Assembly: GCA_044342325.1 (NCBI GenBank)
Contig: JBIIPZ010000009.1
Location: 19,924 to 83,923, forward strand
Reading direction: 5' to 3'
From: Terrimicrobiaceae bacterium
GTDB taxonomy: Bacteria > Verrucomicrobiota > Verrucomicrobiia > Chthoniobacterales > Terrimicrobiaceae
DNA length: 64,000 nt
Shown: positions 1 through 64,000 of the stretch, one piece after another
Numbering within the stretch: the first letter of the stretch is position 1
Layout: every line of letters begins with the position of its first letter
Program-made: the position numbers and the translations under genes
Notes under the pieces: model-generated
Databases searched by the model: none
What the model was told of the DNA's origin: nothing
Seen by the model: only the letters and a program-made list of their open reading frames with translations

Positions 1-2691
1 GTGCGCGAGTGGGGCCCAGCCATTGGGGAAATCAGCAACACCGCCATCGAGGACGCCCGCCGCGACGGCATTAATCTCGACCCCTCAAATGGCCTCGATC
101 CGGAGGCGCGCCTGTGGATGCATCGGGATGGCGTGAGCCTCTGGAAGGATTTTGCTGCCAGCACACGCCGCGCCGTCGAACGCGACAGCGTCCTTGTGGA
201 TAACGGAAATATCGTTCTTCCTGACACCCAGTTGCTGGACAATCTCTACTCGCAGCCGGATTTCCTGACCGATTGGCCGATGGAGGACCTTCGATGGAGT
301 GCCGGCCAACCAGGCATGGTTCCAGGGCTATGGAGCAGTGGCGAAATGGGAAAGGGCACCGAATACCGCGAACTTGCCATGTATGACTACCTCCGAGCCC
401 GCGGCCGGCTCGCGATGGTCAATATGGAGCGCACGATCCTTAAGGACGATTTTTCGGTTCTCAAAGACCACTACGCACGCGGCTTTCAGTTCATGACCCT
501 CTTCAATACCTACGACGGTGATGAGAAATTGGTTGAAGCTGTGGATCGTTGCGACAGCGAGCCCGCACTGCCCGCCGTCCACCGCGAGCCTTCGCTTCTC
601 GCTCTGGATTTTCCGCGACAGAAAAAGTTCGGTCCCGAGGAGGCAGTTGTTTCGAAACAAAATGTTACGATCGAGCATGCCAAGACATTCCGCGCGGGCG
701 AGCACGGCGCCCCCCGCTTGGCCGTGGTCGATTCCGCCAAACCTGGCGATATCACTTACCGCATCGAAAATCCGGACACCTTCACCGCCGCGCTGAATCT
801 CCACTTGCAAGGGCGCATCTCAACCGTGAAGGGAAATAGCATCGAAATCCTCGCCGGGGAGTCGCTGGGAACACTGTCAAAAATCAAGACGCTGACCGCA
901 GATGATCTCCCCACCCCCAAACGGTGGACGCCTCATGTGACCTCCGAGACGACCATTGATCTGGGCCATGCGATGATCGGCAAAACAGAATACTACATCC
1001 GATTCGTGCTGCACTCACCCAGCTCACGAGACGCCGCGTTCCTAATGAAAATCGCCGTCGGCTCGCAGTGGGAACGAAAAAGCGGGTATCTCTCGGGCCA
1101 ACCTCTCAAACGTCAAGACCAGCGGATTCAGAACCTCTGGGTGCAAGATCGGGTGATCGCCGAGAACATGCTTGGGCAATTCACGGAAGCATCCGGAGGC
1201 GAAGCGGACAAATCAGCACACAGAGCGAAAATTCAAAAACAGGCCGAGGATTTGATCAGCCGTGGATGGTATCGCAGCGCCTACCGGTTGCTTGCTGGCG
1301 AGATATCGCAAATCCTCCCCGCTCGCTATGTCGTTCGAGGCGGCGGCACGCTGGACTGCTGGCCGGTGGAAGTCGCCATGCCATCCGAGAAAGACAGTGT
1401 CGTGGTGAGGCTGCTCAGTGTCGCCCCCGAGAAAGTGTCCTTCTCCCTCAAGGCCGATCAAGTAGGGCAGAAAGTCGCATTAGCATTTCCTGGCCTTGAT
1501 CCCTCGAAAAAATGGACCCTCAAAACAACGGGCGTGAACAGCTATGAAATCCTGCCTGCGAAAGACACCGATCTGCTACTTGTCGTCGAGAAAGGGAAGG
1601 TCGGGATCACCATCGGACTCGATCCGGTGCCAACTGCCCCGAAGCAGGCACTCCCCCGCCACATCGTTGGCCGTGTGCTCGGCTGGAATAAGGCCCGCAT
1701 CACCATCGATACGCAGAACCTGGAATTGATGAACAACAACGACTCGATAGCGATCCCGCTCTCCAAAAATGTCAAAGTCTCCCGCAAGGCAGACCAGCTC
1801 ACCGATCCCAAGGCAGGGACAGCCCCTGACAAACTCGACCATGTGGCGCTGGAATTGGATGAAAAAGGCGAGGTCATCAGCGTCGATGCCCGTTACGGCC
1901 GCGATCGTGGACGCATCAAGGAATTCCACGCGCCAGTCTTGATCGGAGACCTCGCCGTCGGCGGCATCACTCTGGAAAACGGCCGCCGCTACGATTTCAA
2001 CTACGACAAGACCCACGGCACCCGCTTTGCCACCGTGGCCTTGAACAACCTGATCCTGAACTACGAACTCACCCACCTCGCGGAGGGGCTAAAACCCGGC
2101 ACCGAGGTCGAGATCGCCTACACACCAGCGATGAAAGAAGGCCGCGCGCCGCGCCTGTTCCTTGTCAACCAGCCGACCCGCGTGCTGCTGGAGGAGGATT
2201 ACACGCTGGCGAACGACGACGCATGGCGCAAAAAAACGACATCCATCGACAGAGTGGATGTGATCAATCACCGACCGGAGCCGAACTATCTTCACAATGT
2301 GGTCATCCGGCTCCTGCGGCCCACCACATGGTTCCAGCCCGGCAGCGTGGTGTATCAGGTGAAAAGTGAAACTCCGCTCGGCGACACCGCGCTCGAGTTC
2401 AATGCCCGCGCCTTCGAGGATTCCAGCCGCGTGGAATTCTTCACCAGTCTGGATGGCAAAAAATGGACCAAGGTCGGCCAGTTCGACAACACCTGGCAGA
2501 ACAACATCCCGCAAAGTCCGAACAGCAAGACCTGGAAATTCCCGCCGCAGACGGTCGACCTGACGCCGAGCGTCAAAGGCCTGAAGGATTTTTACCTGAA
2601 AATCTCCCTCACCACCGGAGATGCCGATGACCGTTTTTGCTTCGGTGGTTTCCGCGTTCTCAGCGCCGACACGACTCTCACAAAAAACTGA
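1..2691 (+). CDS. Large uncharacterised protein, paralogue A1 (subtype I), 5'-truncated by window edge; putative novel glycoside hydrolase-like
   Basis: Starts mid-protein (VREWGP aligns with IREFAP of A3/A5). Shares DG.xLDP, GLWSSGE, NMER, HRPEPNYL and ARAFEDSSRV..GQFDNTWQN with 12636..16256 and 26781..30485. Confidence 0.8.
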   Translation: MREWGPAIGEISNTAIEDARRDGINLDPSNGLDPEARLWMHRDGVSLWKDFAASTRRAVERDSVLVDNGNIVLPDTQLLDNLYSQPDFLTDWPMEDLRWSAGQPGMVPGLWSSGEMGKGTEYRELAMYDYLRARGRLAMVNMERTILKDDFSVLKDHYARGFQFMTLFNTYDGDEKLVEAVDRCDSEPALPAVHREPSLLALDFPRQKKFGPEEAVVSKQNVTIEHAKTFRAGEHGAPRLAVVDSAKPGDITYRIENPDTFTAALNLHLQGRISTVKGNSIEILAGESLGTLSKIKTLTADDLPTPKRWTPHVTSETTIDLGHAMIGKTEYYIRFVLHSPSSRDAAFLMKIAVGSQWERKSGYLSGQPLKRQDQRIQNLWVQDRVIAENMLGQFTEASGGEADKSAHRAKIQKQAEDLISRGWYRSAYRLLAGEISQILPARYVVRGGGTLDCWPVEVAMPSEKDSVVVRLLSVAPEKVSFSLKADQVGQKVALAFPGLDPSKKWTLKTTGVNSYEILPAKDTDLLLVVEKGKVGITIGLDPVPTAPKQALPRHIVGRVLGWNKARITIDTQNLELMNNNDSIAIPLSKNVKVSRKADQLTDPKAGTAPDKLDHVALELDEKGEVISVDARYGRDRGRIKEFHAPVLIGDLAVGGITLENGRRYDFNYDKTHGTRFATVALNNLILNYELTHLAEGLKPGTEVEIAYTPAMKEGRAPRLFLVNQPTRVLLEEDYTLANDDAWRKKTTSIDRVDVINHRPEPNYLHNVVIRLLRPTTWFQPGSVVYQVKSETPLGDTALEFNARAFEDSSRVEFFTSLDGKKWTKVGQFDNTWQNNIPQSPNSKTWKFPPQTVDLTPSVKGLKDFYLKISLTTGDADDRFCFGGFRVLSADTTLTKN

Positions 2692-2692
2692 T

Positions 2693-4180
2693 ATGAAAAC
2701 AACCCTCACCATCCTTCTCGCCGCTGCGGCTGCCACGACGCTCTCCGCCGCTCTTGCTAAAAAATCCGAGCTCCCGAAGCCAAACATCATTCTCATGGTT
2801 GCCGATGATCTTGGGTTTGGTGACCTGGGCTGCTACGGAGCAACGAAAGTCAAAACGCCAAATATTGACCGGCTTGCCGCCCAAGGCGTTCGCCTCACCG
2901 ATGCCCACGCCCCGGCAGCAGTCTGCCAGCCGACCCGCTACGGGATTCTCACCGGGCGCTACCACTGGCGCGCAAAGCGGACCGGAAATGGATATTATTT
3001 TCAGGACAACGAAATCCTTTTGCCTGAAGTCCTGCGCCAGTCGGGCTACGCCACCGCGGCCTTCGGCAAGTGGCATCTCGGCTGGGGCCTCGACCAGCAA
3101 TGGCCCGCCGATCTGTGGACCAAACCCATCAGCCACGGTCCGAACCAAGCCGGCTTTGACTACTCGTTCATGCAAGCCAGCGGCCACGAGTGGCCTCCGT
3201 TTGTGTTTGTGGAGAATGGTCAGGTTTACAAAGGCGACCCGAAAGATCCGCTTACGATCGTCAAGGAAACACCCGCCAATTTTATCGCGGCCTACGCTGG
3301 CGGGCAGGGTTCGAGTAAGGGCGCCAAAGCTGCCCACGAAGCCTACGATGTCGAGCGTCTCGATCTGGAGATCACCGAACGGGCCAACGACTGGATCGGG
3401 CAACAAAAAAAGCCGTTCTTTGTTTACCTCCCCTTTTTCGCACCCCATGTGCCGATCCTGCCCTCGAAGGAATTTCAAGGCACGAGCCAGGCGGGAATTT
3501 ACGGTGACTTTCTCCAGCAATTCGACCACGCGGTCGGAATGGTTCTGGATTCTCTCGAAAAAAACGGTCTCGCGGAAAACACCCTCGTCATCCTCACCAG
3601 CGACAACGGCGGTTGCCATGTGCAATGCTCGATCGACGCTGGGCACCGTAGCAACGCCCACCTTTTGGGTTTGAAGACCGATTCCTGGGAGGGCGGCCAC
3701 CGCGTGCCATTCATCGCCCGTTGGCTAGGCAAAATCCCCGCCGATAAAGTCTCCGACAAGCTCCTGTCTCTCACCGACCTTTTCCCGACAATCGTTGCAG
3801 CCACAGGAACCCTTCTTCCTCGCGACGCCGCGCCGGACGGACTCAACCAGCTTGCCCTCCTCGAACACCCGATCGACACCCCTGCCATCCGCTCCGAGAT
3901 GGTTTACAATGGCAACGCACTCCGGAGTGGCGACTGGGTCTATCTGCCCAAGCCCGGCAACATGGGGGCGTTTGGCACCTTCTACTTCAAGCCGTTCGGC
4001 TACAAAAATTCCCAACACGATGCCGATGGCAAGCTCTTGCCCGACGCTCTGCCCGAGCAGCTCTACAATCTCCGCGAGGATCCCTCTCAAACCAGCAATC
4101 TCGCCGCCAAGCACCCGGCCATTGCCAAGCAAATGGCTGCACGGTTGAAGGAAATCCAGCGTCAGTCGAAATCCAAATGA
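2693..4180 (+). CDS. Cys-type sulfatase (arylsulfatase A-like), secreted
   Basis: ATG at 2693 gives signal peptide MKTTLTILLAAAAA; motifs PNIILMVADDLG, CQPTR, FGKWHLG, SDNG, WEGGHRVP. Confidence 0.93.
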   Translation: MKTTLTILLAAAAATTLSAALAKKSELPKPNIILMVADDLGFGDLGCYGATKVKTPNIDRLAAQGVRLTDAHAPAAVCQPTRYGILTGRYHWRAKRTGNGYYFQDNEILLPEVLRQSGYATAAFGKWHLGWGLDQQWPADLWTKPISHGPNQAGFDYSFMQASGHEWPPFVFVENGQVYKGDPKDPLTIVKETPANFIAAYAGGQGSSKGAKAAHEAYDVERLDLEITERANDWIGQQKKPFFVYLPFFAPHVPILPSKEFQGTSQAGIYGDFLQQFDHAVGMVLDSLEKNGLAENTLVILTSDNGGCHVQCSIDAGHRSNAHLLGLKTDSWEGGHRVPFIARWLGKIPADKVSDKLLSLTDLFPTIVAATGTLLPRDAAPDGLNQLALLEHPIDTPAIRSEMVYNGNALRSGDWVYLPKPGNMGAFGTFYFKPFGYKNSQHDADGKLLPDALPEQLYNLREDPSQTSNLAAKHPAIAKQMAARLKEIQRQSKSK

Positions 4181-5802
4181 AAACCCTGCTCCTCGCCCCC
4201 CTCGCCCTTTTCGTCGGATTCTTTTCACCCGCCCAGGCAACAACGACGCGTCCAAACATCGTGTTGTTCCTGGCCGACGACTTGGGCTTCGCCAACCTCG
4301 GCTGCTACGACCAACCGGATTTTCACACTCCCCATGTCGATGAAATCGCCGCCCGGGGGGTAAAGTTCACCGATGGACACGCGCCGGCTGCCGTTTGCCA
4401 GCCCTCGCGCTACGCGATTCTGGCGGGCCGGTGGTATTGGCGCTCGATGTGGGGCCGTTACCAATCTGGAATCTATTTTCAGGAAAACGAAATCCTCCTG
4501 CCCCAAGTCCTCAAGGATGCGGGTTATTCCACCGCCGTATTTGGCAAATGGCACCTCGGATTCGGTCCGCGAAAAGGGCGCGGCGAGGAACCGGACTGGA
4601 ATGCCGAACTCAAACCCGGCCCTCTGGAGTGCGGGTTCGACGACTGGTTCGGAATGCCGAACGCCCACAACATGCCGCCCTTCGTGTTTGTCGAGAACCA
4701 CCGCGTTTACAAAGGAGATCCGGCAGATCCAATCGTGATGCACTCCACCGAGGATGCAAAGGCGAAGAAAATCCCGCAAGCCACAGGTTGGGGCGCGAGC
4801 AGCGGAGCAAAAGCCGCCCACGAGGCCTGCCCACGGGATCGTATCGACCTTATCATCGGGGAGCGCGCCGCCGCCTGGGTGGCCGAGCAAAAACCAGACA
4901 AACCTTTTTTCCTCTATGTGCCCTTCTTTGCTCCCCACGCGCCGGTTGAGCCTGCTGAAGAGTTTCTTGGCCAAAGTCCCATGGCAAAGCGTGTGAAGAA
5001 AAATACCAACTCCACGCGCACGGCCGATGTCGTGCAGCAAATGGATCACGCCGTTGGCATGGTGATGACTGCATTGAAGGAAAAAGGCGTGCTCGAAAAC
5101 ACGATCGTGGTCTTCAGCAGCGACAACGGAAACATCAACCTCGGCGACAACCAAGCCATCGGCTTCCGCACCAACGGCCCGTTCAACGGCAACAAGGGGG
5201 AAATTTGGGAGGGAGGGCACCGCGTGCCTTTCCTCGTTTCCTGGCCTGGCCACATTCCCGAAGGAAAGACCTGCGACAAGTTCATCTCGCTGATCGATCT
5301 CTACCGCACTTTTCTGGCTGCGGCTGACATCCCGCTCCCAGAGGGGGCGGCTCCGGATGGTCTCGACATGCTTTCGCTCTGGGAGCATCCCGACACTGGC
5401 GAAGGACGAAAAATCATGCTCTATCGCGGCAAGGGCCATGCCCTCCGGGTTGGAGACTGGGTTTATGTTCCCCCGGCCGAAGTTCCCAATACAAAACCTG
5501 TGAAACTCGTATCCCAGGGGGCTGGTGGATTGGCCGATGGGGGCGGAGGCCCTGCCGTGAAACTCGGCTACACCAACAGCGATTTTGATGAAAACGGCAA
5601 GCTGAAGCCGGATGCTCCGGCGGAACAAATTTACAATCTCCGCAACGATCCCTCCCAGACGAACAATCTCTTTCAGACCGAAAAAGAGCGCTTGGCTGTG
5701 CTTCGAAAAATCCAGCAATCCCTCAAAACCAGTCAAAACAAGCCTCTCGAGGATCTCCTGAAGAAGCTCACGCCAGAGGAATCCTCGCTGCTCGGCATCT
5801 AA
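4177..5802 (+). CDS. Cys-type sulfatase, secreted
   Basis: ATGA overlap with the upstream gene; signal peptide; PNIVLFLADDLG, CQPSR, GKWHLG, SDNG, WEGGHRVP. Confidence 0.93.
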   Translation: MKTLLLAPLALFVGFFSPAQATTTRPNIVLFLADDLGFANLGCYDQPDFHTPHVDEIAARGVKFTDGHAPAAVCQPSRYAILAGRWYWRSMWGRYQSGIYFQENEILLPQVLKDAGYSTAVFGKWHLGFGPRKGRGEEPDWNAELKPGPLECGFDDWFGMPNAHNMPPFVFVENHRVYKGDPADPIVMHSTEDAKAKKIPQATGWGASSGAKAAHEACPRDRIDLIIGERAAAWVAEQKPDKPFFLYVPFFAPHAPVEPAEEFLGQSPMAKRVKKNTNSTRTADVVQQMDHAVGMVMTALKEKGVLENTIVVFSSDNGNINLGDNQAIGFRTNGPFNGNKGEIWEGGHRVPFLVSWPGHIPEGKTCDKFISLIDLYRTFLAAADIPLPEGAAPDGLDMLSLWEHPDTGEGRKIMLYRGKGHALRVGDWVYVPPAEVPNTKPVKLVSQGAGGLADGGGGPAVKLGYTNSDFDENGKLKPDAPAEQIYNLRNDPSQTNNLFQTEKERLAVLRKIQQSLKTSQNKPLEDLLKKLTPEESSLLGI

Positions 5803-5818
5803 TACCTACTTACCACTC

Positions 5819-8800
5819 ATGAAAAAAACGATTCTCGCAACACTCGTTGCCCTCACCCCGTTGCTCTCCTTCGCATCCAGCGGGATTTCCGATCAGATTC
5901 AATTCGGAGACGCCGCCAGCGAAAAAAGCCATCGCGCGACCTTCTCATCGGGCGTGGAGAGCAAGAAACTCGACACGACCGTCGGCTTCATGAAGCACAG
6001 CCACGCCACCCGTGAATTTTCTGGCAAAGGCTCCGAGGCCTCCTTCCAGCTCAAAGTGCCGCTCAAAGAAGCCGCTCCGCGCGTTCTCCTCGAAATCCAA
6101 GAAGTCCACGACCGCCGCAATGTCTTCGGCTACTCGGTTTATGCGGGCGGAAAGAAAGTTTACTTCCGCAGCTACGAGGAAATCAGCGGCGGGCCCAACC
6201 ATTACTTCGTGGAAATCGACCGTGACTTGGTTGGCAAAAACGGACTCTTGGATGTCAAAATCGTGAGCGAGGGAACCGCACCCTTCAACATCTCCCAGGT
6301 TTGGATTTACCCCGACTTCAACAAACTGGCCGAGCAAGAGAACATCTTCACCAAGCTGGGCTTCATCGTGGCTCTCTCACCGGAGCTGGTGGGTCTGAAA
6401 GTCGATCCAAAGGACGACAGCGTCGAAACCGGCGTCAAAATCGCCAATGGTATCCGCGAAAAATACGCGACCCAATCCTACGACCTCGGATTCCTGAGTT
6501 TCATCGGATACGCGCGGCGCTCCGAGGAGGAATCCCGCAAGGCGATCGACAAGGCCCTTGCTGTCTCCGCCGCCACCGGCCTGCCCTACCACTTCATGCT
6601 CCAATCCTGGTGGGGCGGCGCCAATGTCGGCCCCGATGGCTTGGGCGGCTACTTCTCCGATCTCAAATACGAATCCGTCAACTACGACCCCGAAACAAAG
6701 GAATTCACCCCCTCTTTTCCGAATCAGTGGGGCAATTCCCTCTGGCCGACCAAAAACAACCCGCACCTCAACAAGGTCAACAACCACCGCATCGGCAATG
6801 TGGCCCGCTACATCGCCGACCGCACCGAAGCGCTTCGCGTCTCCGAAGGCAATGTTCCCGCGCCGGTGATCTATGCCGAGTGGGGCCCTAACTACGGCCC
6901 TGACTACAACGCCGCCGCTGTCGAAGCCGCAAAAAAAGACGGCGTCATCCTCGACCCGCGCGATGGGCTGTCGCGCGAGGAGGCCCAGTGGATTTATGAA
7001 AGCTACGGCCAGTATTTCAACCAGCAGGCGCCAACTTACAAAGAGTCGCTCGGCCGGGGGCATGTGATTGTGAAAGACGGCAAGGCCCAACCTCCCGCCG
7101 ACCCGCTCATCGACAATCTTTACACCCATGGCTTCTGGGACCACGGCAACCCGAACTACGACCGCAAGCAGGGCTACTGGCAGCAATGCATGAACGAAGG
7201 CATGTGGACGAGCGGCGAACTCTACCCCCGCTATCCCCAGACTTTCTACGACTACATCCTGCCCGTGAGCCGTGTGACTTGCGTGAATCTGGAACGCGCC
7301 ATGGTGAACGATCTCGGTTTCATGAAGGACAGCTACGGTCGGGGATTGGAGTTCGTGACCCTCTTCAACTGCAAACCCGGCGACGAAGCCCTGCTAAAGG
7401 CCGTCGATGGCGTGGAGAATCTCCCCAAGCCCGTTGAATCCTACGACCGACATGTCCTTGATGTCTTCTTCGCTCGCGACAAGTCGGTCGAAAAATCCAG
7501 AGGCTTTGTGAATGCGAGTGGCGTGGAAATCGAAGGCTCCAAGTTGCATCCCTCCGAATCCAAAAAAACCGGTCGCGTCGTTTATCGCATCGAGGATTCG
7601 GGGACCGCCTTCGCGAATGGCTTGAAATTGGAAATCGTCGGCAGCATCGGACGCCGCGCGACGGGCGACGACTGGACGATCAAGGTTTTGGCCGGATCGG
7701 ATCCGCAGAAGTTGCAACCCGTGGCGACCCTAACCTCCATCGAACTCGCCAAGGCCAAAGGAAAATCGGCCACGGTGGATCTCGGAGCTGTGGCCAAGGG
7801 TCAAAAGCTACTTTTCACCGCCGTGGAATTGCGCTCCGGCGGTCAACCTGACGAGGTCGAGGTGCGCGAAATTTCCGCCTTCATTCCATGGCCTGAAAAA
7901 TCCGGACAGACCGATGGCTCCGTGCCGACGATGAAACAAAACCGCCTGCGTAGCTTGTGGCTCCAGCAGCGGGCTCGACTCGACCGCGCCATCCGCGACT
8001 TCCAATCCCGCAGTGGCCCCACGGAAATCCTTGCGAAGGCCAAAACCTTGCGTGAAGAAGGCCGCTATGCCACAGCCCACCGCTTGCTGACCGGCGAAAT
8101 TGCCAGTATTCTCCCCGCACGATACTCCATTGCGGGAGAAGGGCCTCTCTCTCCGCATCCAGTCATGGTGAGCGCGGCTGACAAAAAGGCCATCGTGCAA
8201 GTGGAACTTCTCTCCTGCGACAAAAACGGCGCGTCGCTCCGACTAAACTCCGATCGCCCCACCGAAGTCAACCTTCGCTTTGCCAAGCTCCAGACTGGCC
8301 GCAGCTACTCGCTCGTGGAAACGAGCCCCCAGCTCTACCGCGTCGAGCCCGCTGCGAATGCAGAAGCGATTGCTCCGGCAGCTGACGGCACGCTCGCCCT
8401 CAAGCTCCAAAGCGCTCCTCCCGTGATCCAGCCGGAATTCCCGTTTGAGCCGCTCAGGCAGGTTGCGATCCCTCGCCAGACCAAAGGAAAATCCGAGATC
8501 GTGAAGGGAACGATTCGCTCCTTCACGCCTCCCTCACTCGAAGGCGAAGGCTGCAACGGCATTGTTGAAATGGACAACGGCGAGCGCTACGAACTCGCCT
8601 ATCTCCCTTGGTATACCAAGACGAACCTCGTCGGTTGCTCGGACCTGAAATCCCTCGGCTTGGATGGAATCAGCAGCGCCTTCCGGCCCGGATCCTTGAT
8701 CACACTGGAGGTCGATTCCATGACCTACGAAGGCAAGCCGCCCCGCATCATCAAAGCCACCCAGCCGGTAAAAACTCTCCTTTCCGAAGACTACACCAAG

Positions 8801-9214
8801 GCCGACGACACCTGGGCCAGCCGCGCGGCCGAGGTCTCTGGACTCCATGTCAAAGACTACCGGGGCAAAAAGCTCTACCCGGTTAAAAACTGGCAACCTG
8901 GCCATGTGGTCTATCACCTCGAAAATGGAGGAAAACCCTTCGGCCAAACCGCCGTCGGCTTCAACGGACGCGTGATTTTGAACCCCGCCAACAAAGTCAG
9001 CTTCTTCGTCCGCACCGATGGCGGAGACTGGAAGGAATGCGCCGTATTCGTCACCAAGAGCCCGGGATCAAACAACCCCCGCGCCACGAAATTCATCGAT
9101 GTCACCGACCTCGTCAAAGGCAAGACCGCCTTCGACCTCAAAGTCGAAATCCACACCGCCAACGACACCTGGGCCATGGTGGAGGGCCTCCAAGTTAGAA
9201 CCCTCGGGGACTGA
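5819..9214 (+). CDS. Large secreted uncharacterised protein, paralogue A2 (subtype II)
   Basis: Signal peptide MKKTILATLVAL; family motifs VYFRSYEE..GPNHYFVE, GPDGLGGYFSD, SFPNQWG, YAEWGP, WTSGE, NLER. Closest to 19410..23048. Confidence 0.85.
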   Translation: MKKTILATLVALTPLLSFASSGISDQIQFGDAASEKSHRATFSSGVESKKLDTTVGFMKHSHATREFSGKGSEASFQLKVPLKEAAPRVLLEIQEVHDRRNVFGYSVYAGGKKVYFRSYEEISGGPNHYFVEIDRDLVGKNGLLDVKIVSEGTAPFNISQVWIYPDFNKLAEQENIFTKLGFIVALSPELVGLKVDPKDDSVETGVKIANGIREKYATQSYDLGFLSFIGYARRSEEESRKAIDKALAVSAATGLPYHFMLQSWWGGANVGPDGLGGYFSDLKYESVNYDPETKEFTPSFPNQWGNSLWPTKNNPHLNKVNNHRIGNVARYIADRTEALRVSEGNVPAPVIYAEWGPNYGPDYNAAAVEAAKKDGVILDPRDGLSREEAQWIYESYGQYFNQQAPTYKESLGRGHVIVKDGKAQPPADPLIDNLYTHGFWDHGNPNYDRKQGYWQQCMNEGMWTSGELYPRYPQTFYDYILPVSRVTCVNLERAMVNDLGFMKDSYGRGLEFVTLFNCKPGDEALLKAVDGVENLPKPVESYDRHVLDVFFARDKSVEKSRGFVNASGVEIEGSKLHPSESKKTGRVVYRIEDSGTAFANGLKLEIVGSIGRRATGDDWTIKVLAGSDPQKLQPVATLTSIELAKAKGKSATVDLGAVAKGQKLLFTAVELRSGGQPDEVEVREISAFIPWPEKSGQTDGSVPTMKQNRLRSLWLQQRARLDRAIRDFQSRSGPTEILAKAKTLREEGRYATAHRLLTGEIASILPARYSIAGEGPLSPHPVMVSAADKKAIVQVELLSCDKNGASLRLNSDRPTEVNLRFAKLQTGRSYSLVETSPQLYRVEPAANAEAIAPAADGTLALKLQSAPPVIQPEFPFEPLRQVAIPRQTKGKSEIVKGTIRSFTPPSLEGEGCNGIVEMDNGERYELAYLPWYTKTNLVGCSDLKSLGLDGISSAFRPGSLITLEVDSMTYEGKPPRIIKATQPVKTLLSEDYTKADDTWASRAAEVSGLHVKDYRGKKLYPVKNWQPGHVVYHLENGGKPFGQTAVGFNGRVILNPANKVSFFVRTDGGDWKECAVFVTKSPGSNNPRATKFIDVTDLVKGKTAFDLKVEIHTANDTWAMVEGLQVRTLGD

Positions 9215-9218
9215 TCGC

Positions 9219-9428
9219 ATGATAAATTGGATCTCCACAACAAGCCTGCCGAAGAACATTTTCTACAATGTTGTTCTGCCAATATTCTTCGGCTGGGCAC
9301 TCTTCCATTTCTTTTGCACGGCACTCGGATGAGCCAATCCCGCGCTTGCCACGATTTATGGGTTCTTGGCCCTCATAACCATTTTAGGGTCTTTGATTAG
9401 AAATCTTGCCACGAATTTCTTAAGCTAA
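9219..9428 (+). pseudogene. Small two-TM membrane ORF interrupted by in-frame TGA (or a 37-aa peptide 9219..9332)
   Basis: ATG 4 nt after the A2 stop: MINWISTTSLPKNIFYNVVLPIFFGWALFHFFCTALG*ANPALATIYGFLALITILGSLIRNLATNFLS*. Hydrophobic segments lie on both sides of TGA 9330-9332. Confidence 0.4.
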
Positions 9429-9469
9429 TCCTAAAGGCGCTTTTAAATTAAAATTAGTTTTATTGAAGC

Positions 9470-10456
9470 ATGCTCAAGCGTCTATTTTTATCATTTCTTA
9501 CTGGATACATATTAATGTATTATGGTGAGCTTATGTTTTGGGCAACGCCAGACCGTGAAGGTTTCAACTTCAGTTCGGGCATCGGAATGTGGCTTCTCTA
9601 TTCCCTCATGTCTTATCCGTTCCTTTGCGTGGTGAGTTTCTTCAAAGCCGATACCCCATGGGCTGTTTTCTTGGCGGGAGCCTTCTATGGATGGTTTGAG
9701 GAAGGTCTTGTAGTTCAAACCATGTATGGAACTTCGGACGGGCCGTTCCCAATGTCCATCTCATTTACTGGTTTGGCTTGGCATGCAATGATCGGCGTTT
9801 GGATTGGATGGTATTTCCTGCGGAAAGTATTGACTGAAAATAATTATTTTAAGACAATCACCTTAGGATCATGCATCGGCCTTTTCTATGGCCTTTGGGC
9901 GGTATCTTGGTGGAATGAACCTCCCAGAGCGATGGAGGAATTAATCAGAACTGATAGGAAAGATATTCTGCTGATTCATTTTACGCTATTTGCATTTGGC
10001 GCCACTGCGATTCTGGCGCTAGTTCACTGGGTCTATGAGCGCGTTCGCCTTCCAGAGTTCAAACCCTCGAAACTCGAACTTGGAGTGTTGATCGCTTTGG
10101 TGATTCCTTACTACATTTTCGTCACAGTGCCAACTGCACCGAAAGCTCTTTGGGTGTTTCCAATACTGATGGGAATCACACTATTTTCCCTCAATCAGAA
10201 TAGAAAAAAAGAGCGCCGCCCTTGCTTGATCACCGCATTTCCCAAATCCCCCGACCTTCTAAATTGTTTTTTACTCTTCAGCATCCCTTTTGTCGCAAGC
10301 GCAGTCTATTTTTTAAATCTGGCAAATGAATTGCGACTTCCCACCAATTATATTTTCTACTTTGTCGCCAGTCCACTTGCCGCTTTGCTCTGGGGGATCT
10401 GCGTTGTAGTGGCGTTTCGAAAAAATCCAATGGCGCAGCAATCCCAAAGCAGTTGA
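9470..10456 (+). CDS. Multi-pass membrane hypothetical protein (AT-rich)
   Basis: 328-aa ORF with many hydrophobic helices; visibly lower GC than the flanks; AT-rich upstream region. Confidence 0.75.
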   Translation: MLKRLFLSFLTGYILMYYGELMFWATPDREGFNFSSGIGMWLLYSLMSYPFLCVVSFFKADTPWAVFLAGAFYGWFEEGLVVQTMYGTSDGPFPMSISFTGLAWHAMIGVWIGWYFLRKVLTENNYFKTITLGSCIGLFYGLWAVSWWNEPPRAMEELIRTDRKDILLIHFTLFAFGATAILALVHWVYERVRLPEFKPSKLELGVLIALVIPYYIFVTVPTAPKALWVFPILMGITLFSLNQNRKKERRPCLITAFPKSPDLLNCFLLFSIPFVASAVYFLNLANELRLPTNYIFYFVASPLAALLWGICVVVAFRKNPMAQQSQSS

Positions 10457-10618
10457 CAGAAAAATCACGCAGTTGGAATCTCGCTATAGATCCGCATCAT
10501 TATAAAGGAAAAGAACTGGTGGAATTTGAACCTGTTGCCTAACGCCTGAACCTAAATAAGGCATCGATCCGAGAAGTGCAGGAATTGCCTGTCGTTTTCA
10601 CGGCGCACCTTCTCAAGT

Positions 10619-10918
10619 TTGTTTTTCAGCCGGCCAGAAATCCAACCACCACTCTTCTGCGCTCACACCCGCCAGTTTGTCTCCGAAAAGAAATACGACG
10701 AAGCCATCGCCACATTCCAAGAAATCCTCCGCCACTACCCAGAGGAAAACAAAGCCAAACATCAGATCATCCGCATCACCAACCTCACAGGTCGAACCGA
10801 GATCGCCGAAAATTTTTCCAGAATTCTGTGGCGATTCTTACGATCAATCCAATCGTTTCGAAGTAGCTCCCTTGGCTACTCCGTGCAACAGCCCGCAAGC
10901 TATATTTCACCTTTATAA
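10619..10918 (+). pseudogene. Possible TPR-protein remnant
   Basis: EKKYDEAIATFQEILRHYPEENKA resembles one TPR helix pair; no convincing start codon or context. Confidence 0.3.
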
Positions 10919-10919
10919 A

Positions 10920-12629
10920 TCATTTTTGTGGCGGGCGGGGGAGGAGAGAAAGACGGGCGTTGGCCCAGATGAAGCGGCCATCGAGGGGGCCGCGTCCGAG
11001 GCCTTCGACTCGCAGCAGAAGATTTTTAACGCCGGTGATATCGAGCTCCAGATTCAGGGTTTCGTTTTTTTGGTCGAGGATGCCCGACTCGAAAAGAATA
11101 CGGCTGTCGCCTTCAATAACACATCGGCACTGGCCCGGAAGGCCGGTGAACACGCCCACCTCGCAGGAAAAGTGGCGGTAGACGCCGCCGAGGTCGAATT
11201 CCAACTCGGCCGGGGCGTGGACGAAGAGTCCCTTCGCACAGGAACGGTCTCCGATCGACAATGCTCCACCATCCCATGACTCGTCGCGGAGGATGCGGCA
11301 AAACGCCGACCAACTTCTTGTCCACGGAACATCGCTCAGGAAAACCTCCCTGGCTTTTCCCCGGACGAAACTCGAAGTGCGCGCCTCCTTGGCGAATCCA
11401 CGGACGAGGTTCCATGCTTTGACGGAAAAGGTGCAATCCACTCCGGGGAGACCGAGTGGCATCTCGATTTTCGTGGCGGTGGTGAAATCCACCTCCGTGC
11501 CATTTCTGGAAATGGAATATCCATCGGCCCCCGAGTCGGGATTCCACGAGAGGCGCACCGAGTCGGGCTGCATTTGCGCGCCGCGGGAATCCCAGGGTTG
11601 CGCCGTAAGCCTCTCCACGGCGGACGGCGCGGGCTTGGGCTCGAAGATTTCGAAATCCCACTCGGGCAGAAATCGCAGCTGAGGGTTCTCTCCTGCCTCC
11701 ATGCGGAATGGAAGCCAGACGGGAGCGCTGGATTCCAAATCGCGCTGGTTCCAGCGGTCGCCGATGTAGACGAACGCATCCGGGCCGAAATTTTCCATCG
11801 GCAGCACCCAGGCGGGTTGCGACGCATAGCCGATCTCAGTTTGTGGGCCAATGCAGGGGTCGCCGAGGAGTTCCCAAGGGCCGAGAGGCGTAGGCGCGCG
11901 CACCGTGAGCAGGAAGTTCGGTTCCCAACCGGTGCAGCCGGAGGTGAACATGTAGACATGCTCGCGCCAGCGGAAGAGGGCGGGCGCTTCGCGGACCAGG
12001 CCTTCGAGAGCCCTTGCCCATGTGACATCGCGAACCGCTGGCCGGCGGATGTCGGTGAACTCGTCGTTCAGCTCGCAGATATGGAGAGTCGCGAGGCCTT
12101 CCGAGCAGTAGATGAAGTAGGCCTTGCCATCGCGATCGACAAAGAGGTTGGTATCCAAAACCGCGCTCGCCTCGCCGGCACGGCGGGCATCTTCAGGGTG
12201 CATATCCTCCTCCACCGGCAAGGGGCGGAATACCTTTTCCAACTGGAATGGTCCCTCGGGCGAGTCGGCCACCGCCACACCGGCCATCGAGAAATCGTAG
12301 GCGCGTCGATCGAGGTGGAGCCACATCACGAATTTCTTCGTGAGCGGATTGAAGATCACCTTTGCCCGCTCGCCGATGCGGTCGGTGTGAAGCGGGCTTT
12401 CGGGATTCGCCGTGTCGGGAGCCAAGGCTGTTCCGAGGCGTTTCCACGAAACCAGGTCGGTCGATCGATAGACCGAGATGCCGGTGAACTAGGGATCCGC
12501 CGGCGAGTGGCGGCCTCCCATGTCCTGTCCATACCAATACCAGTGGTCGCCATGTCGCAGGATCGAGGCGGCATGGGCTTGGATGGGATTTCCATCGACA
12601 TCGAGGAACGGGCGGCCCGGTCGAAACAT
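10920..12629 (-). pseudogene. GH43 (subfamily 24-like, exo-beta-1,3-galactanase type) + FN3-like + NPCBM domain, with in-frame TAG at 12491-12489
   Basis: ATG at 12629, 6 nt after the upstream stop, gives MFRPGRPFLDVDGNPIQAHAASILRHGDHWYWYGQ...DP*FTGISVYRSTDLVSWK, in frame with ERAKVIFN, D..LFVD, REAP, ASQP. C-terminal VFLSD...KGLFVHAPAELEFDLGG is NPCBM-like. Confidence 0.8.
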
Positions 12630-12635
12630 GATCGC

Positions 12636-15600
12636 TTACTTTGGAGAGTCCGCCGTGGCCACGCGGAGTTTAGCTAGACAATAGCGGTGATCCGCGCTGT
12701 TCATCGCTAACTCTGCCTTCAGGTAAAAGGATTTCAATCCTTTCACCTGCGGCGTGAGGTCGAGGAACTGGTAGGGCAGCGCATTCAGGTTTTGCGGAAT
12801 GCTGTTCTGCCAGGTCTTGTCGAATTGGCCGACACGCGTCCATTTCTTGCCATCCGGGCTCGTGTAGAAGGTCACCCGACTCGAAGCGTCGAAGGCGCGC
12901 GCGGCGAACTCCACCGCCGTTGTGCCGAGCGGCTTGTCGTTGGTGATGTGATAAACCACGTTCCCGGGCTCGAATGCCTTTACTGGGCGCATCATTGGGA
13001 TTTCGATTTTGTAGAGGTAGTTCGGCTCCGGGCGGTGGGGCTTCACATCGACGCCAGTCACGCTGTGCGTGGCGTTCTTCCACTCGGGGTCCTTGGTGTA
13101 ATCGACATCGAGAAGCACCTTGCGGGGCTGCTTCACTGTGATGATGCGTGGCAGACCCTTTTTCTCGGCATAGGGCGAGTAGAAGATTTCGAACTCATCG
13201 CCGGGCTTGAAGGCGCTGGCGAGGCTCTGGAGTTCGTTGGAAATGATGCCTCCCTGCAGGGCCACGGTTTCGAAGTTTCCAGCAGCGCTGCCTTTTTCGA
13301 AGACCAGTTCGTATTTCTTGCCGTTCACCAACTCGATCGCGCCGTTCGAGGCTCCACCGATCACGACAGGTGGGTGGAACTTTTTGAGCCGTCCCTTGTC
13401 GTAGCCATAGCGGGAATGAATCGCTGTGACTTCGCCCTGGTCGTTGATATCGAGCGTGACTTCATCGTGCGGCTTCGGGGATTTCGCCGCAGCGAGCTCG
13501 GTATTTTCCATGCCATCGGCTTCGCGAGTTTGGGGAGCACCCTTCACGACAGGCAGGGTCATGCTGCTGCCGTAATCCATGAGTTCGAGGTCTTGGAGAT
13601 CGACCGTGACGGTGTTCCCGCGTTGCGAGAGGAAACGGGCCACCAGTTTCGTGGGCAGTTTGGATTTGGCAGGCTGGGGATTGATGTGATCGAGGGATAC
13701 TCTGACATGTCCGTCCTTCACGGTCACACGGTTTTCGGCATCCTGACCCTCCGCCAAACTGTAGGCTCCAGGCGCTGGAGATTCGAGACGCCAAGATTTT
13801 TTCGGATCGAGGGTGTCGAAGACTAGATCGACCTTGGCGGAATCGCTGTTGGAGCGCAGAGAAAATGCCGCGCCGTCGGGAGAGATTCTATCAAGAGTTA
13901 CAAAAACCGATTCGTCCTCGCTGGGGAGACGCACCTCGACAGGATACCTGCCGAGTTTTCCATGTCCGCGAACCAAGTAGCGGGCAGGTAGAACCTCCGA
14001 AATGGCGGGGCCGAGGAGTCGGCGTGCGCTGGCGTAGCGACCTTCGTCGTAGCGTGCCTTCGCTTCTTTCCAAGTCGAATCCTCGCCACCGGCTTCGCGG
14101 TAGTAGCGGAGGAGTCGCTCGCAGACGCTGCGTTCCTGCAGCCAAAGCTGAAGGGTGCGGGCGTCTTTGCGAGTGAGGTTGGTTTTGCCAAGATAGCCGC
14201 TCTGCTTCGGCCAGCGGGTTTTCACATTCTGGGAAATCAGGAACGCGGCGTCCTCTGCTCCCTCGGCATGGAAGACGAATTTCAGATAGGCCTCGTTTTT
14301 GCCGATCATGGCGTCGCCGAGTTCCATGGAATACTGACTGGTCATTTGGGGCGTCCAGTGGTCGGGATCGGGGAGTTCCTTCTCGGTCAGCGAAGTGACC
14401 AACTTCATATTTTTAGGCGAATCACCGAGGAAGACCTCGATTTTGTTGGTGTCACCGGGCGAGACGCGGCCATCGAGATCCAGCGTGAGACCGCTCGGGA
14501 AAGGATTCCCCGCGCTGGTGAGGCGGTAAAGGGCTTCGCTGTGGAAAGGGGTTTTGCCTTTGGGTTTCGGTGTTTCGATTTTCTCCATCGTCACGACCGG
14601 CTGGGCATGGGACGGAGGAGACGCGGGATCGTTCTCGATGCCATCCACGCTACGCACAAACTTCTCGTCGCCATCATCGGCATTGAAAAGGCAGAGGAAA
14701 TGGGATCCTCGCTCATAGTAGAGGCGCAGCACCTCAAAGTTCTCTTTGAGCATGGTGCGCTCGAGATTGATGGCCGCGAATTTGCCGTTGGCGGGCAGGT
14801 AATCATACATCGCAACATCGCGGAACTTGGTATTGGCCCCGATGTCCTGGTGTCCACTCGTGGCACCGATCTCGCCGCTGCTCCAAAGACCATCCACCAT
14901 GCCGTGCTGACCGCCGCCGTAGCGTTCGTTGCCAGCGGGATCGTCGGTCATGAAGTTCGGATGAGCGTAGAAATTATCGAAGCTCTGTTCGTCGGGAAGC
15001 ACCAGCTTGCCGCGATCGACCACGGCGATGTCGCGTCCCATGGCTTTGCGGAGGCTGCCTGCATATTCCTGCCAGGTGCGAAGCGTGTCGGCATGCATCC
15101 ACATGCGCTCCTCGAAACTCATGCCATCGGTGGGATCGAGTTTCACGCCGTCCTTCGCGGCGGCTTGGACAATTTCGTCGGTGATCTCACCGCTTGCGGG
15201 AGCGAATTCGCGGATGAGGATCGGCTGAGAGGGCGTTCCCGCCAGGCGAAGCCGCGCCAGTTCCTCCGGAGCGCCAGCCATCATTTGTTGGAAGCGCTTT
15301 TCGAGAAACGCATTCATGTTCGGGTCGCGCAGTGTGTAGGCGGGGGTGTTCCCCCAAATGTTCGGGAATGAGGCCTGCCACGCGCCTTTCTCGCGATTGA
15401 ACTGGGTTTTCTGATAGCGGATGTCGCTGAAGTAGCCGCCGAGGCCATCAGGACCTGTGGGGCCCGAAAACCACCCAAGGCCATTGAGCATCATCTCGCC
15501 CGGCATGCCGGTGAAGCCCGAGAGGCGAAATCCTTGGAGAAGCGATTTGTTGCCCTCCTTCGGATCGCGTCCACCGTAAGATCCGCCGAAGGCAAGAGTG

Positions 15601-16256
15601 CCGACGGGCGAGTAATCCTTCAGGCCGGAGAACCGTTTTTTTTGCTCCTCGAACAAGGCTGCCCACTCCTCATCGGTTTTTGGTTTTGCCGGCTTGCCAT
15701 CGATTTTGATGGCGCCAGGTGGCAGCAGGAGGCCCATGGGCTTGAAGACCTGCTCGGCTTTTGCCGTGCTTTCGAAAAAGTCTTCCCACACCCAGAGCTT
15801 GGCGACGCTGAAAGCCCCCCCACCTTCATGGCGAAGCGTGACCTTGAGCGACGACCCGCTTTTCAGCAGATCCTCTGGCACCTCGACAAAGAAGTGATTC
15901 GGGCCTGCGCCGAGTTCCTGGTAAGTGCGGAAGTAAACCTCCCGGCCATTGATCAAAACCGTGTATCCGTAAGCAGCCGGACGGCGATTGTGAATTTCTT
16001 GAAACTCCAGAATCAGCGATTTCGCTCCAGCATCGAACGGAACCTCGAACGAGAGTTCATCTCCCTTGTGCGGAACGGTGCGCACCGAGTGGGAGGCTTT
16101 GAGGGTTCCCATTTCGGTGTCGAGATTCTCGACGACGATCGCTCCTTTGGCTTGAACCTGCAGTGATGGATCGCCGATAGGGACGGCTTGCACAGCGGCA
16201 AAGGCGGAGGGCGTGAGGGCGCAAGCAAGCGCCGCAAGAAGGCGGAGTGGTTTCAT
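12636..16256 (-). CDS. Large secreted uncharacterised protein, paralogue A3 (subtype I)
   Basis: ATG 16256 gives signal peptide MKPLRLLAALACAL; EIHNRR, VYFRTYQELGAGPNHFFVE, GPDGLGGYFSD, IREFAP, WSSGE, NLER, HRPEPNYL. Confidence 0.85.
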   Translation of the reverse strand: MKPLRLLAALACALTPSAFAAVQAVPIGDPSLQVQAKGAIVVENLDTEMGTLKASHSVRTVPHKGDELSFEVPFDAGAKSLILEFQEIHNRRPAAYGYTVLINGREVYFRTYQELGAGPNHFFVEVPEDLLKSGSSLKVTLRHEGGGAFSVAKLWVWEDFFESTAKAEQVFKPMGLLLPPGAIKIDGKPAKPKTDEEWAALFEEQKKRFSGLKDYSPVGTLAFGGSYGGRDPKEGNKSLLQGFRLSGFTGMPGEMMLNGLGWFSGPTGPDGLGGYFSDIRYQKTQFNREKGAWQASFPNIWGNTPAYTLRDPNMNAFLEKRFQQMMAGAPEELARLRLAGTPSQPILIREFAPASGEITDEIVQAAAKDGVKLDPTDGMSFEERMWMHADTLRTWQEYAGSLRKAMGRDIAVVDRGKLVLPDEQSFDNFYAHPNFMTDDPAGNERYGGGQHGMVDGLWSSGEIGATSGHQDIGANTKFRDVAMYDYLPANGKFAAINLERTMLKENFEVLRLYYERGSHFLCLFNADDGDEKFVRSVDGIENDPASPPSHAQPVVTMEKIETPKPKGKTPFHSEALYRLTSAGNPFPSGLTLDLDGRVSPGDTNKIEVFLGDSPKNMKLVTSLTEKELPDPDHWTPQMTSQYSMELGDAMIGKNEAYLKFVFHAEGAEDAAFLISQNVKTRWPKQSGYLGKTNLTRKDARTLQLWLQERSVCERLLRYYREAGGEDSTWKEAKARYDEGRYASARRLLGPAISEVLPARYLVRGHGKLGRYPVEVRLPSEDESVFVTLDRISPDGAAFSLRSNSDSAKVDLVFDTLDPKKSWRLESPAPGAYSLAEGQDAENRVTVKDGHVRVSLDHINPQPAKSKLPTKLVARFLSQRGNTVTVDLQDLELMDYGSSMTLPVVKGAPQTREADGMENTELAAAKSPKPHDEVTLDINDQGEVTAIHSRYGYDKGRLKKFHPPVVIGGASNGAIELVNGKKYELVFEKGSAAGNFETVALQGGIISNELQSLASAFKPGDEFEIFYSPYAEKKGLPRIITVKQPRKVLLDVDYTKDPEWKNATHSVTGVDVKPHRPEPNYLYKIEIPMMRPVKAFEPGNVVYHITNDKPLGTTAVEFAARAFDASSRVTFYTSPDGKKWTRVGQFDKTWQNSIPQNLNALPYQFLDLTPQVKGLKSFYLKAELAMNSADHRYCLAKLRVATADSPK

Positions 16257-16263
16257 CGAAAGA

Positions 16264-17766
16264 TCAGCGGGATTTATTTTGGCGGGAGATCTCCGCGAAT
16301 CGCGCCGCCATCTGGCGGGCAACCTCCGGATATTTGTTGGCGACATTCCGCTCTTGTCGCGGGTCGTCCTTCAGGTTGTAGAGCTGTTCAGCTTGGGCCG
16401 TTTCCAGCAACTTGCCTTGGGCGTCGTGATCGGAGTTCGAGTAGCCGAATTTTTCGAAATAGAAGGTGCCGAACAGTCCGCCGGAGCCGTTGTAGGGCAT
16501 ATAAACCCAGTCGCCGCTCCGCAGCGCGCGGCCACGGCCTGAGTAAACCATCTCGGTGCGGATCGCAGGAGTGTCCACCGGATGCTCAAGCAAGGGCAGT
16601 ATGTTCAATCCATCCGGCGCGGCGTTTTTCGGCAAAAGAATTCCCGAGGCGGCGGCGAATGTCGGGAAGAGATCCGTTAACGAGAGCAACTTGTCGCAGG
16701 TGGTGTCAGCGGGAATTTTTCCAAGCCAGCGGGCGATGAAGGGAACACGGTGCCCGCCTTCCCATGTGTCGGTTTTCAGGCCGAGCCACTCGCCGCTGCT
16801 GTTGTGTCCGAGCGCCATGGTTTCGACAATGTGGCAGCCACCATTGTCGCTGGTGAACACGACCAGTGTATTTTCATCGAAGCCGTGTTTTTTCAGCGAC
16901 TCCATGACCATTCCGACGGCGTGGTCGAGTTGCTGGACATAATCCCCGAGGGCCTCGGCCTGGCTGCTGCCTTGAAATTCCTTCGCGGGAAGGATCGGCA
17001 CATGCGGGGCGTAGAACGGCAGGTAGATAAAGAAAGGTTTGTCCTGACTCTGCTTCGCAATGAAGTCCGACGCGCGCTCGGCGAGAGTGAGGTCGAGCCG
17101 GTCCATGTCGCAGGCTTCGTGGGCCGCCTTGGCTCCCGCACTTCCTCCAGAATTCATCGTGTGCTTCCAGTGGGCGGGCTGCTCCTTGTTCAGACGAAGC
17201 GGATCATTGGGATCGCCTTTGTAGATGCGTGTGTTTTCGATGAACACGAATGGAGGCTGCGAGTGGGAGTGAGGAACTCCGAAGTAGGAGTCGAAGCCGG
17301 TGTTCAGCGGGCCGGGAGTGATTTCGCCATTCCAAAAGGCGTCATCATTCGGTTGCCCAGAGCCCCAGCCGAGGTGCCATTTTCCAAAGGCGGCTGTCTT
17401 GTAGCCGTTGTCCTTGAGGGTCTGCGGCAAGAGGATTTCATTTTCGGCGAAGTAAAGGGCTGGTTCGGTGCGTTTTGCACGCCAATGGTAGCGCCCGGCA
17501 AGAATGCCGTAGCGCGTGGGTTGGCAGACGGCGGCCGGAGCGTGGGCGTCGGTGAACTTCACGCCCTCGGCGGCGAGTTTGTCGATGTTCGGCGTCTTGA
17601 GCAGCTTCGCTCCGTAGCATCCAACATCCCCGTAGCCGAGGTCGTCTGCGAGCATGAGGACGATATTGGGTTTTTTGACAGGCTGCTTGGGGCCTGCCGG
17701 TGCTGCTTTGGCGGCAATTGGAAGCGCGAGTGCAGTCGCGAGAAGGAGGTGGATTTTTTTTAACAT
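16264..17766 (-). CDS. Cys-type sulfatase, secreted (close paralogue of 2693..4180)
   Basis: PNIVLMLADDLG, HAPAAVCQPTRYG, LGLKTDTWEGGHRVPFIARWLGKIPAD, nearly identical to the 2693 gene. Confidence 0.93.
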   Translation of the reverse strand: MLKKIHLLLATALALPIAAKAAPAGPKQPVKKPNIVLMLADDLGYGDVGCYGAKLLKTPNIDKLAAEGVKFTDAHAPAAVCQPTRYGILAGRYHWRAKRTEPALYFAENEILLPQTLKDNGYKTAAFGKWHLGWGSGQPNDDAFWNGEITPGPLNTGFDSYFGVPHSHSQPPFVFIENTRIYKGDPNDPLRLNKEQPAHWKHTMNSGGSAGAKAAHEACDMDRLDLTLAERASDFIAKQSQDKPFFIYLPFYAPHVPILPAKEFQGSSQAEALGDYVQQLDHAVGMVMESLKKHGFDENTLVVFTSDNGGCHIVETMALGHNSSGEWLGLKTDTWEGGHRVPFIARWLGKIPADTTCDKLLSLTDLFPTFAAASGILLPKNAAPDGLNILPLLEHPVDTPAIRTEMVYSGRGRALRSGDWVYMPYNGSGGLFGTFYFEKFGYSNSDHDAQGKLLETAQAEQLYNLKDDPRQERNVANKYPEVARQMAARFAEISRQNKSR

Positions 17767-17775
17767 ACAACGGAA

Positions 17776-19410
17776 TTAGGGTTGAGGCGAAGCGGGTTCA
17801 GAGCCTTTGTTTTGTTCAAGAGACAATGTGTCCGTGCGGAACGGCACTGCCGGAAAATCGGCCAAATTGTAAAGATCCGAGTCCTGAAACTGGATGTAGC
17901 CGAAACGCACATTTGTCGGTTGGGGAACCTGCGGACTCGAAACCAACACACTATCTTTGCTGTCGATCGCTGCATCGGCCCAGACGAATTTGTCGTCCGC
18001 TCCAGCGATAGCGAAACCGAGCACCTTGTCGCCCTTGGTTTTGAGGCCACCGTGGGTGTTTGTGAAAGTCACGCGGATTTTGCCATCCTCGACCTTGTGC
18101 GAGTTGTAGGAGGGGCTATCGGCAATTATGTCTTTTTTGCCGTAGGTGTCACGCAGAGCAACCTTAGCAAGGCGCTCACCGATGGGTCGCTTGTTTTTGG
18201 GATGAATATCCGCCTTCTCGCCGATGTCCCAAGAGACAATCATCTCCGAGTTCGGCGTTTCATTGGCCGTTTTCTCTTGAGCTTCACGAATGATCGACCA
18301 GCCACCAGGCTTGTTTGGGTCGCGTGGCGTGCGTCCATTGCCATCGTTCCAACTGAACATCGACAACTGAACGGTGTGAAACGGCAGGTCGGGTTGCTCG
18401 AACTGTTTCCGCCATGAGGCGATGATGTTTTTCATGAGCCTGTCGTAGGACTCGGTGGTGTAGGCATTGACGCCACGCTTACCGGCGTTGTTTTCGCCCT
18501 GATACCAGATTACACCCTTGATCGCGAGATCGCGCAGCGGGGCGATGCGGGCATTATAAAGAGCACCGACCCACCAACGCACGGCCAGCTCGTCACGCAA
18601 ATTGTGGGGTTGGCGTTCGGTAAAAGGTTTCCCTTCGGCTTCCGCATCCGCCTTGCGTTTCTTCCAGGCATCGACCTCCGCTTTGAATTTTTCCTGCTCG
18701 GCCGGAACATTGGCGATACGCTTCTTCGAGTTCTCTACGACATCCTTGAAATAGGGATCGGCCTCGAGATCTTTCATGGAGATCCAGCACTCGGCATGCG
18801 AAGCACCAACGGGGGAAATGATCACGCCAATCGGGCGGCAGGTTTCCTTTTGGAGGTTGGAGCCAAACCAATATGGAACGCCTGATACGCCAGGGTGGGC
18901 AGGAATCCACTCGAACCAATTGGTGATTTTTTTATCCCATCCAAACTGCTTGGTGTTCGGCTCCGGAGCCCACTCGTTGTAAGCCACGGGAAACACACGA
19001 AAAAGAGTGTTTGAAGGCTCGGATGCCAATTTGTCGCCTCCCTCCGATTTGTCGGCACTGGGTTGGGCCATATTTGATTGGCCGGAGGCCAACCATACAT
19101 CGCCAAGGAGCACATCCTTAAATTCTCTTCCACCCGAGGATGCAGAAACCTTCATCGTCTGCCCTTTCGGATTCGCAGGCAAAGCATCAAACACCACACG
19201 CCATTCACCATCGGAATCCGCCGTGGTTTTTTTCTCCTGGCCAGCAAAAGCGACGCCCACTTCCTCGCCGGGTTTGCCCTGACCCCAGATTGGAAGTGGT
19301 CGGTCGGCTTGGAGGATCATGTTGTTTCCGAAAATCCAGCACATCTCGACCGCATGGAGCGGCAGAGCGGCAAGGGTTGTTGCGAGCGCGAATAGGAGTG
19401 GTTTTTTCAT
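17776..19410 (-). CDS. Sialate O-acetylesterase-like SGNH carbohydrate esterase (SASA/DUF303)
   Basis: ATG 19410 (TAATG overlap), signal peptide; DVWLASGQSNM, GVIWYQGE, DIHPKNK. Confidence 0.9.
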   Translation of the reverse strand: MKKPLLFALATTLAALPLHAVEMCWIFGNNMILQADRPLPIWGQGKPGEEVGVAFAGQEKKTTADSDGEWRVVFDALPANPKGQTMKVSASSGGREFKDVLLGDVWLASGQSNMAQPSADKSEGGDKLASEPSNTLFRVFPVAYNEWAPEPNTKQFGWDKKITNWFEWIPAHPGVSGVPYWFGSNLQKETCRPIGVIISPVGASHAECWISMKDLEADPYFKDVVENSKKRIANVPAEQEKFKAEVDAWKKRKADAEAEGKPFTERQPHNLRDELAVRWWVGALYNARIAPLRDLAIKGVIWYQGENNAGKRGVNAYTTESYDRLMKNIIASWRKQFEQPDLPFHTVQLSMFSWNDGNGRTPRDPNKPGGWSIIREAQEKTANETPNSEMIVSWDIGEKADIHPKNKRPIGERLAKVALRDTYGKKDIIADSPSYNSHKVEDGKIRVTFTNTHGGLKTKGDKVLGFAIAGADDKFVWADAAIDSKDSVLVSSPQVPQPTNVRFGYIQFQDSDLYNLADFPAVPFRTDTLSLEQNKGSEPASPQP

Positions 19411-22400
19411 TAGTTTTTTAGTGGTTGTGAGTGGTCGCCCTCGGTGCGGACTTCGATCAAACCGATCGAGCACCAAGTGCTGTTGGTGGTGAGCATTTCA
19501 ACTTTGAGTTCGAAGGATTTTTTTCCACGCACCCATGGGGTCACATCGACCATTTTGAGCGCGCCGAAATTGTTCGAACCGGAGGATGCCGTGACATACT
19601 CGCCGCATGTTTGCCACTCCCCGCCGTCGGTGCGAACGAAGAGGGTGATGCGATTCTCGGGATTGAGAATCAGACGGCCTGTAAAACCCACCGAGGTTTG
19701 CCCCAATGGACGCGGAGCCTCGATGCGATAGACGACATGGCCGGGAGTCCAGGCCTTTTTCGGCCAGAGCTTCCTGCCCTTCAAATCGGCGACATGTATG
19801 TTCTCCACCTCCACGGCTCGCTGCACCCACGAATCATCGGATGTGCCGTAATCCTCCTTGAAAATCGTCTCGACGGGCTGGCTGATTTTCAGGATGCGGG
19901 GTGGACGGTTGTGGCTAGTGTAGGGGGCGTAGGAAACCTCCACCCATTGGCCGGGAGCGAACGCCTGCTTGATCGTCTCGAGGCTGCTGGACTTGAGAGC
20001 CGAGAGGCCAACGACTTCGGTATCAGTCATACCCCGGTTGTAGCCGAGTTCATAGCGGTTGCCGTTGTCGAGTTCGATGATGCCGTTGCTCCGCTCGGGA
20101 TAGACTGAGGGAGGCGTGAAGGATTTGATCGTCCCTGCATCCTTTCCAAATTCGGCATCGATTCGCTCGACCTCCCCGGCGTCGTTGAGTGTCAGGCTCA
20201 GGCGGTCGCCATCATACCTACCACGGTAGCGGTTGTTGTTCACAGGCTCGCCGACCTTGCGTCGGGTGATGAGGGCGTCCTTGACGAGCGGGATGCGCCG
20301 CGCCATTTCCCCGTCGGTGAGTTCAACATCCTGAATCGCAAATCCTCCGCCGGTTCCCTGGGCGACGAATGTTTTCGGCAACGGCGGGAGTTGCGGTTGG
20401 CCGATGGTGAGATCGAAGGACGCCCGGCCTGCGGTTGCGGCAACGGCCTCAGGATCGTCCTTGGCGGCGGGACGCAGATGGAACAATGGTCCGGAGATAC
20501 GGAAAAGCTTCCAAGTGGAATTCTCGGGAAGCCCGCTAAAAGCCACCGAGCTTGGCGTGTCGGTCTCGGCACGCAGTTCGAGATCGATCCCCTCGGGAGA
20601 GATTTTCAAAAGATCAACAACCACCACTGACTCGGGACCCTTCACGGAAACCTCCACTGGTTTGTTGGCGAGTTTGCCGGTGCCTTTCATCGCGAAGCGC
20701 GCGGGAAGGACCTGGGCGTATTCGCGGAATAAAAACTCCAGCGCCTGAGTGTAGAATCCCGAGGTCTTCATCTCGGAGGCTTTGGCGAGCACCTCCCCCG
20801 AACCACCTGCTTGCTCGAACATCTGCACCATGCGATCCAAACGCGCGCGCTGCTGCACCCACAGACTGCGACGGCGGCTGTCGCCGAGGTTTGGAACCCA
20901 TCCGTCCGTTTGGCCCGCTTTGATGCTCCATGGGATGTAGGCCGAAATCTGGCTGATCGTCACCTCGGCGGGCATTCCTTCCGAGGCGATTTTGACTGCC
21001 ACGAACACCGACTTGTTTCCTTTGGCAATGGTGGAAAGATCGACTGTAGCGAAGCTTTTGTTCCCCCATCCGCCACCGGCTATAAAATCGGCTGCAAGGA
21101 GGGTTTTGACTTCCGTCAATTGAGTCGCAGAGGAGCCTGCGAGCACTTTGATGTAAGACCCCTTGAGAGGCACGCGACTGGTTGCCCCCGAAACTTTCAA
21201 CTCAAGGCCGTTGGCAAATGCCGTCTCGGGATCGCTGATTTCACAGATTATTTCCCCCTCCTCCTTGCTTTTGAGAGCGTGAATATTTCCCCCTTTGATC
21301 GCATCGGACAGGCCATGGAGCTTGATCACGCCTGGAGATTTCAAAGGGGATTTGTCGCGTGCAAAATTCACATCAAGCACGCGGCGGGGATAATCGATGG
21401 GAGGGTTCGGCTTGTCGGCGATGCCATCCTCTTTTTTGAGCAAGTCCTCATCGCCGGGCTTCGCGTTGAAGAGACATACGAATTGAAGTCCGTTCCCGTA
21501 GGCGAACGGCATGTAGCGGAGGTCCTGAATCATTACCCTCTCGATGTTCACACAGGCGATGCGTCCGTTGGCCACGACATAGTCATACCAGGCCTGTGGA
21601 TAAGCCTCGGTGAGTTCCCCACTGTTCCACATGCCCTCGTTAAGATTCGCCTGCCAGAAGGCGAATTTGGGATCGTTCAGCGGTCCACCGATTCCCCAGA
21701 ATCCGTGGGTGTAGATGTTGTCGAACACAGGATCTGTTGGAAATTCGACCTTGCCGTTGTCGATCTTGATCGTGCCGCGGCCGAGCCCGGCGCGGTAGGC
21801 TGGCACCTGCTGAGCGAAATACGCGCCGTAGTTTTTGAGCGCCCACTCGGCCTCCTCGCGCGAAATGCCATCCTCGGGATCAAGTGTGATGCCATCCCTC
21901 TTGGCGAGTTCGCGAGTTTGTTGGTTGGCCTCCAGCCCATAGCCCGGGCCCATCTCGGCATAGATCACGCCAGTGGGCAGCTTCGCCCCGCCGAGTTCCA
22001 TTGTGGCGCGGCGGTCCACCAGATAGCGGGTGAGGCGTTCGATGCGGAGGTTGTTGATTTTATTTAGATGCGGGTCGTTTCTTGTGGGCCAGAGCGAGCT
22101 TCCCCATTGGTTCGGGAAGGAGGGATTGTAGGTCTTGGTTTCGGCGTTGTAGCTGACGCCTTCGTATTGAAGATCGGAAAAATACCCGCCGCGTCCATCC
22201 ATGCCTGTGGCAGCGCCACCCCACCAGGAGCTGAACATCAAATGATAGGGCAACCCCGTCGCCGCCGAGATTTCCAGCGTGTCGTCGATCGACTTCTGAC
22301 CCTCTGGGCGGGAACGCAGGGTGTAGGCGACGCTGCCCATCAAGCCCAGCTCATAGGATTGCAAACCGCCGTATTTTTGCTCCAGAGCCTCGACGACCTT

Positions 22401-23048
22401 CATTTTCTGGTCGGGGTTCTTTTTGAGATCGACCGGCACACCGGCGAGTTCCGCCGAAAGGCCGAGGATGAAACCCATCTTGCCGGGCTGGATGGTTTGC
22501 GAGGCGGTTAAAGAAGCGAAGTCCGAGTAGGCCCACACATCCGCGAGGCAAAACGGAACGCTGGATTCGCTCTGGATGCGAATGCGCATTCTCCCGTCCG
22601 CCGGAACTATCGCACGATCCACCTCGACAAAAAAATGATTCGGCCCGGAGCCGGCCTCCTCATAGTTGCGGAAATAGACCTCCTTGCCCGAAACAAAGAT
22701 TCGGTAGCCGAACACGCCCGTTTGGCGGTTGTGGATTTCACGGAATTCCAATGTCAATGGTGTCTTGGATGCGCGCAATTCGGCGGGCGGAACCTTCAAG
22801 TCGAACTCAAGGGTGGCATCACGCCCCTTGAGTTCGCGGGCGGTGTAGCGGCGCTCGAGGACGCCCAGCTTCGAATCGATCTGTATGACCCGCGATTCGC
22901 CGGATGCGACTTTCAAGCCGTGCGAGCTCTCGCTAGCGGGATTTCCAAAGACCAACTGATCGGAAATCCGCGATGCGCTCGGAGCAGCATAAGCAATTGT
23001 TGACAATATCAGAGCGAGAAATATCCCGAGGCGGATGCGTGGTTCCAT
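19410..23048 (-). CDS. Large secreted uncharacterised protein, paralogue A4 (subtype II)
   Basis: Signal peptide; EIHNR, VYFRNYEE..GPNHFFVE, DGRGGYFSD, SFPNQWG, YAEMGP, WNSGE, NIER. Confidence 0.85.
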   Translation of the reverse strand: MEPRIRLGIFLALILSTIAYAAPSASRISDQLVFGNPASESSHGLKVASGESRVIQIDSKLGVLERRYTARELKGRDATLEFDLKVPPAELRASKTPLTLEFREIHNRQTGVFGYRIFVSGKEVYFRNYEEAGSGPNHFFVEVDRAIVPADGRMRIRIQSESSVPFCLADVWAYSDFASLTASQTIQPGKMGFILGLSAELAGVPVDLKKNPDQKMKVVEALEQKYGGLQSYELGLMGSVAYTLRSRPEGQKSIDDTLEISAATGLPYHLMFSSWWGGAATGMDGRGGYFSDLQYEGVSYNAETKTYNPSFPNQWGSSLWPTRNDPHLNKINNLRIERLTRYLVDRRATMELGGAKLPTGVIYAEMGPGYGLEANQQTRELAKRDGITLDPEDGISREEAEWALKNYGAYFAQQVPAYRAGLGRGTIKIDNGKVEFPTDPVFDNIYTHGFWGIGGPLNDPKFAFWQANLNEGMWNSGELTEAYPQAWYDYVVANGRIACVNIERVMIQDLRYMPFAYGNGLQFVCLFNAKPGDEDLLKKEDGIADKPNPPIDYPRRVLDVNFARDKSPLKSPGVIKLHGLSDAIKGGNIHALKSKEEGEIICEISDPETAFANGLELKVSGATSRVPLKGSYIKVLAGSSATQLTEVKTLLAADFIAGGGWGNKSFATVDLSTIAKGNKSVFVAVKIASEGMPAEVTISQISAYIPWSIKAGQTDGWVPNLGDSRRRSLWVQQRARLDRMVQMFEQAGGSGEVLAKASEMKTSGFYTQALEFLFREYAQVLPARFAMKGTGKLANKPVEVSVKGPESVVVVDLLKISPEGIDLELRAETDTPSSVAFSGLPENSTWKLFRISGPLFHLRPAAKDDPEAVAATAGRASFDLTIGQPQLPPLPKTFVAQGTGGGFAIQDVELTDGEMARRIPLVKDALITRRKVGEPVNNNRYRGRYDGDRLSLTLNDAGEVERIDAEFGKDAGTIKSFTPPSVYPERSNGIIELDNGNRYELGYNRGMTDTEVVGLSALKSSSLETIKQAFAPGQWVEVSYAPYTSHNRPPRILKISQPVETIFKEDYGTSDDSWVQRAVEVENIHVADLKGRKLWPKKAWTPGHVVYRIEAPRPLGQTSVGFTGRLILNPENRITLFVRTDGGEWQTCGEYVTASSGSNNFGALKMVDVTPWVRGKKSFELKVEMLTTNSTWCSIGLIEVRTEGDHSQPLKN

Positions 23049-23056
23049 GCGGTCGT

Positions 23057-25165
23057 TTATTGGTTGGAGATCCAGTCCGCATCAATGAGGCGGGGGGCTT
23101 TGATGCCGGGAATTTTTGGTGAGCATTCGTCCACACCGGCGACGCGGTCGATGACGCGGCCGGCGACTGCGTCGAAGAATCCCCATATGGCCACGCCGCG
23201 CGGGTAGAAGTGGAGGTTGTTGCCGCCAAAGGTTTCAAAGAAAAGCGCCGGCGCCTGGGCATTGGTTGTCAGCTGCCAGTTCCAGTAGCGTTCGGAGAGA
23301 TGTCGGAAATCGAGCCCTCGATAAAGGGCAGCTATGTCACGAAGCATGTTCATGGAAATCCAGCCTGGCTTTGCAGAGACACCAGCCATTCCATCCTGAA
23401 GACCACCGAGAGCATATTCATCCGCAGCGTAGTCACTGTGCGAGCACCCGTATTCGCAAAGACACGCCTCGGTCGCGTTGGCCAAGTCTGAGACCAGTCT
23501 GACTTCATCAAGACCGGTCGAGAAGCCGACCATGTCAAGCGGCGCGAGGCCGTTTGCAGTGTAGATGTGGTAGCCATCCCAGCCGGGAACGATTTCCATG
23601 CCGAGATCCTTGCCTGTCCAAGGGTTTTTGAGCCCTCTGCCATCGGTGTTGAGCAGACAGATATAGTGGTCGTCTTTCCAGCCCTCGGATTCCACACGAC
23701 CGCGAATGAAGTCGGCTTTATTTCGGAAATGATTTGCCGTGGCGGCATCGCCAAGCTGCTCAAGGATCGCAGCACCGCATTGGAAGGCGGCAAGTGTCTT
23801 CACTGCGAGATAGACCTGCTCGCGGCCGTATTGCAATGCCGGAGCACCGTCATCGATGGTGTTCGCCACCCCGACATCGGGCACACCTTTGCCCTTGGTG
23901 TCGCAGCGCTCCAGGAAGCGCAAGTATTTTACCACCGTGTCCGACCACTTTCGGGCGATCGAGAAGTCCCCTGTTCGCCTCCAGTGCGCGTAGAGCATGA
24001 TGAGGTAGTTGGTGGTCTCCTCGACTTCCATCTCATGGGGATAGTCCTGACCATTGGCTTGAGCCATGGCGCCGCAATCGTGGGAAAGAAATTCGGTGCC
24101 CTCCCCGCGGTCGCCCAAGGTCAGAGTCCCAGACTTGGAAAACTCGGGCCAATAATCGAGTTCAATCGCGAGCAGTTCAGGCCAGACCGCGAGATAAAAC
24201 GGCGACTGGGTGAATTCGACATCCACCGTGGAATGAAATCCGCAGCTGCCTTCCCAGACGCTGAACCAGTCATTGCCATCGCGATCCACCCACCAAGTGT
24301 TCATTAGCCAGGAATGCAGCGTCTGCGCCATGAGATTGTTGATGGATGGCGAGAGATTGTTGGCGGTAACAATAGCATCAACCTTTTCGGCGTTGGCGAA
24401 GATTTCGCCACCGTTTGCCCGCGCCCAATCGGCGACGGCGTCGAGAGAGACGAAGCGCGACGCATAGAAAAAGGGGTGCTTTTCCCCAAAAACCTCAAGG
24501 ACTGGCGAGTTGTGGCTGCACCAGAAAATATCTAGGGAACGCTGACCAAATTCCTTCACCGGCACCTCGATCGAAAAGCGGTTTCCCTCTCGTTGTGCGC
24601 CGGGAGCCACGATGCGGTCCAACTGTTTCAGACGACTGGCGGGATCGGACGCTTTTTCGTGGGAATTGCGGAGTGTGAGGCTACTGAAAGAAACATCCAA
24701 CGCTTCTTTGGCGGAGGCCTCGAATTTCATGTCTTGGCTCGAAACCTCGAAAAACAACTCCACGGATTCAGGAGCCATCTTCACCGGGTGCCAACGGAAG
24801 TTTCCGGAGATTTTGGAAACGGAAACACGCGCGGCGACAATGGGAATCGTTGAGAACGCGGGATCCTTGGGACGGAAGGGCGTGGCGAATTCGAGCGTCA
24901 CCTTGATGCCCGAGTCCTCGTGGATGCCGATCAACCGGCTTGTGCAGGGAGTGATTCGTTGATCGAAGAAGCCAAACCGCTGTCCCTCCCGGCAAAGGGG
25001 AAAAACAAATTCTTGGCCATCGATCCGCAAGCCCACACGGATTTCGAGGGCGGCGGCTTCGTGAAACATGTCGAAGCGGATGATGCGGGCATTACCACCG
25101 ATGGGATCGAGGATCAGGCCATGGCGGGAACCGAGAACGGAAATGGCGTCTGCGATAGGATTCAT
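23057..25165 (-). CDS. GtaA/DUF4965-like six-hairpin (alpha/alpha)6 protein (often labelled glutaminase; probable glycosidase)
   Basis: STVDV, SHDCG..AQANGQDYPHEMEVEETTNYLIM and NTIDD match the DUF4965-type signature; no signal peptide. Confidence 0.7.
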   Translation of the reverse strand: MNPIADAISVLGSRHGLILDPIGGNARIIRFDMFHEAAALEIRVGLRIDGQEFVFPLCREGQRFGFFDQRITPCTSRLIGIHEDSGIKVTLEFATPFRPKDPAFSTIPIVAARVSVSKISGNFRWHPVKMAPESVELFFEVSSQDMKFEASAKEALDVSFSSLTLRNSHEKASDPASRLKQLDRIVAPGAQREGNRFSIEVPVKEFGQRSLDIFWCSHNSPVLEVFGEKHPFFYASRFVSLDAVADWARANGGEIFANAEKVDAIVTANNLSPSINNLMAQTLHSWLMNTWWVDRDGNDWFSVWEGSCGFHSTVDVEFTQSPFYLAVWPELLAIELDYWPEFSKSGTLTLGDRGEGTEFLSHDCGAMAQANGQDYPHEMEVEETTNYLIMLYAHWRRTGDFSIARKWSDTVVKYLRFLERCDTKGKGVPDVGVANTIDDGAPALQYGREQVYLAVKTLAAFQCGAAILEQLGDAATANHFRNKADFIRGRVESEGWKDDHYICLLNTDGRGLKNPWTGKDLGMEIVPGWDGYHIYTANGLAPLDMVGFSTGLDEVRLVSDLANATEACLCEYGCSHSDYAADEYALGGLQDGMAGVSAKPGWISMNMLRDIAALYRGLDFRHLSERYWNWQLTTNAQAPALFFETFGGNNLHFYPRGVAIWGFFDAVAGRVIDRVAGVDECSPKIPGIKAPRLIDADWISNQ

Positions 25166-26784
25166 TTGTTTTTGACTGGCAGGATGGTGACGTTGAGTTT
25201 TTTGGCTGTCTCAGGGGAAAGATCGGCAAGGATCGCTTGCAAAGGCACTTCGTCTTTGTGGTTGGCCTCTTCGTATTTTTTCATGATGTCCTTCATCACA
25301 GCGGCGACTTCGGGTTCGGTGTTCACAAGGTTTTGAGTCTGCTGCGGATCGGTGCCGAGGTTGTAGAGTTGCTCTTGGGGCGCGTCGGGCTTGATTTTGC
25401 CAGTCTTATCGTAGTCCGAGTGTGTCTGGCCGAGCTTCACGATAGGTCCTTGACTGAAAAGTCCCCCGGGGCCTTGCTGTGGATGGTAGGACCAATCGCC
25501 CACACGGAGCGCGCTGGCTTTTCCTTTGTAAAACATGCCGTCGAGTCCGGGTGCCTTGTCGGAATCGAGAAGAAGAGGAAGCATATTGACGCTGTCCACC
25601 GCCGCGCCCGGCGGCACAGGCACATCCGCCGCGGCCAGGAAGGTGTCATAGAGATCAGTCAGTGAAAAAAGTTTGTTGGTCGTCTTGCCGGCGGCGATTT
25701 TACCAGGCCACCAAGCGATCGTAGGAACGCGGTGCCCTCCCTCCCAGGTGTCGGTCTTGGTTCCGAGATAGTCTCCATTTGTCTTGTAGCCAACCGAGGC
25801 TGTGTCGCCAAAGACCGCACCGCCGTTGTCGCTTGTGAAAACCACCAGCGTATTTTCCGCCAACCCTTTTTCCTGAAGGCAGGCCATCACCTTGCCGACC
25901 GCGAAATCGAGTTGGTTGCAGTATTCCGCATTTCGGACCGCATTGTTGTTTTGCTTTTTGATTCGCTGGCCCAGCGGGCTTTTCCCGCTGAATTCAGGAG
26001 CAACGGCCAGCGGCACATGAGGAGCGAACCATGGCAGGTAGATAAAAAATGGCTTTTCGGGTGTCTGGCGGCCGATGAATTCGCAGGCCTTGTCAGCCAT
26101 GATCAGGTCGAGTCGATACATATCGCAGGCCTCGTGGGCGGCCTTGGCACCGACACTCATTCCCCAGCCCGCAGGCGCATTCGCAGGGGGCTTTATGCCG
26201 CGCGCCTTAGCATCCTCCGAACTGATCATCTCGATCGGGTCTTTAGGATCGCCTTTGTGGATGCGGTTGTTCTCAACAAAAACATAGGGCGGCTGGGCGT
26301 GGCTGTTCGGCATACCGAAGAACCAGTCGAATCCGCATTCGTTCGGACCTGGCTTTAGGTCGCCATTCCAATCCGTCGGCTCGCCTCGATTGGTGAGGCC
26401 GAAGCCCAGGTGCCATTTGCCAAAAGCAGCAGTGTTGTAGCCTGCTTTTTGGAGAAGCTGCGGGAAGAGAATCTCATCTTTTCGGAAATAAATTCCCGAT
26501 TGAACCCGCCCGTAGGCCGAGCGGCCGTAGTAACGACCCGAAAGGATCGCGTATCGAGTGGGTTGGCAGACGGCCGCCGGCGAGTGGGCGTCGGTGAATT
26601 TCAGCCCACCGGCAGCGAGCTTGTCGATGTTGGGTGTCGAGACATCAGTTTGCCCATAGGCGCCCAGATCCCCGATGCCCATATCATCGGCCAGAAACAG
26701 AATAATATTAGGGCGCCTGGATTCTGCAAAGGTTTGCACTACGACCAAAAAAACAAAAAGGACTGGCAGGAGGATTTTTTTCAT
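25162..26784 (-). CDS. Cys-type sulfatase, secreted (close paralogue of 4177..5802)
   Basis: ATG 26784 (ATGA overlap), signal peptide MKKILLPVLF; PNIILFLADDMG, CQPTR, QSGIYF, WEGGHRVP. Confidence 0.93.
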   Translation of the reverse strand: MKKILLPVLFVFLVVVQTFAESRRPNIILFLADDMGIGDLGAYGQTDVSTPNIDKLAAGGLKFTDAHSPAAVCQPTRYAILSGRYYGRSAYGRVQSGIYFRKDEILFPQLLQKAGYNTAAFGKWHLGFGLTNRGEPTDWNGDLKPGPNECGFDWFFGMPNSHAQPPYVFVENNRIHKGDPKDPIEMISSEDAKARGIKPPANAPAGWGMSVGAKAAHEACDMYRLDLIMADKACEFIGRQTPEKPFFIYLPWFAPHVPLAVAPEFSGKSPLGQRIKKQNNNAVRNAEYCNQLDFAVGKVMACLQEKGLAENTLVVFTSDNGGAVFGDTASVGYKTNGDYLGTKTDTWEGGHRVPTIAWWPGKIAAGKTTNKLFSLTDLYDTFLAAADVPVPPGAAVDSVNMLPLLLDSDKAPGLDGMFYKGKASALRVGDWSYHPQQGPGGLFSQGPIVKLGQTHSDYDKTGKIKPDAPQEQLYNLGTDPQQTQNLVNTEPEVAAVMKDIMKKYEEANHKDEVPLQAILADLSPETAKKLNVTILPVKNK

Positions 26785-29700
26785 GGAAGGGATTTTGAGG
26801 ATTTTTCCGTGGCAACCCGGAGTTTTGCAACGCAGAAGCGATGGTCGGCAGAGTTCATTGTCATTTCTATTTTCAGGTAGAATTTTTTCAAGCCCTGAAC
26901 GGAGGGAGTCATGTCGATGAATTGATACGGCAGTTCGTCGAGATTTTGTGAAATATTGTTCTGCCAAGTATTATCGAATTGGCCGCAGCGCATCCACTCA
27001 ACGCCATCGGGGCTGGTATAAACCGTCACGCGACTGGAATCTTCAAACGCCCTTGCGGCAATCTCCACGACAGTGGTGCCGAGGGGTTTTTCGTTTTGGA
27101 TCAAATAGGTCACGCTCCCTGGCAGGAAGGGCTTGAGTGGGCGGAGGAGCGCCATCTCAACGCGATACAGGTAGTTCGGCTCAGGTTTGTGGACGACCAC
27201 ATCGGCATCCCGGATTCCAACCGTGGCGTTTTTCCAAGAACTGTCGGTAGCTTTTGTATAATCGACATCAAGCAGGATTTCGCGGGCCTGCCTAACCTCC
27301 AGCAAACGCGGAATGGAGTGCTCCGATTGGCACGGGGTGAATCGCAACTCGACTTCATGTCCGGGCTTGATGGCGTCCTTCAGGGCGCTGATCTCGTAGG
27401 CCGTGAGGGTTCCCTGGATGGCAACCGTGTCGAACTTCGTCACGGCCTTGTCGAACAGGAGTTCATATCGGTTCCCGCTTTCCATTTCGATGATGCCATT
27501 CGAGGGCTCCCCGACGATCTCAGGTGACTCAAATTTTTTGATTCGTCCCTTTTCGTAACCATATCTGGCCTTCACCGCCGTGACCTCGCCGGCCTCGTTG
27601 GTGTTAACAATGACCTCGTCATGGCGTTGAGGCATCTCGCCCTTGGCAGCCGCCTCTGTGCCCTCCATGCAGGCGGCCGAACGGGTGAAAACGGCATCCT
27701 TGGCGACCGGGAGGCTCATGCTCGACGCATAGTCCATGATCTCCAGATCCTGCGTGTCCACCTTGATGCGGTGTTTGTCTCCGGAAAGGAATCGGGCGAC
27801 AAATCGGGAACGCAGCTTGGGAGAGTGATCGGAAGGATTGCGGTGCGTGAGATCGAACGAAACTCGGCCGTTCTGAGGTCTGCGCCCGTTCGCGGTTTCG
27901 GTCAATTCGTAGCGTCCCTGACCCAGTGGGCGCAGCTTCCATTCGCCAGATGCTCCGAGGTTTTCCATGGCGATGGATAGCGGCTGGCTATCGCGACCCG
28001 ACTTGATGCTGAAAACGCAGCCCTCGGATCCGATTTTTTCGATGGTGAAAAATCCCCAATCCTCGGGACGTTCGAGCTTCAACTCGATGGGATAGCGCCC
28101 CAGACGACCATGCCCCCGCACCAAGTAGGTAGCAGGGAGCAGCTGGGAAATTTCCGATGCGAGGAGACGCCTCGCGCTGCCATACCAACCGCGCTCAAAG
28201 AAATCCTTTGCCTGACGATAAACCTCATCCTCGCCGCCAGTGGCAAAATATTTTTTCAAAAGGCTCGAGGCGATGGCGCGTTCCTGGGTCCAGAGCTGGA
28301 GCGTGCGTTGCTCACTCTTGCTCAGCGAGGGTTGGGCGAAGTAGCCGCTCTGCCTGGGCCAACTGGATTGCACATTGAGACTGAGCAAAAACGCCGCATC
28401 CGGGGCGTGCGTGGCGTTGAAGACGATCTTTAAATAAACGGTTTTTTGACCAATGGTCGAAGGACCGAGATCGAGGAGCTTGTGGGAAGTCATCCACGGC
28501 GTCCAGTGATTCGGGTCTGGCAGGTTTTTCTCCGTGAGCGTGGCGACTTTTTCCAAGCGCTCGAGGGAGGGGCCAACGAAGACCTCGATGTTGTTCGCCT
28601 CGCCTGGCGAGATGCGCCCATCAAGGTCCAAGGCGAGCGGTGCGGTGAAAGCGTTGCCTGAATTTGTCAGCTTGTAGATCAACTCTCCAGGCGCGGACAC
28701 ATCCTCGACCGCCAGGCGCAGCTTGCTGTGAACCTTCATGTTTTTTTGAGCAACAAGTTTGTCCTTCGGTCCGGCATGGAAATCCCGCTGCACGATCACA
28801 TCGAGCAGGGCGGGCTGGCGATGCACAGGAGGATCGATGGGATCGTTGGCGATTCCATCCACCTCGCGGACAAATTTCTCATCACCAGGATCAGCATTGA
28901 AGAAGCAGAGGAACTGAAAGCCTCGCTCGTAATGGCGCTTCATCACACTGAAGTTCTTTTTCAGGATCGTGCGCTCCATATTGATCATCGAGAGCTTCCC
29001 TCGGGCGCGCAGGTAGTCATACATGGCGATATCGCGGAAGTTCACTCCCTCACCCATTTCCCCGCTGCTCCAGAGTCCATCGACCATGCCATGCTGACCA
29101 CCACCCCAGCGCGGATCGTTCATGGGCTTGTCGGTAAGAAAATCCGGGTGAGCGTAAAGATTGTCGAAAAACTGCTCCTCGGGCAGCAGGAGCTTGCCTT
29201 GATCCACAATCGCGATATCCCGACCGATGTTTCGCTGCGAGCTATCGGCGAATTCCTGCCAGGTGCGAACGGCATCCCGGTGCATCCAGAGGCTTTCCTC
29301 GAAGCTCATGCCATCGGTGGGATCAAGGGTGACACCATCCCTCGCGGCCGCCTCGATGACGGCTTGGGAAATCTCACCGCTCGCTGGGGCAAATTCGCGC
29401 ACGATCATTGGCTGCGCGGGCTGTCCTTTTAGACGAAGCCAGGCAAGTTGCTCCTGAATGCCCTGCATGAGCTGCTGGAAGCGTTTTTCCAAAAAAGCAT
29501 TCATCACCGGATTGCGAAGGGCGGCACCGGGAGTGTTGCTCCACATGTTTGGCCATGAGGCGCGGTAGGTGCCAAGCGCGGGATCATAGATCGTGTGCGT
29601 GTATTGGATGTCGCTGAAATAGCCCCCACGCCCGTCGGTTCCCGTGGGCTTGCCTCCCCATCCCGTGCCATTGACGATCCAGAGGCCCGGCATGCCGGTC

Positions 29701-30485
29701 TCCGAGGAAAGGTCAATTTGGGAGAGGAGCTCTTTTCTGCCTTCCTCCGGATCGATGTGCCCGTAGCCGCCAGCGAAGTTCAAAAAACCAACCGGTCCGT
29801 AATCCTGAAACCCGGAATATGCAGCCCGCATTTTTTGGATTCGCTGGAGTTCGACACCCTCGCCTTGCAAGCGATTCGCGTCGCTTTCACCCTCTAGGCG
29901 GATCGAGCTGGTTGGAAAAATAATCGCCATTGGGCGAAAGACCTTTTCGGGCTTGGCCACCTTTTCAAAAAAGTCTTCATACACCCAGATTTTGCTAATG
30001 CTGAATGGCCCGCCCCCGTCGTGCCGCAGCGTGATCTCTAGCGGACTCCGACCTCTCAGAAATTCCTTGGGCACTTCTACAAAATAGTGGTTCGGCCCCG
30101 CGCCGAGTTCTTGGTAGGTGCGAAAATAGACCTCTTTTCCATTCACGAGCACGGTGTAGCCGAAAGCCTCCGGGCGGCGGTTGTGGATTTCCTGGATTTC
30201 CAGAATCAAACAGTTCGTTCCGGCTTGAAACGGCACCCGGAGCTGGATTCGGCTGCCTTTGCGGGGAAGAGTCTTCACGGGGAAGCCTTCTTGGAAGGCC
30301 CCCATCTCGGTTTCGATCCTTCCGTTTTCCACATCGACAGACTCCGAGACCACCGCCTGAGGAGCCGTGCAATCAATGACCAACGAGGCCCGCTCTTTTT
30401 CCTGAGGCACGACGGCCAAAGCGAAGCAGGTTAGCAGAGCCACTCCCATAAAGGGAAAAAAAGTGACACCCCATGGGTTACGCAT
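26781..30485 (-). CDS. Large secreted uncharacterised protein, paralogue A5 (subtype I)
   Basis: N-terminal hydrophobic signal; EIHNRR, VYFRTYQELGAGPNHYFVE, DGRGGYFSD, VREFAP, WSSGE, NMER, HKPEPNYL. Confidence 0.85.
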   Translation of the reverse strand: MRNPWGVTFFPFMGVALLTCFALAVVPQEKERASLVIDCTAPQAVVSESVDVENGRIETEMGAFQEGFPVKTLPRKGSRIQLRVPFQAGTNCLILEIQEIHNRRPEAFGYTVLVNGKEVYFRTYQELGAGPNHYFVEVPKEFLRGRSPLEITLRHDGGGPFSISKIWVYEDFFEKVAKPEKVFRPMAIIFPTSSIRLEGESDANRLQGEGVELQRIQKMRAAYSGFQDYGPVGFLNFAGGYGHIDPEEGRKELLSQIDLSSETGMPGLWIVNGTGWGGKPTGTDGRGGYFSDIQYTHTIYDPALGTYRASWPNMWSNTPGAALRNPVMNAFLEKRFQQLMQGIQEQLAWLRLKGQPAQPMIVREFAPASGEISQAVIEAAARDGVTLDPTDGMSFEESLWMHRDAVRTWQEFADSSQRNIGRDIAIVDQGKLLLPEEQFFDNLYAHPDFLTDKPMNDPRWGGGQHGMVDGLWSSGEMGEGVNFRDIAMYDYLRARGKLSMINMERTILKKNFSVMKRHYERGFQFLCFFNADPGDEKFVREVDGIANDPIDPPVHRQPALLDVIVQRDFHAGPKDKLVAQKNMKVHSKLRLAVEDVSAPGELIYKLTNSGNAFTAPLALDLDGRISPGEANNIEVFVGPSLERLEKVATLTEKNLPDPNHWTPWMTSHKLLDLGPSTIGQKTVYLKIVFNATHAPDAAFLLSLNVQSSWPRQSGYFAQPSLSKSEQRTLQLWTQERAIASSLLKKYFATGGEDEVYRQAKDFFERGWYGSARRLLASEISQLLPATYLVRGHGRLGRYPIELKLERPEDWGFFTIEKIGSEGCVFSIKSGRDSQPLSIAMENLGASGEWKLRPLGQGRYELTETANGRRPQNGRVSFDLTHRNPSDHSPKLRSRFVARFLSGDKHRIKVDTQDLEIMDYASSMSLPVAKDAVFTRSAACMEGTEAAAKGEMPQRHDEVIVNTNEAGEVTAVKARYGYEKGRIKKFESPEIVGEPSNGIIEMESGNRYELLFDKAVTKFDTVAIQGTLTAYEISALKDAIKPGHEVELRFTPCQSEHSIPRLLEVRQAREILLDVDYTKATDSSWKNATVGIRDADVVVHKPEPNYLYRVEMALLRPLKPFLPGSVTYLIQNEKPLGTTVVEIAARAFEDSSRVTVYTSPDGVEWMRCGQFDNTWQNNISQNLDELPYQFIDMTPSVQGLKKFYLKIEMTMNSADHRFCVAKLRVATEKSSKSLP

Positions 30486-30488
30486 CTT

Positions 30489-32456
30489 TTAGTGCGAAGA
30501 TTTGCCCGAGTTGTTGAGATGCTCGGCACGTCCGTCGTCATTCTCATCGAACTTGGAGGTTTTCAGCGCAAGAAGAAGACCGATGATGTCCTTCGTTCCG
30601 CCGAAGGTGAACCAAATGGCGATCACTGCGTTGAAGCCGAGGTAGAAAAAGACATAAATCTTCCAGTAGGACTCCCACCAGCTAATCGAAAGAGGCGTCG
30701 CCAGATTGATCATGGTCACGGTAGCAAAAAGAAGGATCCAAAACGCATTCCAGACTACGAGGAACACAGCCAGAATCTTGTCACCAAAGGAAAAGTCTCT
30801 GTTGATGCCGAAAATCTTCTGCCATTTGGAGACTTTCTCTTTGTTGTCGGCATGATCGGACTCAAGCGCCAATTGTCCACGGTGGAGCATTTTATCCAGG
30901 TTGAAGGGGGTTCCCTTGTAGGTCAGCAGCGAGATCACGATGTAACTTACGGCTGATCCGACAATCGCGATGAAATACAAATACTGGTTGTTGATCGGAA
31001 ACTCCTCACCGTATTGGGACTGGTAGATCGGCGGGTAAAGAAGCCCGAAAAATCCCACCGCCGCGCCGAAAAGAATCGCGGGATAGCACGCAGCGGTCGT
31101 GCCTTTTTTCCAGTAAAGCCCGCCGATGACCGCCGCGCCGGCACCGGGCAGCCAGATCGTGCCGGTGATCGCCCAGAACATGTAGATCGGCGTGCTGGGT
31201 GTGTGGAACAACCCAAAAATGAAAGCGTAGAGTGCCACCCCCGTGACCGCGAGTCGCAGCAGGAAAATGTGGTCCTTCGGCGAGTAGATTTTTTTGCGGA
31301 AGGGAATCCAGACATCCTGGATGAAAATACTGCCCCAGGAGTGCATGTAGGTGTTATGCGTGCCGATGGAGCAAAAAATCATCACCGCCAGAAATAGCCC
31401 CTTGAGACCGACAGGGAGGATTTCTGAGAGCGTGATCGGAACGCGCATCTGATTTTGGATCGTTTCATTTCCAATCGCGGCCAAGCGGGTCTCGACGACC
31501 GAGGAGGTGCTGGAAAACTCTGGAAGATTCAGCAACGCGAACACAGCCACCGCAATCACTATACCCATCCAGCCCTGCACATCCCAACGCCACCCGCCGA
31601 TGATGGCTCCCATTTTTTGCTCGTGAGGGCTCTTCGCAGAGGCGTTGTAACCTTGGGATCCCTGCCACGCAGCGCGCACGAGAATTCCGTTCAGAATTCC
31701 GATCAGATAAAACCAGACATTAAAGTCCTTGATCTCCCCGCCCTTCATCGGATGGATCATCGAGGCGTTCTCGGGAGCCAACCGCGTGCCCTCGATGATG
31801 TTTTGCCAACCGACCAGCCAAATCGCAAAGGCGGTGATCGCCACAAATCCGATCAGACTAACAATCCCAGAATAGCAGTCCGAGAGCATGATGCTGATCT
31901 GCCCGCCGAAAACGACCATCAAAAGGGCAATCCCCAGATCCAAGGCCATCAAGGTGGCGAAAGTGGAAAACTCGATCGAAGTCCCCGGAATCGGGAAAGT
32001 CTCGGGCAGGCCAAGGAAATTGACATAAAATCGCGCCGCAACGGCCGGAAAAACACCGAAATTGATCAACCCAGTAAGAAAGCAAACGATACCCGCGAAC
32101 TTGCGGAAATTCGGTGAGTAACGCGTCTCGAAAAACTGCGCCAGCGTCAGCGCCCGGGTCTCTCGGAAGCGGTAGTAAACAAAACCCGTCAGGGCGAGAA
32201 TCACGCCCACAGGCAGCGCGAGCATGCCCCACCACATGGAAGTAAACCCGGCCACATACCCCGCCTCGTAAAGCGCGATCACGGCGATCACTCCGGTGCC
32301 GCTTGCCTGCCCGCCAATCGTCAGCATGTAACGACCCGCAAGGCGATTTGCCGCGAGAAAGTCGCTCACCCCCCGCAGGTATTTCCGAGTGGCGTTCGTG
32401 AGAAAGAGCAGCCCACCAAACAGCACACCGACGGTGCACCAGTCCCAGATGCTCAT
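30489..32456 (-). CDS. Sodium:solute symporter (SSS) family transporter
   Basis: SDFLAANRLAGR, TLAQFFETRY, LPVGLKGLF, GGLYWKK; many TM helices; first gene of the operon. Confidence 0.88.
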   Translation of the reverse strand: MSIWDWCTVGVLFGGLLFLTNATRKYLRGVSDFLAANRLAGRYMLTIGGQASGTGVIAVIALYEAGYVAGFTSMWWGMLALPVGVILALTGFVYYRFRETRALTLAQFFETRYSPNFRKFAGIVCFLTGLINFGVFPAVAARFYVNFLGLPETFPIPGTSIEFSTFATLMALDLGIALLMVVFGGQISIMLSDCYSGIVSLIGFVAITAFAIWLVGWQNIIEGTRLAPENASMIHPMKGGEIKDFNVWFYLIGILNGILVRAAWQGSQGYNASAKSPHEQKMGAIIGGWRWDVQGWMGIVIAVAVFALLNLPEFSSTSSVVETRLAAIGNETIQNQMRVPITLSEILPVGLKGLFLAVMIFCSIGTHNTYMHSWGSIFIQDVWIPFRKKIYSPKDHIFLLRLAVTGVALYAFIFGLFHTPSTPIYMFWAITGTIWLPGAGAAVIGGLYWKKGTTAACYPAILFGAAVGFFGLLYPPIYQSQYGEEFPINNQYLYFIAIVGSAVSYIVISLLTYKGTPFNLDKMLHRGQLALESDHADNKEKVSKWQKIFGINRDFSFGDKILAVFLVVWNAFWILLFATVTMINLATPLSISWWESYWKIYVFFYLGFNAVIAIWFTFGGTKDIIGLLLALKTSKFDENDDGRAEHLNNSGKSSH

Positions 32457-32566
32457 AGGAAGCTTACTTTAAGTGTTCCAAGATCGCGGGGGAGTTGTTC
32501 GGGTGAGGTTTCAGTATTCATACGCGGACAACTTATGATACTACTCCGGGGGGGAGTCAAATAAAA

Positions 32567-32582
32567 ATGCAAAGCTTTGTAT
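32567..32582. promoter_or_regulatory. Palindromic operator ATGCAAAGCTTTGTAT (putative LacI-family site)
   Basis: Near-perfect palindrome just upstream of minus-strand TTGACT (32560-32555), ahead of the SSS operon; the motif recurs at four other intergenic sites. Confidence 0.7.
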
Positions 32583-32597
32583 GATTCCCTAGCCTTC

Positions 32598-33569
32598 TCA
32601 GATTTTCGAGGTGATCCGTAGAAGGGGAAGGCCTACTTCGCCGTAACCGCTCGCGGCGGGGTCGCCTTCGATTAGCGCGATGAGGTTGTCGACGGTGCGG
32701 CAGGCAATTCCGGAGCAGTCCTGCTCAGCCACAAGGACCCGTGAGGCAGGGTGCGGCGAGCCAATCCATTGGTCGAAGCATCCGATGAGCAACTCTCGGC
32801 CTTCCGCCACACTATGATTGTGCCAAAGGAAATCCTGAATCGCAGTTTGATGGGATTCGATGAGGCACAAAGGGGACGGGAGCTCGGGCTTCAGCCCGCC
32901 TGGGGAAAACTGCGCCGCTGTCGAGAAAGGAATCCCCCGGGCATTCAGCGCAACGAGCGTGGCGTCGTGGCGGCGCTTATCGACGAGGTTGAGCGAGGGA
33001 TTGAAAAGCACCAGAAACGATTTCGCTCCATCATCGAGACAAGCCTGAACCAAGTCATCCGCAGCCTTCGTATGGTCTGTAGTGACTGTTGGCAGGTTCA
33101 TGGAATCGATGGGTACATCGACTAGCACGATGGGAAAACCTTGGCTGACGAGACCGTGAAGGACCGAAAGATCCTCGATGTCGCGTCGGTTGACGATGGC
33201 ACCGCCGGCGAGTGCCGAGTGCATGGCCGTGCTGATGCGGTCGAAGATCTTCTGTTTTCCCAAGTGAAGAGAAACCATGAGATCGTAGTCCCTGTCTGCC
33301 GCAGCGAGGGCGGCAGCCTCGACCAGATAACTATCGACCGGATTGGCAAGGTCTGGAGCGATGAACCAGAAGAATTGGGATTTTTTTGCCCGCAACATTC
33401 GGGCGGCGAGATTCGGCCGGTAGCCAAGGCGCTTGGCTGTGGTCTGGATTCGTTTTTTTGTGTCGGGACGAACCCTCTTGTCGTCGCTAAGCGCTCTGGA
33501 GACGGTAGAAATATTCACATCGCACACACGGGCGATATCGATCAAGGTTGGAGAAGAAAGAGTTTTCAC
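32598..33569 (-). CDS. LacI-family transcriptional regulator
   Basis: HTH PTLIDIARVCDVNISTVSRAL, hinge LGYRPNLAARML, sugar-binding domain (FPIVLVD). Confidence 0.92.
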   Translation of the reverse strand: MKTLSSPTLIDIARVCDVNISTVSRALSDDKRVRPDTKKRIQTTAKRLGYRPNLAARMLRAKKSQFFWFIAPDLANPVDSYLVEAAALAAADRDYDLMVSLHLGKQKIFDRISTAMHSALAGGAIVNRRDIEDLSVLHGLVSQGFPIVLVDVPIDSMNLPTVTTDHTKAADDLVQACLDDGAKSFLVLFNPSLNLVDKRRHDATLVALNARGIPFSTAAQFSPGGLKPELPSPLCLIESHQTAIQDFLWHNHSVAEGRELLIGCFDQWIGSPHPASRVLVAEQDCSGIACRTVDNLIALIEGDPAASGYGEVGLPLLRITSKI

Positions 33570-33684
33570 TAATTGGCAGCATCAAGAAGGCTCAATTAAG
33601 CATCGAGACAAGTTAACGACGACTATTCCGCCACGAACTTGTATTGTAAAGATTCCTTGCTTGGGTTTACCAATGCTTTGCTTG

Positions 33685-34668
33685 CTAATCGAACAAGGCG
33701 GTCCGCACGCCTTCGAGATCGGCATGGAGTGAATGGCATAGCCCGTCGCTCCCGCCCGACTTGATATTTCCTCCCTCCAAGCCGAAGGCCGTGAATCCTG
33801 CTAATCGGATTGAGCAGACTCCCGCAGCACTGTCTTCGATTCCCGCCACTCGGAAACGCCCATCAAAGGGAATCCCCAAACCGACCCGCGCGGCCTCGGC
33901 ATAGAGCCATGGATGGGGTTTGGGAGAAAGTTCGCCAAGTGTTCCGGCTTGCCCCTTACGGAGCGGAAAACCTGCGGTGATGATAGCATCATAGAACTCC
34001 GCCGGATCCCCCATTCCCAGAGTGCGGAAAGCCGAGAGGATTTCCGGGTAGGCTTTCTCGTGGAGTCCGCTTGTGACAAGACCGATCAGGATTCCGCGTC
34101 CCTTGAGTTCGAGCAGGAAATCTTTCAAGCCCGGCGCAGGCGTGAAGGCGTTTGGACGTCCACCGCCAGCCATAATGGCGGCCAACTCGCGGTGGGTGTG
34201 ATTAAAATAGAAGCCCCTCGCTTCTTCCACGGTTTTGCCGGGGCAATATTTTTTTATGCAATATTGGAGGTGCTCGGAAACGCTGTGACCGGACACATGG
34301 GGCAAATCGGCCTCTTCGAGTTCGAAGCCCGGATTTGCAAGAAGGCTTGCCGTGGTTTGCTGGATGATCCAAATCCAAAATTCCTCACTGTGCACGGTGG
34401 TTCCATCGAGGTCCATAAGCACGGCCTGGAGTGGCCGCTCCAACTTCACAGGATGCACCGGGTAGTAAGCCGGATAACCCATACTCGAACGCACATGGGC
34501 CATAGTCTGGTGATCGAAGCCAACAAACTCGACCATCCTGTCGCCCGTGCAGGCGATGACCTTCACTCCATCCCGCCCGGCGCTGAAGCACTGGTCAGAA
34601 GTATGCTCGACAGGTGTGAGGCCGAGGCTTTGAGCATCGACACCCAGATTCGGAAAAAGATCACTCAC
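33685..34668 (-). CDS. HAD-family phosphatase / beta-phosphoglucomutase-like with N-terminal extension
   Basis: MDLDGT, LVTSG, KPHP and IEDSAAG motifs; GTGA overlap with GH38. Confidence 0.85.
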   Translation of the reverse strand: MSDLFPNLGVDAQSLGLTPVEHTSDQCFSAGRDGVKVIACTGDRMVEFVGFDHQTMAHVRSSMGYPAYYPVHPVKLERPLQAVLMDLDGTTVHSEEFWIWIIQQTTASLLANPGFELEEADLPHVSGHSVSEHLQYCIKKYCPGKTVEEARGFYFNHTHRELAAIMAGGGRPNAFTPAPGLKDFLLELKGRGILIGLVTSGLHEKAYPEILSAFRTLGMGDPAEFYDAIITAGFPLRKGQAGTLGELSPKPHPWLYAEAARVGLGIPFDGRFRVAGIEDSAAGVCSIRLAGFTAFGLEGGNIKSGGSDGLCHSLHADLEGVRTALFD

Positions 34669-37535
34669 TTTGTATTGATGAGGAGAGACACAATCTCACC
34701 CTTGCCGGCGGTGAAGGTGGCCTTGTTTTTTGAGAGTTTGAGCTCGCCCAGCGGCTTTTCTTCGAGGGTGATGCGCGAGAGCGAGGCTGTTTTTTCCGGC
34801 ACGGTGATGGTCACATCAAACCCCTCTGACGTTGGATTGTAGCCACGAACGACGACAGCGTTTTCATGTTCGGCCTTCTTCAGGGCGGTGACGATGAATT
34901 CGGCGTTGTCGAATGAAATGAAGCTGTTCATCGGCGGCAACTCGCCGTCATGTGTGGTAGCCACGATGGCACGGAGCGGACTCGTAAAGCGGCTTGCAGC
35001 CTGCGGCACTTTGCCTCTCCGCCAATCGCCCGAGTGAGGCATCACAGCGTAGCGGAACACGTGTTTGCCTTGGCACTGCGCGAGAGCTTGGAAGACGTGG
35101 GTCTCGGTCGGATTGCCCGCCGTGCCGAAGCAACGCAGCATCGTAAGCGTAATCGCGCGATCGGGATTGTCCTGCACCTCGTATTCCGAGAATCCGTAGT
35201 GGAGCAGAGCGAGGCCGTGTTTGCCGTCACTCACATCGACAAATGACAGCGTCGGCAGCGTCCGTGCGGCTTCTTCATACCATCCGGTGGAGTCCGGAAT
35301 CGAGATGGGCCTCTTGACCACATCAAACGCACTGTCCACATGGCAATGGCTGGCTTTGTCGAGGCCGGTCGGGAAAAGAACTCGCAGGCGATGATCCTGA
35401 CAGCGGTTGTCTACGGTGGTGACGAATTCCAACTGACGACTGCCGTGGCTGAGTGTGATTTCGGTAACGATGCGCACCACGGATTTGCGCGACGAGCGGC
35501 GCAGGGCACCATTGTCGATCCACTCGGAACCGTGCGGCACATGGATCTTGAGTTCCTGTTCGAGACCCTCAGGGAGTTCCCAGTCACGCTCGACACGGTA
35601 GGTGGCAGTCATTGGCCCGTTAGCCACGAGAGCCACAGCAGCAGGCTGGCCGAATGTGGTGTAGCAGGCGTCGTTGTTTGCCCGGTAATGCACAAGCGGA
35701 CCGCCGCATTCCCCCTCGTCCTCGAAGGCGTTGAGCCCCTTGTAGGCCTGCCCGGTTGCCTTGTCGGTGAGAGTTACCGTGCCATCGGCCAGCACCTCGG
35801 CGCGGAGGAATTCGTTTTCGAGGACATTCACCTGGGAGCTGATGTTGTCCACAGGGCGCGTGGCGGCTTGCTTTGGCACAACCCGGTAGGTGCTGTAGCC
35901 GAAGGCCGGAACCTCCGCCGGGATGGCGATGCGAAGCCGGGTGGCCTCGACATTGATGGCGTTGCCGTATTTCAGGTAGGCATAAAAAGTATCGTCTTCT
36001 GTTCCCAGCACCTGGGCGCGAATGGCGTTACCCATGGAGTCGAACACATCCACCATAAGCGGCTTTTTATAAGGCCCGTAATTGCGCAGGCCCCAAGAGA
36101 TCGGGACATCGACCGCGACTTCGAGCACTTCACTGCGCATGGCGGAGGTGCTGTTGAAAACCGTTACGCCTAGTTCGTGCTGGCCTATGGCCGAGAAGTC
36201 GATGCGCGTTACGAGGTCCTTGAGGTTGTCGCGGGTCACGCACTCACTGATGTCATTCGCGATACGATAGCGCTCCTCCATGGCCAACTGCACGCGGTCG
36301 ATATGGCAGCCCCCAATACCGTCGTGCTGTTGGTTCTGGAGAATCTCTTTCCATGCCGAGCGCAGCAGTGTCTCGGGATAAGACTTGCCATGAAAAAGTT
36401 GCCATGCCGAAGTCGGCTCAGCCCATTTCTCGAGGCGATGCTGGCAATCGGCGTTTTGCAACTTCAGCGGCATGCGGGCCGAGAACACACCGATATAAAG
36501 TGGGGCAAATGCATCGGCCTTTGTCTCCACACTCAGCATTTCACCCTCCAAACGGAGCAGGTTTTTATCAGCGCCCGATTCGGCCATTTCTTTGCGAATC
36601 GTTTGCACCACTTCCGGCAGGCTGCTGATGGTTACCTCGCCGTAGTCGATACGCTTATTGATTTCCTCAACGAGGTCGGGAATGTGCGGATCCGGATTCT
36701 CCTGATCGAAGCCTTGGTAGAAGAGAAGATGCTTGGTGGACACCTTGTCCTTGACGGTATCCCGAAGCGTTTCCATGCCTTTGATAGCCGACTCCATGCT
36801 CTTCATGATCGGCTGGCGCAAGACGTGGTAATTCAAGTCATCCGTGCTGTAGGTGTCGGCCAACCGAGCGATGACGCCGCCATTTTGCTGGATGGACTCC
36901 AGATCGTAGTCACCTGTCGGGAGGCTGCTCGCCCCGCCTGTTGCGCGAATATAGGGGTTGTAAACGTAGATCCAGAAATTGAGACGGTGGAACGAGCCAA
37001 AGGTGAAGCCCATCGCACGAGAGCCGTCCGGAGCATCCCACCAGAACTCAAGCTTCTCAATGTTCGACTGATCAATGCCTCTGTAGAAGAGGATCGTGTC
37101 CATGCCAAACTGGCGGTAGATCTGCGGTAACTGAGACACCTGACCCCAGCTGAAAATATTGTAGGCACATTTCATCACGCCACCGAGCGACTCGGCGATG
37201 CGGTGACCGAGAAGAAGATTCCGAACGAGCGCCTCGCCACTCACCAGAAACTCAGCCGGAAGCGTATACCAAGGGCCAGCATGGAGACGCTTTTCCTTCA
37301 CCAACTTCTCAACCTGCGGACGGCGCTCGGGACGGAATTCCAAGTAATCTTCCAAAAACGAAGACTGCGCATCGGGATGGAAGTAAGCGAAGCGCGGATC
37401 CTTCTCCATCGCATCGAGCAGGATGTCTCCTGCCTCAAGCAAACGAGCCTGAGTCTCGCGGAAGCTCCACCGGTATTCACGATCCCAATGGGTATTCAGG
37501 ATCAGATGCATTTTATAGTTTTTGGAATCAATCAT
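34665..37535 (-). CDS. GH38 alpha-mannosidase (MngB-like)
   Basis: THWDREY, GPWY, SGEALVRNLLLG, QLPQI, QHDGIGGC, DHRLRVLFP. Start at ATG 37535 is a best guess. Confidence 0.9.
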   Translation of the reverse strand: MIDSKNYKMHLILNTHWDREYRWSFRETQARLLEAGDILLDAMEKDPRFAYFHPDAQSSFLEDYLEFRPERRPQVEKLVKEKRLHAGPWYTLPAEFLVSGEALVRNLLLGHRIAESLGGVMKCAYNIFSWGQVSQLPQIYRQFGMDTILFYRGIDQSNIEKLEFWWDAPDGSRAMGFTFGSFHRLNFWIYVYNPYIRATGGASSLPTGDYDLESIQQNGGVIARLADTYSTDDLNYHVLRQPIMKSMESAIKGMETLRDTVKDKVSTKHLLFYQGFDQENPDPHIPDLVEEINKRIDYGEVTISSLPEVVQTIRKEMAESGADKNLLRLEGEMLSVETKADAFAPLYIGVFSARMPLKLQNADCQHRLEKWAEPTSAWQLFHGKSYPETLLRSAWKEILQNQQHDGIGGCHIDRVQLAMEERYRIANDISECVTRDNLKDLVTRIDFSAIGQHELGVTVFNSTSAMRSEVLEVAVDVPISWGLRNYGPYKKPLMVDVFDSMGNAIRAQVLGTEDDTFYAYLKYGNAINVEATRLRIAIPAEVPAFGYSTYRVVPKQAATRPVDNISSQVNVLENEFLRAEVLADGTVTLTDKATGQAYKGLNAFEDEGECGGPLVHYRANNDACYTTFGQPAAVALVANGPMTATYRVERDWELPEGLEQELKIHVPHGSEWIDNGALRRSSRKSVVRIVTEITLSHGSRQLEFVTTVDNRCQDHRLRVLFPTGLDKASHCHVDSAFDVVKRPISIPDSTGWYEEAARTLPTLSFVDVSDGKHGLALLHYGFSEYEVQDNPDRAITLTMLRCFGTAGNPTETHVFQALAQCQGKHVFRYAVMPHSGDWRRGKVPQAASRFTSPLRAIVATTHDGELPPMNSFISFDNAEFIVTALKKAEHENAVVVRGYNPTSEGFDVTITVPEKTASLSRITLEEKPLGELKLSKNKATFTAGKGEIVSLLINTK

Positions 37536-37568
37536 AGAAAAAGAAAAGGGGCCTTTGCTTTGCAGAGT

Positions 37569-37584
37569 ATACAAAGGTTTGTTT
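37569..37584. promoter_or_regulatory. Operator-like palindrome ATACAAAGGTTTGTTT
   Basis: Matches the ATRCAAW-nn-WTTGYAT consensus except at one end; lies in the divergent GH38/MFS intergenic region. Confidence 0.5.
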
Positions 37585-37868
37585 TATTTAGTGGTTTATT
37601 ACCCGCCGGTCAACTGGGCTCTTTCGCATGGAGTGTTTTTTATTCTAAAAGAGCATTGAAAATGAAGCGGCCGCCCCGCAATTAGGGGATGTATTAATGA
37701 ATACAAACCTTGTGACTGGACGTTCGATGTTAGACTTTGCTGCGATGAGCAACCTTCTCTGACCACGTCCCGTTTTTGTGACTCTTGGCGGTGTTAAAAC
37801 GACACGCTGCAGAAAGGTGCGACTTCGCACTTCGCGATCTGACAGAAGAAATCTCTCATCAAAACGCA

Positions 37869-39236
37869 ATGAACAGTTCCCGACGCAATCTTCGTATCGG
37901 CCTCATGGAGGGTCTACTGACAACTCCCTATACGGTTGTTACCATACCCGGCGGGTTTCTTCTTGCAGCCTTGCTGACACAATGGTTCGCGGTCGAAAAA
38001 TCCGCCTTTGGCTGGATTGTCTCCCTACCATCGTGGGCCAATGCCCTCCAAGCCTTGGCGCTCCCCCTCATTGCCCGGTTGATGACTCCCAAAGACATGG
38101 CACTGGGCATGGGATGGTTCAACGTCGGCCTGTGGGCCATGCTTGTGGCATCGCTCGGTTTCCTTCCAAAGCAGGACGGCGCCTCGACCGCCTTCTTTTT
38201 TGGAATCTTCTTTTCCATGGCCAGCGTGAGCAGTGCATTTCAGGTGGTCGGCTGGACCGACTGGGTGCGCCAGTGGGTTCCCAAAAAACTTCGAGGTGCC
38301 TACTTCGGCAAACGCAACTCTTGGATCAGCGGTGCCACCTTCGGGTTTCTGCTACTCGTCACCAGCTTCCTCGAGATCCTCAACGATTCCCTCTCGCCCT
38401 ATGTTTGGATTTTAGCCCTGATGGTCGCATTGCGCTGCGCGAGCATCCTTTTACAGCATGGCATCCACGCAGGCAGCAATACCAAACTCGAGACCCAGCC
38501 GCTTAGGAAATCACTCAAGGAGTGCCTCGCCACGCCCGGACTCGGCTGGTTCATTTTCTTCTCGGCATGGATGAACTTCTGGATGTCCTTCACCGGCCCC
38601 TTCACCGCTGTGTTCAGCTTCGAGGAACTCAAGTTTGCCCCCGGCAATTTCGCGCTCCTCACCGCTGTGGGCACTGTCAGCGGTTTTTTCGGCTGGATGT
38701 TCTGGGGGCGCGTCGCTGATAAGGCTGGGGCGATTCCGGTGATTGCTGTCGGCAGCTTTCTGTGGGAAATCCAAAATTTCCTCTGGGCTTTTCTCAACCC
38801 TGACAACTCCTGGATACTATATCCCATGTTCATCTGGGGCGGTTTTTTCTCCGTCTCGTTTTTTATGGGCAGCTTCAACCTGCTGCTGAACATTGCGCCA
38901 CAAAAAAGCAGCATGGCAGCGATCAGCCTGCACCTAGCATTTACCTCCATCGCCATGGCAGTGGCACCGATTCTTTCGGGATATTTGATCGAGCAATTCG
39001 TCACACAGCAGGGCGGCGGGATTGGCATCTACCACCTTGGCTTTGCTATCAAGTCCGCCGCATTCCTCCTCGGCCTGCTCATCCTGATTCCCATCCGCGA
39101 ACCCGGCCGCACCACGCGCCGATCCTTGCCCGGCGCTTTCCGCGTCGTCCGTCAAGCCATGGCTACGCAAGGGCTTGAACTCTTTGCCAACCTCACCCCG
39201 TTCCGAAGCCATTCAAAAATTAAGAAACGCCCCTAA
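37869..39236 (+). CDS. MFS transporter
   Basis: About 12 TM helices; WVPKKLRGAYFGKRN and WGRVADKAG motifs. Confidence 0.85.
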   Translation: MNSSRRNLRIGLMEGLLTTPYTVVTIPGGFLLAALLTQWFAVEKSAFGWIVSLPSWANALQALALPLIARLMTPKDMALGMGWFNVGLWAMLVASLGFLPKQDGASTAFFFGIFFSMASVSSAFQVVGWTDWVRQWVPKKLRGAYFGKRNSWISGATFGFLLLVTSFLEILNDSLSPYVWILALMVALRCASILLQHGIHAGSNTKLETQPLRKSLKECLATPGLGWFIFFSAWMNFWMSFTGPFTAVFSFEELKFAPGNFALLTAVGTVSGFFGWMFWGRVADKAGAIPVIAVGSFLWEIQNFLWAFLNPDNSWILYPMFIWGGFFSVSFFMGSFNLLLNIAPQKSSMAAISLHLAFTSIAMAVAPILSGYLIEQFVTQQGGGIGIYHLGFAIKSAAFLLGLLILIPIREPGRTTRRSLPGAFRVVRQAMATQGLELFANLTPFRSHSKIKKRP

Positions 39237-39338
39237 ACCCACATAGCACCGCCCTTGCCCAAGGCGAGGCGGAGCAGCAAAATCAAAGGCTCGAAAAAAT
39301 CAGAACCCATTTCTCTGCTGAATTCGCTGCCTTCACCC

Positions 39339-41441
39339 TCAAGCCATGGGTTCCAAAATCCGGAGCCCGCAGCGCGGCAAGGTTATAGTGCCTTGGAGGG
39401 CTTGCCCATCCGGCAGTCCCTTCCCAGCTTGATCCAATCCTACTGTTGCAGGCGCCTCGCCGAAATTCATCAGGAACACGACATCGCCGCCTGAGGCCTT
39501 GCGCCGCGTCGCATAAACCCCCGGCGGGAGTTCCTCAGGCAGGATGCGAGGGATATTTTGCTCATCCAGAAGACTGGAAAAAAGCGCCCGCAGCGTCCGC
39601 AATGGGAAACGACCGCCGAGGTAGATTGCCTGGCCCTTACCGCAGCGATTCACGGTGACGGCCGGCTGCCCCGCAAAAATCCCGCTGGTGAAAGTCGCCC
39701 AAGCCGTCGCTCCTTCAAGGTGGATGGATTCCGCAAATTGCCGGACCTCGACTACCTCGCCATCCGGCAAGCGTGCGCCTACCGACTGGTGTTCTTGCAT
39801 CGAAGTAACTTCTTCCACCCAGATGCCCATGAGCGGGCGAAGCGGCCCCGGTAGACCGCCTAGGTGGCAAAGCCCATTCGGCCCCACCGCGCCGCTCCAG
39901 TAGGTCGTGACAAAGGTTCCTCCCGCCTCGACAAACTCCGCCACGCGACGGGCATTTTCCTCGCGCACGAGATACCACATCGGCGCGACGATCAGTTTTT
40001 TCCCCTCCCACCAGGTTCCATCCGGCGGCACGAAATCCACTGCGACCCGGTTCTCCACCAACGCACGGTAGTAGGGCATGAAGGCCCGCTTGTAGCCGGC
40101 CGGTTTGTTGTGGAAGAGATCGTTCAGAATCCCATTGTCTTCGGTCAGCGCATACATCGCCTCCCAGTCGTGCAGGATAGCCACTTGGGCATCGACCCTC
40201 ATCTCAGCCACGTCGGCGAGCGATTCGAGAAGAGTTCCGATCTCGGCCACTTCGCGAAAGGTGCGGGTGTTTTCGTGGCCGCAATGATCCACAACCGCGC
40301 CATGGTATTTCTCATAGTTCCCACGGCTTTTTCTCCACTGGAAATACTGCACCGAGCGAGCGCCATGGGCCACGGCCTGCATCGCCGAGAGCAATGCGAG
40401 TCCTTGCTCCTTCTGCGGCGAGGCCATGTGCCAATTCGCCGATCCCGGCGTGCTCTCCATCATCAAAAACGGCATCCCGCCCTTGAGGGAACGCATCATG
40501 TCAAAATCGAACGCCGCCTCCATGGCCACGAAGTAGTCACTCGTCGGAGGGAGGCCCAGGCCGTCCTCCTCTGCGGGATTCGGAGCGACCAGCGAGTAGA
40601 AGCCTTGGCGCGGGTCGTGGTGCCAGAAGGGATAGTTGTCGAACGCCACCACATCGAGATGCCGGGAGAACTCCCACAGATCATACAGCTCACGGTGGTA
40701 GTTCGTCGTTACCGGAGTTTCAGGCGTGATCCGCCGCAGCGGCGCGGCCTCGGCTTGGTAACAATCAAGCGTCTGGTAGTTGATGAAGAGGCGCCAATCC
40801 AGCGCCAGCGCGTTGAAAGTATTCTGCCCATGGTCGCACGGCGGTTCGATCTGCGACCAGTCGCTGAATCGCAGGCTCCAGAAATCGGCCCACCACGCCG
40901 TATTGAGCGCGTCGAGCGTCCCGTAGCGCGCCTTCAGCCATCCGCGAAACGCCTCCGCACAGAGCGGGCAGAAACACTCACCTCCGTATTCATTGTTCAC
41001 ATGCCAGAGGATCAGCGCCGGATGCCTCCCGTAGCGCTCCGCGAGCTTGGCATTGATGATCCCGCATTTTTCACGGAAGACCGGCGAGGTCAGGCAGTGG
41101 TTGTGCCGATGTCCAAAAAGGTTCCTAACCCGGTTTTTGCCCATACGCAGCACCTCGGGATACTTCTGCGCCATCCACGCCGGACGCGCTCCGCCGGGCG
41201 TAGCCAGGATAGCGCTCTGCCCGACCGCATGCAGCCGATCGAAAACCTCGTCCAGCCAGTCAAACTCGAATTTCCCTTCCTCCGGCTCCAGCGCACTCCA
41301 GGAAAAAATCCCGATCGACATCACATTCGTATGCGCCAGCGGCATCAACCGGTAGTCCTCGGCGAGGATTTCCGGATAAGCCAGCCATTGGTCGGGATTG
41401 TAGTCGGCTCCGTGAAGGAAGCCCATAGGTAGGTTTTTCAT
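39339..41441 (-). CDS. GH42 beta-galactosidase
   Basis: GADYNPDQW, IFSWSALEPEEG, WHVNNEY (acid/base), MMESTP (nucleophile), YFQWRKSRG, EKYHGA. Confidence 0.95.
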   Translation of the reverse strand: MKNLPMGFLHGADYNPDQWLAYPEILAEDYRLMPLAHTNVMSIGIFSWSALEPEEGKFEFDWLDEVFDRLHAVGQSAILATPGGARPAWMAQKYPEVLRMGKNRVRNLFGHRHNHCLTSPVFREKCGIINAKLAERYGRHPALILWHVNNEYGGECFCPLCAEAFRGWLKARYGTLDALNTAWWADFWSLRFSDWSQIEPPCDHGQNTFNALALDWRLFINYQTLDCYQAEAAPLRRITPETPVTTNYHRELYDLWEFSRHLDVVAFDNYPFWHHDPRQGFYSLVAPNPAEEDGLGLPPTSDYFVAMEAAFDFDMMRSLKGGMPFLMMESTPGSANWHMASPQKEQGLALLSAMQAVAHGARSVQYFQWRKSRGNYEKYHGAVVDHCGHENTRTFREVAEIGTLLESLADVAEMRVDAQVAILHDWEAMYALTEDNGILNDLFHNKPAGYKRAFMPYYRALVENRVAVDFVPPDGTWWEGKKLIVAPMWYLVREENARRVAEFVEAGGTFVTTYWSGAVGPNGLCHLGGLPGPLRPLMGIWVEEVTSMQEHQSVGARLPDGEVVEVRQFAESIHLEGATAWATFTSGIFAGQPAVTVNRCGKGQAIYLGGRFPLRTLRALFSSLLDEQNIPRILPEELPPGVYATRRKASGGDVVFLMNFGEAPATVGLDQAGKGLPDGQALQGTITLPRCGLRILEPMA

Positions 41442-41515
41442 CTTAAAAATTTCGGCAGATCATGATGTTCGCAATGAGCACACAAAAAGCCGCTGCCCAC
41501 GCTGAAGCGCATGTC

Positions 41516-42400
41516 CTATTTTTGATTTTGTCGATTTCGGATTTTGGGAGCGCTGGGAGGGCGGGTGAGTTCGGAATTTTTTTGTTCAAATGCCACGATT
41601 TCATTTTTGATGTCTTCGGGGACGACGGCCCTGAGATCAGGGGATTTGTCGTAGGAGTAGGTATAAATGAAATCGATATCCTCGAAACGAACCGGCAGAC
41701 CGGACTCGGGATTGAGATAGAGCAACAAGATGCCGGTGGAGGTTGGTTGTGGGGATGGCAATGCTTCTCCCGACTGGCCAATGGCTTGACGCATTTCCGC
41801 CAGATCGCGCAGCTGACGCTTGGTTAAAGGCTTCTTCGCGGCATCCATCCTGATAACAAGCCATTTTTTGCCTTCGATGTCTTGAAGTTCCGGAGTCTGA
41901 CCGATAGCCCAGTAGAGTTCTGGAAAATCGCTTTCCTCAAGGTTCCAAGCCCGATTTTGCGAGGAGAGGAGGCGCGAGATTTGGGCCTGTCCTTTGTATT
42001 TGAAATGTTGGTATTGGGAAATAATCCACCAATCCTCTTCCGTCTGGTCGCTATAGCGATTCTGCACGCGATAAATCCCCCGGTCTTTAGTTCCAATGGA
42101 TTGCACGAGCGATATCGCTGATGGCTTTTTTGCATCCGGAGCTGCATTCTCTTTTGATTTAGCAGCGGTGCTGGAGCGGGCATTTGGCTTGGGTGCGATA
42201 GAAACAGTCCACTGGGTTTTATCGGGAGCGCGTAGTTCTTTTAAAGGTTCGACGGTGTTGGCCGCCCATAGACTGCTTGCGCATGCAAAAAATGCACAAT
42301 GCAGAATGAGAAAATCATACGCTCCATTTTTTTGCGGGACAGATGGAGAGTTTGCATCACACTTGAAAAGCCCAACGAGGCTGAGAAAGCGTTTTTTCAT
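41516..42400 (-). CDS. Hypothetical exported protein downstream of the Verru_Chthon cassette
   Basis: ATG 42400, 10 nt after the stop of cassette protein A; signal-like ..FFACASSLWA; no recognisable domain. Confidence 0.6.
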   Translation of the reverse strand: MKKRFLSLVGLFKCDANSPSVPQKNGAYDFLILHCAFFACASSLWAANTVEPLKELRAPDKTQWTVSIAPKPNARSSTAAKSKENAAPDAKKPSAISLVQSIGTKDRGIYRVQNRYSDQTEEDWWIISQYQHFKYKGQAQISRLLSSQNRAWNLEESDFPELYWAIGQTPELQDIEGKKWLVIRMDAAKKPLTKRQLRDLAEMRQAIGQSGEALPSPQPTSTGILLLYLNPESGLPVRFEDIDFIYTYSYDKSPDLRAVVPEDIKNEIVAFEQKNSELTRPPSAPKIRNRQNQK

Positions 42401-42410
42401 AAGGCACGTA

Positions 42411-45400
42411 TTAGTTGCTAATATTTTCTGTAGTTCGGGCCACGACGCGGGCCGTGAAGCGATCGATCGCCACGCACTCCCAGACACGCGACTCGCCTTG
42501 GGGAATGAATTGCCCATTCATCACCGTGCCGCTCTGGGCAACGACATCGATCAAAAAATTCCATGTCCTGACCGTTCCCAAATCGGCAAGCGAGGCCACG
42601 ATTGTGTCACGGTTTCTCTGCAGGGGTTGTTGAGCACTCGCCAGCTTCGAGGCCATTTTCTCGGCAGGCCCCGCGAAAGTGGTGCCGACCACCCAGCGCC
42701 CGACGATTTCGGATCTGTCACTGAGCGTGGAATTTCCCGAGATAAAATTGCTGAATTCCAGAGCCATATTACCGGCGGTCGCGGCATCAATAGTAGAAGT
42801 GCCATCCACCAAACCGGCACCTTGGAGCAGGGCCGACAACACAGGCCGGGAAACCATATTGAGATTGACCCGTCCACCCACCAGATTGTCCGATGGTGCC
42901 TCCTCCAGCGTGAAGAGATCCAGCAAAACCCGATCACCACTTTCGGGTGTCATGAAGTCCAAATTTCTCCACGGCGTTCCACGAAAGACATTCCCGAGTT
43001 CGGCGATTGATCGGAACGGGCGATTTAAAACAATAGGACGGCTGGCCGAGTTGTAGGTTGGGTTGTAGGAAGCTGATGTGTTAGAGGAATTCATTGCCCA
43101 TCCAGCCGATGAATTGTCAGTCGCATAGGCCGCTACCCCCCGGCGCGAAACCCCATCCGGATCCGTGTAGCGAAAGGGATCTGAAGCCACCGAGTTTCGC
43201 TGTAAACGACCGGGGGCGGCGGCAGGCCCGCCCCCAGTCCAACCTCCCGCAAGAGTTGCGCTTGGACTGGTAAGATCAGGATATTTAGTGAGATGTGAAT
43301 AGGTATTTGGCGTTGGATTTGAGGTGATTGAGAAATTTCTAAATTGATAAGGGACGAGATAGGCATTATTGGGTGTGATTGTTGCGTTGGCATTGCCTTG
43401 AGCCCATAGATAAAAAGAACCCCACCGATCAGTCCGCGGATCAACGCGAGTGGCCATATATGCTTCTTGACCGTAGTTTCTACCTATTGGGCTTACAGAT
43501 AGCTGTTGTTTGTCGATCGTCCACCAGTTACCTCCTTGGCCATATTGAAGCTCGAGACTCAATGGCCCGCCCGTGGCGCGATGATATCCACCCCAACTGG
43601 CTCCTCCAAGTTGCCCCGGCATGTATCCAACAACAAAGCCAATGGCTTGCGCTGTTCCAGCGGGAATAGAAGCTCCTGGGGCACTACTAATATCAATGAC
43701 AGGATTGTTTTGGTTCTGAGAAAAGTAAACATCCACAATGGTATCTGGCTGATTTGGAGCCTTGGCGTCACTCACTGACATGTCAGCAGGGTTCGGAGAA
43801 CCTGTGGAGTTACTTCCAACCGGATAGCCCACCTTGGATAGATAAGTGGGTTCCCTGAAAAGCGTGGAATTTCCCAGCGAAAAGGAAATTTGCTGACTCC
43901 CATTATACGTAATATTTTGGGCGCAATTCGGTCCTCCGATGTTGGCAGCCCCAGGCCCATTATTACTTAAATTAGAATAATATATTGATGTCTGATTATT
44001 TGTGATTGGATCCCAAAACCGATTGCCCTCGACACCAAGATCCGCATGTGATTTGGCAGTAATTCGAAAACTTACTGGGCTGGAAATAGTTGAACCAGTA
44101 TTTGAAATATCATGAGGATTCCAAAGCTGCGATTGAATCATCCACACTTGTAATAATAGTGCATTTGTTTTTGGTGCCACAAAATTTGGTGGCACAAAGG
44201 AAGTAAACCATACATCTGTTATCCCCACGCGGAAGGATCTATCAGCCGCCACAAAAAGTTGCGGCAAATCCTCGACCCCATAAAACTCCCTCCCATCAAA
44301 GAGAATACGCGTTGGGTATCCATCCTGATCATATTGATCAATAATGTTGGCAGCGATTTGAATGAGTTGGTAATTCACGGAACCATCCTGGCCGCCTTTT
44401 TGAGCAGGAAATCCTAAACTGGAATAAACTGAAGGAAAAGGAATCCCAAATTGTTTTCCCAAACTCCCAGCGCTGATAGCGGCTTTTAGCAATTCCACAA
44501 AATCTGGCTCGCGATTGGCGGGAATATCGGAAAGCGGGAGAATATCCGAAGGATCGCCATGATCGTATTTCCAACGATTGTTGGCGGAATCCCGTGTCAA
44601 ACCAAAGTATTTGAGAATATCGCTGGCACTAGCGGAGGGATTTGCAGGCGGCACAGGTGTCGAGACCATTGATAATCGAGACAACGGGAAGCGCTTGGTG
44701 ATGGCAGGAGTGCCTCCGGTTTTTGTTATCGTGAGCAAGGAGGGATTCAGAGCATCATCCAGCCCAAAGGCATCGTTGCCACCAGCAGCGAGGTTGTTCA
44801 GAACCTTCGGGCGCCCGGAAGGAGGCTCATGAGTGGGAAGGTCAACATCGCGCGACCAGTGTGTGAGATATTGCAGGGCGGGAATTTGGGTGCCGTTGAC
44901 CGTGAAGGTGCTTGGGTTGGCTCTGGCATATCTGATCAAATCCTGACGACTGGCAAAAAAGCGGTGTATCACCGTTCCATTTTGAAAAAAGGGAATTCGC
45001 CAGCCGGTGCCGAGGTAGTATTTGAAGCTGGTGGAGGCGTTGCTGGTAGTGTCGTAAGACAATGTGGCCCAATCGCCAGGAATCCTCCAAGTGGGCGGCC
45101 AGGAGAGGCTGTTGTTTGATTTGGTGGCCGAGGCGGAAATGCCGGGAATCGCATCGAGGACGGCGGCGGCGGGCGTCCCTTTGGTTTTTTTATTAGCGTC
45201 GGCGTAGGCGCCGCCATGGCCGAAAGCGTTGATGTCAAGGAGGCCTCCGAGATTGTAGGCGTTGAAGGCGAAACGGCCCACCGTCGTGGAGGCATTGGCC
45301 GTGGCGGAGGTTGTTCCATCCCGGTTCAAATAAATCCAAGTAGGAACAGTATTTGTTGAGATAAATCCATCACCACCGAGGAGCATTGGGGCATTCCATG

Positions 45401-45827
45401 CTGTCGTGCCGATGGAGCGCCCGTTGGGCGCGGGGTCAGCGGAGCTGTTACCTCCAAAGCTTTGCAAAACCAGGTTCAGGAATTGAGTGTCGTTCGCAAG
45501 GTTGCCATGGACGCTTCGCAGCGGCACCATGTTTGTGGCATTCTTAGGCCGGTAGATGGTGGAGTTTCCGACAGCGAGAACGGTGGAATTTGTAACGATG
45601 TCCGAAAGAAACTGTGTTGTGACATAGTCCACCCCGGTGCGGGTGAGTTGCGCGGATTGCACCTGGTTGGCCCGGGAGGACTCCACTAAGCGGTTGCCCG
45701 TGGCGCGCGAGAAAAAGGCCATAGCGGCCATCGTGACTAAGACAATGGCGGCCAAAGTAACAATCAAAGCAACGCCGCTCTCGGATGCGGAGAATCGGGA
45801 AGTCCTGGAAGCGGCCGTGTTTTTCAT
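42411..45827 (-). CDS. Verru_Chthon cassette protein A-like (PilX-type N-terminus, large)
   Basis: ESGVALIVTLAAIVLV pilin-like N-terminus; VGRFAF, QIAANIIDQYD, RPFRSIAELG, GRVNLN, GESRVWECVAIDR. Confidence 0.8.
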   Translation of the reverse strand: MKNTAASRTSRFSASESGVALIVTLAAIVLVTMAAMAFFSRATGNRLVESSRANQVQSAQLTRTGVDYVTTQFLSDIVTNSTVLAVGNSTIYRPKNATNMVPLRSVHGNLANDTQFLNLVLQSFGGNSSADPAPNGRSIGTTAWNAPMLLGGDGFISTNTVPTWIYLNRDGTTSATANASTTVGRFAFNAYNLGGLLDINAFGHGGAYADANKKTKGTPAAAVLDAIPGISASATKSNNSLSWPPTWRIPGDWATLSYDTTSNASTSFKYYLGTGWRIPFFQNGTVIHRFFASRQDLIRYARANPSTFTVNGTQIPALQYLTHWSRDVDLPTHEPPSGRPKVLNNLAAGGNDAFGLDDALNPSLLTITKTGGTPAITKRFPLSRLSMVSTPVPPANPSASASDILKYFGLTRDSANNRWKYDHGDPSDILPLSDIPANREPDFVELLKAAISAGSLGKQFGIPFPSVYSSLGFPAQKGGQDGSVNYQLIQIAANIIDQYDQDGYPTRILFDGREFYGVEDLPQLFVAADRSFRVGITDVWFTSFVPPNFVAPKTNALLLQVWMIQSQLWNPHDISNTGSTISSPVSFRITAKSHADLGVEGNRFWDPITNNQTSIYYSNLSNNGPGAANIGGPNCAQNITYNGSQQISFSLGNSTLFREPTYLSKVGYPVGSNSTGSPNPADMSVSDAKAPNQPDTIVDVYFSQNQNNPVIDISSAPGASIPAGTAQAIGFVVGYMPGQLGGASWGGYHRATGGPLSLELQYGQGGNWWTIDKQQLSVSPIGRNYGQEAYMATRVDPRTDRWGSFYLWAQGNANATITPNNAYLVPYQFRNFSITSNPTPNTYSHLTKYPDLTSPSATLAGGWTGGGPAAAPGRLQRNSVASDPFRYTDPDGVSRRGVAAYATDNSSAGWAMNSSNTSASYNPTYNSASRPIVLNRPFRSIAELGNVFRGTPWRNLDFMTPESGDRVLLDLFTLEEAPSDNLVGGRVNLNMVSRPVLSALLQGAGLVDGTSTIDAATAGNMALEFSNFISGNSTLSDRSEIVGRWVVGTTFAGPAEKMASKLASAQQPLQRNRDTIVASLADLGTVRTWNFLIDVVAQSGTVMNGQFIPQGESRVWECVAIDRFTARVVARTTENISN

Positions 45828-45830
45828 GCC

Positions 45831-46640
45831 TTACGGAAGCGGAATGGTTTTGTTCAGGATTCGGATGGCAGACTTGGCGGGGAGCGGGATATTTGCGGAG
45901 TCAATGGCCGATCGCCAAAGCGTAGGATTGCTTTCGAGTGCTGTTTGGGCGGTGGCGAGGTTTCCAGCGCCCTCCAGAATCCGCCTGTTTTGTTCATCGA
46001 CTGCGGCGATCCAGACCTCGAGCGCTTGAGCCCGGTTGGTCAATGAGGAGGCGAAGGCAGGCGAGGCAGTGATGAGAGCCTTCCACCTGGCGGGAACGGC
46101 CAAGCCATTGTAGAGCGCCGTGGCATAGTTGGCGCTGTCAGTATTGGTCGTGGCCTGCGGACCCGAGGTGGTTATCACCCGAAGATTCAGACCAAGGATG
46201 CCGTCAGTCAGACTGGTTACTGAGGCACCATTCGTATCCTGTGCCGCCGTCAGGAGATCAGCCTCGTTAAAGGAGACAGAGCGGTAGGTTCGCACGAGCT
46301 GGGTGCCGTTTAAACTATAAGTCACAGCAAGAAAGCGGTGGTTGGAGATATTGGTGCCGCGTCGGTCGGTGATCAGGGCGAGATTCGCAGGGCTGGCAAG
46401 GATGGCGGAGCTCTCTCCAATAATGGCTCCAGAAAGGTCAACAGCCATGATATCCAGAGCACGGCGGGCCGCGCCCACAGACTCCATTTGTTGCGATTGC
46501 ATGCGCGCGGATTGGAGGACTCCATTTACCACCTGCAAAAGTATTGCCAAGACCATTGCCAGCACAGCCATAGCAGAAAGCAACTCTATAAGCGAGAATG
46601 CAGGCATTGCGCGTTTGAAATATGCTCCAGAAGTCATCAT
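45831..46640 (-). CDS. Verru_Chthon cassette protein C-like / PilW-type minor pilin
   Basis: AFSLIELLSAMAVL prepilin motif; ARRALDIMAVDL; ATGA overlap. Confidence 0.8.
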   Translation of the reverse strand: MMTSGAYFKRAMPAFSLIELLSAMAVLAMVLAILLQVVNGVLQSARMQSQQMESVGAARRALDIMAVDLSGAIIGESSAILASPANLALITDRRGTNISNHRFLAVTYSLNGTQLVRTYRSVSFNEADLLTAAQDTNGASVTSLTDGILGLNLRVITTSGPQATTNTDSANYATALYNGLAVPARWKALITASPAFASSLTNRAQALEVWIAAVDEQNRRILEGAGNLATAQTALESNPTLWRSAIDSANIPLPAKSAIRILNKTIPLP

Positions 46641-47134
46641 GGCCTTGGTAGAAATCGCACGCTGGTTGTGAGCTGTCCTTCGGCATTGCTCCACTGGGAT
46701 TCGCTCCAAACCAAATTTATCGATTGGGCCGGCCACGCGATGGAAATCAAAGCCGCACCATTAGTGTTTGAGTTGCTCGGAGGTGTAATGACGAGACGGG
46801 CCTTCAGACGAGCGGATGCAGCGTTAGTTGCACCTCCATTCAGGTCAAGGGCATCCCAGGCAATATTGGTTTGGGCACCTGCGATCGTGTAGACGATGGA
46901 TTGGCCTGCGAAGGAGTTGGAAAAAGTGGTGGGATTAACCTTCTCGGCGCTTCGCAATGCATGGGCGATGCCGTTTACGAGATTGGCGGCGGCAGATTGC
47001 TCGCTGGCGTTTTTAATGGATTTCATTCCCACAGGAAGCAAGCCCACAATCGCAAGGAGGGCAAAGCTTGCGATGCCGATGGCCATCACGACTTCGACCA
47101 AGGAAAACCCGGTTTTCTTGGACTTTATCCTCAT
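46637..47134 (-). CDS. Verru_Chthon cassette protein B-like / PilV-type minor pilin
   Basis: GFSLVEVVMAIGIASFALLAIVGLLPVG. Confidence 0.85.
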   Translation of the reverse strand: MRIKSKKTGFSLVEVVMAIGIASFALLAIVGLLPVGMKSIKNASEQSAAANLVNGIAHALRSAEKVNPTTFSNSFAGQSIVYTIAGAQTNIAWDALDLNGGATNAASARLKARLVITPPSNSNTNGAALISIAWPAQSINLVWSESQWSNAEGQLTTSVRFLPRP

Positions 47135-47829
47135 TGCTTACGAAATATGGCTGGAATGCCGGTGCTGCCATCGACAACAACAGCGATGTCGTTATTCGTG
47201 GATTCGCTGATGCCACGACAAGTGCGCAACCCAATTAGGATTTGAGATTCGAAGGTAGTCGCAATACTCGGAAACCCCGTGAGCATTGCCTCGCCCGTTG
47301 GCGTGAAGGTAATTGTTGTGTTACTGAAACTTTGTGAACCTACCGAGAAAGATGCACCGGCTCTATTGGTTGCCAATGCCATTGCGCCGGAGTATTTTGT
47401 AGCGCTTGTTCCCGTGTTTACAATTTCAACCAAACCAACATGTTCTAATAAAATCGGGCGAGAAACTGGTTGAATGTTGGCAGCACCATTATTAGTTGAA
47501 CCATCCTTTGAGTAAACGATCCCCAGATTAAGGTTGCGGTTGCCGAAGTTGGTAGCATTCTGTAATCCAAGCCAAACGAAAGTTCGCCGAGCAACAGCCT
47601 CACTACGAGATAATTCAATGGCATCTGATATTTTATAACTTGCATCCATCGCCCCGCGTGCTGCCCCTATAGAATTAAACGCCGGAACGACTAGTGACGC
47701 CAATATTCCAAAGATTGCCAAGACAACGAGCAGTTCCATCACAGTAAATCCCTCGCCGCCATTCGTTCTGATTCCGGACGATAGTGCACCGTTCAAGCTC
47801 GTGTGACAGGAAAAATAAGGGGGGTGCAT
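47131..47829 (-). CDS. Verru_Chthon cassette protein D-like / FimT-GspH-type minor pilin
   Basis: GFTVMELLVVLAIFGILASLVVPA, SRSEAV, ITFTPTG. Start codon uncertain. Confidence 0.82.
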   Translation of the reverse strand: MHPPYFSCHTSLNGALSSGIRTNGGEGFTVMELLVVLAIFGILASLVVPAFNSIGAARGAMDASYKISDAIELSRSEAVARRTFVWLGLQNATNFGNRNLNLGIVYSKDGSTNNGAANIQPVSRPILLEHVGLVEIVNTGTSATKYSGAMALATNRAGASFSVGSQSFSNTTITFTPTGEAMLTGFPSIATTFESQILIGLRTCRGISESTNNDIAVVVDGSTGIPAIFRKQ

Positions 47830-47858
47830 GATTGAAGGCCGGACTAATTTAAAGCATA

Positions 47859-47887
47859 AATCTAAGCTGGCGCTCCGCAAAGGTCAA
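47859..47887 (-). promoter_or_regulatory. Sigma70-type promoter of the pilin cassette
   Basis: TTGACC (47887-47882), 17 nt spacer, TAGATT (47864-47859). Confidence 0.6.
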
Positions 47888-47892
47888 TAAAA

Positions 47893-47908
47893 ATACAATT
47901 GTTTGCAT
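47893..47908. promoter_or_regulatory. Operator palindrome ATACAATTGTTTGCAT
   Basis: Consensus match with extended inverted flanks (ATAAAA...TTTTAT), between the divergent pilin cassette and rhaM. Confidence 0.65.
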
Positions 47909-47937
47909 TTTATGGGCAGGGATTATAAAAATGGTCT

Positions 47938-48267
47938 ATGAGCAATTCCTCCAGAATCCGCAAAGCATTCCTCCTTCAAATAAAAACCGGTGCAGCCGAT
48001 GAATATATCCGTCGCCACAGCCCGATCTGGCCTGAGCTTGAAGCCACGCTCCGTGAACACGGCGTCTCCAACTACTCGATCCACCTCAACGCGGAAACCA
48101 ACGAGCTTTTCGGTTATGCGGAGATCGAGAGCGAGGAGCGGTGGAACGCGATCGCTCTAACCGATGTCTGCCAGCGCTGGTGGGCCCACATGGCCGATCT
48201 CATGGCGACCAATCCGGATGGTTCGCCCGCAAGCAAGCCGCTTGCGGAATGCTTCCACATGGCCTGA
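47938..48267 (+). CDS. rhaM: L-rhamnose mutarotase
   Basis: [38 protein letters not shown]. Confidence 0.93.
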
Positions 48268-48359
48268 TCCAAAAAGGCGACCGGTTTGAAAGGAAATAGA
48301 AATCGCGGTAGGGTTACATCATCGCCACAGTCGCGACGATCACCTCGTTTGTTTTTAAC

Positions 48360-49535
48360 ATGAAGCCTCCCACGCTGTCCTTCAATAATCCCTTCTTCTG
48401 CTCAGTCCTGGTCGTGTCGGCCATGCTGTGCCTCCTTTCGTTTGTTTACGCCGAGACGGACAACGCGTTATGTCTCACCCCCTCGTCGCGGGCGGGAGCG
48501 CTTGCTGCAATCAGCGCCCCTGAAACCTCGAAGTGGCCTGAAAAACCTTGGCCGCAAGGAATGGTTTGGATTCCAGCCGGTGAGTTCGAGATGGGTGGAG
48601 TCGGGCCCGAAGCGCGGGCCGACGAGTTTCCCGTCCACTGCGTGAAGGTCGATGGATTCTGGCTGGATGCCACCGAAGTCTCCAACGCCGAGTTCCGCCG
48701 ATTCGTCGAAGCAACGGGATATGTCACCACAGCAGAGAAAAAGCCCGACTGGGAGGAGATCAAAAAACAACTCCCGCCCGGAACGCCGAAGCCAGACGAC
48801 TCGGTTTTCGTGCCTGGATCCCTGGTTTTCAAATCCCCGCGAGGCCCCGTGCCGCTCAACAACCACTCTCATTGGTGGGAATGGGTTCAGGGTGCGGATT
48901 GGAAACATCCCCAAGGGCCCGCGAGCAGCCTTTCTGAAAAGGAAGACAACCTGCCGGTGGTGCATGTTTCCTGGGACGATGCAGTGGCCTATTGCAAGTG
49001 GCTCGGGAAACGACTGCCCACCGAGGCGGAATGGGAATTTGCGTCACTCGGGGGGATGTCGGCGCGCCGCTTCACTTGGGGCAACGAGCCGCCTTCGGAA
49101 AAATTTCTCCCTGCGAATCTTTGGCAGGGCGAATTCCCACACAATCCGAAGCCGCTTGATGGATATCTCCTCTCGGCTCCCGTGGATTCTGACAAACCCA
49201 ACGCCTACGGCCTACACCACATGATTGGAAATGTGTGGGAGTGGTGCGCGGACTGGTATCGCGCGGATACCTACAAAAATCGGGCCGCCAGCGGCGAGAC
49301 GAGCATCAACCCGAAAGGCCCCGCTGACAGCCTCGATCCCGACGAGCCAAGTGTGCCGAAGCGCGTGACGCGCGGCGGCTCCTTTCTCTGCGACGCCTCT
49401 TATTGCGCGAGCTACCGGTCTGCAGCGCGCATGAAAACAAGCCCCGACACCGGCATGATCCACTCGGGATTCCGCGCCGCCATGTCGGACACCGATTGGC
49501 GCGAGCGGACCGCAAAGCAAAATCCAACGGAGTGA
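48360..49535 (+). CDS. Formylglycine-generating enzyme (sulfatase-modifying factor)
   Basis: PVVHVSWDDA, RLPTEAEWE, MIGNVWEW, RGGSFLCDASYC (CxxxxC active site), SGFR. Confidence 0.92.
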   Translation: MKPPTLSFNNPFFCSVLVVSAMLCLLSFVYAETDNALCLTPSSRAGALAAISAPETSKWPEKPWPQGMVWIPAGEFEMGGVGPEARADEFPVHCVKVDGFWLDATEVSNAEFRRFVEATGYVTTAEKKPDWEEIKKQLPPGTPKPDDSVFVPGSLVFKSPRGPVPLNNHSHWWEWVQGADWKHPQGPASSLSEKEDNLPVVHVSWDDAVAYCKWLGKRLPTEAEWEFASLGGMSARRFTWGNEPPSEKFLPANLWQGEFPHNPKPLDGYLLSAPVDSDKPNAYGLHHMIGNVWEWCADWYRADTYKNRAASGETSINPKGPADSLDPDEPSVPKRVTRGGSFLCDASYCASYRSAARMKTSPDTGMIHSGFRAAMSDTDWRERTAKQNPTE

Positions 49536-49628
49536 GCACACCGTCTCCAGCCCGCACTCAGCGATCATGCCAACCGGAATCCCCATCCCTTTTTTAGCCG
49601 GATTTTTCTCTACCAAACACAACCCATT

Positions 49629-50633
49629 ATGCCCTGCCTCGACAAACCACTTGCTGAACTGAAGACCTACACCGGCACCAACCCGAAGCCTGCTGACTTT
49701 GATGAATACTGGCTCCGCGCCTTGCGCGAACTCGATGCGACCGATCCCGCACCTGAACTCAAGCGCACCGATGCCATCTCGCCTGCGCACAGCGAGGCCT
49801 TTGACCTGACATTCACCGGCATCGGCGGAGCGCGCATTTATGCCAAATATGTGCGACCAAAAAGTGCAGCACGCAAACATCCCGCGATTCTGGAATTCCA
49901 CGGCTACGCAGGGAACAGTGGCGACTGGGCTGACAAGTTGCGCTACTCGGGTGAGGACGTCGCCGTGGCAGCGATGGATTGCCGTGGGCAGGGAGGACGC
50001 AGCGAGGATGTAGGCGGCACCAAGGGCAACACCCTTAATGGCCACATCATTCGCGGCCTCTCCGAAGGCCCGGAGAAACTTCTCTACCGATCGATCTACC
50101 TTGATACCGTCCAACTCGCCCGCGTGGTGGCTTCATTTGATGAGGTCGATGATTCACGGTTGGCCACAAGCGGCGCCTCGCAAGGCGGCGCGCTCTCGAT
50201 CGCCTGTGCCGCACTCGAGCCCCGTATCGCCCGATGTGTGTCCGTGTATCCCTTTCTATCCGACTTCCAACGTGTGTGGGAAATGGACCTGGCGAAGGAC
50301 GCCTACGCGGAGTTGAAGTCTTATTTCCGCCACTTCGACCCACTCTCCAAGAACCGGGCTGCTCTATTCGAAACACTCGGCTACATCGATGTCCACCACC
50401 TCGCGCCACGCATAAAAGCAGAGGCGGTGGTGGCGCTCACACTTCAAGATCCCATCTGTCCGCCATCGACGCAATTTGCCGTTTTCAACAATATCCGTTC
50501 CAAGAAAACGCCGATCGTTTACGAGGATTTCAGCCACGAGGGTTTGCCCGGCCTCACCGATGCGACCTTCGGGTTTCTGACTTTCCAGGACCTAAACAAC
50601 CTATCAGCTGTGGATCCACACAATCACAGCTGA
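49629..50633 (+). CDS. CE7 acetyl xylan esterase / cephalosporin-C deacetylase
   Basis: PADFDEYW, FHGY, RGQ, GASQGG, DPICPPSTQFA, HE. Confidence 0.93.
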   Translation: MPCLDKPLAELKTYTGTNPKPADFDEYWLRALRELDATDPAPELKRTDAISPAHSEAFDLTFTGIGGARIYAKYVRPKSAARKHPAILEFHGYAGNSGDWADKLRYSGEDVAVAAMDCRGQGGRSEDVGGTKGNTLNGHIIRGLSEGPEKLLYRSIYLDTVQLARVVASFDEVDDSRLATSGASQGGALSIACAALEPRIARCVSVYPFLSDFQRVWEMDLAKDAYAELKSYFRHFDPLSKNRAALFETLGYIDVHHLAPRIKAEAVVALTLQDPICPPSTQFAVFNNIRSKKTPIVYEDFSHEGLPGLTDATFGFLTFQDLNNLSAVDPHNHS

Positions 50634-50647
50634 TCCGCAAGCACCTG

Positions 50648-50899
50648 ATGAACCGAATTCACCAACTAAGCTTTGCGATGTATTTCCGCGCCTACCTTGC
50701 ACAGGTCCACCGTGCTATGGCTGAAGGCTATCCGGTCATTGGTTATTTCCCATGGAGCCTGCTCGACAACTTCGAGTTGATGGATGACTACTCAAAGCGC
50801 TTCGGTATGGTCCGCGTGGATTACGAAACACAGAAGCGCACCCCGAAGCTCAGCTACAACTGGTATCGCGAAACAATCCGCCAAAACCGCATTGCATGA
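50648..50899 (+). pseudogene. C-terminal fragment of a GH1 beta-glucosidase
   Basis: GYFPWSLLDNFE...YSKRFGMVRVDYETQKRTPKLSYNWY; the catalytic NEP and ENG regions are absent. Confidence 0.85.
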
Positions 50900-51732
50900 G
50901 CTGCCTCCATAATAGAGCTGGTCGAAGCCAGAAGGCTCTCGGTGTTTTCGCGGTTCTTGCATTCCTTCCAATCCTCAGTGCCTCGGGCACTGATCTTGTT
51001 CCCCAATCCAAGGACCACTACGCCTCGAAAACAACGGCCCATGTGCATTCCAATCCGCAGGGGAAAACTATGCCTTTTCGCTTGTATGCGCCCTCGCAGG
51101 TTGAGCCGGGTAAGACCTACCCGCTAGTTGTCTCGCTGCACGGAGCAGGATCGCGCGGGGATGACAATTTCAAGCACCTAGTTCCTTGGGTCGCTGGCTG
51201 GACGGCGGACGAGGTTCAAAAAGACCACCCCTGCTTCATCGTCATGCCACAGACAAAAATGCAGTGGGTGCCGGTCGCTTTTAACAACGGTTCCTATTCA
51301 TTGGATAAAAGGCCGCCGAGCGAGTCGATCGTGCTGCTGAAGGAAATTGTCGATACCTTGCTGGCTACGCAACCCATCGATCGCAGCCGCATCTATGTGG
51401 TTGGCACCTCCATGGGTGGTTACGGCGCGTGGGATTTTGTCCTGCGAAACCCAGACCTGCCTGCCGCTGTGGTTGTTTTCTGCGGAGCTGGTGATCCCTC
51501 CGCTGTGGATCGTTTCAAGAATGTTCCGGTCTGGGCGTTTCACGGCGATCAGGACAAGGTGGTCCCTGTTTCGGGATCCACCAACATGATCGAGGCGATG
51601 AAATCCGCTGGTGCTGCTGACGCACGACTTACGCTTTACGAAGGAGTCGGCCACGATGCCTACACAAAGTCATGGAAGCATCCGGGGCTTGTGGATTGGC
51701 TCTTCCAGCAGCGAAAGGCTGGGAAGGACTAA
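50896..51732 (+). CDS. Alpha/beta hydrolase (COG4099-like carboxylesterase/peptidase)
   Basis: YPLVVSLHGAGSRG, GTSMGG, FHGDQDKVV, GHD. Confidence 0.85.
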   Translation: MSCLHNRAGRSQKALGVFAVLAFLPILSASGTDLVPQSKDHYASKTTAHVHSNPQGKTMPFRLYAPSQVEPGKTYPLVVSLHGAGSRGDDNFKHLVPWVAGWTADEVQKDHPCFIVMPQTKMQWVPVAFNNGSYSLDKRPPSESIVLLKEIVDTLLATQPIDRSRIYVVGTSMGGYGAWDFVLRNPDLPAAVVVFCGAGDPSAVDRFKNVPVWAFHGDQDKVVPVSGSTNMIEAMKSAGAADARLTLYEGVGHDAYTKSWKHPGLVDWLFQQRKAGKD

Positions 51733-51735
51733 ATC

Positions 51736-53175
51736 TCACCCCGCCTCGTCGAGTTGATAGATCGGCTCGATGTAAGGGTAATCCCTATCCTTGGTGGTGA
51801 GAGCCTTGGGATTCGGTGAAACTGCTGGTGTGCGCCGCTCCGAGCCCTTGATACCAAGCCGTGAGTCGCCGAGTTCTTTGCGGATTCCGTCCATGGCGGC
51901 GACGAGGCGTTTGACCACTTCGGGATTTTCCGCAGCGAGGTCTCGGGATTCGGCGGGATCTGTGGAGAGATCGTAAAGTTCGAGCCTGTTGGGGTCTGAA
52001 TTTTTCCCGGCATCGAAGGCATGGCGAAGCTTCCACTTGCCGGAGCGAACGCCTTGGAGTTCGGCTTGTTTGAAATAGAAGAAGTGCTCGCGAGGGGAGT
52101 GGGCATCCTTTTCACCGCGCCAGACGGGAAGCAGATTTGCGCCGTCATGCTTCGGGACTTCGCTGGTGTCATGGCCAACAAGCGAGGCGAGAGTTGGGTA
52201 GAAATCCATCGCCGTGGCCAATTCCCCGCTGACGGTTCCCGCCGGGATTCCTGCGGGCCAGCGGACGATGCACGGCACCCTCATGCCGCCTTCCCAGGTT
52301 TGCCCCTTGTGACCACGCAGCGGCGCGTTGCTCCCGCCCTCGCCTTTGGTCCGGCTACCATTGTCGGAGGTGAAAATCACGATGGTGTTCTCATCGATTC
52401 CGAGGCGCTTGAGTTCGTCCATGATCGCACCGGTGCTCCAATCCACAGCGGCGAGCGCCGCGCCGTAGCGGCCGTTGCGGGAGTTCGAGGTGAACGGCTC
52501 CATGACATAGTGTGGCAGGTGCACATGGATATGTGGGAGATAGAGGAAGAAAGGCTTGTCGCGGTTGTCTCGAATAAACGAAATCGCCTCCTCGGTGAAG
52601 CGCTCGATCAAAGCGGCTTGGGTTGGCTGTTGCTGAACCACCGTCTCGTTTCGCACGAGCGGCAGTGGGGGGTAGTCCTTCCGGGCCACCGAAATCCCCA
52701 TGTCGTTGCTGTAGGGAATCCCGTAATACGAGTCGAAGCCGTGCCGTGTGGGTAAATGTTCGGGTTGGTCGCCGAGGTGCCATTTTCCCACCATCCCTGT
52801 GGCGTAGCCTTTTTCCTTCAGCAACTCCGGAAGCAGTCGCTCGCTGGGATTCAAGCCCTCGGCATCGCCTGGGAAGAGCACCGGCAGGTTCTTGTTTTTG
52901 CCGAACACATCGAAGCCAACGCGACCGGGATAGCATCCGCTCAACAAGGCCGCCCGCGATGGAGTGCAAACCGGGCTCGCCGAGTAATAGTCGGTGAACC
53001 GCATGCCTTCCTTTGCAAGGCGGTCGATTTGCGGCGTGTCATTGACCTTCGAACCGTAACATCCGAGATCACCGTAGCCGAGGTCGTCCACATTGATGAG
53101 CACGATATTGGGAGTTTCCGCATGGGAAGCGGTCACGAGGCTGAGCAGGATGGCGAGAAGGCGAGATATCTTCAT
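51736..53175 (-). CDS. Arylsulfatase A-like Cys-type sulfatase
   Basis: PNIVLINVDDLG, CTPSR, GKWHLG, GIPYSNDM, WEGGMRVP. Confidence 0.94.
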   Translation of the reverse strand: MKISRLLAILLSLVTASHAETPNIVLINVDDLGYGDLGCYGSKVNDTPQIDRLAKEGMRFTDYYSASPVCTPSRAALLSGCYPGRVGFDVFGKNKNLPVLFPGDAEGLNPSERLLPELLKEKGYATGMVGKWHLGDQPEHLPTRHGFDSYYGIPYSNDMGISVARKDYPPLPLVRNETVVQQQPTQAALIERFTEEAISFIRDNRDKPFFLYLPHIHVHLPHYVMEPFTSNSRNGRYGAALAAVDWSTGAIMDELKRLGIDENTIVIFTSDNGSRTKGEGGSNAPLRGHKGQTWEGGMRVPCIVRWPAGIPAGTVSGELATAMDFYPTLASLVGHDTSEVPKHDGANLLPVWRGEKDAHSPREHFFYFKQAELQGVRSGKWKLRHAFDAGKNSDPNRLELYDLSTDPAESRDLAAENPEVVKRLVAAMDGIRKELGDSRLGIKGSERRTPAVSPNPKALTTKDRDYPYIEPIYQLDEAG

Positions 53176-53201
53176 GGCGGATATTCACAAAATCGTTGGC
53201 G

Positions 53202-53230
53202 TTGATTCATAATGCAATCATTTGTATTAT
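53202..53230 (+). promoter_or_regulatory. Sigma70 promoter TTGATT-17-TATTAT overlapped by operator ATGCAATCATTTGTAT (53212-53227)
   Basis: Exact 17-nt spacing; the palindrome occupies the spacer in the 61-nt divergent gap between two sulfatases. Confidence 0.68.
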
Positions 53231-53236
53231 GTCTCT

Positions 53237-54613
53237 ATGCCATCTATTCCCTCTCATCCCGTCTTGATAAAAATTGGCACCCTCGCCGCCATTGCATCTA
53301 CCGTGCTTGGCCTCGGCACAGCTTCTGCCGAGTCCACCAATCCGTCCCGCCCTAACATCGTTGTGATCCTTGCGGACGATCTGGGAGCCGAGGCGCTCGG
53401 ATGTTACGGTGGAGTGGAATTCCTTGGAGAAAAAGGCAAGGTGTTAGGCTCAGTAAAAACTCCCAACCTCGATGCCATGGCAGCCAACGGCATTCGTTTC
53501 GCCAAAGCCTATGCAACCCCCGTTTGCTCTCCTTCCCGCGCCCAGCTTCTCACCGGGAAATACAATGATCGGGTCGGCTTTCACGACATCCTCGGCCGGA
53601 ATGGTGCCGCTCGGGAACTCGATAGCAAGTCGCACCCCACGATTGCCAACCTTTTGCAGTCGGCAGGCTACATGACGGGTGCGGTGGGCAAGTGGCACAT
53701 CGGCCCCCTTACGAATCTGAAAAATGTCCAAACCAATACCGGTGCCGACACGAGTGTCGCCCATGTCCGCGCATGCGGATTCGAACGACAATACATGGTT
53801 CCTGGTGCGCATCTCCGCGAATACGGCGAACCTGTCGAAGGGAAATACACGCCCGATCTCATGGACGCCTGGGCGTTCCGCTTCATGAGCGAGGCGAAAA
53901 CGGCCGGGAAACCATTTTTCCTCTACTACGCATCGCCGCTTCCGCACTTCCCCTATTGGCCGACCCCGCTGAATCCTGACGGGCCGCGCGGCGAACCCGG
54001 GAACAAAAAGGAAGAGATGTATGGGGACATGGCCAACTTTCCCTTTCTTGTCGAATACCTCGACAAGGAGGTTGGGAAAATTCTCGCAAAACTCAAGGAG
54101 CTCGGCCTGTGCGAAAATACGCTCGTTCTCTTTGCCGGTGACAATGGCACGCCTCCTTGGGTGGTGACCCAAATGAAGAACGGTCGCAACATTCCCTTTG
54201 GAAAGGGCACGATGAAAGAAACGGGCTCCTGGGTGCCTCTTATTGCGAGTTGGCCTGCCGTGATCCAATCGGGGGCTGTCTATGACGGGGTGGTGGATTT
54301 CAGCGACATCCTTCCGACCTGTTTGTCAGTGGCCGGAGTCCAGCTTCCCAAAGACATCAATGGAATGAGCTTTGCACCCGTTTTGGAGGGAAATGGAAAG
54401 TCTCCCCGCGAATGGGTGCACAGCCTCTACAACAAGGAATACTTCGTGCGAAATGCCGGCTGGAAACTTCGTGAGAACGGTGAGCTTTACGACATGAGCG
54501 ACGCGCCCTACTCGGAGAAATTGGTGAAGCCCGAGGATGAGACGCCCGAATCCAAAGCAGCCCGCGAGGCACTGGCAGCGGTGGCCGCCAAGCTGCATCC
54601 GGCGACTCCTTGA
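53237..54613 (+). CDS. Cys-type sulfatase, secreted
   Basis: PNIVVILADDLG, CSPSRAQLLTG, GKWHIG, GDNG. Confidence 0.92.
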   Translation: MPSIPSHPVLIKIGTLAAIASTVLGLGTASAESTNPSRPNIVVILADDLGAEALGCYGGVEFLGEKGKVLGSVKTPNLDAMAANGIRFAKAYATPVCSPSRAQLLTGKYNDRVGFHDILGRNGAARELDSKSHPTIANLLQSAGYMTGAVGKWHIGPLTNLKNVQTNTGADTSVAHVRACGFERQYMVPGAHLREYGEPVEGKYTPDLMDAWAFRFMSEAKTAGKPFFLYYASPLPHFPYWPTPLNPDGPRGEPGNKKEEMYGDMANFPFLVEYLDKEVGKILAKLKELGLCENTLVLFAGDNGTPPWVVTQMKNGRNIPFGKGTMKETGSWVPLIASWPAVIQSGAVYDGVVDFSDILPTCLSVAGVQLPKDINGMSFAPVLEGNGKSPREWVHSLYNKEYFVRNAGWKLRENGELYDMSDAPYSEKLVKPEDETPESKAAREALAAVAAKLHPATP

Positions 54614-54636
54614 ACTCACTCCTGAACCAAAAATCA

Positions 54637-56295
54637 ATGAAACCACTCCGACCAACCCAGACAGCCCTTTTTGCCATGGCACTACTCGCATCCGCCACAA
54701 TCTCTCACGCTGCCGTCCTCGACCCGGCGACCTTCAAACCGCTCGTCGAGCAATTCAACGCGGATGACAACGAACTCTACAAAAATGCCATCCCCAACGC
54801 CGAGGCGTGGGATTTCCTGGCGGCGAATGTTCCGCTGTTCGAATGCCCCGACAAGGAATTTGAAAAAACCTACTGGTTCCGCTGGTGGACCTACCGCAAG
54901 CACCTCAAAAAAACTCCCGTCGGCTGGGTGGTAACGGAGTTTGCCCCCGGCGTCTCATGGGCCGGTCGCTTCAACACCATCAACATGGCAGCGGAACTCC
55001 ACCTCGCCGAAGGCCGCTGGCTCCGGGATCCGCAATATCTCGACGACTACTCGCGTTTCTGGTTCGGCGTGGGCGAAAAGGGTTCGCTGGTCTATACCAA
55101 CTGGCTCGCCGATGGCATCTGGAAGCGCGCCGCCGTGTCGGGCGATACCACTTTGCCTGTAGGCTTGCTCGACCAATTGATCGCCCAGCAGCAACGCTGG
55201 GATGATGGCAAGGCGGGGAGAGGAGTCCATATGGTCGGCCGCAGGGACAACGGACTTTACTACACAATCGATCACTTCGACGGCTCCGAGATGTCCATCG
55301 GAGGCCATGGATTTCGCCCGCTCACCAACGCCGCCGCGTATGGAAACATGATGGCCATCGCAGACATCGCCTCCGCCGCTGGGCGCCAGGATGTGGCCGA
55401 TGATTATCGGGCCCGCGCAGCCAAGCTTAAGGAGTTGGTTCAATCCAAACTCTGGGACCCGCAAATGCAATTTTTCACCGTGCTCCGCGAGGACGAGTCC
55501 AAGCGCAGCGATGTGCGGGAACTTTGGGGCTATGCTCCATGGATGTTCCACCTGCCCGATCCGGGCTACGAAGCGGGCTGGAAAGAACTCGACGACCCCA
55601 AGGGATTCAAGGCGCCTTACGGCCCGACATTTCCCGAGCAGCGGCATCCGCAATTCACCCTTTCCTACAAAGGACACGCATGCCAATGGAACGGTCCTTC
55701 CTGGCCCCTCGCCACCTCGATCACGCTCACCGCGCTGGCCAATCTGCTCAACGACTACGATCAGCAGACCATTTCCAAAAAAGTCTTCTACGACACGCTG
55801 CAAACCTATGCAAAATCCCACCGATTCCAACGCGAGGACGGCAAGGTCGTTCCATGGATCGATGAAAATATCCACCCCTACACCGGCGATTGGATTGCAC
55901 GAACCATGCTCATCGAGCAAAGGAAAAACCCAAAACTCGATCCCAAAAAAAAGCCGGATGAGGAACGCGGCAAGGACTACAACCACTCCACCTTCTGCGA
56001 CCTCGTCATCACCGGCCTCGTCGGCATCCGCCCCCGCCATGACAACAAACTCGTGGTGAACCCCCTGTTACCCGAAGGAACATGGGACTGGTTCTGCCTC
56101 GACCGCGTGCCCTACCACGGCCACGAACTCACCGTGATCTGGGATCGCGACGGCAAAAAATACAACCGTGGAGCCGGGTTCCAACTCCTCATCGACGGCC
56201 AGCGCGTTGCCCACTCCCGCAAACTCTCAAAACTCGAAGCTGTCCTCCAGCCACCAACTCCCGCAGGCCTCGATTCGAGTTCAAACGCCAATTAA
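54637..56295 (+). CDS. Six-hairpin glycoside hydrolase (MGH1/GH63-like; resembles GH142/GH121 beta-L-arabinofuranosidases)
   Basis: Signal peptide; PLFECPD..YWFRWWTYRKH, EGRWLRD, CQWNGPSWP, ERGKDYNHSTFCD. Exact family uncertain. Confidence 0.7.
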   Translation: MKPLRPTQTALFAMALLASATISHAAVLDPATFKPLVEQFNADDNELYKNAIPNAEAWDFLAANVPLFECPDKEFEKTYWFRWWTYRKHLKKTPVGWVVTEFAPGVSWAGRFNTINMAAELHLAEGRWLRDPQYLDDYSRFWFGVGEKGSLVYTNWLADGIWKRAAVSGDTTLPVGLLDQLIAQQQRWDDGKAGRGVHMVGRRDNGLYYTIDHFDGSEMSIGGHGFRPLTNAAAYGNMMAIADIASAAGRQDVADDYRARAAKLKELVQSKLWDPQMQFFTVLREDESKRSDVRELWGYAPWMFHLPDPGYEAGWKELDDPKGFKAPYGPTFPEQRHPQFTLSYKGHACQWNGPSWPLATSITLTALANLLNDYDQQTISKKVFYDTLQTYAKSHRFQREDGKVVPWIDENIHPYTGDWIARTMLIEQRKNPKLDPKKKPDEERGKDYNHSTFCDLVITGLVGIRPRHDNKLVVNPLLPEGTWDWFCLDRVPYHGHELTVIWDRDGKKYNRGAGFQLLIDGQRVAHSRKLSKLEAVLQPPTPAGLDSSSNAN

Positions 56296-56299
56296 AACT

Positions 56300-57998
56300 A
56301 TGCCACTCCGCCACACCCTGCTTTGCCTCGTTTTGGGATTTGGTGTTTGCAGCCAACCGTGCATCGCAGCCGATAAGCCAGCCTCGCCGAACATTCTCCT
56401 CATCCTCGCCGATGACCTCGGCTGGTCCGATATGGGCTGCTACGGAGGAGAAATCAAAACCCCGAATCTCGATGCCCTTGCCAAGGATGGAATTCGCTTT
56501 TCCCAGGCTTACAATTCCAGTCGGTGCTGTCCCACGCGGGCCAGTCTGCTGACGGGGCTGTATCCTCACCAGGCGGGGATCGGGCGTTTTGTGGGGCGGG
56601 GCAACGACATGCCTGGCTACCGAGGGAGATTGAATGAAAACACGGCGACCTTGGCGGAGGCTCTTAGAAAGGCGGGGTATGGCACTTACATGGTTGGCAA
56701 GTGGCATGTGAACGAGCCCGGCCCGACCAAGCGGGGGTTCGATGAGTTCTATGGATTTGTGCATGGGCACGGGCTGGATTCGTGGGAGCCGCGCATGATG
56801 ATCCGTCTGCCGGAGGGCCGTCCGGAGCGCGCCTATGGGGCGGGGGAATACTTTGCAACCGATGCCATGACCGACTACGCCTTGGATTTTTTGAACACCG
56901 CGCGCGCCGAGAAGGTGCCTTGGTTTTTATATGTCGCGTATCAGGCCCCGCACTTCCCTGTGCAGGCCCCGCCGGAACTCACCAAGAGTTATGTGTCGAC
57001 TTACGAAAAAGGCTGGGATGTGTTGCGCGCCGAGCGCATCGAGCGACTCAAGGCTCTGGGGCTCGTTCCAGCGTCAATCGAGGATCCAGGCCGCTCTCCG
57101 ATTGAAAATATCATGCTGGCTCGCAAGGCGGGGTCCACGACGAAGGATGGGAAAAACCCTGCCTGGGATTCGCTGGAGGCCAAGCGCCGTGCCGACCTCG
57201 CGCGGCGCATGGCGGTGTATGCGGCGATGGTCGAGAACATGGACGCCAATATCGGTCGCTTGGTCGCCGACCTGCGAAAAAGCGGGGAACTCGAAAATAC
57301 GCTCATCCTTTTCCTCAGCGACAACGGTGCGTGTGCCGAGTGGGAGCCGTTCGGGTTCGATCTGACCCCCGCCAACTACGCAAATCCCAAGGCGGGCCAT
57401 GGGGTGGATGGCAACACGACCCGCGAGCCGAACCGTTTGCACGAGGGCGAGGCGCTGGAAACACTCGGCGGCCCCGGCAGCCTGTTCAGCTACGGCAGCG
57501 CGTGGGCGAACCTTTGCAACACGCCGCTCTGGCTCTACAAGCACCATGCGCACGAGGGGGGGCATCCGCACGCCGATGATCGCGCATTGGCCCTCGCGAA
57601 TTCGCGACAAGGGGGCCATTGTCACGCAGGTTGCCCATGTCATGGATATCATGCCCACAGCTCTCCAGATCGTGCAGGCCGATTATCCGAAAGAGGCACC
57701 GGCCTTGGAGGGCGTGAGCCTGCTGCCGGCACTCGAAGGCACGCCATCCAACCCCCGCTCGCTTTTTTTCGAGCACGAGCGCAACGCCGCCCTGCGCGAG
57801 GGCGACTGGAAGCTTGTGGGGAAAGGCGCGCTGGTGCGTGACGGGATTCGGCCGAAAGTGAAGTGGGAACTTTACAATCTCGCCGACGACCCCAACGAAC
57901 AGAACAACCTCGCCGCCGCAGAGACCAAGCGTGTCAAGGAGATGGCCGACAGGCTCCTCGCCGAGGCCTGGCGCACCCACGCTTTGCCTTCGCCCTGA
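56300..57998 (+). pseudogene. Arylsulfatase with +1 frameshift in G7 run (57556-57562)
   Basis: PNILLILADDLG, CCPTR ... YKHHAHEGG, then continues in another frame as GIRTPMIAHWP...WELYNLADDPNE. Six G restores HEGGIRTP. Confidence 0.88.
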
Positions 57999-58049
57999 TA
58001 TCAAAACCATTCTCTCTCCTCTTCGCCCCGCAGGGTGGCAACAAGATAA

Positions 58050-58184
58050 CCCTACTTCGGCACCACCATCGTTCGCTTCGGCAACCGGATCGCCAAAGAA
58101 ATATTTTCTCTCGATGCAAAACATTTCCAACTGGCCAAGAACAGCGCCCTGGGCGGCATACCCTGCCAGTTCAGTGTGAAATAA
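58050..58184 (+). pseudogene. Aldose 1-epimerase (galM) remnant
   Basis: Frame reads PYFGTTIVRFGNRIAKEIFSLDAKHFQLAKNSALGGIPCQ, matching the GalM PYFGxxIGRxxNRIA..F.LDG..L..N signature; bounded by stops; LHGG missing. Confidence 0.7.
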
Positions 58185-58301
58185 GATTCCGCTTGGGGCG
58201 CGGAAGAAAAAAATTCATTTTCCGGGTTGCGCGTGTGGCAGGTGTTGCTTATCGTTTGCATGCGCGGTGAGGGAATTTCCTTTGTCGCTAACAAAACCAT
58301 T

Positions 58302-58703
58302 ATGAAAAGAATCCTCCTCCTTTCCTTTGCCGCCGCCTTGGCGTTCATCTGTTCCTCTGTCGCACAAGCCGGGAACCCCTTGTTTCAGAATGGTTGGCTC
58401 AAATCGGCGACAGATACTTCTATTACAATCAAATTACCGCCTCGCGGCGAGGAGGAGGCAACCTTCGCATTCGCTCCCAATGTCAAAATCTCCTTCAATG
58501 GCGCCGATGGCACCCCGGAGGATCTGCAGGCCTTCGCGGAATCCATGGGCAAAGCGCGCATTCTCGTCAATCTGCGGCGTCAAAACAGCGAGTCCACAAC
58601 AGTTGTGATCGTTGGTATCAAGGCGGATAGGCCTGATTTTCCCACCCAATCATCTCCGGAATCAACCGCGCCGGCACCTCCTGCTGCTAATCCGGTCGAG
58701 TAA
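58302..58703 (+). CDS. Small secreted hypothetical protein (OB-fold/DUF5666-like?)
   Basis: ATG 58302, signal peptide MKRILLLSFAAALA; beta-rich core; Pro-rich tail. Confidence 0.65.
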   Translation: MKRILLLSFAAALAFICSSVAQAGNPLFQNGWLKSATDTSITIKLPPRGEEEATFAFAPNVKISFNGADGTPEDLQAFAESMGKARILVNLRRQNSESTTVVIVGIKADRPDFPTQSSPESTAPAPPAANPVE

Positions 58704-58771
58704 TATCGCACCCAGTTCCAAATTCAGATAGCACAGTTTTGAAGAAGTTATTTTTCATTCCACAAAATCTA

Positions 58772-58800
58772 TTGACAAAAATGCAAAGCATTGTATTAAT
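58772..58800 (+). promoter_or_regulatory. TTGACA promoter with operator ATGCAAAGCATTGTAT (58781-58796) in the spacer
   Basis: Perfect -35 at 58772-58777, AT-rich -10 region (TATTAAT), consensus palindrome between them. Confidence 0.68.
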
Positions 58801-58825
58801 CTTCTAGCAACCCCCTCTTGGAAAT

Positions 58826-61800
58826 ATGTCCAACCCCTCCCCCGATCCCATAAATCCCTTCTCGACGATGTTTGAAATCGCAACCCACACAACGACGGGG
58901 GCCACTTCATTGTTGCCCGGCACGGGATTCCGGTCGGCATGTTGCCAGTTGTTTGGTGGCCGCTTTTTTGGCCGCTGGATTGTTGCCTTTGCTCACTTGG
59001 TTTTGATTTTTTCAGCCCTGGCTTCAATCCATGCTGCTGATATCATTAAGGCAAATAACACAAATGCACTGAATCTTACCACGAGTTGGAGTGGAGGCGT
59101 GGTTCCTGGATCAGGTGATATTGCAGTGTGGGATAATACCATCACGGCTGCCAGATCAACGGCTCTTGGAGGAAATCTGACATTCAATGGGATAAAAATA
59201 ACCAATCCCACCACCGGGGTGTCGACAATCGCAAGCACTGCAGGAGCTTTTTTAACTATTGGTGCTTCAGGTATCGACATGAGCACCGCAACAGTCAGTT
59301 TCAACATTGCAGCTTCCGTTGCACTCGGAGCCGATCAGACTTGGACTGTGAATTCAGGTAGGTTGTTGGATTCCAACAATAATGCCAATTTTGGCGGCAT
59401 CATAGTCGATAACCAAGGCTACAATCTTACGACGGACGGAGCCGGGGCGGTAGATATTGGCACCCTTACTGGAGCTGGCGGGTTGATTAAAAACGGAACA
59501 GGCACCCTTCGCCTCCAATCCGGTGGAACATGGACATACACAGGCGATGTGACTGTAAACGGGGGAACGCTGCGCGCCGGGAATAATGCAGGCGGTTTAG
59601 GCTCCGGAGCCTCAAGTCTTTTCCTAAACAGTGGCACACTGGCGTTTGCGAGTAATGTTGTCCTAAACTTGGGGAGAAACACTACTGTTAACGGTGATTT
59701 TTCCATTCTTAACAATAATAGCACTAACCTTGGAGCTTCGAGTTACACATTGGGAACGCTCTCGATTGGCGCACATACTCTCAGTGTTACTGCACCTGCA
59801 GGAACAAACACGGGCAACATCACATTCGGAGCAACCACGCTGACAGGAAACGCCATTTTCGATGTTGGCTCGCGAGTTGAAAACAATCTGATTCTCGGAG
59901 CGGTTGGAGGCAGCTATGGCCTGACCAAAAACGGGGTTGGCACATTGCGACTGACAGAAGCCGGGACTTTCACGGGCTCGACATTGGTTTCGGCTGGAAC
60001 ATTGGTTATTCTCAATAATCTCGCCCTTCAAAACAGTGCCTTGAACACCTCCGGGGTCGGCTCGATCGATCTCACTGGATACACGACTCCCACCTTTGGG
60101 GGACTTTCCAGCGGTGCCGGAGCAAGAGACCTTTCCTCACTGATCTCCACTGGCTACGGCAGCATCACTTCGCTGACCCTTAATCTGGGCGCGGGGGCTA
60201 ACGAGTCATACAACGGCGTCATTGGCGACGGAGCCGCTGGCATGACCCTGACCAAAAATGGAAGCGGCACACAGGTCCTTTCGGGGAGCAATACCTACAC
60301 CGGTGCAACAACGATCAATGCTGGAACCCTCCAGATCGGTGCGGGTGGCACGACCGGCACGCTCTCGACCAGCAGCGCGATCACGAACAATGGGACGCTG
60401 ACTTTCAACCGCAGCAACGCCGTGGCGCAAGGCACCGACTTCAGCGCCTCTGCTATCACGGGCAGCGGCTCTCTTATCCAAGACGGCAGCGGCGCACTGA
60501 CGCTTTCCAGCAGCAACTCCTATTCCGGAGGCTCGGTCCTGAATGCAGGAACCCTCGTTCTCGGCCATGCCAACGGCTTGGGCACTACTGGCACTATCTC
60601 GTTCGGCGGCGGCACGCTCCAATACGGCAGCGGCATCACGACGGACCTCTCCGCCCGCTTCAGCAGCGCCGCAAGCCAAGCCTACAAGATCGATACCAAT
60701 GGCAACAATGTCACGCTCGCCAGTGCTCTCACCAGCTCCGGCGGCAGCCTCACCAAGAGCGGCAGCGGGGCCCTCACGCTCTCCGCCTCCAACACCTACT
60801 CTGGCGCCACCACGGTCAACGCTGGCACGCTTGTCCTCAATGGCACGAACACAGCCTCGGCCATCACCGTCAACTCCGGCGGAACACTCATGGGGTCCGG
60901 CACCGGCGGTGCGCTGACGATCAACTCCGGCGGCACTATTAACCCCGGCACCAGCCCCGGCACCCTCACCTTGGGCGATAGCGTCTGGAACGGTGGGGGC
61001 AACTACAACTGGCAAATTTACGATGCCACATCCACTGCCGGCACTGGCTGGGATTTGATTTCCTCCGCCGGCACCCTCACGATCGGGGCCACTTCGGGCA
61101 ACAAATTCAATATCAACCTCTGGTCACTTTCCGGTATCAGCCCCGATTCCAACGGCACGGCCATTAATTTCAGCTCGGGTTCGAGCTATTCCTGGACGAT
61201 TGCGAGCTTCGCGAGCGTCAGCGGCTTTGACGCCGATCACTTCACGATCAACTCCGGAGCCGTCAATGGCACAGGTGGGTTCAGCGGTTTCACTGGTGCC
61301 TTTTCGCTTTCACTCTCGGGTGGCAATATCACGCTTTCCTACGCTGCTCCGAGCGCCTCTGGTGTGTGGAACACGGGAACCGGCAATTGGTCAACAGCGG
61401 CGCAGTGGGAATCCAATAGCATCCCCTCCAATGGTTCTCCGATCGAATTTACCGGCAGCGGGGGCGTCAGCACGAACGATAGTCAACTCACCTCGGTTTT
61501 GGGCTTCACCTTCACGGCAAATGCCTCCGGCTCTTACACGGTGGACGGCACAAGCCTGACCATTGTCTCTACCGGCGTTTCCAACGACTCCAGCTATAGC
61601 CAAACCGTCGCAACAGATCTCACAGCAAGCGGTGCGCAGTCTTTCGCGGCCAACGGGGCCAACCTCACCATTTCCGGGGCAGTGAACAACGGCGGCTTTG
61701 ATCAGACGTTCACTGGCAACAATAACGGCCTCCTCTCGGGAGCGGTCAGCGGCAGCGGAGGACTCGTCAAATCCGGCACGGGCACACTAACTCTCTCGGG

Positions 61801-64000
61801 CAGCAATTCCTACTCTGGCACCACCACGATCTCCGCAGGCACGCTCACTCTCGCCGGAGGCAGCGCGATTTTGGACAGCGGAGCGGTGAGCGTCGCCAGT
61901 GGGGCGGTCTTGAACCTCGGCGCGAGCGAAACGGTCGGCACCATCGCCGGAGCAGGCAGCATCACCCTTGGCAGCTACACACTCACAAGCAATGCCTCAG
62001 GGGCCACCACCTTCTCCGGCGGGATCAGCGGCTCTGGTGGGCTCACCAAAACCGGCAGCGGCACGCTCACCCTCTCGGGCAGCAACTCTTATTCGGGCAC
62101 GACCACACTCAGCGCCGGCCAGATCAACATCAACAATGCCACAGCGCTTGGCAGCAGCACCTTCACCATTGCAGGCGGCGCGATTGACAACACCAGTGCC
62201 GGAGCCATCACGCTCTCGAACAACAATGCCCAGAACTGGAACGGCGATTTTTCCTTCGCTGGCACGAATGATCTGAATCTCGGCACGGGGTCGGTGGCGA
62301 TGAGCGCCTCCCGCATCGTCACGGTTGCGGCTGGCAACTTCACGGTCGGCGGTGCCATCTCGGGCACAGGCTACGCCCTCACCAAAAATGGCACCGGCAC
62401 GCTCATCCTCTCTGGAAGCAATTCCTACTCCGGCGGCTCGATGCTGAATGCCGGAACGCTCGTCCTCGGAAATGCCAATGGACTCGGCTCCACAGGCAAC
62501 ATCACCTTTGGCGGCGGCGCCCTCCAATACGGATCAGGCATCACCGCCGACATCTCCTCTCGTCTCAAGAACAGCGCCTCCGCGATCCTGATAGACACCA
62601 ACGGGAACAATATGACCTTTGCCGGAGCGCTCGACTCCTCAAACTCAGCTGGCCTCACAAAGAATGGCACTGGCACCCTCATCCTTTCGGCCGCCAACAG
62701 CTACACCGGCGCAACCACGATCAACGCCGGAACTCTTCAAATCGGCAACGGCGGCACGAGCGGATCGCTGGCCACAACCAGCGCGATCAACAACAACGGC
62801 TCTCTGGTGTTCAATCGCTCCGACGACATCACCCAAGGCACCCACTTCAGTGCGAATATCACCGGCTCCGGCGCCCTCATCAAAAACGGCACAGGCAACC
62901 TCACCATCGGCGTGGCAAACAGCTACACCGGCGGCACTGAGATCAATGCCGGAACGCTCCAGATCCGCAATGCCAGTGCTCTCGGCACCTCCGGCACGAT
63001 TTCTTTCGGCGGCGGCACGCTCCAATGGGGGAATGTAACGACCGACCTGTCCTCACGCTTCAGCACGGCTGGTGGGCAGGATTTCAAGTTTGATACAGGA
63101 TCCAACGCGGTCACGTTCGGCACGGCCCTCAACAACGCAGGTGGAACACTTACAAAGAACGGCTCGGGAACTCTTCAATTGAGTAATAACGCAAACACTC
63201 TCTCCTCAATCGTTATCAACAGCGGCACACTAAGGGGAGGTAGCAATGCAAATACATTCGGCGGAACTGGAGCGACCATCACCATGAACGGCGGAACCTT
63301 GAGCTTTGCCTCCAACTTTAACAACTATGGCAACAACATCATGGTTCAAGCCGCCTCATCCATTCACAATAGCGCTGCGGGATCTGGAGGAGTGGTGCCT
63401 CTCATCACTTTTGGCAATCTCAATTTATCCGACACCACCTTCACGCTGACTTCCAACAATGCCAGCCAAACCGGCAATGTTTTATTCAACGGAACGACCA
63501 CACTCGCCGACAACGCGACAATCAATGTCGGCACATCAGCAAACAATACGCTTACCCTTAACGGAATATCCCAAAGCGGTGGCTCGCGCAGCTTGACGAA
63601 GGATGGAGTAGGAAACCTAAAAATCACGGGTTCAGCATCCTACACAGGAATTACTACCGTTAATGATGGCGCGCTCGAAATCGGAGCCAATATAACTATC
63701 GGCTCAATTGCCGGTAGCGGAAACCTAACCCTCGGCACTGGCTTCACTCTGACCTCAGAGTCCTCCAGCAATTCTTCTTTCTATGGTGTGATCGGAGGGA
63801 ACGGTGCCTTAACCAAGAGCGGTGCCGGAATATTAACTCTCGCTGCAAATAATTCCTACGCCGGAGCGACGACGATCAATAGTGGCACACTCCAGATAGG
63901 TAATGGTGGATCGACAGGTTCCATTGCCACAACAAGCGGGGTTACCAACAATGGCACGCTGGCCTACAACCGCAGTGATGCTTTAACCGCGGCCTATGCC
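58826..64000 (+). CDS. Giant autotransporter-associated beta-strand repeat (adhesin-like) protein, runs off the window (>1,700 aa); absent from the ORF track
   Basis: In-frame ATGs at 58826 and 58868; signal ..IFSALASIHA/ADIIKANN; many LTKxGxGTLTLSGxNxYxGxTTINAGTL repeats; same frame at the window end (AYNRSDALTAAYA). Confidence 0.88.
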   Translation, partial: MSNPSPDPINPFSTMFEIATHTTTGATSLLPGTGFRSACCQLFGGRFFGRWIVAFAHLVLIFSALASIHAADIIKANNTNALNLTTSWSGGVVPGSGDIAVWDNTITAARSTALGGNLTFNGIKITNPTTGVSTIASTAGAFLTIGASGIDMSTATVSFNIAASVALGADQTWTVNSGRLLDSNNNANFGGIIVDNQGYNLTTDGAGAVDIGTLTGAGGLIKNGTGTLRLQSGGTWTYTGDVTVNGGTLRAGNNAGGLGSGASSLFLNSGTLAFASNVVLNLGRNTTVNGDFSILNNNSTNLGASSYTLGTLSIGAHTLSVTAPAGTNTGNITFGATTLTGNAIFDVGSRVENNLILGAVGGSYGLTKNGVGTLRLTEAGTFTGSTLVSAGTLVILNNLALQNSALNTSGVGSIDLTGYTTPTFGGLSSGAGARDLSSLISTGYGSITSLTLNLGAGANESYNGVIGDGAAGMTLTKNGSGTQVLSGSNTYTGATTINAGTLQIGAGGTTGTLSTSSAITNNGTLTFNRSNAVAQGTDFSASAITGSGSLIQDGSGALTLSSSNSYSGGSVLNAGTLVLGHANGLGTTGTISFGGGTLQYGSGITTDLSARFSSAASQAYKIDTNGNNVTLASALTSSGGSLTKSGSGALTLSASNTYSGATTVNAGTLVLNGTNTASAITVNSGGTLMGSGTGGALTINSGGTINPGTSPGTLTLGDSVWNGGGNYNWQIYDATSTAGTGWDLISSAGTLTIGATSGNKFNINLWSLSGISPDSNGTAINFSSGSSYSWTIASFASVSGFDADHFTINSGAVNGTGGFSGFTGAFSLSLSGGNITLSYAAPSASGVWNTGTGNWSTAAQWESNSIPSNGSPIEFTGSGGVSTNDSQLTSVLGFTFTANASGSYTVDGTSLTIVSTGVSNDSSYSQTVATDLTASGAQSFAANGANLTISGAVNNGGFDQTFTGNNNGLLSGAVSGSGGLVKSGTGTLTLSGSNSYSGTTTISAGTLTLAGGSAILDSGAVSVASGAVLNLGASETVGTIAGAGSITLGSYTLTSNASGATTFSGGISGSGGLTKTGSGTLTLSGSNSYSGTTTLSAGQININNATALGSSTFTIAGGAIDNTSAGAITLSNNNAQNWNGDFSFAGTNDLNLGTGSVAMSASRIVTVAAGNFTVGGAISGTGYALTKNGTGTLILSGSNSYSGGSMLNAGTLVLGNANGLGSTGNITFGGGALQYGSGITADISSRLKNSASAILIDTNGNNMTFAGALDSSNSAGLTKNGTGTLILSAANSYTGATTINAGTLQIGNGGTSGSLATTSAINNNGSLVFNRSDDITQGTHFSANITGSGALIKNGTGNLTIGVANSYTGGTEINAGTLQIRNASALGTSGTISFGGGTLQWGNVTTDLSSRFSTAGGQDFKFDTGSNAVTFGTALNNAGGTLTKNGSGTLQLSNNANTLSSIVINSGTLRGGSNANTFGGTGATITMNGGTLSFASNFNNYGNNIMVQAASSIHNSAAGSGGVVPLITFGNLNLSDTTFTLTSNNASQTGNVLFNGTTTLADNATINVGTSANNTLTLNGISQSGGSRSLTKDGVGNLKITGSASYTGITTVNDGALEIGANITIGSIAGSGNLTLGTGFTLTSESSSNSSFYGVIGGNGALTKSGAGILTLAANNSYAGATTINSGTLQIGNGGSTGSIATTSGVTNNGTLAYNRSDALTAAYA
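60290..63980 (+). repeat. Degenerate higher-order repeats within the passenger gene
   Basis: Unit TINAGTLQIG.GGT.G...TNNG.L.FNRS at ~60290, ~62695, ~63850; unit NSYSGGS.LNAGTLVLG.ANGLG..G.I.FGGG.LQY at ~60516, ~62421, ~62921. Confidence 0.75.

Follow-up and report, generated by a model that had tools for sequence, protein, structure and literature searches.

The 64,000-nucleotide stretch of a Terrimicrobiaceae contig analyzed here (the window) encodes five paralogous proteins, A1 to A5. These are probably (probability about 0.6) secreted multi-domain carbohydrate-active enzymes of an unannotated family, predicted to hydrolyze a sulfated heteropolysaccharide that contains mannose and rhamnose. 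A large pool of lake carbon, still poorly understood, consists of sulfated and acetylated heteropolysaccharides from cyanobacteria and microalgae. To our knowledge, few of the enzymes that cleave them first have been identified, and we know of no enzyme that cleaves the backbone of mannose/rhamnose glycans, sulfated in lakes. The best reading of the data is a new glycoside-hydrolase-like family acting on mannose/rhamnose glycans, which in this bacterial group would be sulfated.

All five open reading frames are located where the initial annotation had placed them (Table 1). The start of the A1 gene lies outside the window, 1,107 nt upstream of its edge (contig position 18817); the full open reading frame in the genome encodes 1,265 aa, and its N-terminal domain is as in the other paralogues. 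For A3, the start chosen initially, an ATG at 16256, was preferred over the longest open reading frame, because it yields a normal signal peptide (MKPLRLLAALACALTPSAFA) and avoids overlap with the sulfatase gene at 16264..17766. The paralogues carry signal peptides, are about 1,130 to 1,265 aa long, and share 30-54% identity. Identity to A5 is 54% for A3, 46% for A1, and 30% for both A4 and A2, and the matches in the genome (E-values of 0 to 5.7e-164) are far beyond chance. The colinear architecture first described for A1-A5 was recovered in an alignment over ~1,200 residues. The motifs quoted with it are all present in this alignment, but A5 reads FLCFFN instead of FxxLFN. Each paralogue lies in an old clade of its own that has orthologues elsewhere; the nearest homologues of A1, A2, and A3 are P0059 (94%), P0089 (89%), and P0024 (93%), respectively, and A4 is a long branch that is sister to A2 (46%).

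Table 1. Location of the paralogues, their neighbors, and the domains and residues of A5 discussed in the text (window positions).
Feature	Position	Strand	Remark
A1, 3' part in window	1..2691	+	ORF list; cut by window edge
Two sulfatase genes, 2621-4180 and 4177-5802	2621..5802	+	PF00884, E 3e-55 and 6.5e-54
A2, 1,131 aa	5819..9214	+	Sec-type signal peptide
GH43-like protein with NPCBM domain	10920..12425	-	neighbor annotation
A3	12636..16256 (preferred start); longest ORF to 16346	-	ORF list
Sulfatase, 16264-17766, and SASA-type carbohydrate esterase, 17776-19476	16264..19476	-	
A4, 1,212 aa	19410..23048	-	ORF list
Six-hairpin GH52/GtaA-like protein, 23057-25165, and sulfatase, 25162-26967	23057..26967	-	
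A5, 1,234 aa, reference for residue numbering	26781..30485	-	ORF list
A5 C-terminal domain, residues 1091-1234	26784..27215	-	repeat of post-barrel domain
A5 domain after barrel, residues 561-725	28311..28805	-	homologous to C-terminal domain
A5 predicted (beta/alpha)8 barrel region, residues 170-600	28686..29978	-	structure model
E504 codon (N-x-E-R), last residue of strand 7, candidate nucleophile	28974..28976	-	kept in 83/88
E476 codon (WSSGE), two residues past strand 6	29058..29060	-	kept in 88/88
E364 codon, directly after strand 4, candidate acid/base	29394..29396	-	kept in 82/88 family members
DGxGGYFSD loop (D284..D292) after strand 3	29610..29636	-	both Asp invariant; model confidence low
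A5 CBM35/CBM6-like beta-jelly roll, residues 36-172, predicted to dock on barrel	29970..30380	-	structure model
Uptake/finishing genes: SSF transporter, LacI regulator, HAD hydrolase, GH38 alpha-mannosidase, MFS transporter	30489..39236	.	

The genes interspersed among the paralogues encode four sulfatases, a SASA-type esterase, a GH43-like protein with an NPCBM domain, and a six-hairpin GH52/GtaA-like protein. The setting among sulfatases, an esterase, and glycosidases was therefore described correctly at the outset, and the locus is a sulfatase island; this contig holds nine of the genome's 15 sulfatase genes. The GH38 in the window is the only one in the genome. In Clostridia MAGs, genes next to a family member match it at 48.7% identity and the HAD hydrolase at 52-53%. 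The contig also carries an L-rhamnose isomerase gene upstream. The locus showed no anomaly in composition, and a scan of 9000-13000 for promoters and terminators returned sites no more numerous than in shuffled controls.

Searches of Pfam, NCBIfam, and PDB profiles recognized no known family in A1-A5, in line with the initial annotation, which had not been able to assign one. With the paralogues as queries, the Pfam matches were few and weak (E-values of 0.00087 to 0.32), all under the curated cut-offs; the single NCBIfam match scored 12.7 bits against a cut-off of 152 bits; and sequence-profile searches of the PDB with two profiles gave no matches at E<=10. No Pfam domain covered the barrel in any of 36 distant or large members. 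In hhalign, the probability was 0.2% each against the GH42 protein of the window and against a GH35. Language-model look-alikes of the barrel scored at most 0.85 and were set aside. Among 1,835,955,588 representatives, the family comprises 186 clusters at E<=1e-3, and all of the 87 homologue clusters found are unnamed and without a Pfam domain. No member was found in 300 sampled genomes of the same phylum. The family is small and, by comparison with Pfam, NCBIfam, and the PDB, unannotated, and A1-A5 appear to be five anciently diverged members of it.

We consider it very unlikely that the barrel belongs to an existing CAZy family outside Pfam, NCBIfam, and the PDB, for instance one numbered GH195 or beyond. 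In favor of this reading, under which A1-A5 would be just new members of such a family, CAZy grows fast, and the Pfam release used dates from 2025. A literature search retrieved no paper on this protein family, and for the CAZy numbers GH196-GH200 it retrieved nothing relevant to glycosidases. One article gives its GH99-like endo-mannanase the number GH195 and assigns it to a new CAZy family; in this endo 6-sulfo-alpha-1,3-mannanase, the GH99-like domain is joined to a sulfatase in one fusion protein (PMC13063451).

The central region of A5 was modeled as a barrel of eight beta/alpha units (pLDDT 84.1, pTM 0.81), the (beta/alpha)8 fold expected of clan GH-A members. A Foldseek search with this model returned 105 matches at E<=1e-3, and those among the matches listed were glycosidase or glycosidase-like barrels. 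The closest structures are from GH14, GH42, GH35, and GH5, although identity to them is just 4-10%. The model thus supports the TIM-barrel center and the GH-A/GH14/GH42-like kinship that had been proposed for these proteins. The GH14 beta-amylases of B. cereus (1b90) and P. polymyxa (3voc) are among the closest folds (identity 4-9%), but searches for GH14 by sequence gave no PF01373 match at E<=1 and no PDB sequence match at E<=10. Unlike the A1-A5 family, GH14 enzymes have neither a fixed N-terminal CBM35-like domain nor a train of C-terminal domains, and their substrate is starch, whereas the gene context of the family points to mannose and rhamnose glycans. The clan GH-A families GH42, GH35, GH164, and GH5 are likewise among the closest folds and show no sequence relationship to A1-A5 by Pfam or, for GH42 and GH35, by hhalign.

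In the barrel model, strands 4, 6, and 7 carry E364, E476, and E504, respectively, at their C-terminal ends. The strand-4 and strand-7 glutamates are the acid/base and nucleophile positions of 4/7 glycosidases. The predicted topology agrees with the roles first assigned to the Glu of xxE[WFM]xP and the Glu of NxER, since the former directly follows strand 4 and the latter ends strand 7. Three glutamates had been reported as invariant. This holds for the five paralogues, in which E396 and E536 are invariant as well, but E476 is the only Glu kept throughout the wider family (88/88). E364 is replaced by S, C, or D in six of 88 members, and E504 by T, F, or Y in five. The truly invariant polar residues are E476, D284, D292, and N502 (88/88 for N502). 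If E364 and E504 are the catalytic pair, then the clades with replacements would be inactive or would work differently.

The residue preceding E364 is Arg or Thr; Asn is usual before the acid/base Glu in clan GH-A. PVC members read R-E at strand 4 where the clan usually has N-E. In the Cohnella homologues, strand 4 has TENEP, which we take to resemble the N-E-P motif of clan GH-A. The position after strand 6, presumably Tyr or His in clan GH-A, is an invariant Glu in the A1-A5 family. The proteins may be glycoside hydrolases with other machinery, either inverting as in GH14 or using E476 together with D284 or D292 of the mobile loop after strand 3. We regard this as a doubtful alternative, given that the model places E364 and E504 where the classical strand-4 and strand-7 residues stand and that each is retained by most members.

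A TIM barrel by itself does not prove hydrolysis, and the proteins might be carbohydrate-active without being simple hydrolases, that is, transglycosylases, phosphorylases, lyases, or non-catalytic surface proteins that bind glycans and are built on a decayed barrel. This appears unlikely: all five paralogues in the window retain the three Glu together with D284, D292, and N502, these residues are on the catalytic face of the barrel model, the best structural matches are hydrolases, and secretion speaks against phosphorylases.

The N-terminal domain is predicted to have the jelly-roll fold of CBM35 and CBM6, at 12-13% identity. None of 36 N-domains matched CBM_6 or CBM_35 of Pfam at E<=10, and a PDB profile search with the N-domain gave nothing relevant. 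The predicted docking of this domain on the barrel had an ipSAE of 0.76, compared to 0.01 for the best control; of 157 solved complexes, 116 attained that mark, as did two of 215 mismatched pairs. Docking runs had at least 43% of contacts in common, with partner pLDDT of at least 86. The invariant H101, R103, Y124, E126, and GPNH lie on the N-domain side of the predicted interface, and D490/Y491 on the barrel side. While the fold is similar to that of CBM35, CBM6, and CBM36 modules, the invariant residues of the N-domain sit in the predicted interface with the barrel, and the domain therefore seems to be integral to the catalytic module. The accessory carbohydrate-binding domains of the initial annotation are thus retained in part: the N-domain has a CBM fold in the model, but it is predicted to be fixed in the catalytic unit and not free.

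Two other assignments of the N-domain were discarded. DUF6805, a language-model lead with a score of 0.93, was ruled out because none of 36 N-domains matched it by HMM. The motifs E-I-H and Y-F-R-T-Y resemble those of PL7; an independently catalytic, lyase-like domain was rejected, as the domain has 137 residues, is CBM35-like, and has its motif residues in the predicted barrel interface.

A survey of homologues and gene neighborhoods, as the initial annotation had proposed, showed that the core is shared beyond the PVC group and that the partner conserved across phyla is GH38 and not a sulfatase. The entire 1,150-aa core is also kept in Cohnella, Paenibacillus, and gut Clostridia, where GH38 almost always adjoins it and GH78 often accompanies GH38. 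GH38 adjoins the family in eight of ten Firmicutes loci and in five of 25 PVC loci of at least 10 kb. Because overlapping contig pieces and related MAGs account for many of the loci, these co-occurrence counts are not independent. A GH78 rhamnosidase is present at loci L043, L058, and L060. The other adjoining glycosidase families vary widely by locus (GH29, GH35, GH2, GH1, GH52, PL8, and GH88); no single substrate can be read from the context. The sulfated polysaccharide proposed as the substrate is consistent with the sulfatase island in this bacterium, but the family is not tied to sulfate, as none of the ten Firmicutes loci contained a sulfatase.

Taking sequence, models, and context together, we infer that the catalytic unit would be a two-domain module, in which a CBM35-like beta-jelly roll packs rigidly against a (beta/alpha)8 barrel of the 4/7 glycosidase type, contacting its helix 6 and the loop that precedes strand 6. 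Glycosidic bonds would be hydrolyzed at the C-terminal face of the barrel, with E364 as acid/base, E504 as nucleophile or base, and the invariant E476, D284, D292, and N502 holding the substrate. The target may be a complex O-acetylated, sulfated heteropolysaccharide with alpha-mannose and L-rhamnose, such as cyanobacterial or microalgal mucilage, and the paralogues may differ in the linkage or decoration that each attacks. Its substituents would be removed by sulfatases and esterases, the SSF and MFS transporters would import the fragments, and GH38 and the six-hairpin glycosidases would finish them.

More tentatively, A1-A5 may represent a new GH family, one that might link GH14 to clan GH-A, with an obligate unit of CBM35-like domain and TIM barrel, mannose/rhamnose glycans as substrates, and five complementary specificities; its 1,150-aa core would be the one kept in freshwater Verrucomicrobiota, Planctomycetota, Kiritimatiellae, soil Cohnella, and gut Clostridia. 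The five old gene copies in this freshwater bacterium are thus promising candidates for enzymes of a new family that degrades polysaccharides. The family is a concrete target for enzyme discovery: five copies stand within the main sulfatase island of a small genome, none was found in the 300 sampled relatives, and a GH38/HAD module accompanies the family across phyla. If active, these proteins would add a new CAZy family, provide an annotation handle for ~190 orphan protein clusters, and possibly yield tools for the analysis of complex glycans.

Downstream of the putative catalytic unit, the predicted order is a jelly-roll domain, a helical linker, and further domains, with the jelly roll repeated at the end. 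The C-terminal domain had a weak F5/8 type C match in A1 (E-value of 0.1, under the cut-off). In A5, the post-barrel and C-terminal domains matched each other in hhalign with a probability of 96.5% (E-value of 9.3e-10, 108 columns). The accessory modules found in relatives are SLH, Big_2, F5/8 type C, NedA-like, and CE2_N.

Alignment of the translations confirmed A1 to A5 as five large open reading frames, colinear over about 1,200 residues, at the positions proposed in the initial annotation, and all the motifs quoted there were found in the alignment. Identity to A5 is 54% for A3, 46% for A1, and 30% for both A4 and A2. When the window's assembly, which spans 2.93 Mb at 86% completeness, was queried with A5, these five were the only family genes recovered (E-values between 0 and 5.7e-164), and all lie on a single 84-kb contig. 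The window contains only part of A1; the full ORF in the genome encodes 1,265 aa, including a signal peptide and the N-terminal domain of the other paralogues. For A3, the start at 16256 was preferred over the longest ORF because the signal peptide is then canonical and the gene stays clear of a sulfatase gene.

Locations of the family members and of other features discussed in the text (L066, stretch of the window's contig, G000:C66, upstream of the window)
Feature	Location	Strand	Remark
A1	window 1-2691	+	
A2	window 5819-9214	+	
A3	window 12636-16256	-	
A4	window 19410-23048	-	
A5	window 26781-30485	-	
HAD and GH38 genes	window 33685-37574		beside family member
Counterparts, gut Clostridia MAGs	L043:4976-8908; L046:461-1414		beside family member
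FGE gene	window 48360-49535		
L-rhamnose isomerase RhaA	L066 6245-7576		E 1e-194; about 11 kb upstream of A1, same contig
760-aa ORF	L066 15518-17800	-	
328-aa ORF	window 9470-10456	+	
Gene run	window 41516-47880	-	333, 1,138, 301, and 249 aa
MGH1-like glycosidase gene	window 54610-56295		
Sulfatase, longest ORF	window 56168-57841		
ORF with PATR repeats	window 58826-64000	+	>1,724 aa; runs past the window

The proteins had been put forward as candidates for a new glycoside hydrolase family, to be checked by HMM search. Pfam-A returned only a few weak matches to A1 to A5, with E-values from 0.00087 to 0.32 and all under the curated cut-offs; NCBIfam 20.0 gave a single match, at 12.7 bits against a cut-off of 152 bits. 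At a threshold of E<=10, the PDB contained no relevant chain for any of three profiles, built from the whole protein, the barrel (modeled as residues 170-600, A5 numbering), and the N-terminal domain (residues 36-172). A word-indexed protein search recovered 87 homologous clusters, each of about 950-1,350 aa; none of the 87 carried a precomputed Pfam domain, and the sole name among them was "hypothetical protein". A barrel-only profile built from 45 sequences, some of them from Firmicutes, was searched against 1.84 billion cluster representatives; 186 matched at E<=1e-3, of which 168 also passed E<=1e-10 and 135 passed E<=1e-30. No Pfam domain lay over the barrel in 36 of the most distant or largest of these 186. 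The accessory modules in these members (SLH, Big_2, F5/8 type C, NedA-like, CE2_N, Golvesin_C, and 3-keto-disaccharide hydrolase-like) are of kinds typical of carbohydrate enzymes.

In hhalign comparisons, the family matched the window's own GH42 and a GH35 with a probability of 0.2% each. Every sequence test placed the family outside GH35 and GH42, and the sequence tests also separated it from GH14, the nearest in shape. As judged by sequence, the family is distinct from all Pfam and NCBIfam families, newness being assessed against Pfam, NCBIfam, and the PDB. A literature search found no paper on the family. A GH99-like endo-mannanase named GH195 is reported to form a new CAZy family (PMC13063451); its architecture differs from that of the family.

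An 88-row alignment was used to model residues 170-600 of A5. The predicted structure (mean pLDDT 84.1, pTM 0.81) has a clear series of eight beta/alpha units. A Foldseek search of the PDB at E<=1e-3 yielded 105 matches; those listed are glycosidase or glycosidase-like barrels (GH35, GH14, GH26, GH5, Cwp19, PgaB, and GH168), with TM-scores of 0.33-0.49 at about 10% identity. On these values, the TIM-barrel fold class proposed from the sequence is right, and no solved structure is close to the modeled barrel. In the model, E364 immediately follows strand 4, E476 lies two residues past strand 6, E504 is the final residue of strand 7, and the DGxGGYFSD motif forms a low-confidence loop after strand 3, all on the C-terminal, catalytic face of the barrel. 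E364 and E504 are predicted to occupy the defining positions of 4/7 glycosidases, which the family would resemble in working mode, and are candidate catalytic residues. The convergence of conserved glutamates on a cleft, as had been expected, is supported at the level of barrel topology only, by their predicted placement at the C-terminal ends of strands 4, 6, and 7.

E476, Y491, N502, and G522 are invariant in the 88 sequences, and D284 and D292 are kept in all 87 rows ungapped there. E364 is kept in 82 of the 88 rows (S, C, or D in the other six) and E504 in 83 (T, F, or Y in the other five). With Firmicutes sequences added, D284, D292, Y295, and N502 are still invariant. At strand 4 the Cohnella homologues have TENEP, which resembles the N-E-P signature of clan GH-A.

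No part of the protein is better conserved than the N-terminal domain, in which E99, H101, R103, R122, Y124, G130, and W167 are invariant across 36 PVC and Cohnella sequences. This domain and the barrel were co-folded as two chains, though they are parts of one. The median ipSAE was 0.76, compared to 0.01 for the best control; 116 of 157 solved complexes attain this mark, as do 2 of 215 mismatched pairs. Runs agreed in at least 43% of contacts, with partner pLDDT of at least 86. The co-fold thus favors binding, short of demonstration, and because both parts belong to one chain, it would correspond to a fixed intramolecular packing. The confident interface comprises H101, R103, Y124 to E126, and G130 to H133 on the N-domain side, and, on the barrel side, W409, the loop leading into strand 6 (residues 458-469), and helix 6, where the invariant D490 and Y491 lie; this predicted contact would explain the unusual conservation of both surfaces. 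The domain had been regarded as a carbohydrate-binding accessory. It is indeed CBM35-like, but the model favors a structural support built into the catalytic domain, adjoining the E476-bearing loop, over a free binding module. The several C-terminal beta-domains of the initial annotation are plausible, because the post-barrel domain (561-725) is homologous to the C-terminal domain (1091-1234) in a profile comparison of domain blocks (probability 96.5%, E 9.3e-10) and Pfam gave a sub-threshold F5/8 type C match at the A1 C-terminus.

In a FastTree phylogeny of 91 family members, A1 to A5 each fall into a different old clade; A5 groups with close homologues in its own clade, and A4 is a long-branched sister of A2. 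A1 (94%), A2 (89%), and A3 (93%) each have a near-identical homologue from another assembly. The five genes are long-standing, diverged copies rather than products of recent duplication. Among species-representative genomes, the family is present in freshwater MAGs assigned to Terrimicrobiaceae, Chthoniobacterales, Rariglobus, Kiritimatiellae, and Planctomycetota, and Cohnella, Paenibacillus agaridevorans, and gut Clostridia have more distant members. At E<=1e-10, the family was found in none of 300 genomes sampled across the phylum (293 at least 90% complete), a complete same-genus genome included. The Firmicutes proteins are colinear with A5 across the whole core: identity is 28% over 1,168 residues for a Cohnella fermenti protein (E 1e-116), where the homologous region sits within a 2,029-aa SLH-anchored protein, and 28% over 997 residues for a protein from a Clostridia MAG.

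The paralogues are embedded among sulfatases, an esterase, and glycosidases, as first described: four sulfatases, a SASA-type esterase, a GH43-like protein with NPCBM, and a six-hairpin GH52/GtaA-like protein alternate with them. Beyond them lie SSF transporter, LacI, HAD, GH38, MFS, and GH42 genes and, further on, FGE and more sulfatases. Upstream on the contig are an AraC regulator, a 760-aa protein, two sulfatases, a GDSL esterase, an MGH1/rhamnosidase-like six-hairpin protein, and L-rhamnose isomerase, whose proximity to A1 fits the GH78 rhamnosidases beside the family in Firmicutes. The contig holds 9 of the 15 sulfatase genes of the assembly and its only GH38, together with the FGE gene. 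The nearest NCBIfam model to this GH38 is mannosylglycerate hydrolase (414 bits against a cut-off of 1,138).

We compared 65 related loci, although their counts are not independent because several overlap on one contig or stem from related MAGs. The proposed link to a sulfated substrate does not extend to the family as a whole: in PVC bacteria, 16 of the 25 loci of at least 10 kb have a sulfatase beside the family (SASA esterase, 10; GH38, 5), and in Firmicutes, sulfatases occur in 0 and GH38 in 8 of 10 such loci. A typical Firmicutes locus consists of LacI, an ABC sugar transporter, GH38, and a family member; GH78 rhamnosidases are present in L043, L058, and L060; L060 also contains an MGH1-like GH63, and L052 and L056 contain SGNH esterases. 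Over 949 residues, the window's GH38 shares 48.7% identity with the GH38 adjoining a family member in a Clostridia MAG, and the adjacent HAD genes (327 aa) share 52-53% identity with those of Clostridia MAGs, which suggests that a GH38-HAD-family module moved between phyla. Other PVC loci instead contain GH29, GH35, GH2, GH1, GH52, or PL8 with GH88; different clades therefore probably see different glycans.

The family is rare, secreted, and multi-domain, with sugar-utilization loci as its consistent setting; its predicted glycosidase-type barrel has acidic residues at strands 4, 6, and 7, and the CBM35-like domain is predicted to be fixed to it. Family proteins would cut glycosidic linkages in a complex glycan, extracellular or periplasmic, from which sulfatases and esterases would take off decorations. 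Oligosaccharides may be imported by SSF and MFS transporters or, in Firmicutes, by ABC transporters; mannose would then be released by the cytoplasmic-type GH38 together with six-hairpin glycosidases, and rhamnose would pass to RhaA. Our guess from context is a mannose- and rhamnose-containing, acetylated glycan, sulfated in PVC bacteria, e.g., cyanobacterial or microalgal mucilage.

Two ORFs inside the locus had no Pfam or NCBIfam match: the 760-aa ORF, between the AraC regulator and the sulfatases, and the 328-aa ORF. In L015, a 766-aa ORF beside AraC corresponds to the former in position. The four-gene run is devoid of Pfam families; weak matches to the prepilin-type N-terminal methylation motif (E about 1e-3) occur in its 301-aa and 249-aa proteins, one with a weak GspH match, and these may be pseudopilin-like secretion or surface proteins. 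The longest sulfatase ORF shares 128 nt with the end of the MGH1-like glycosidase gene, and its true start is probably a later codon. The ORF at the window's end contains 12 passenger-associated-transport repeats (PATR, E 3.7e-87), which mark it as an autotransporter-like surface protein.
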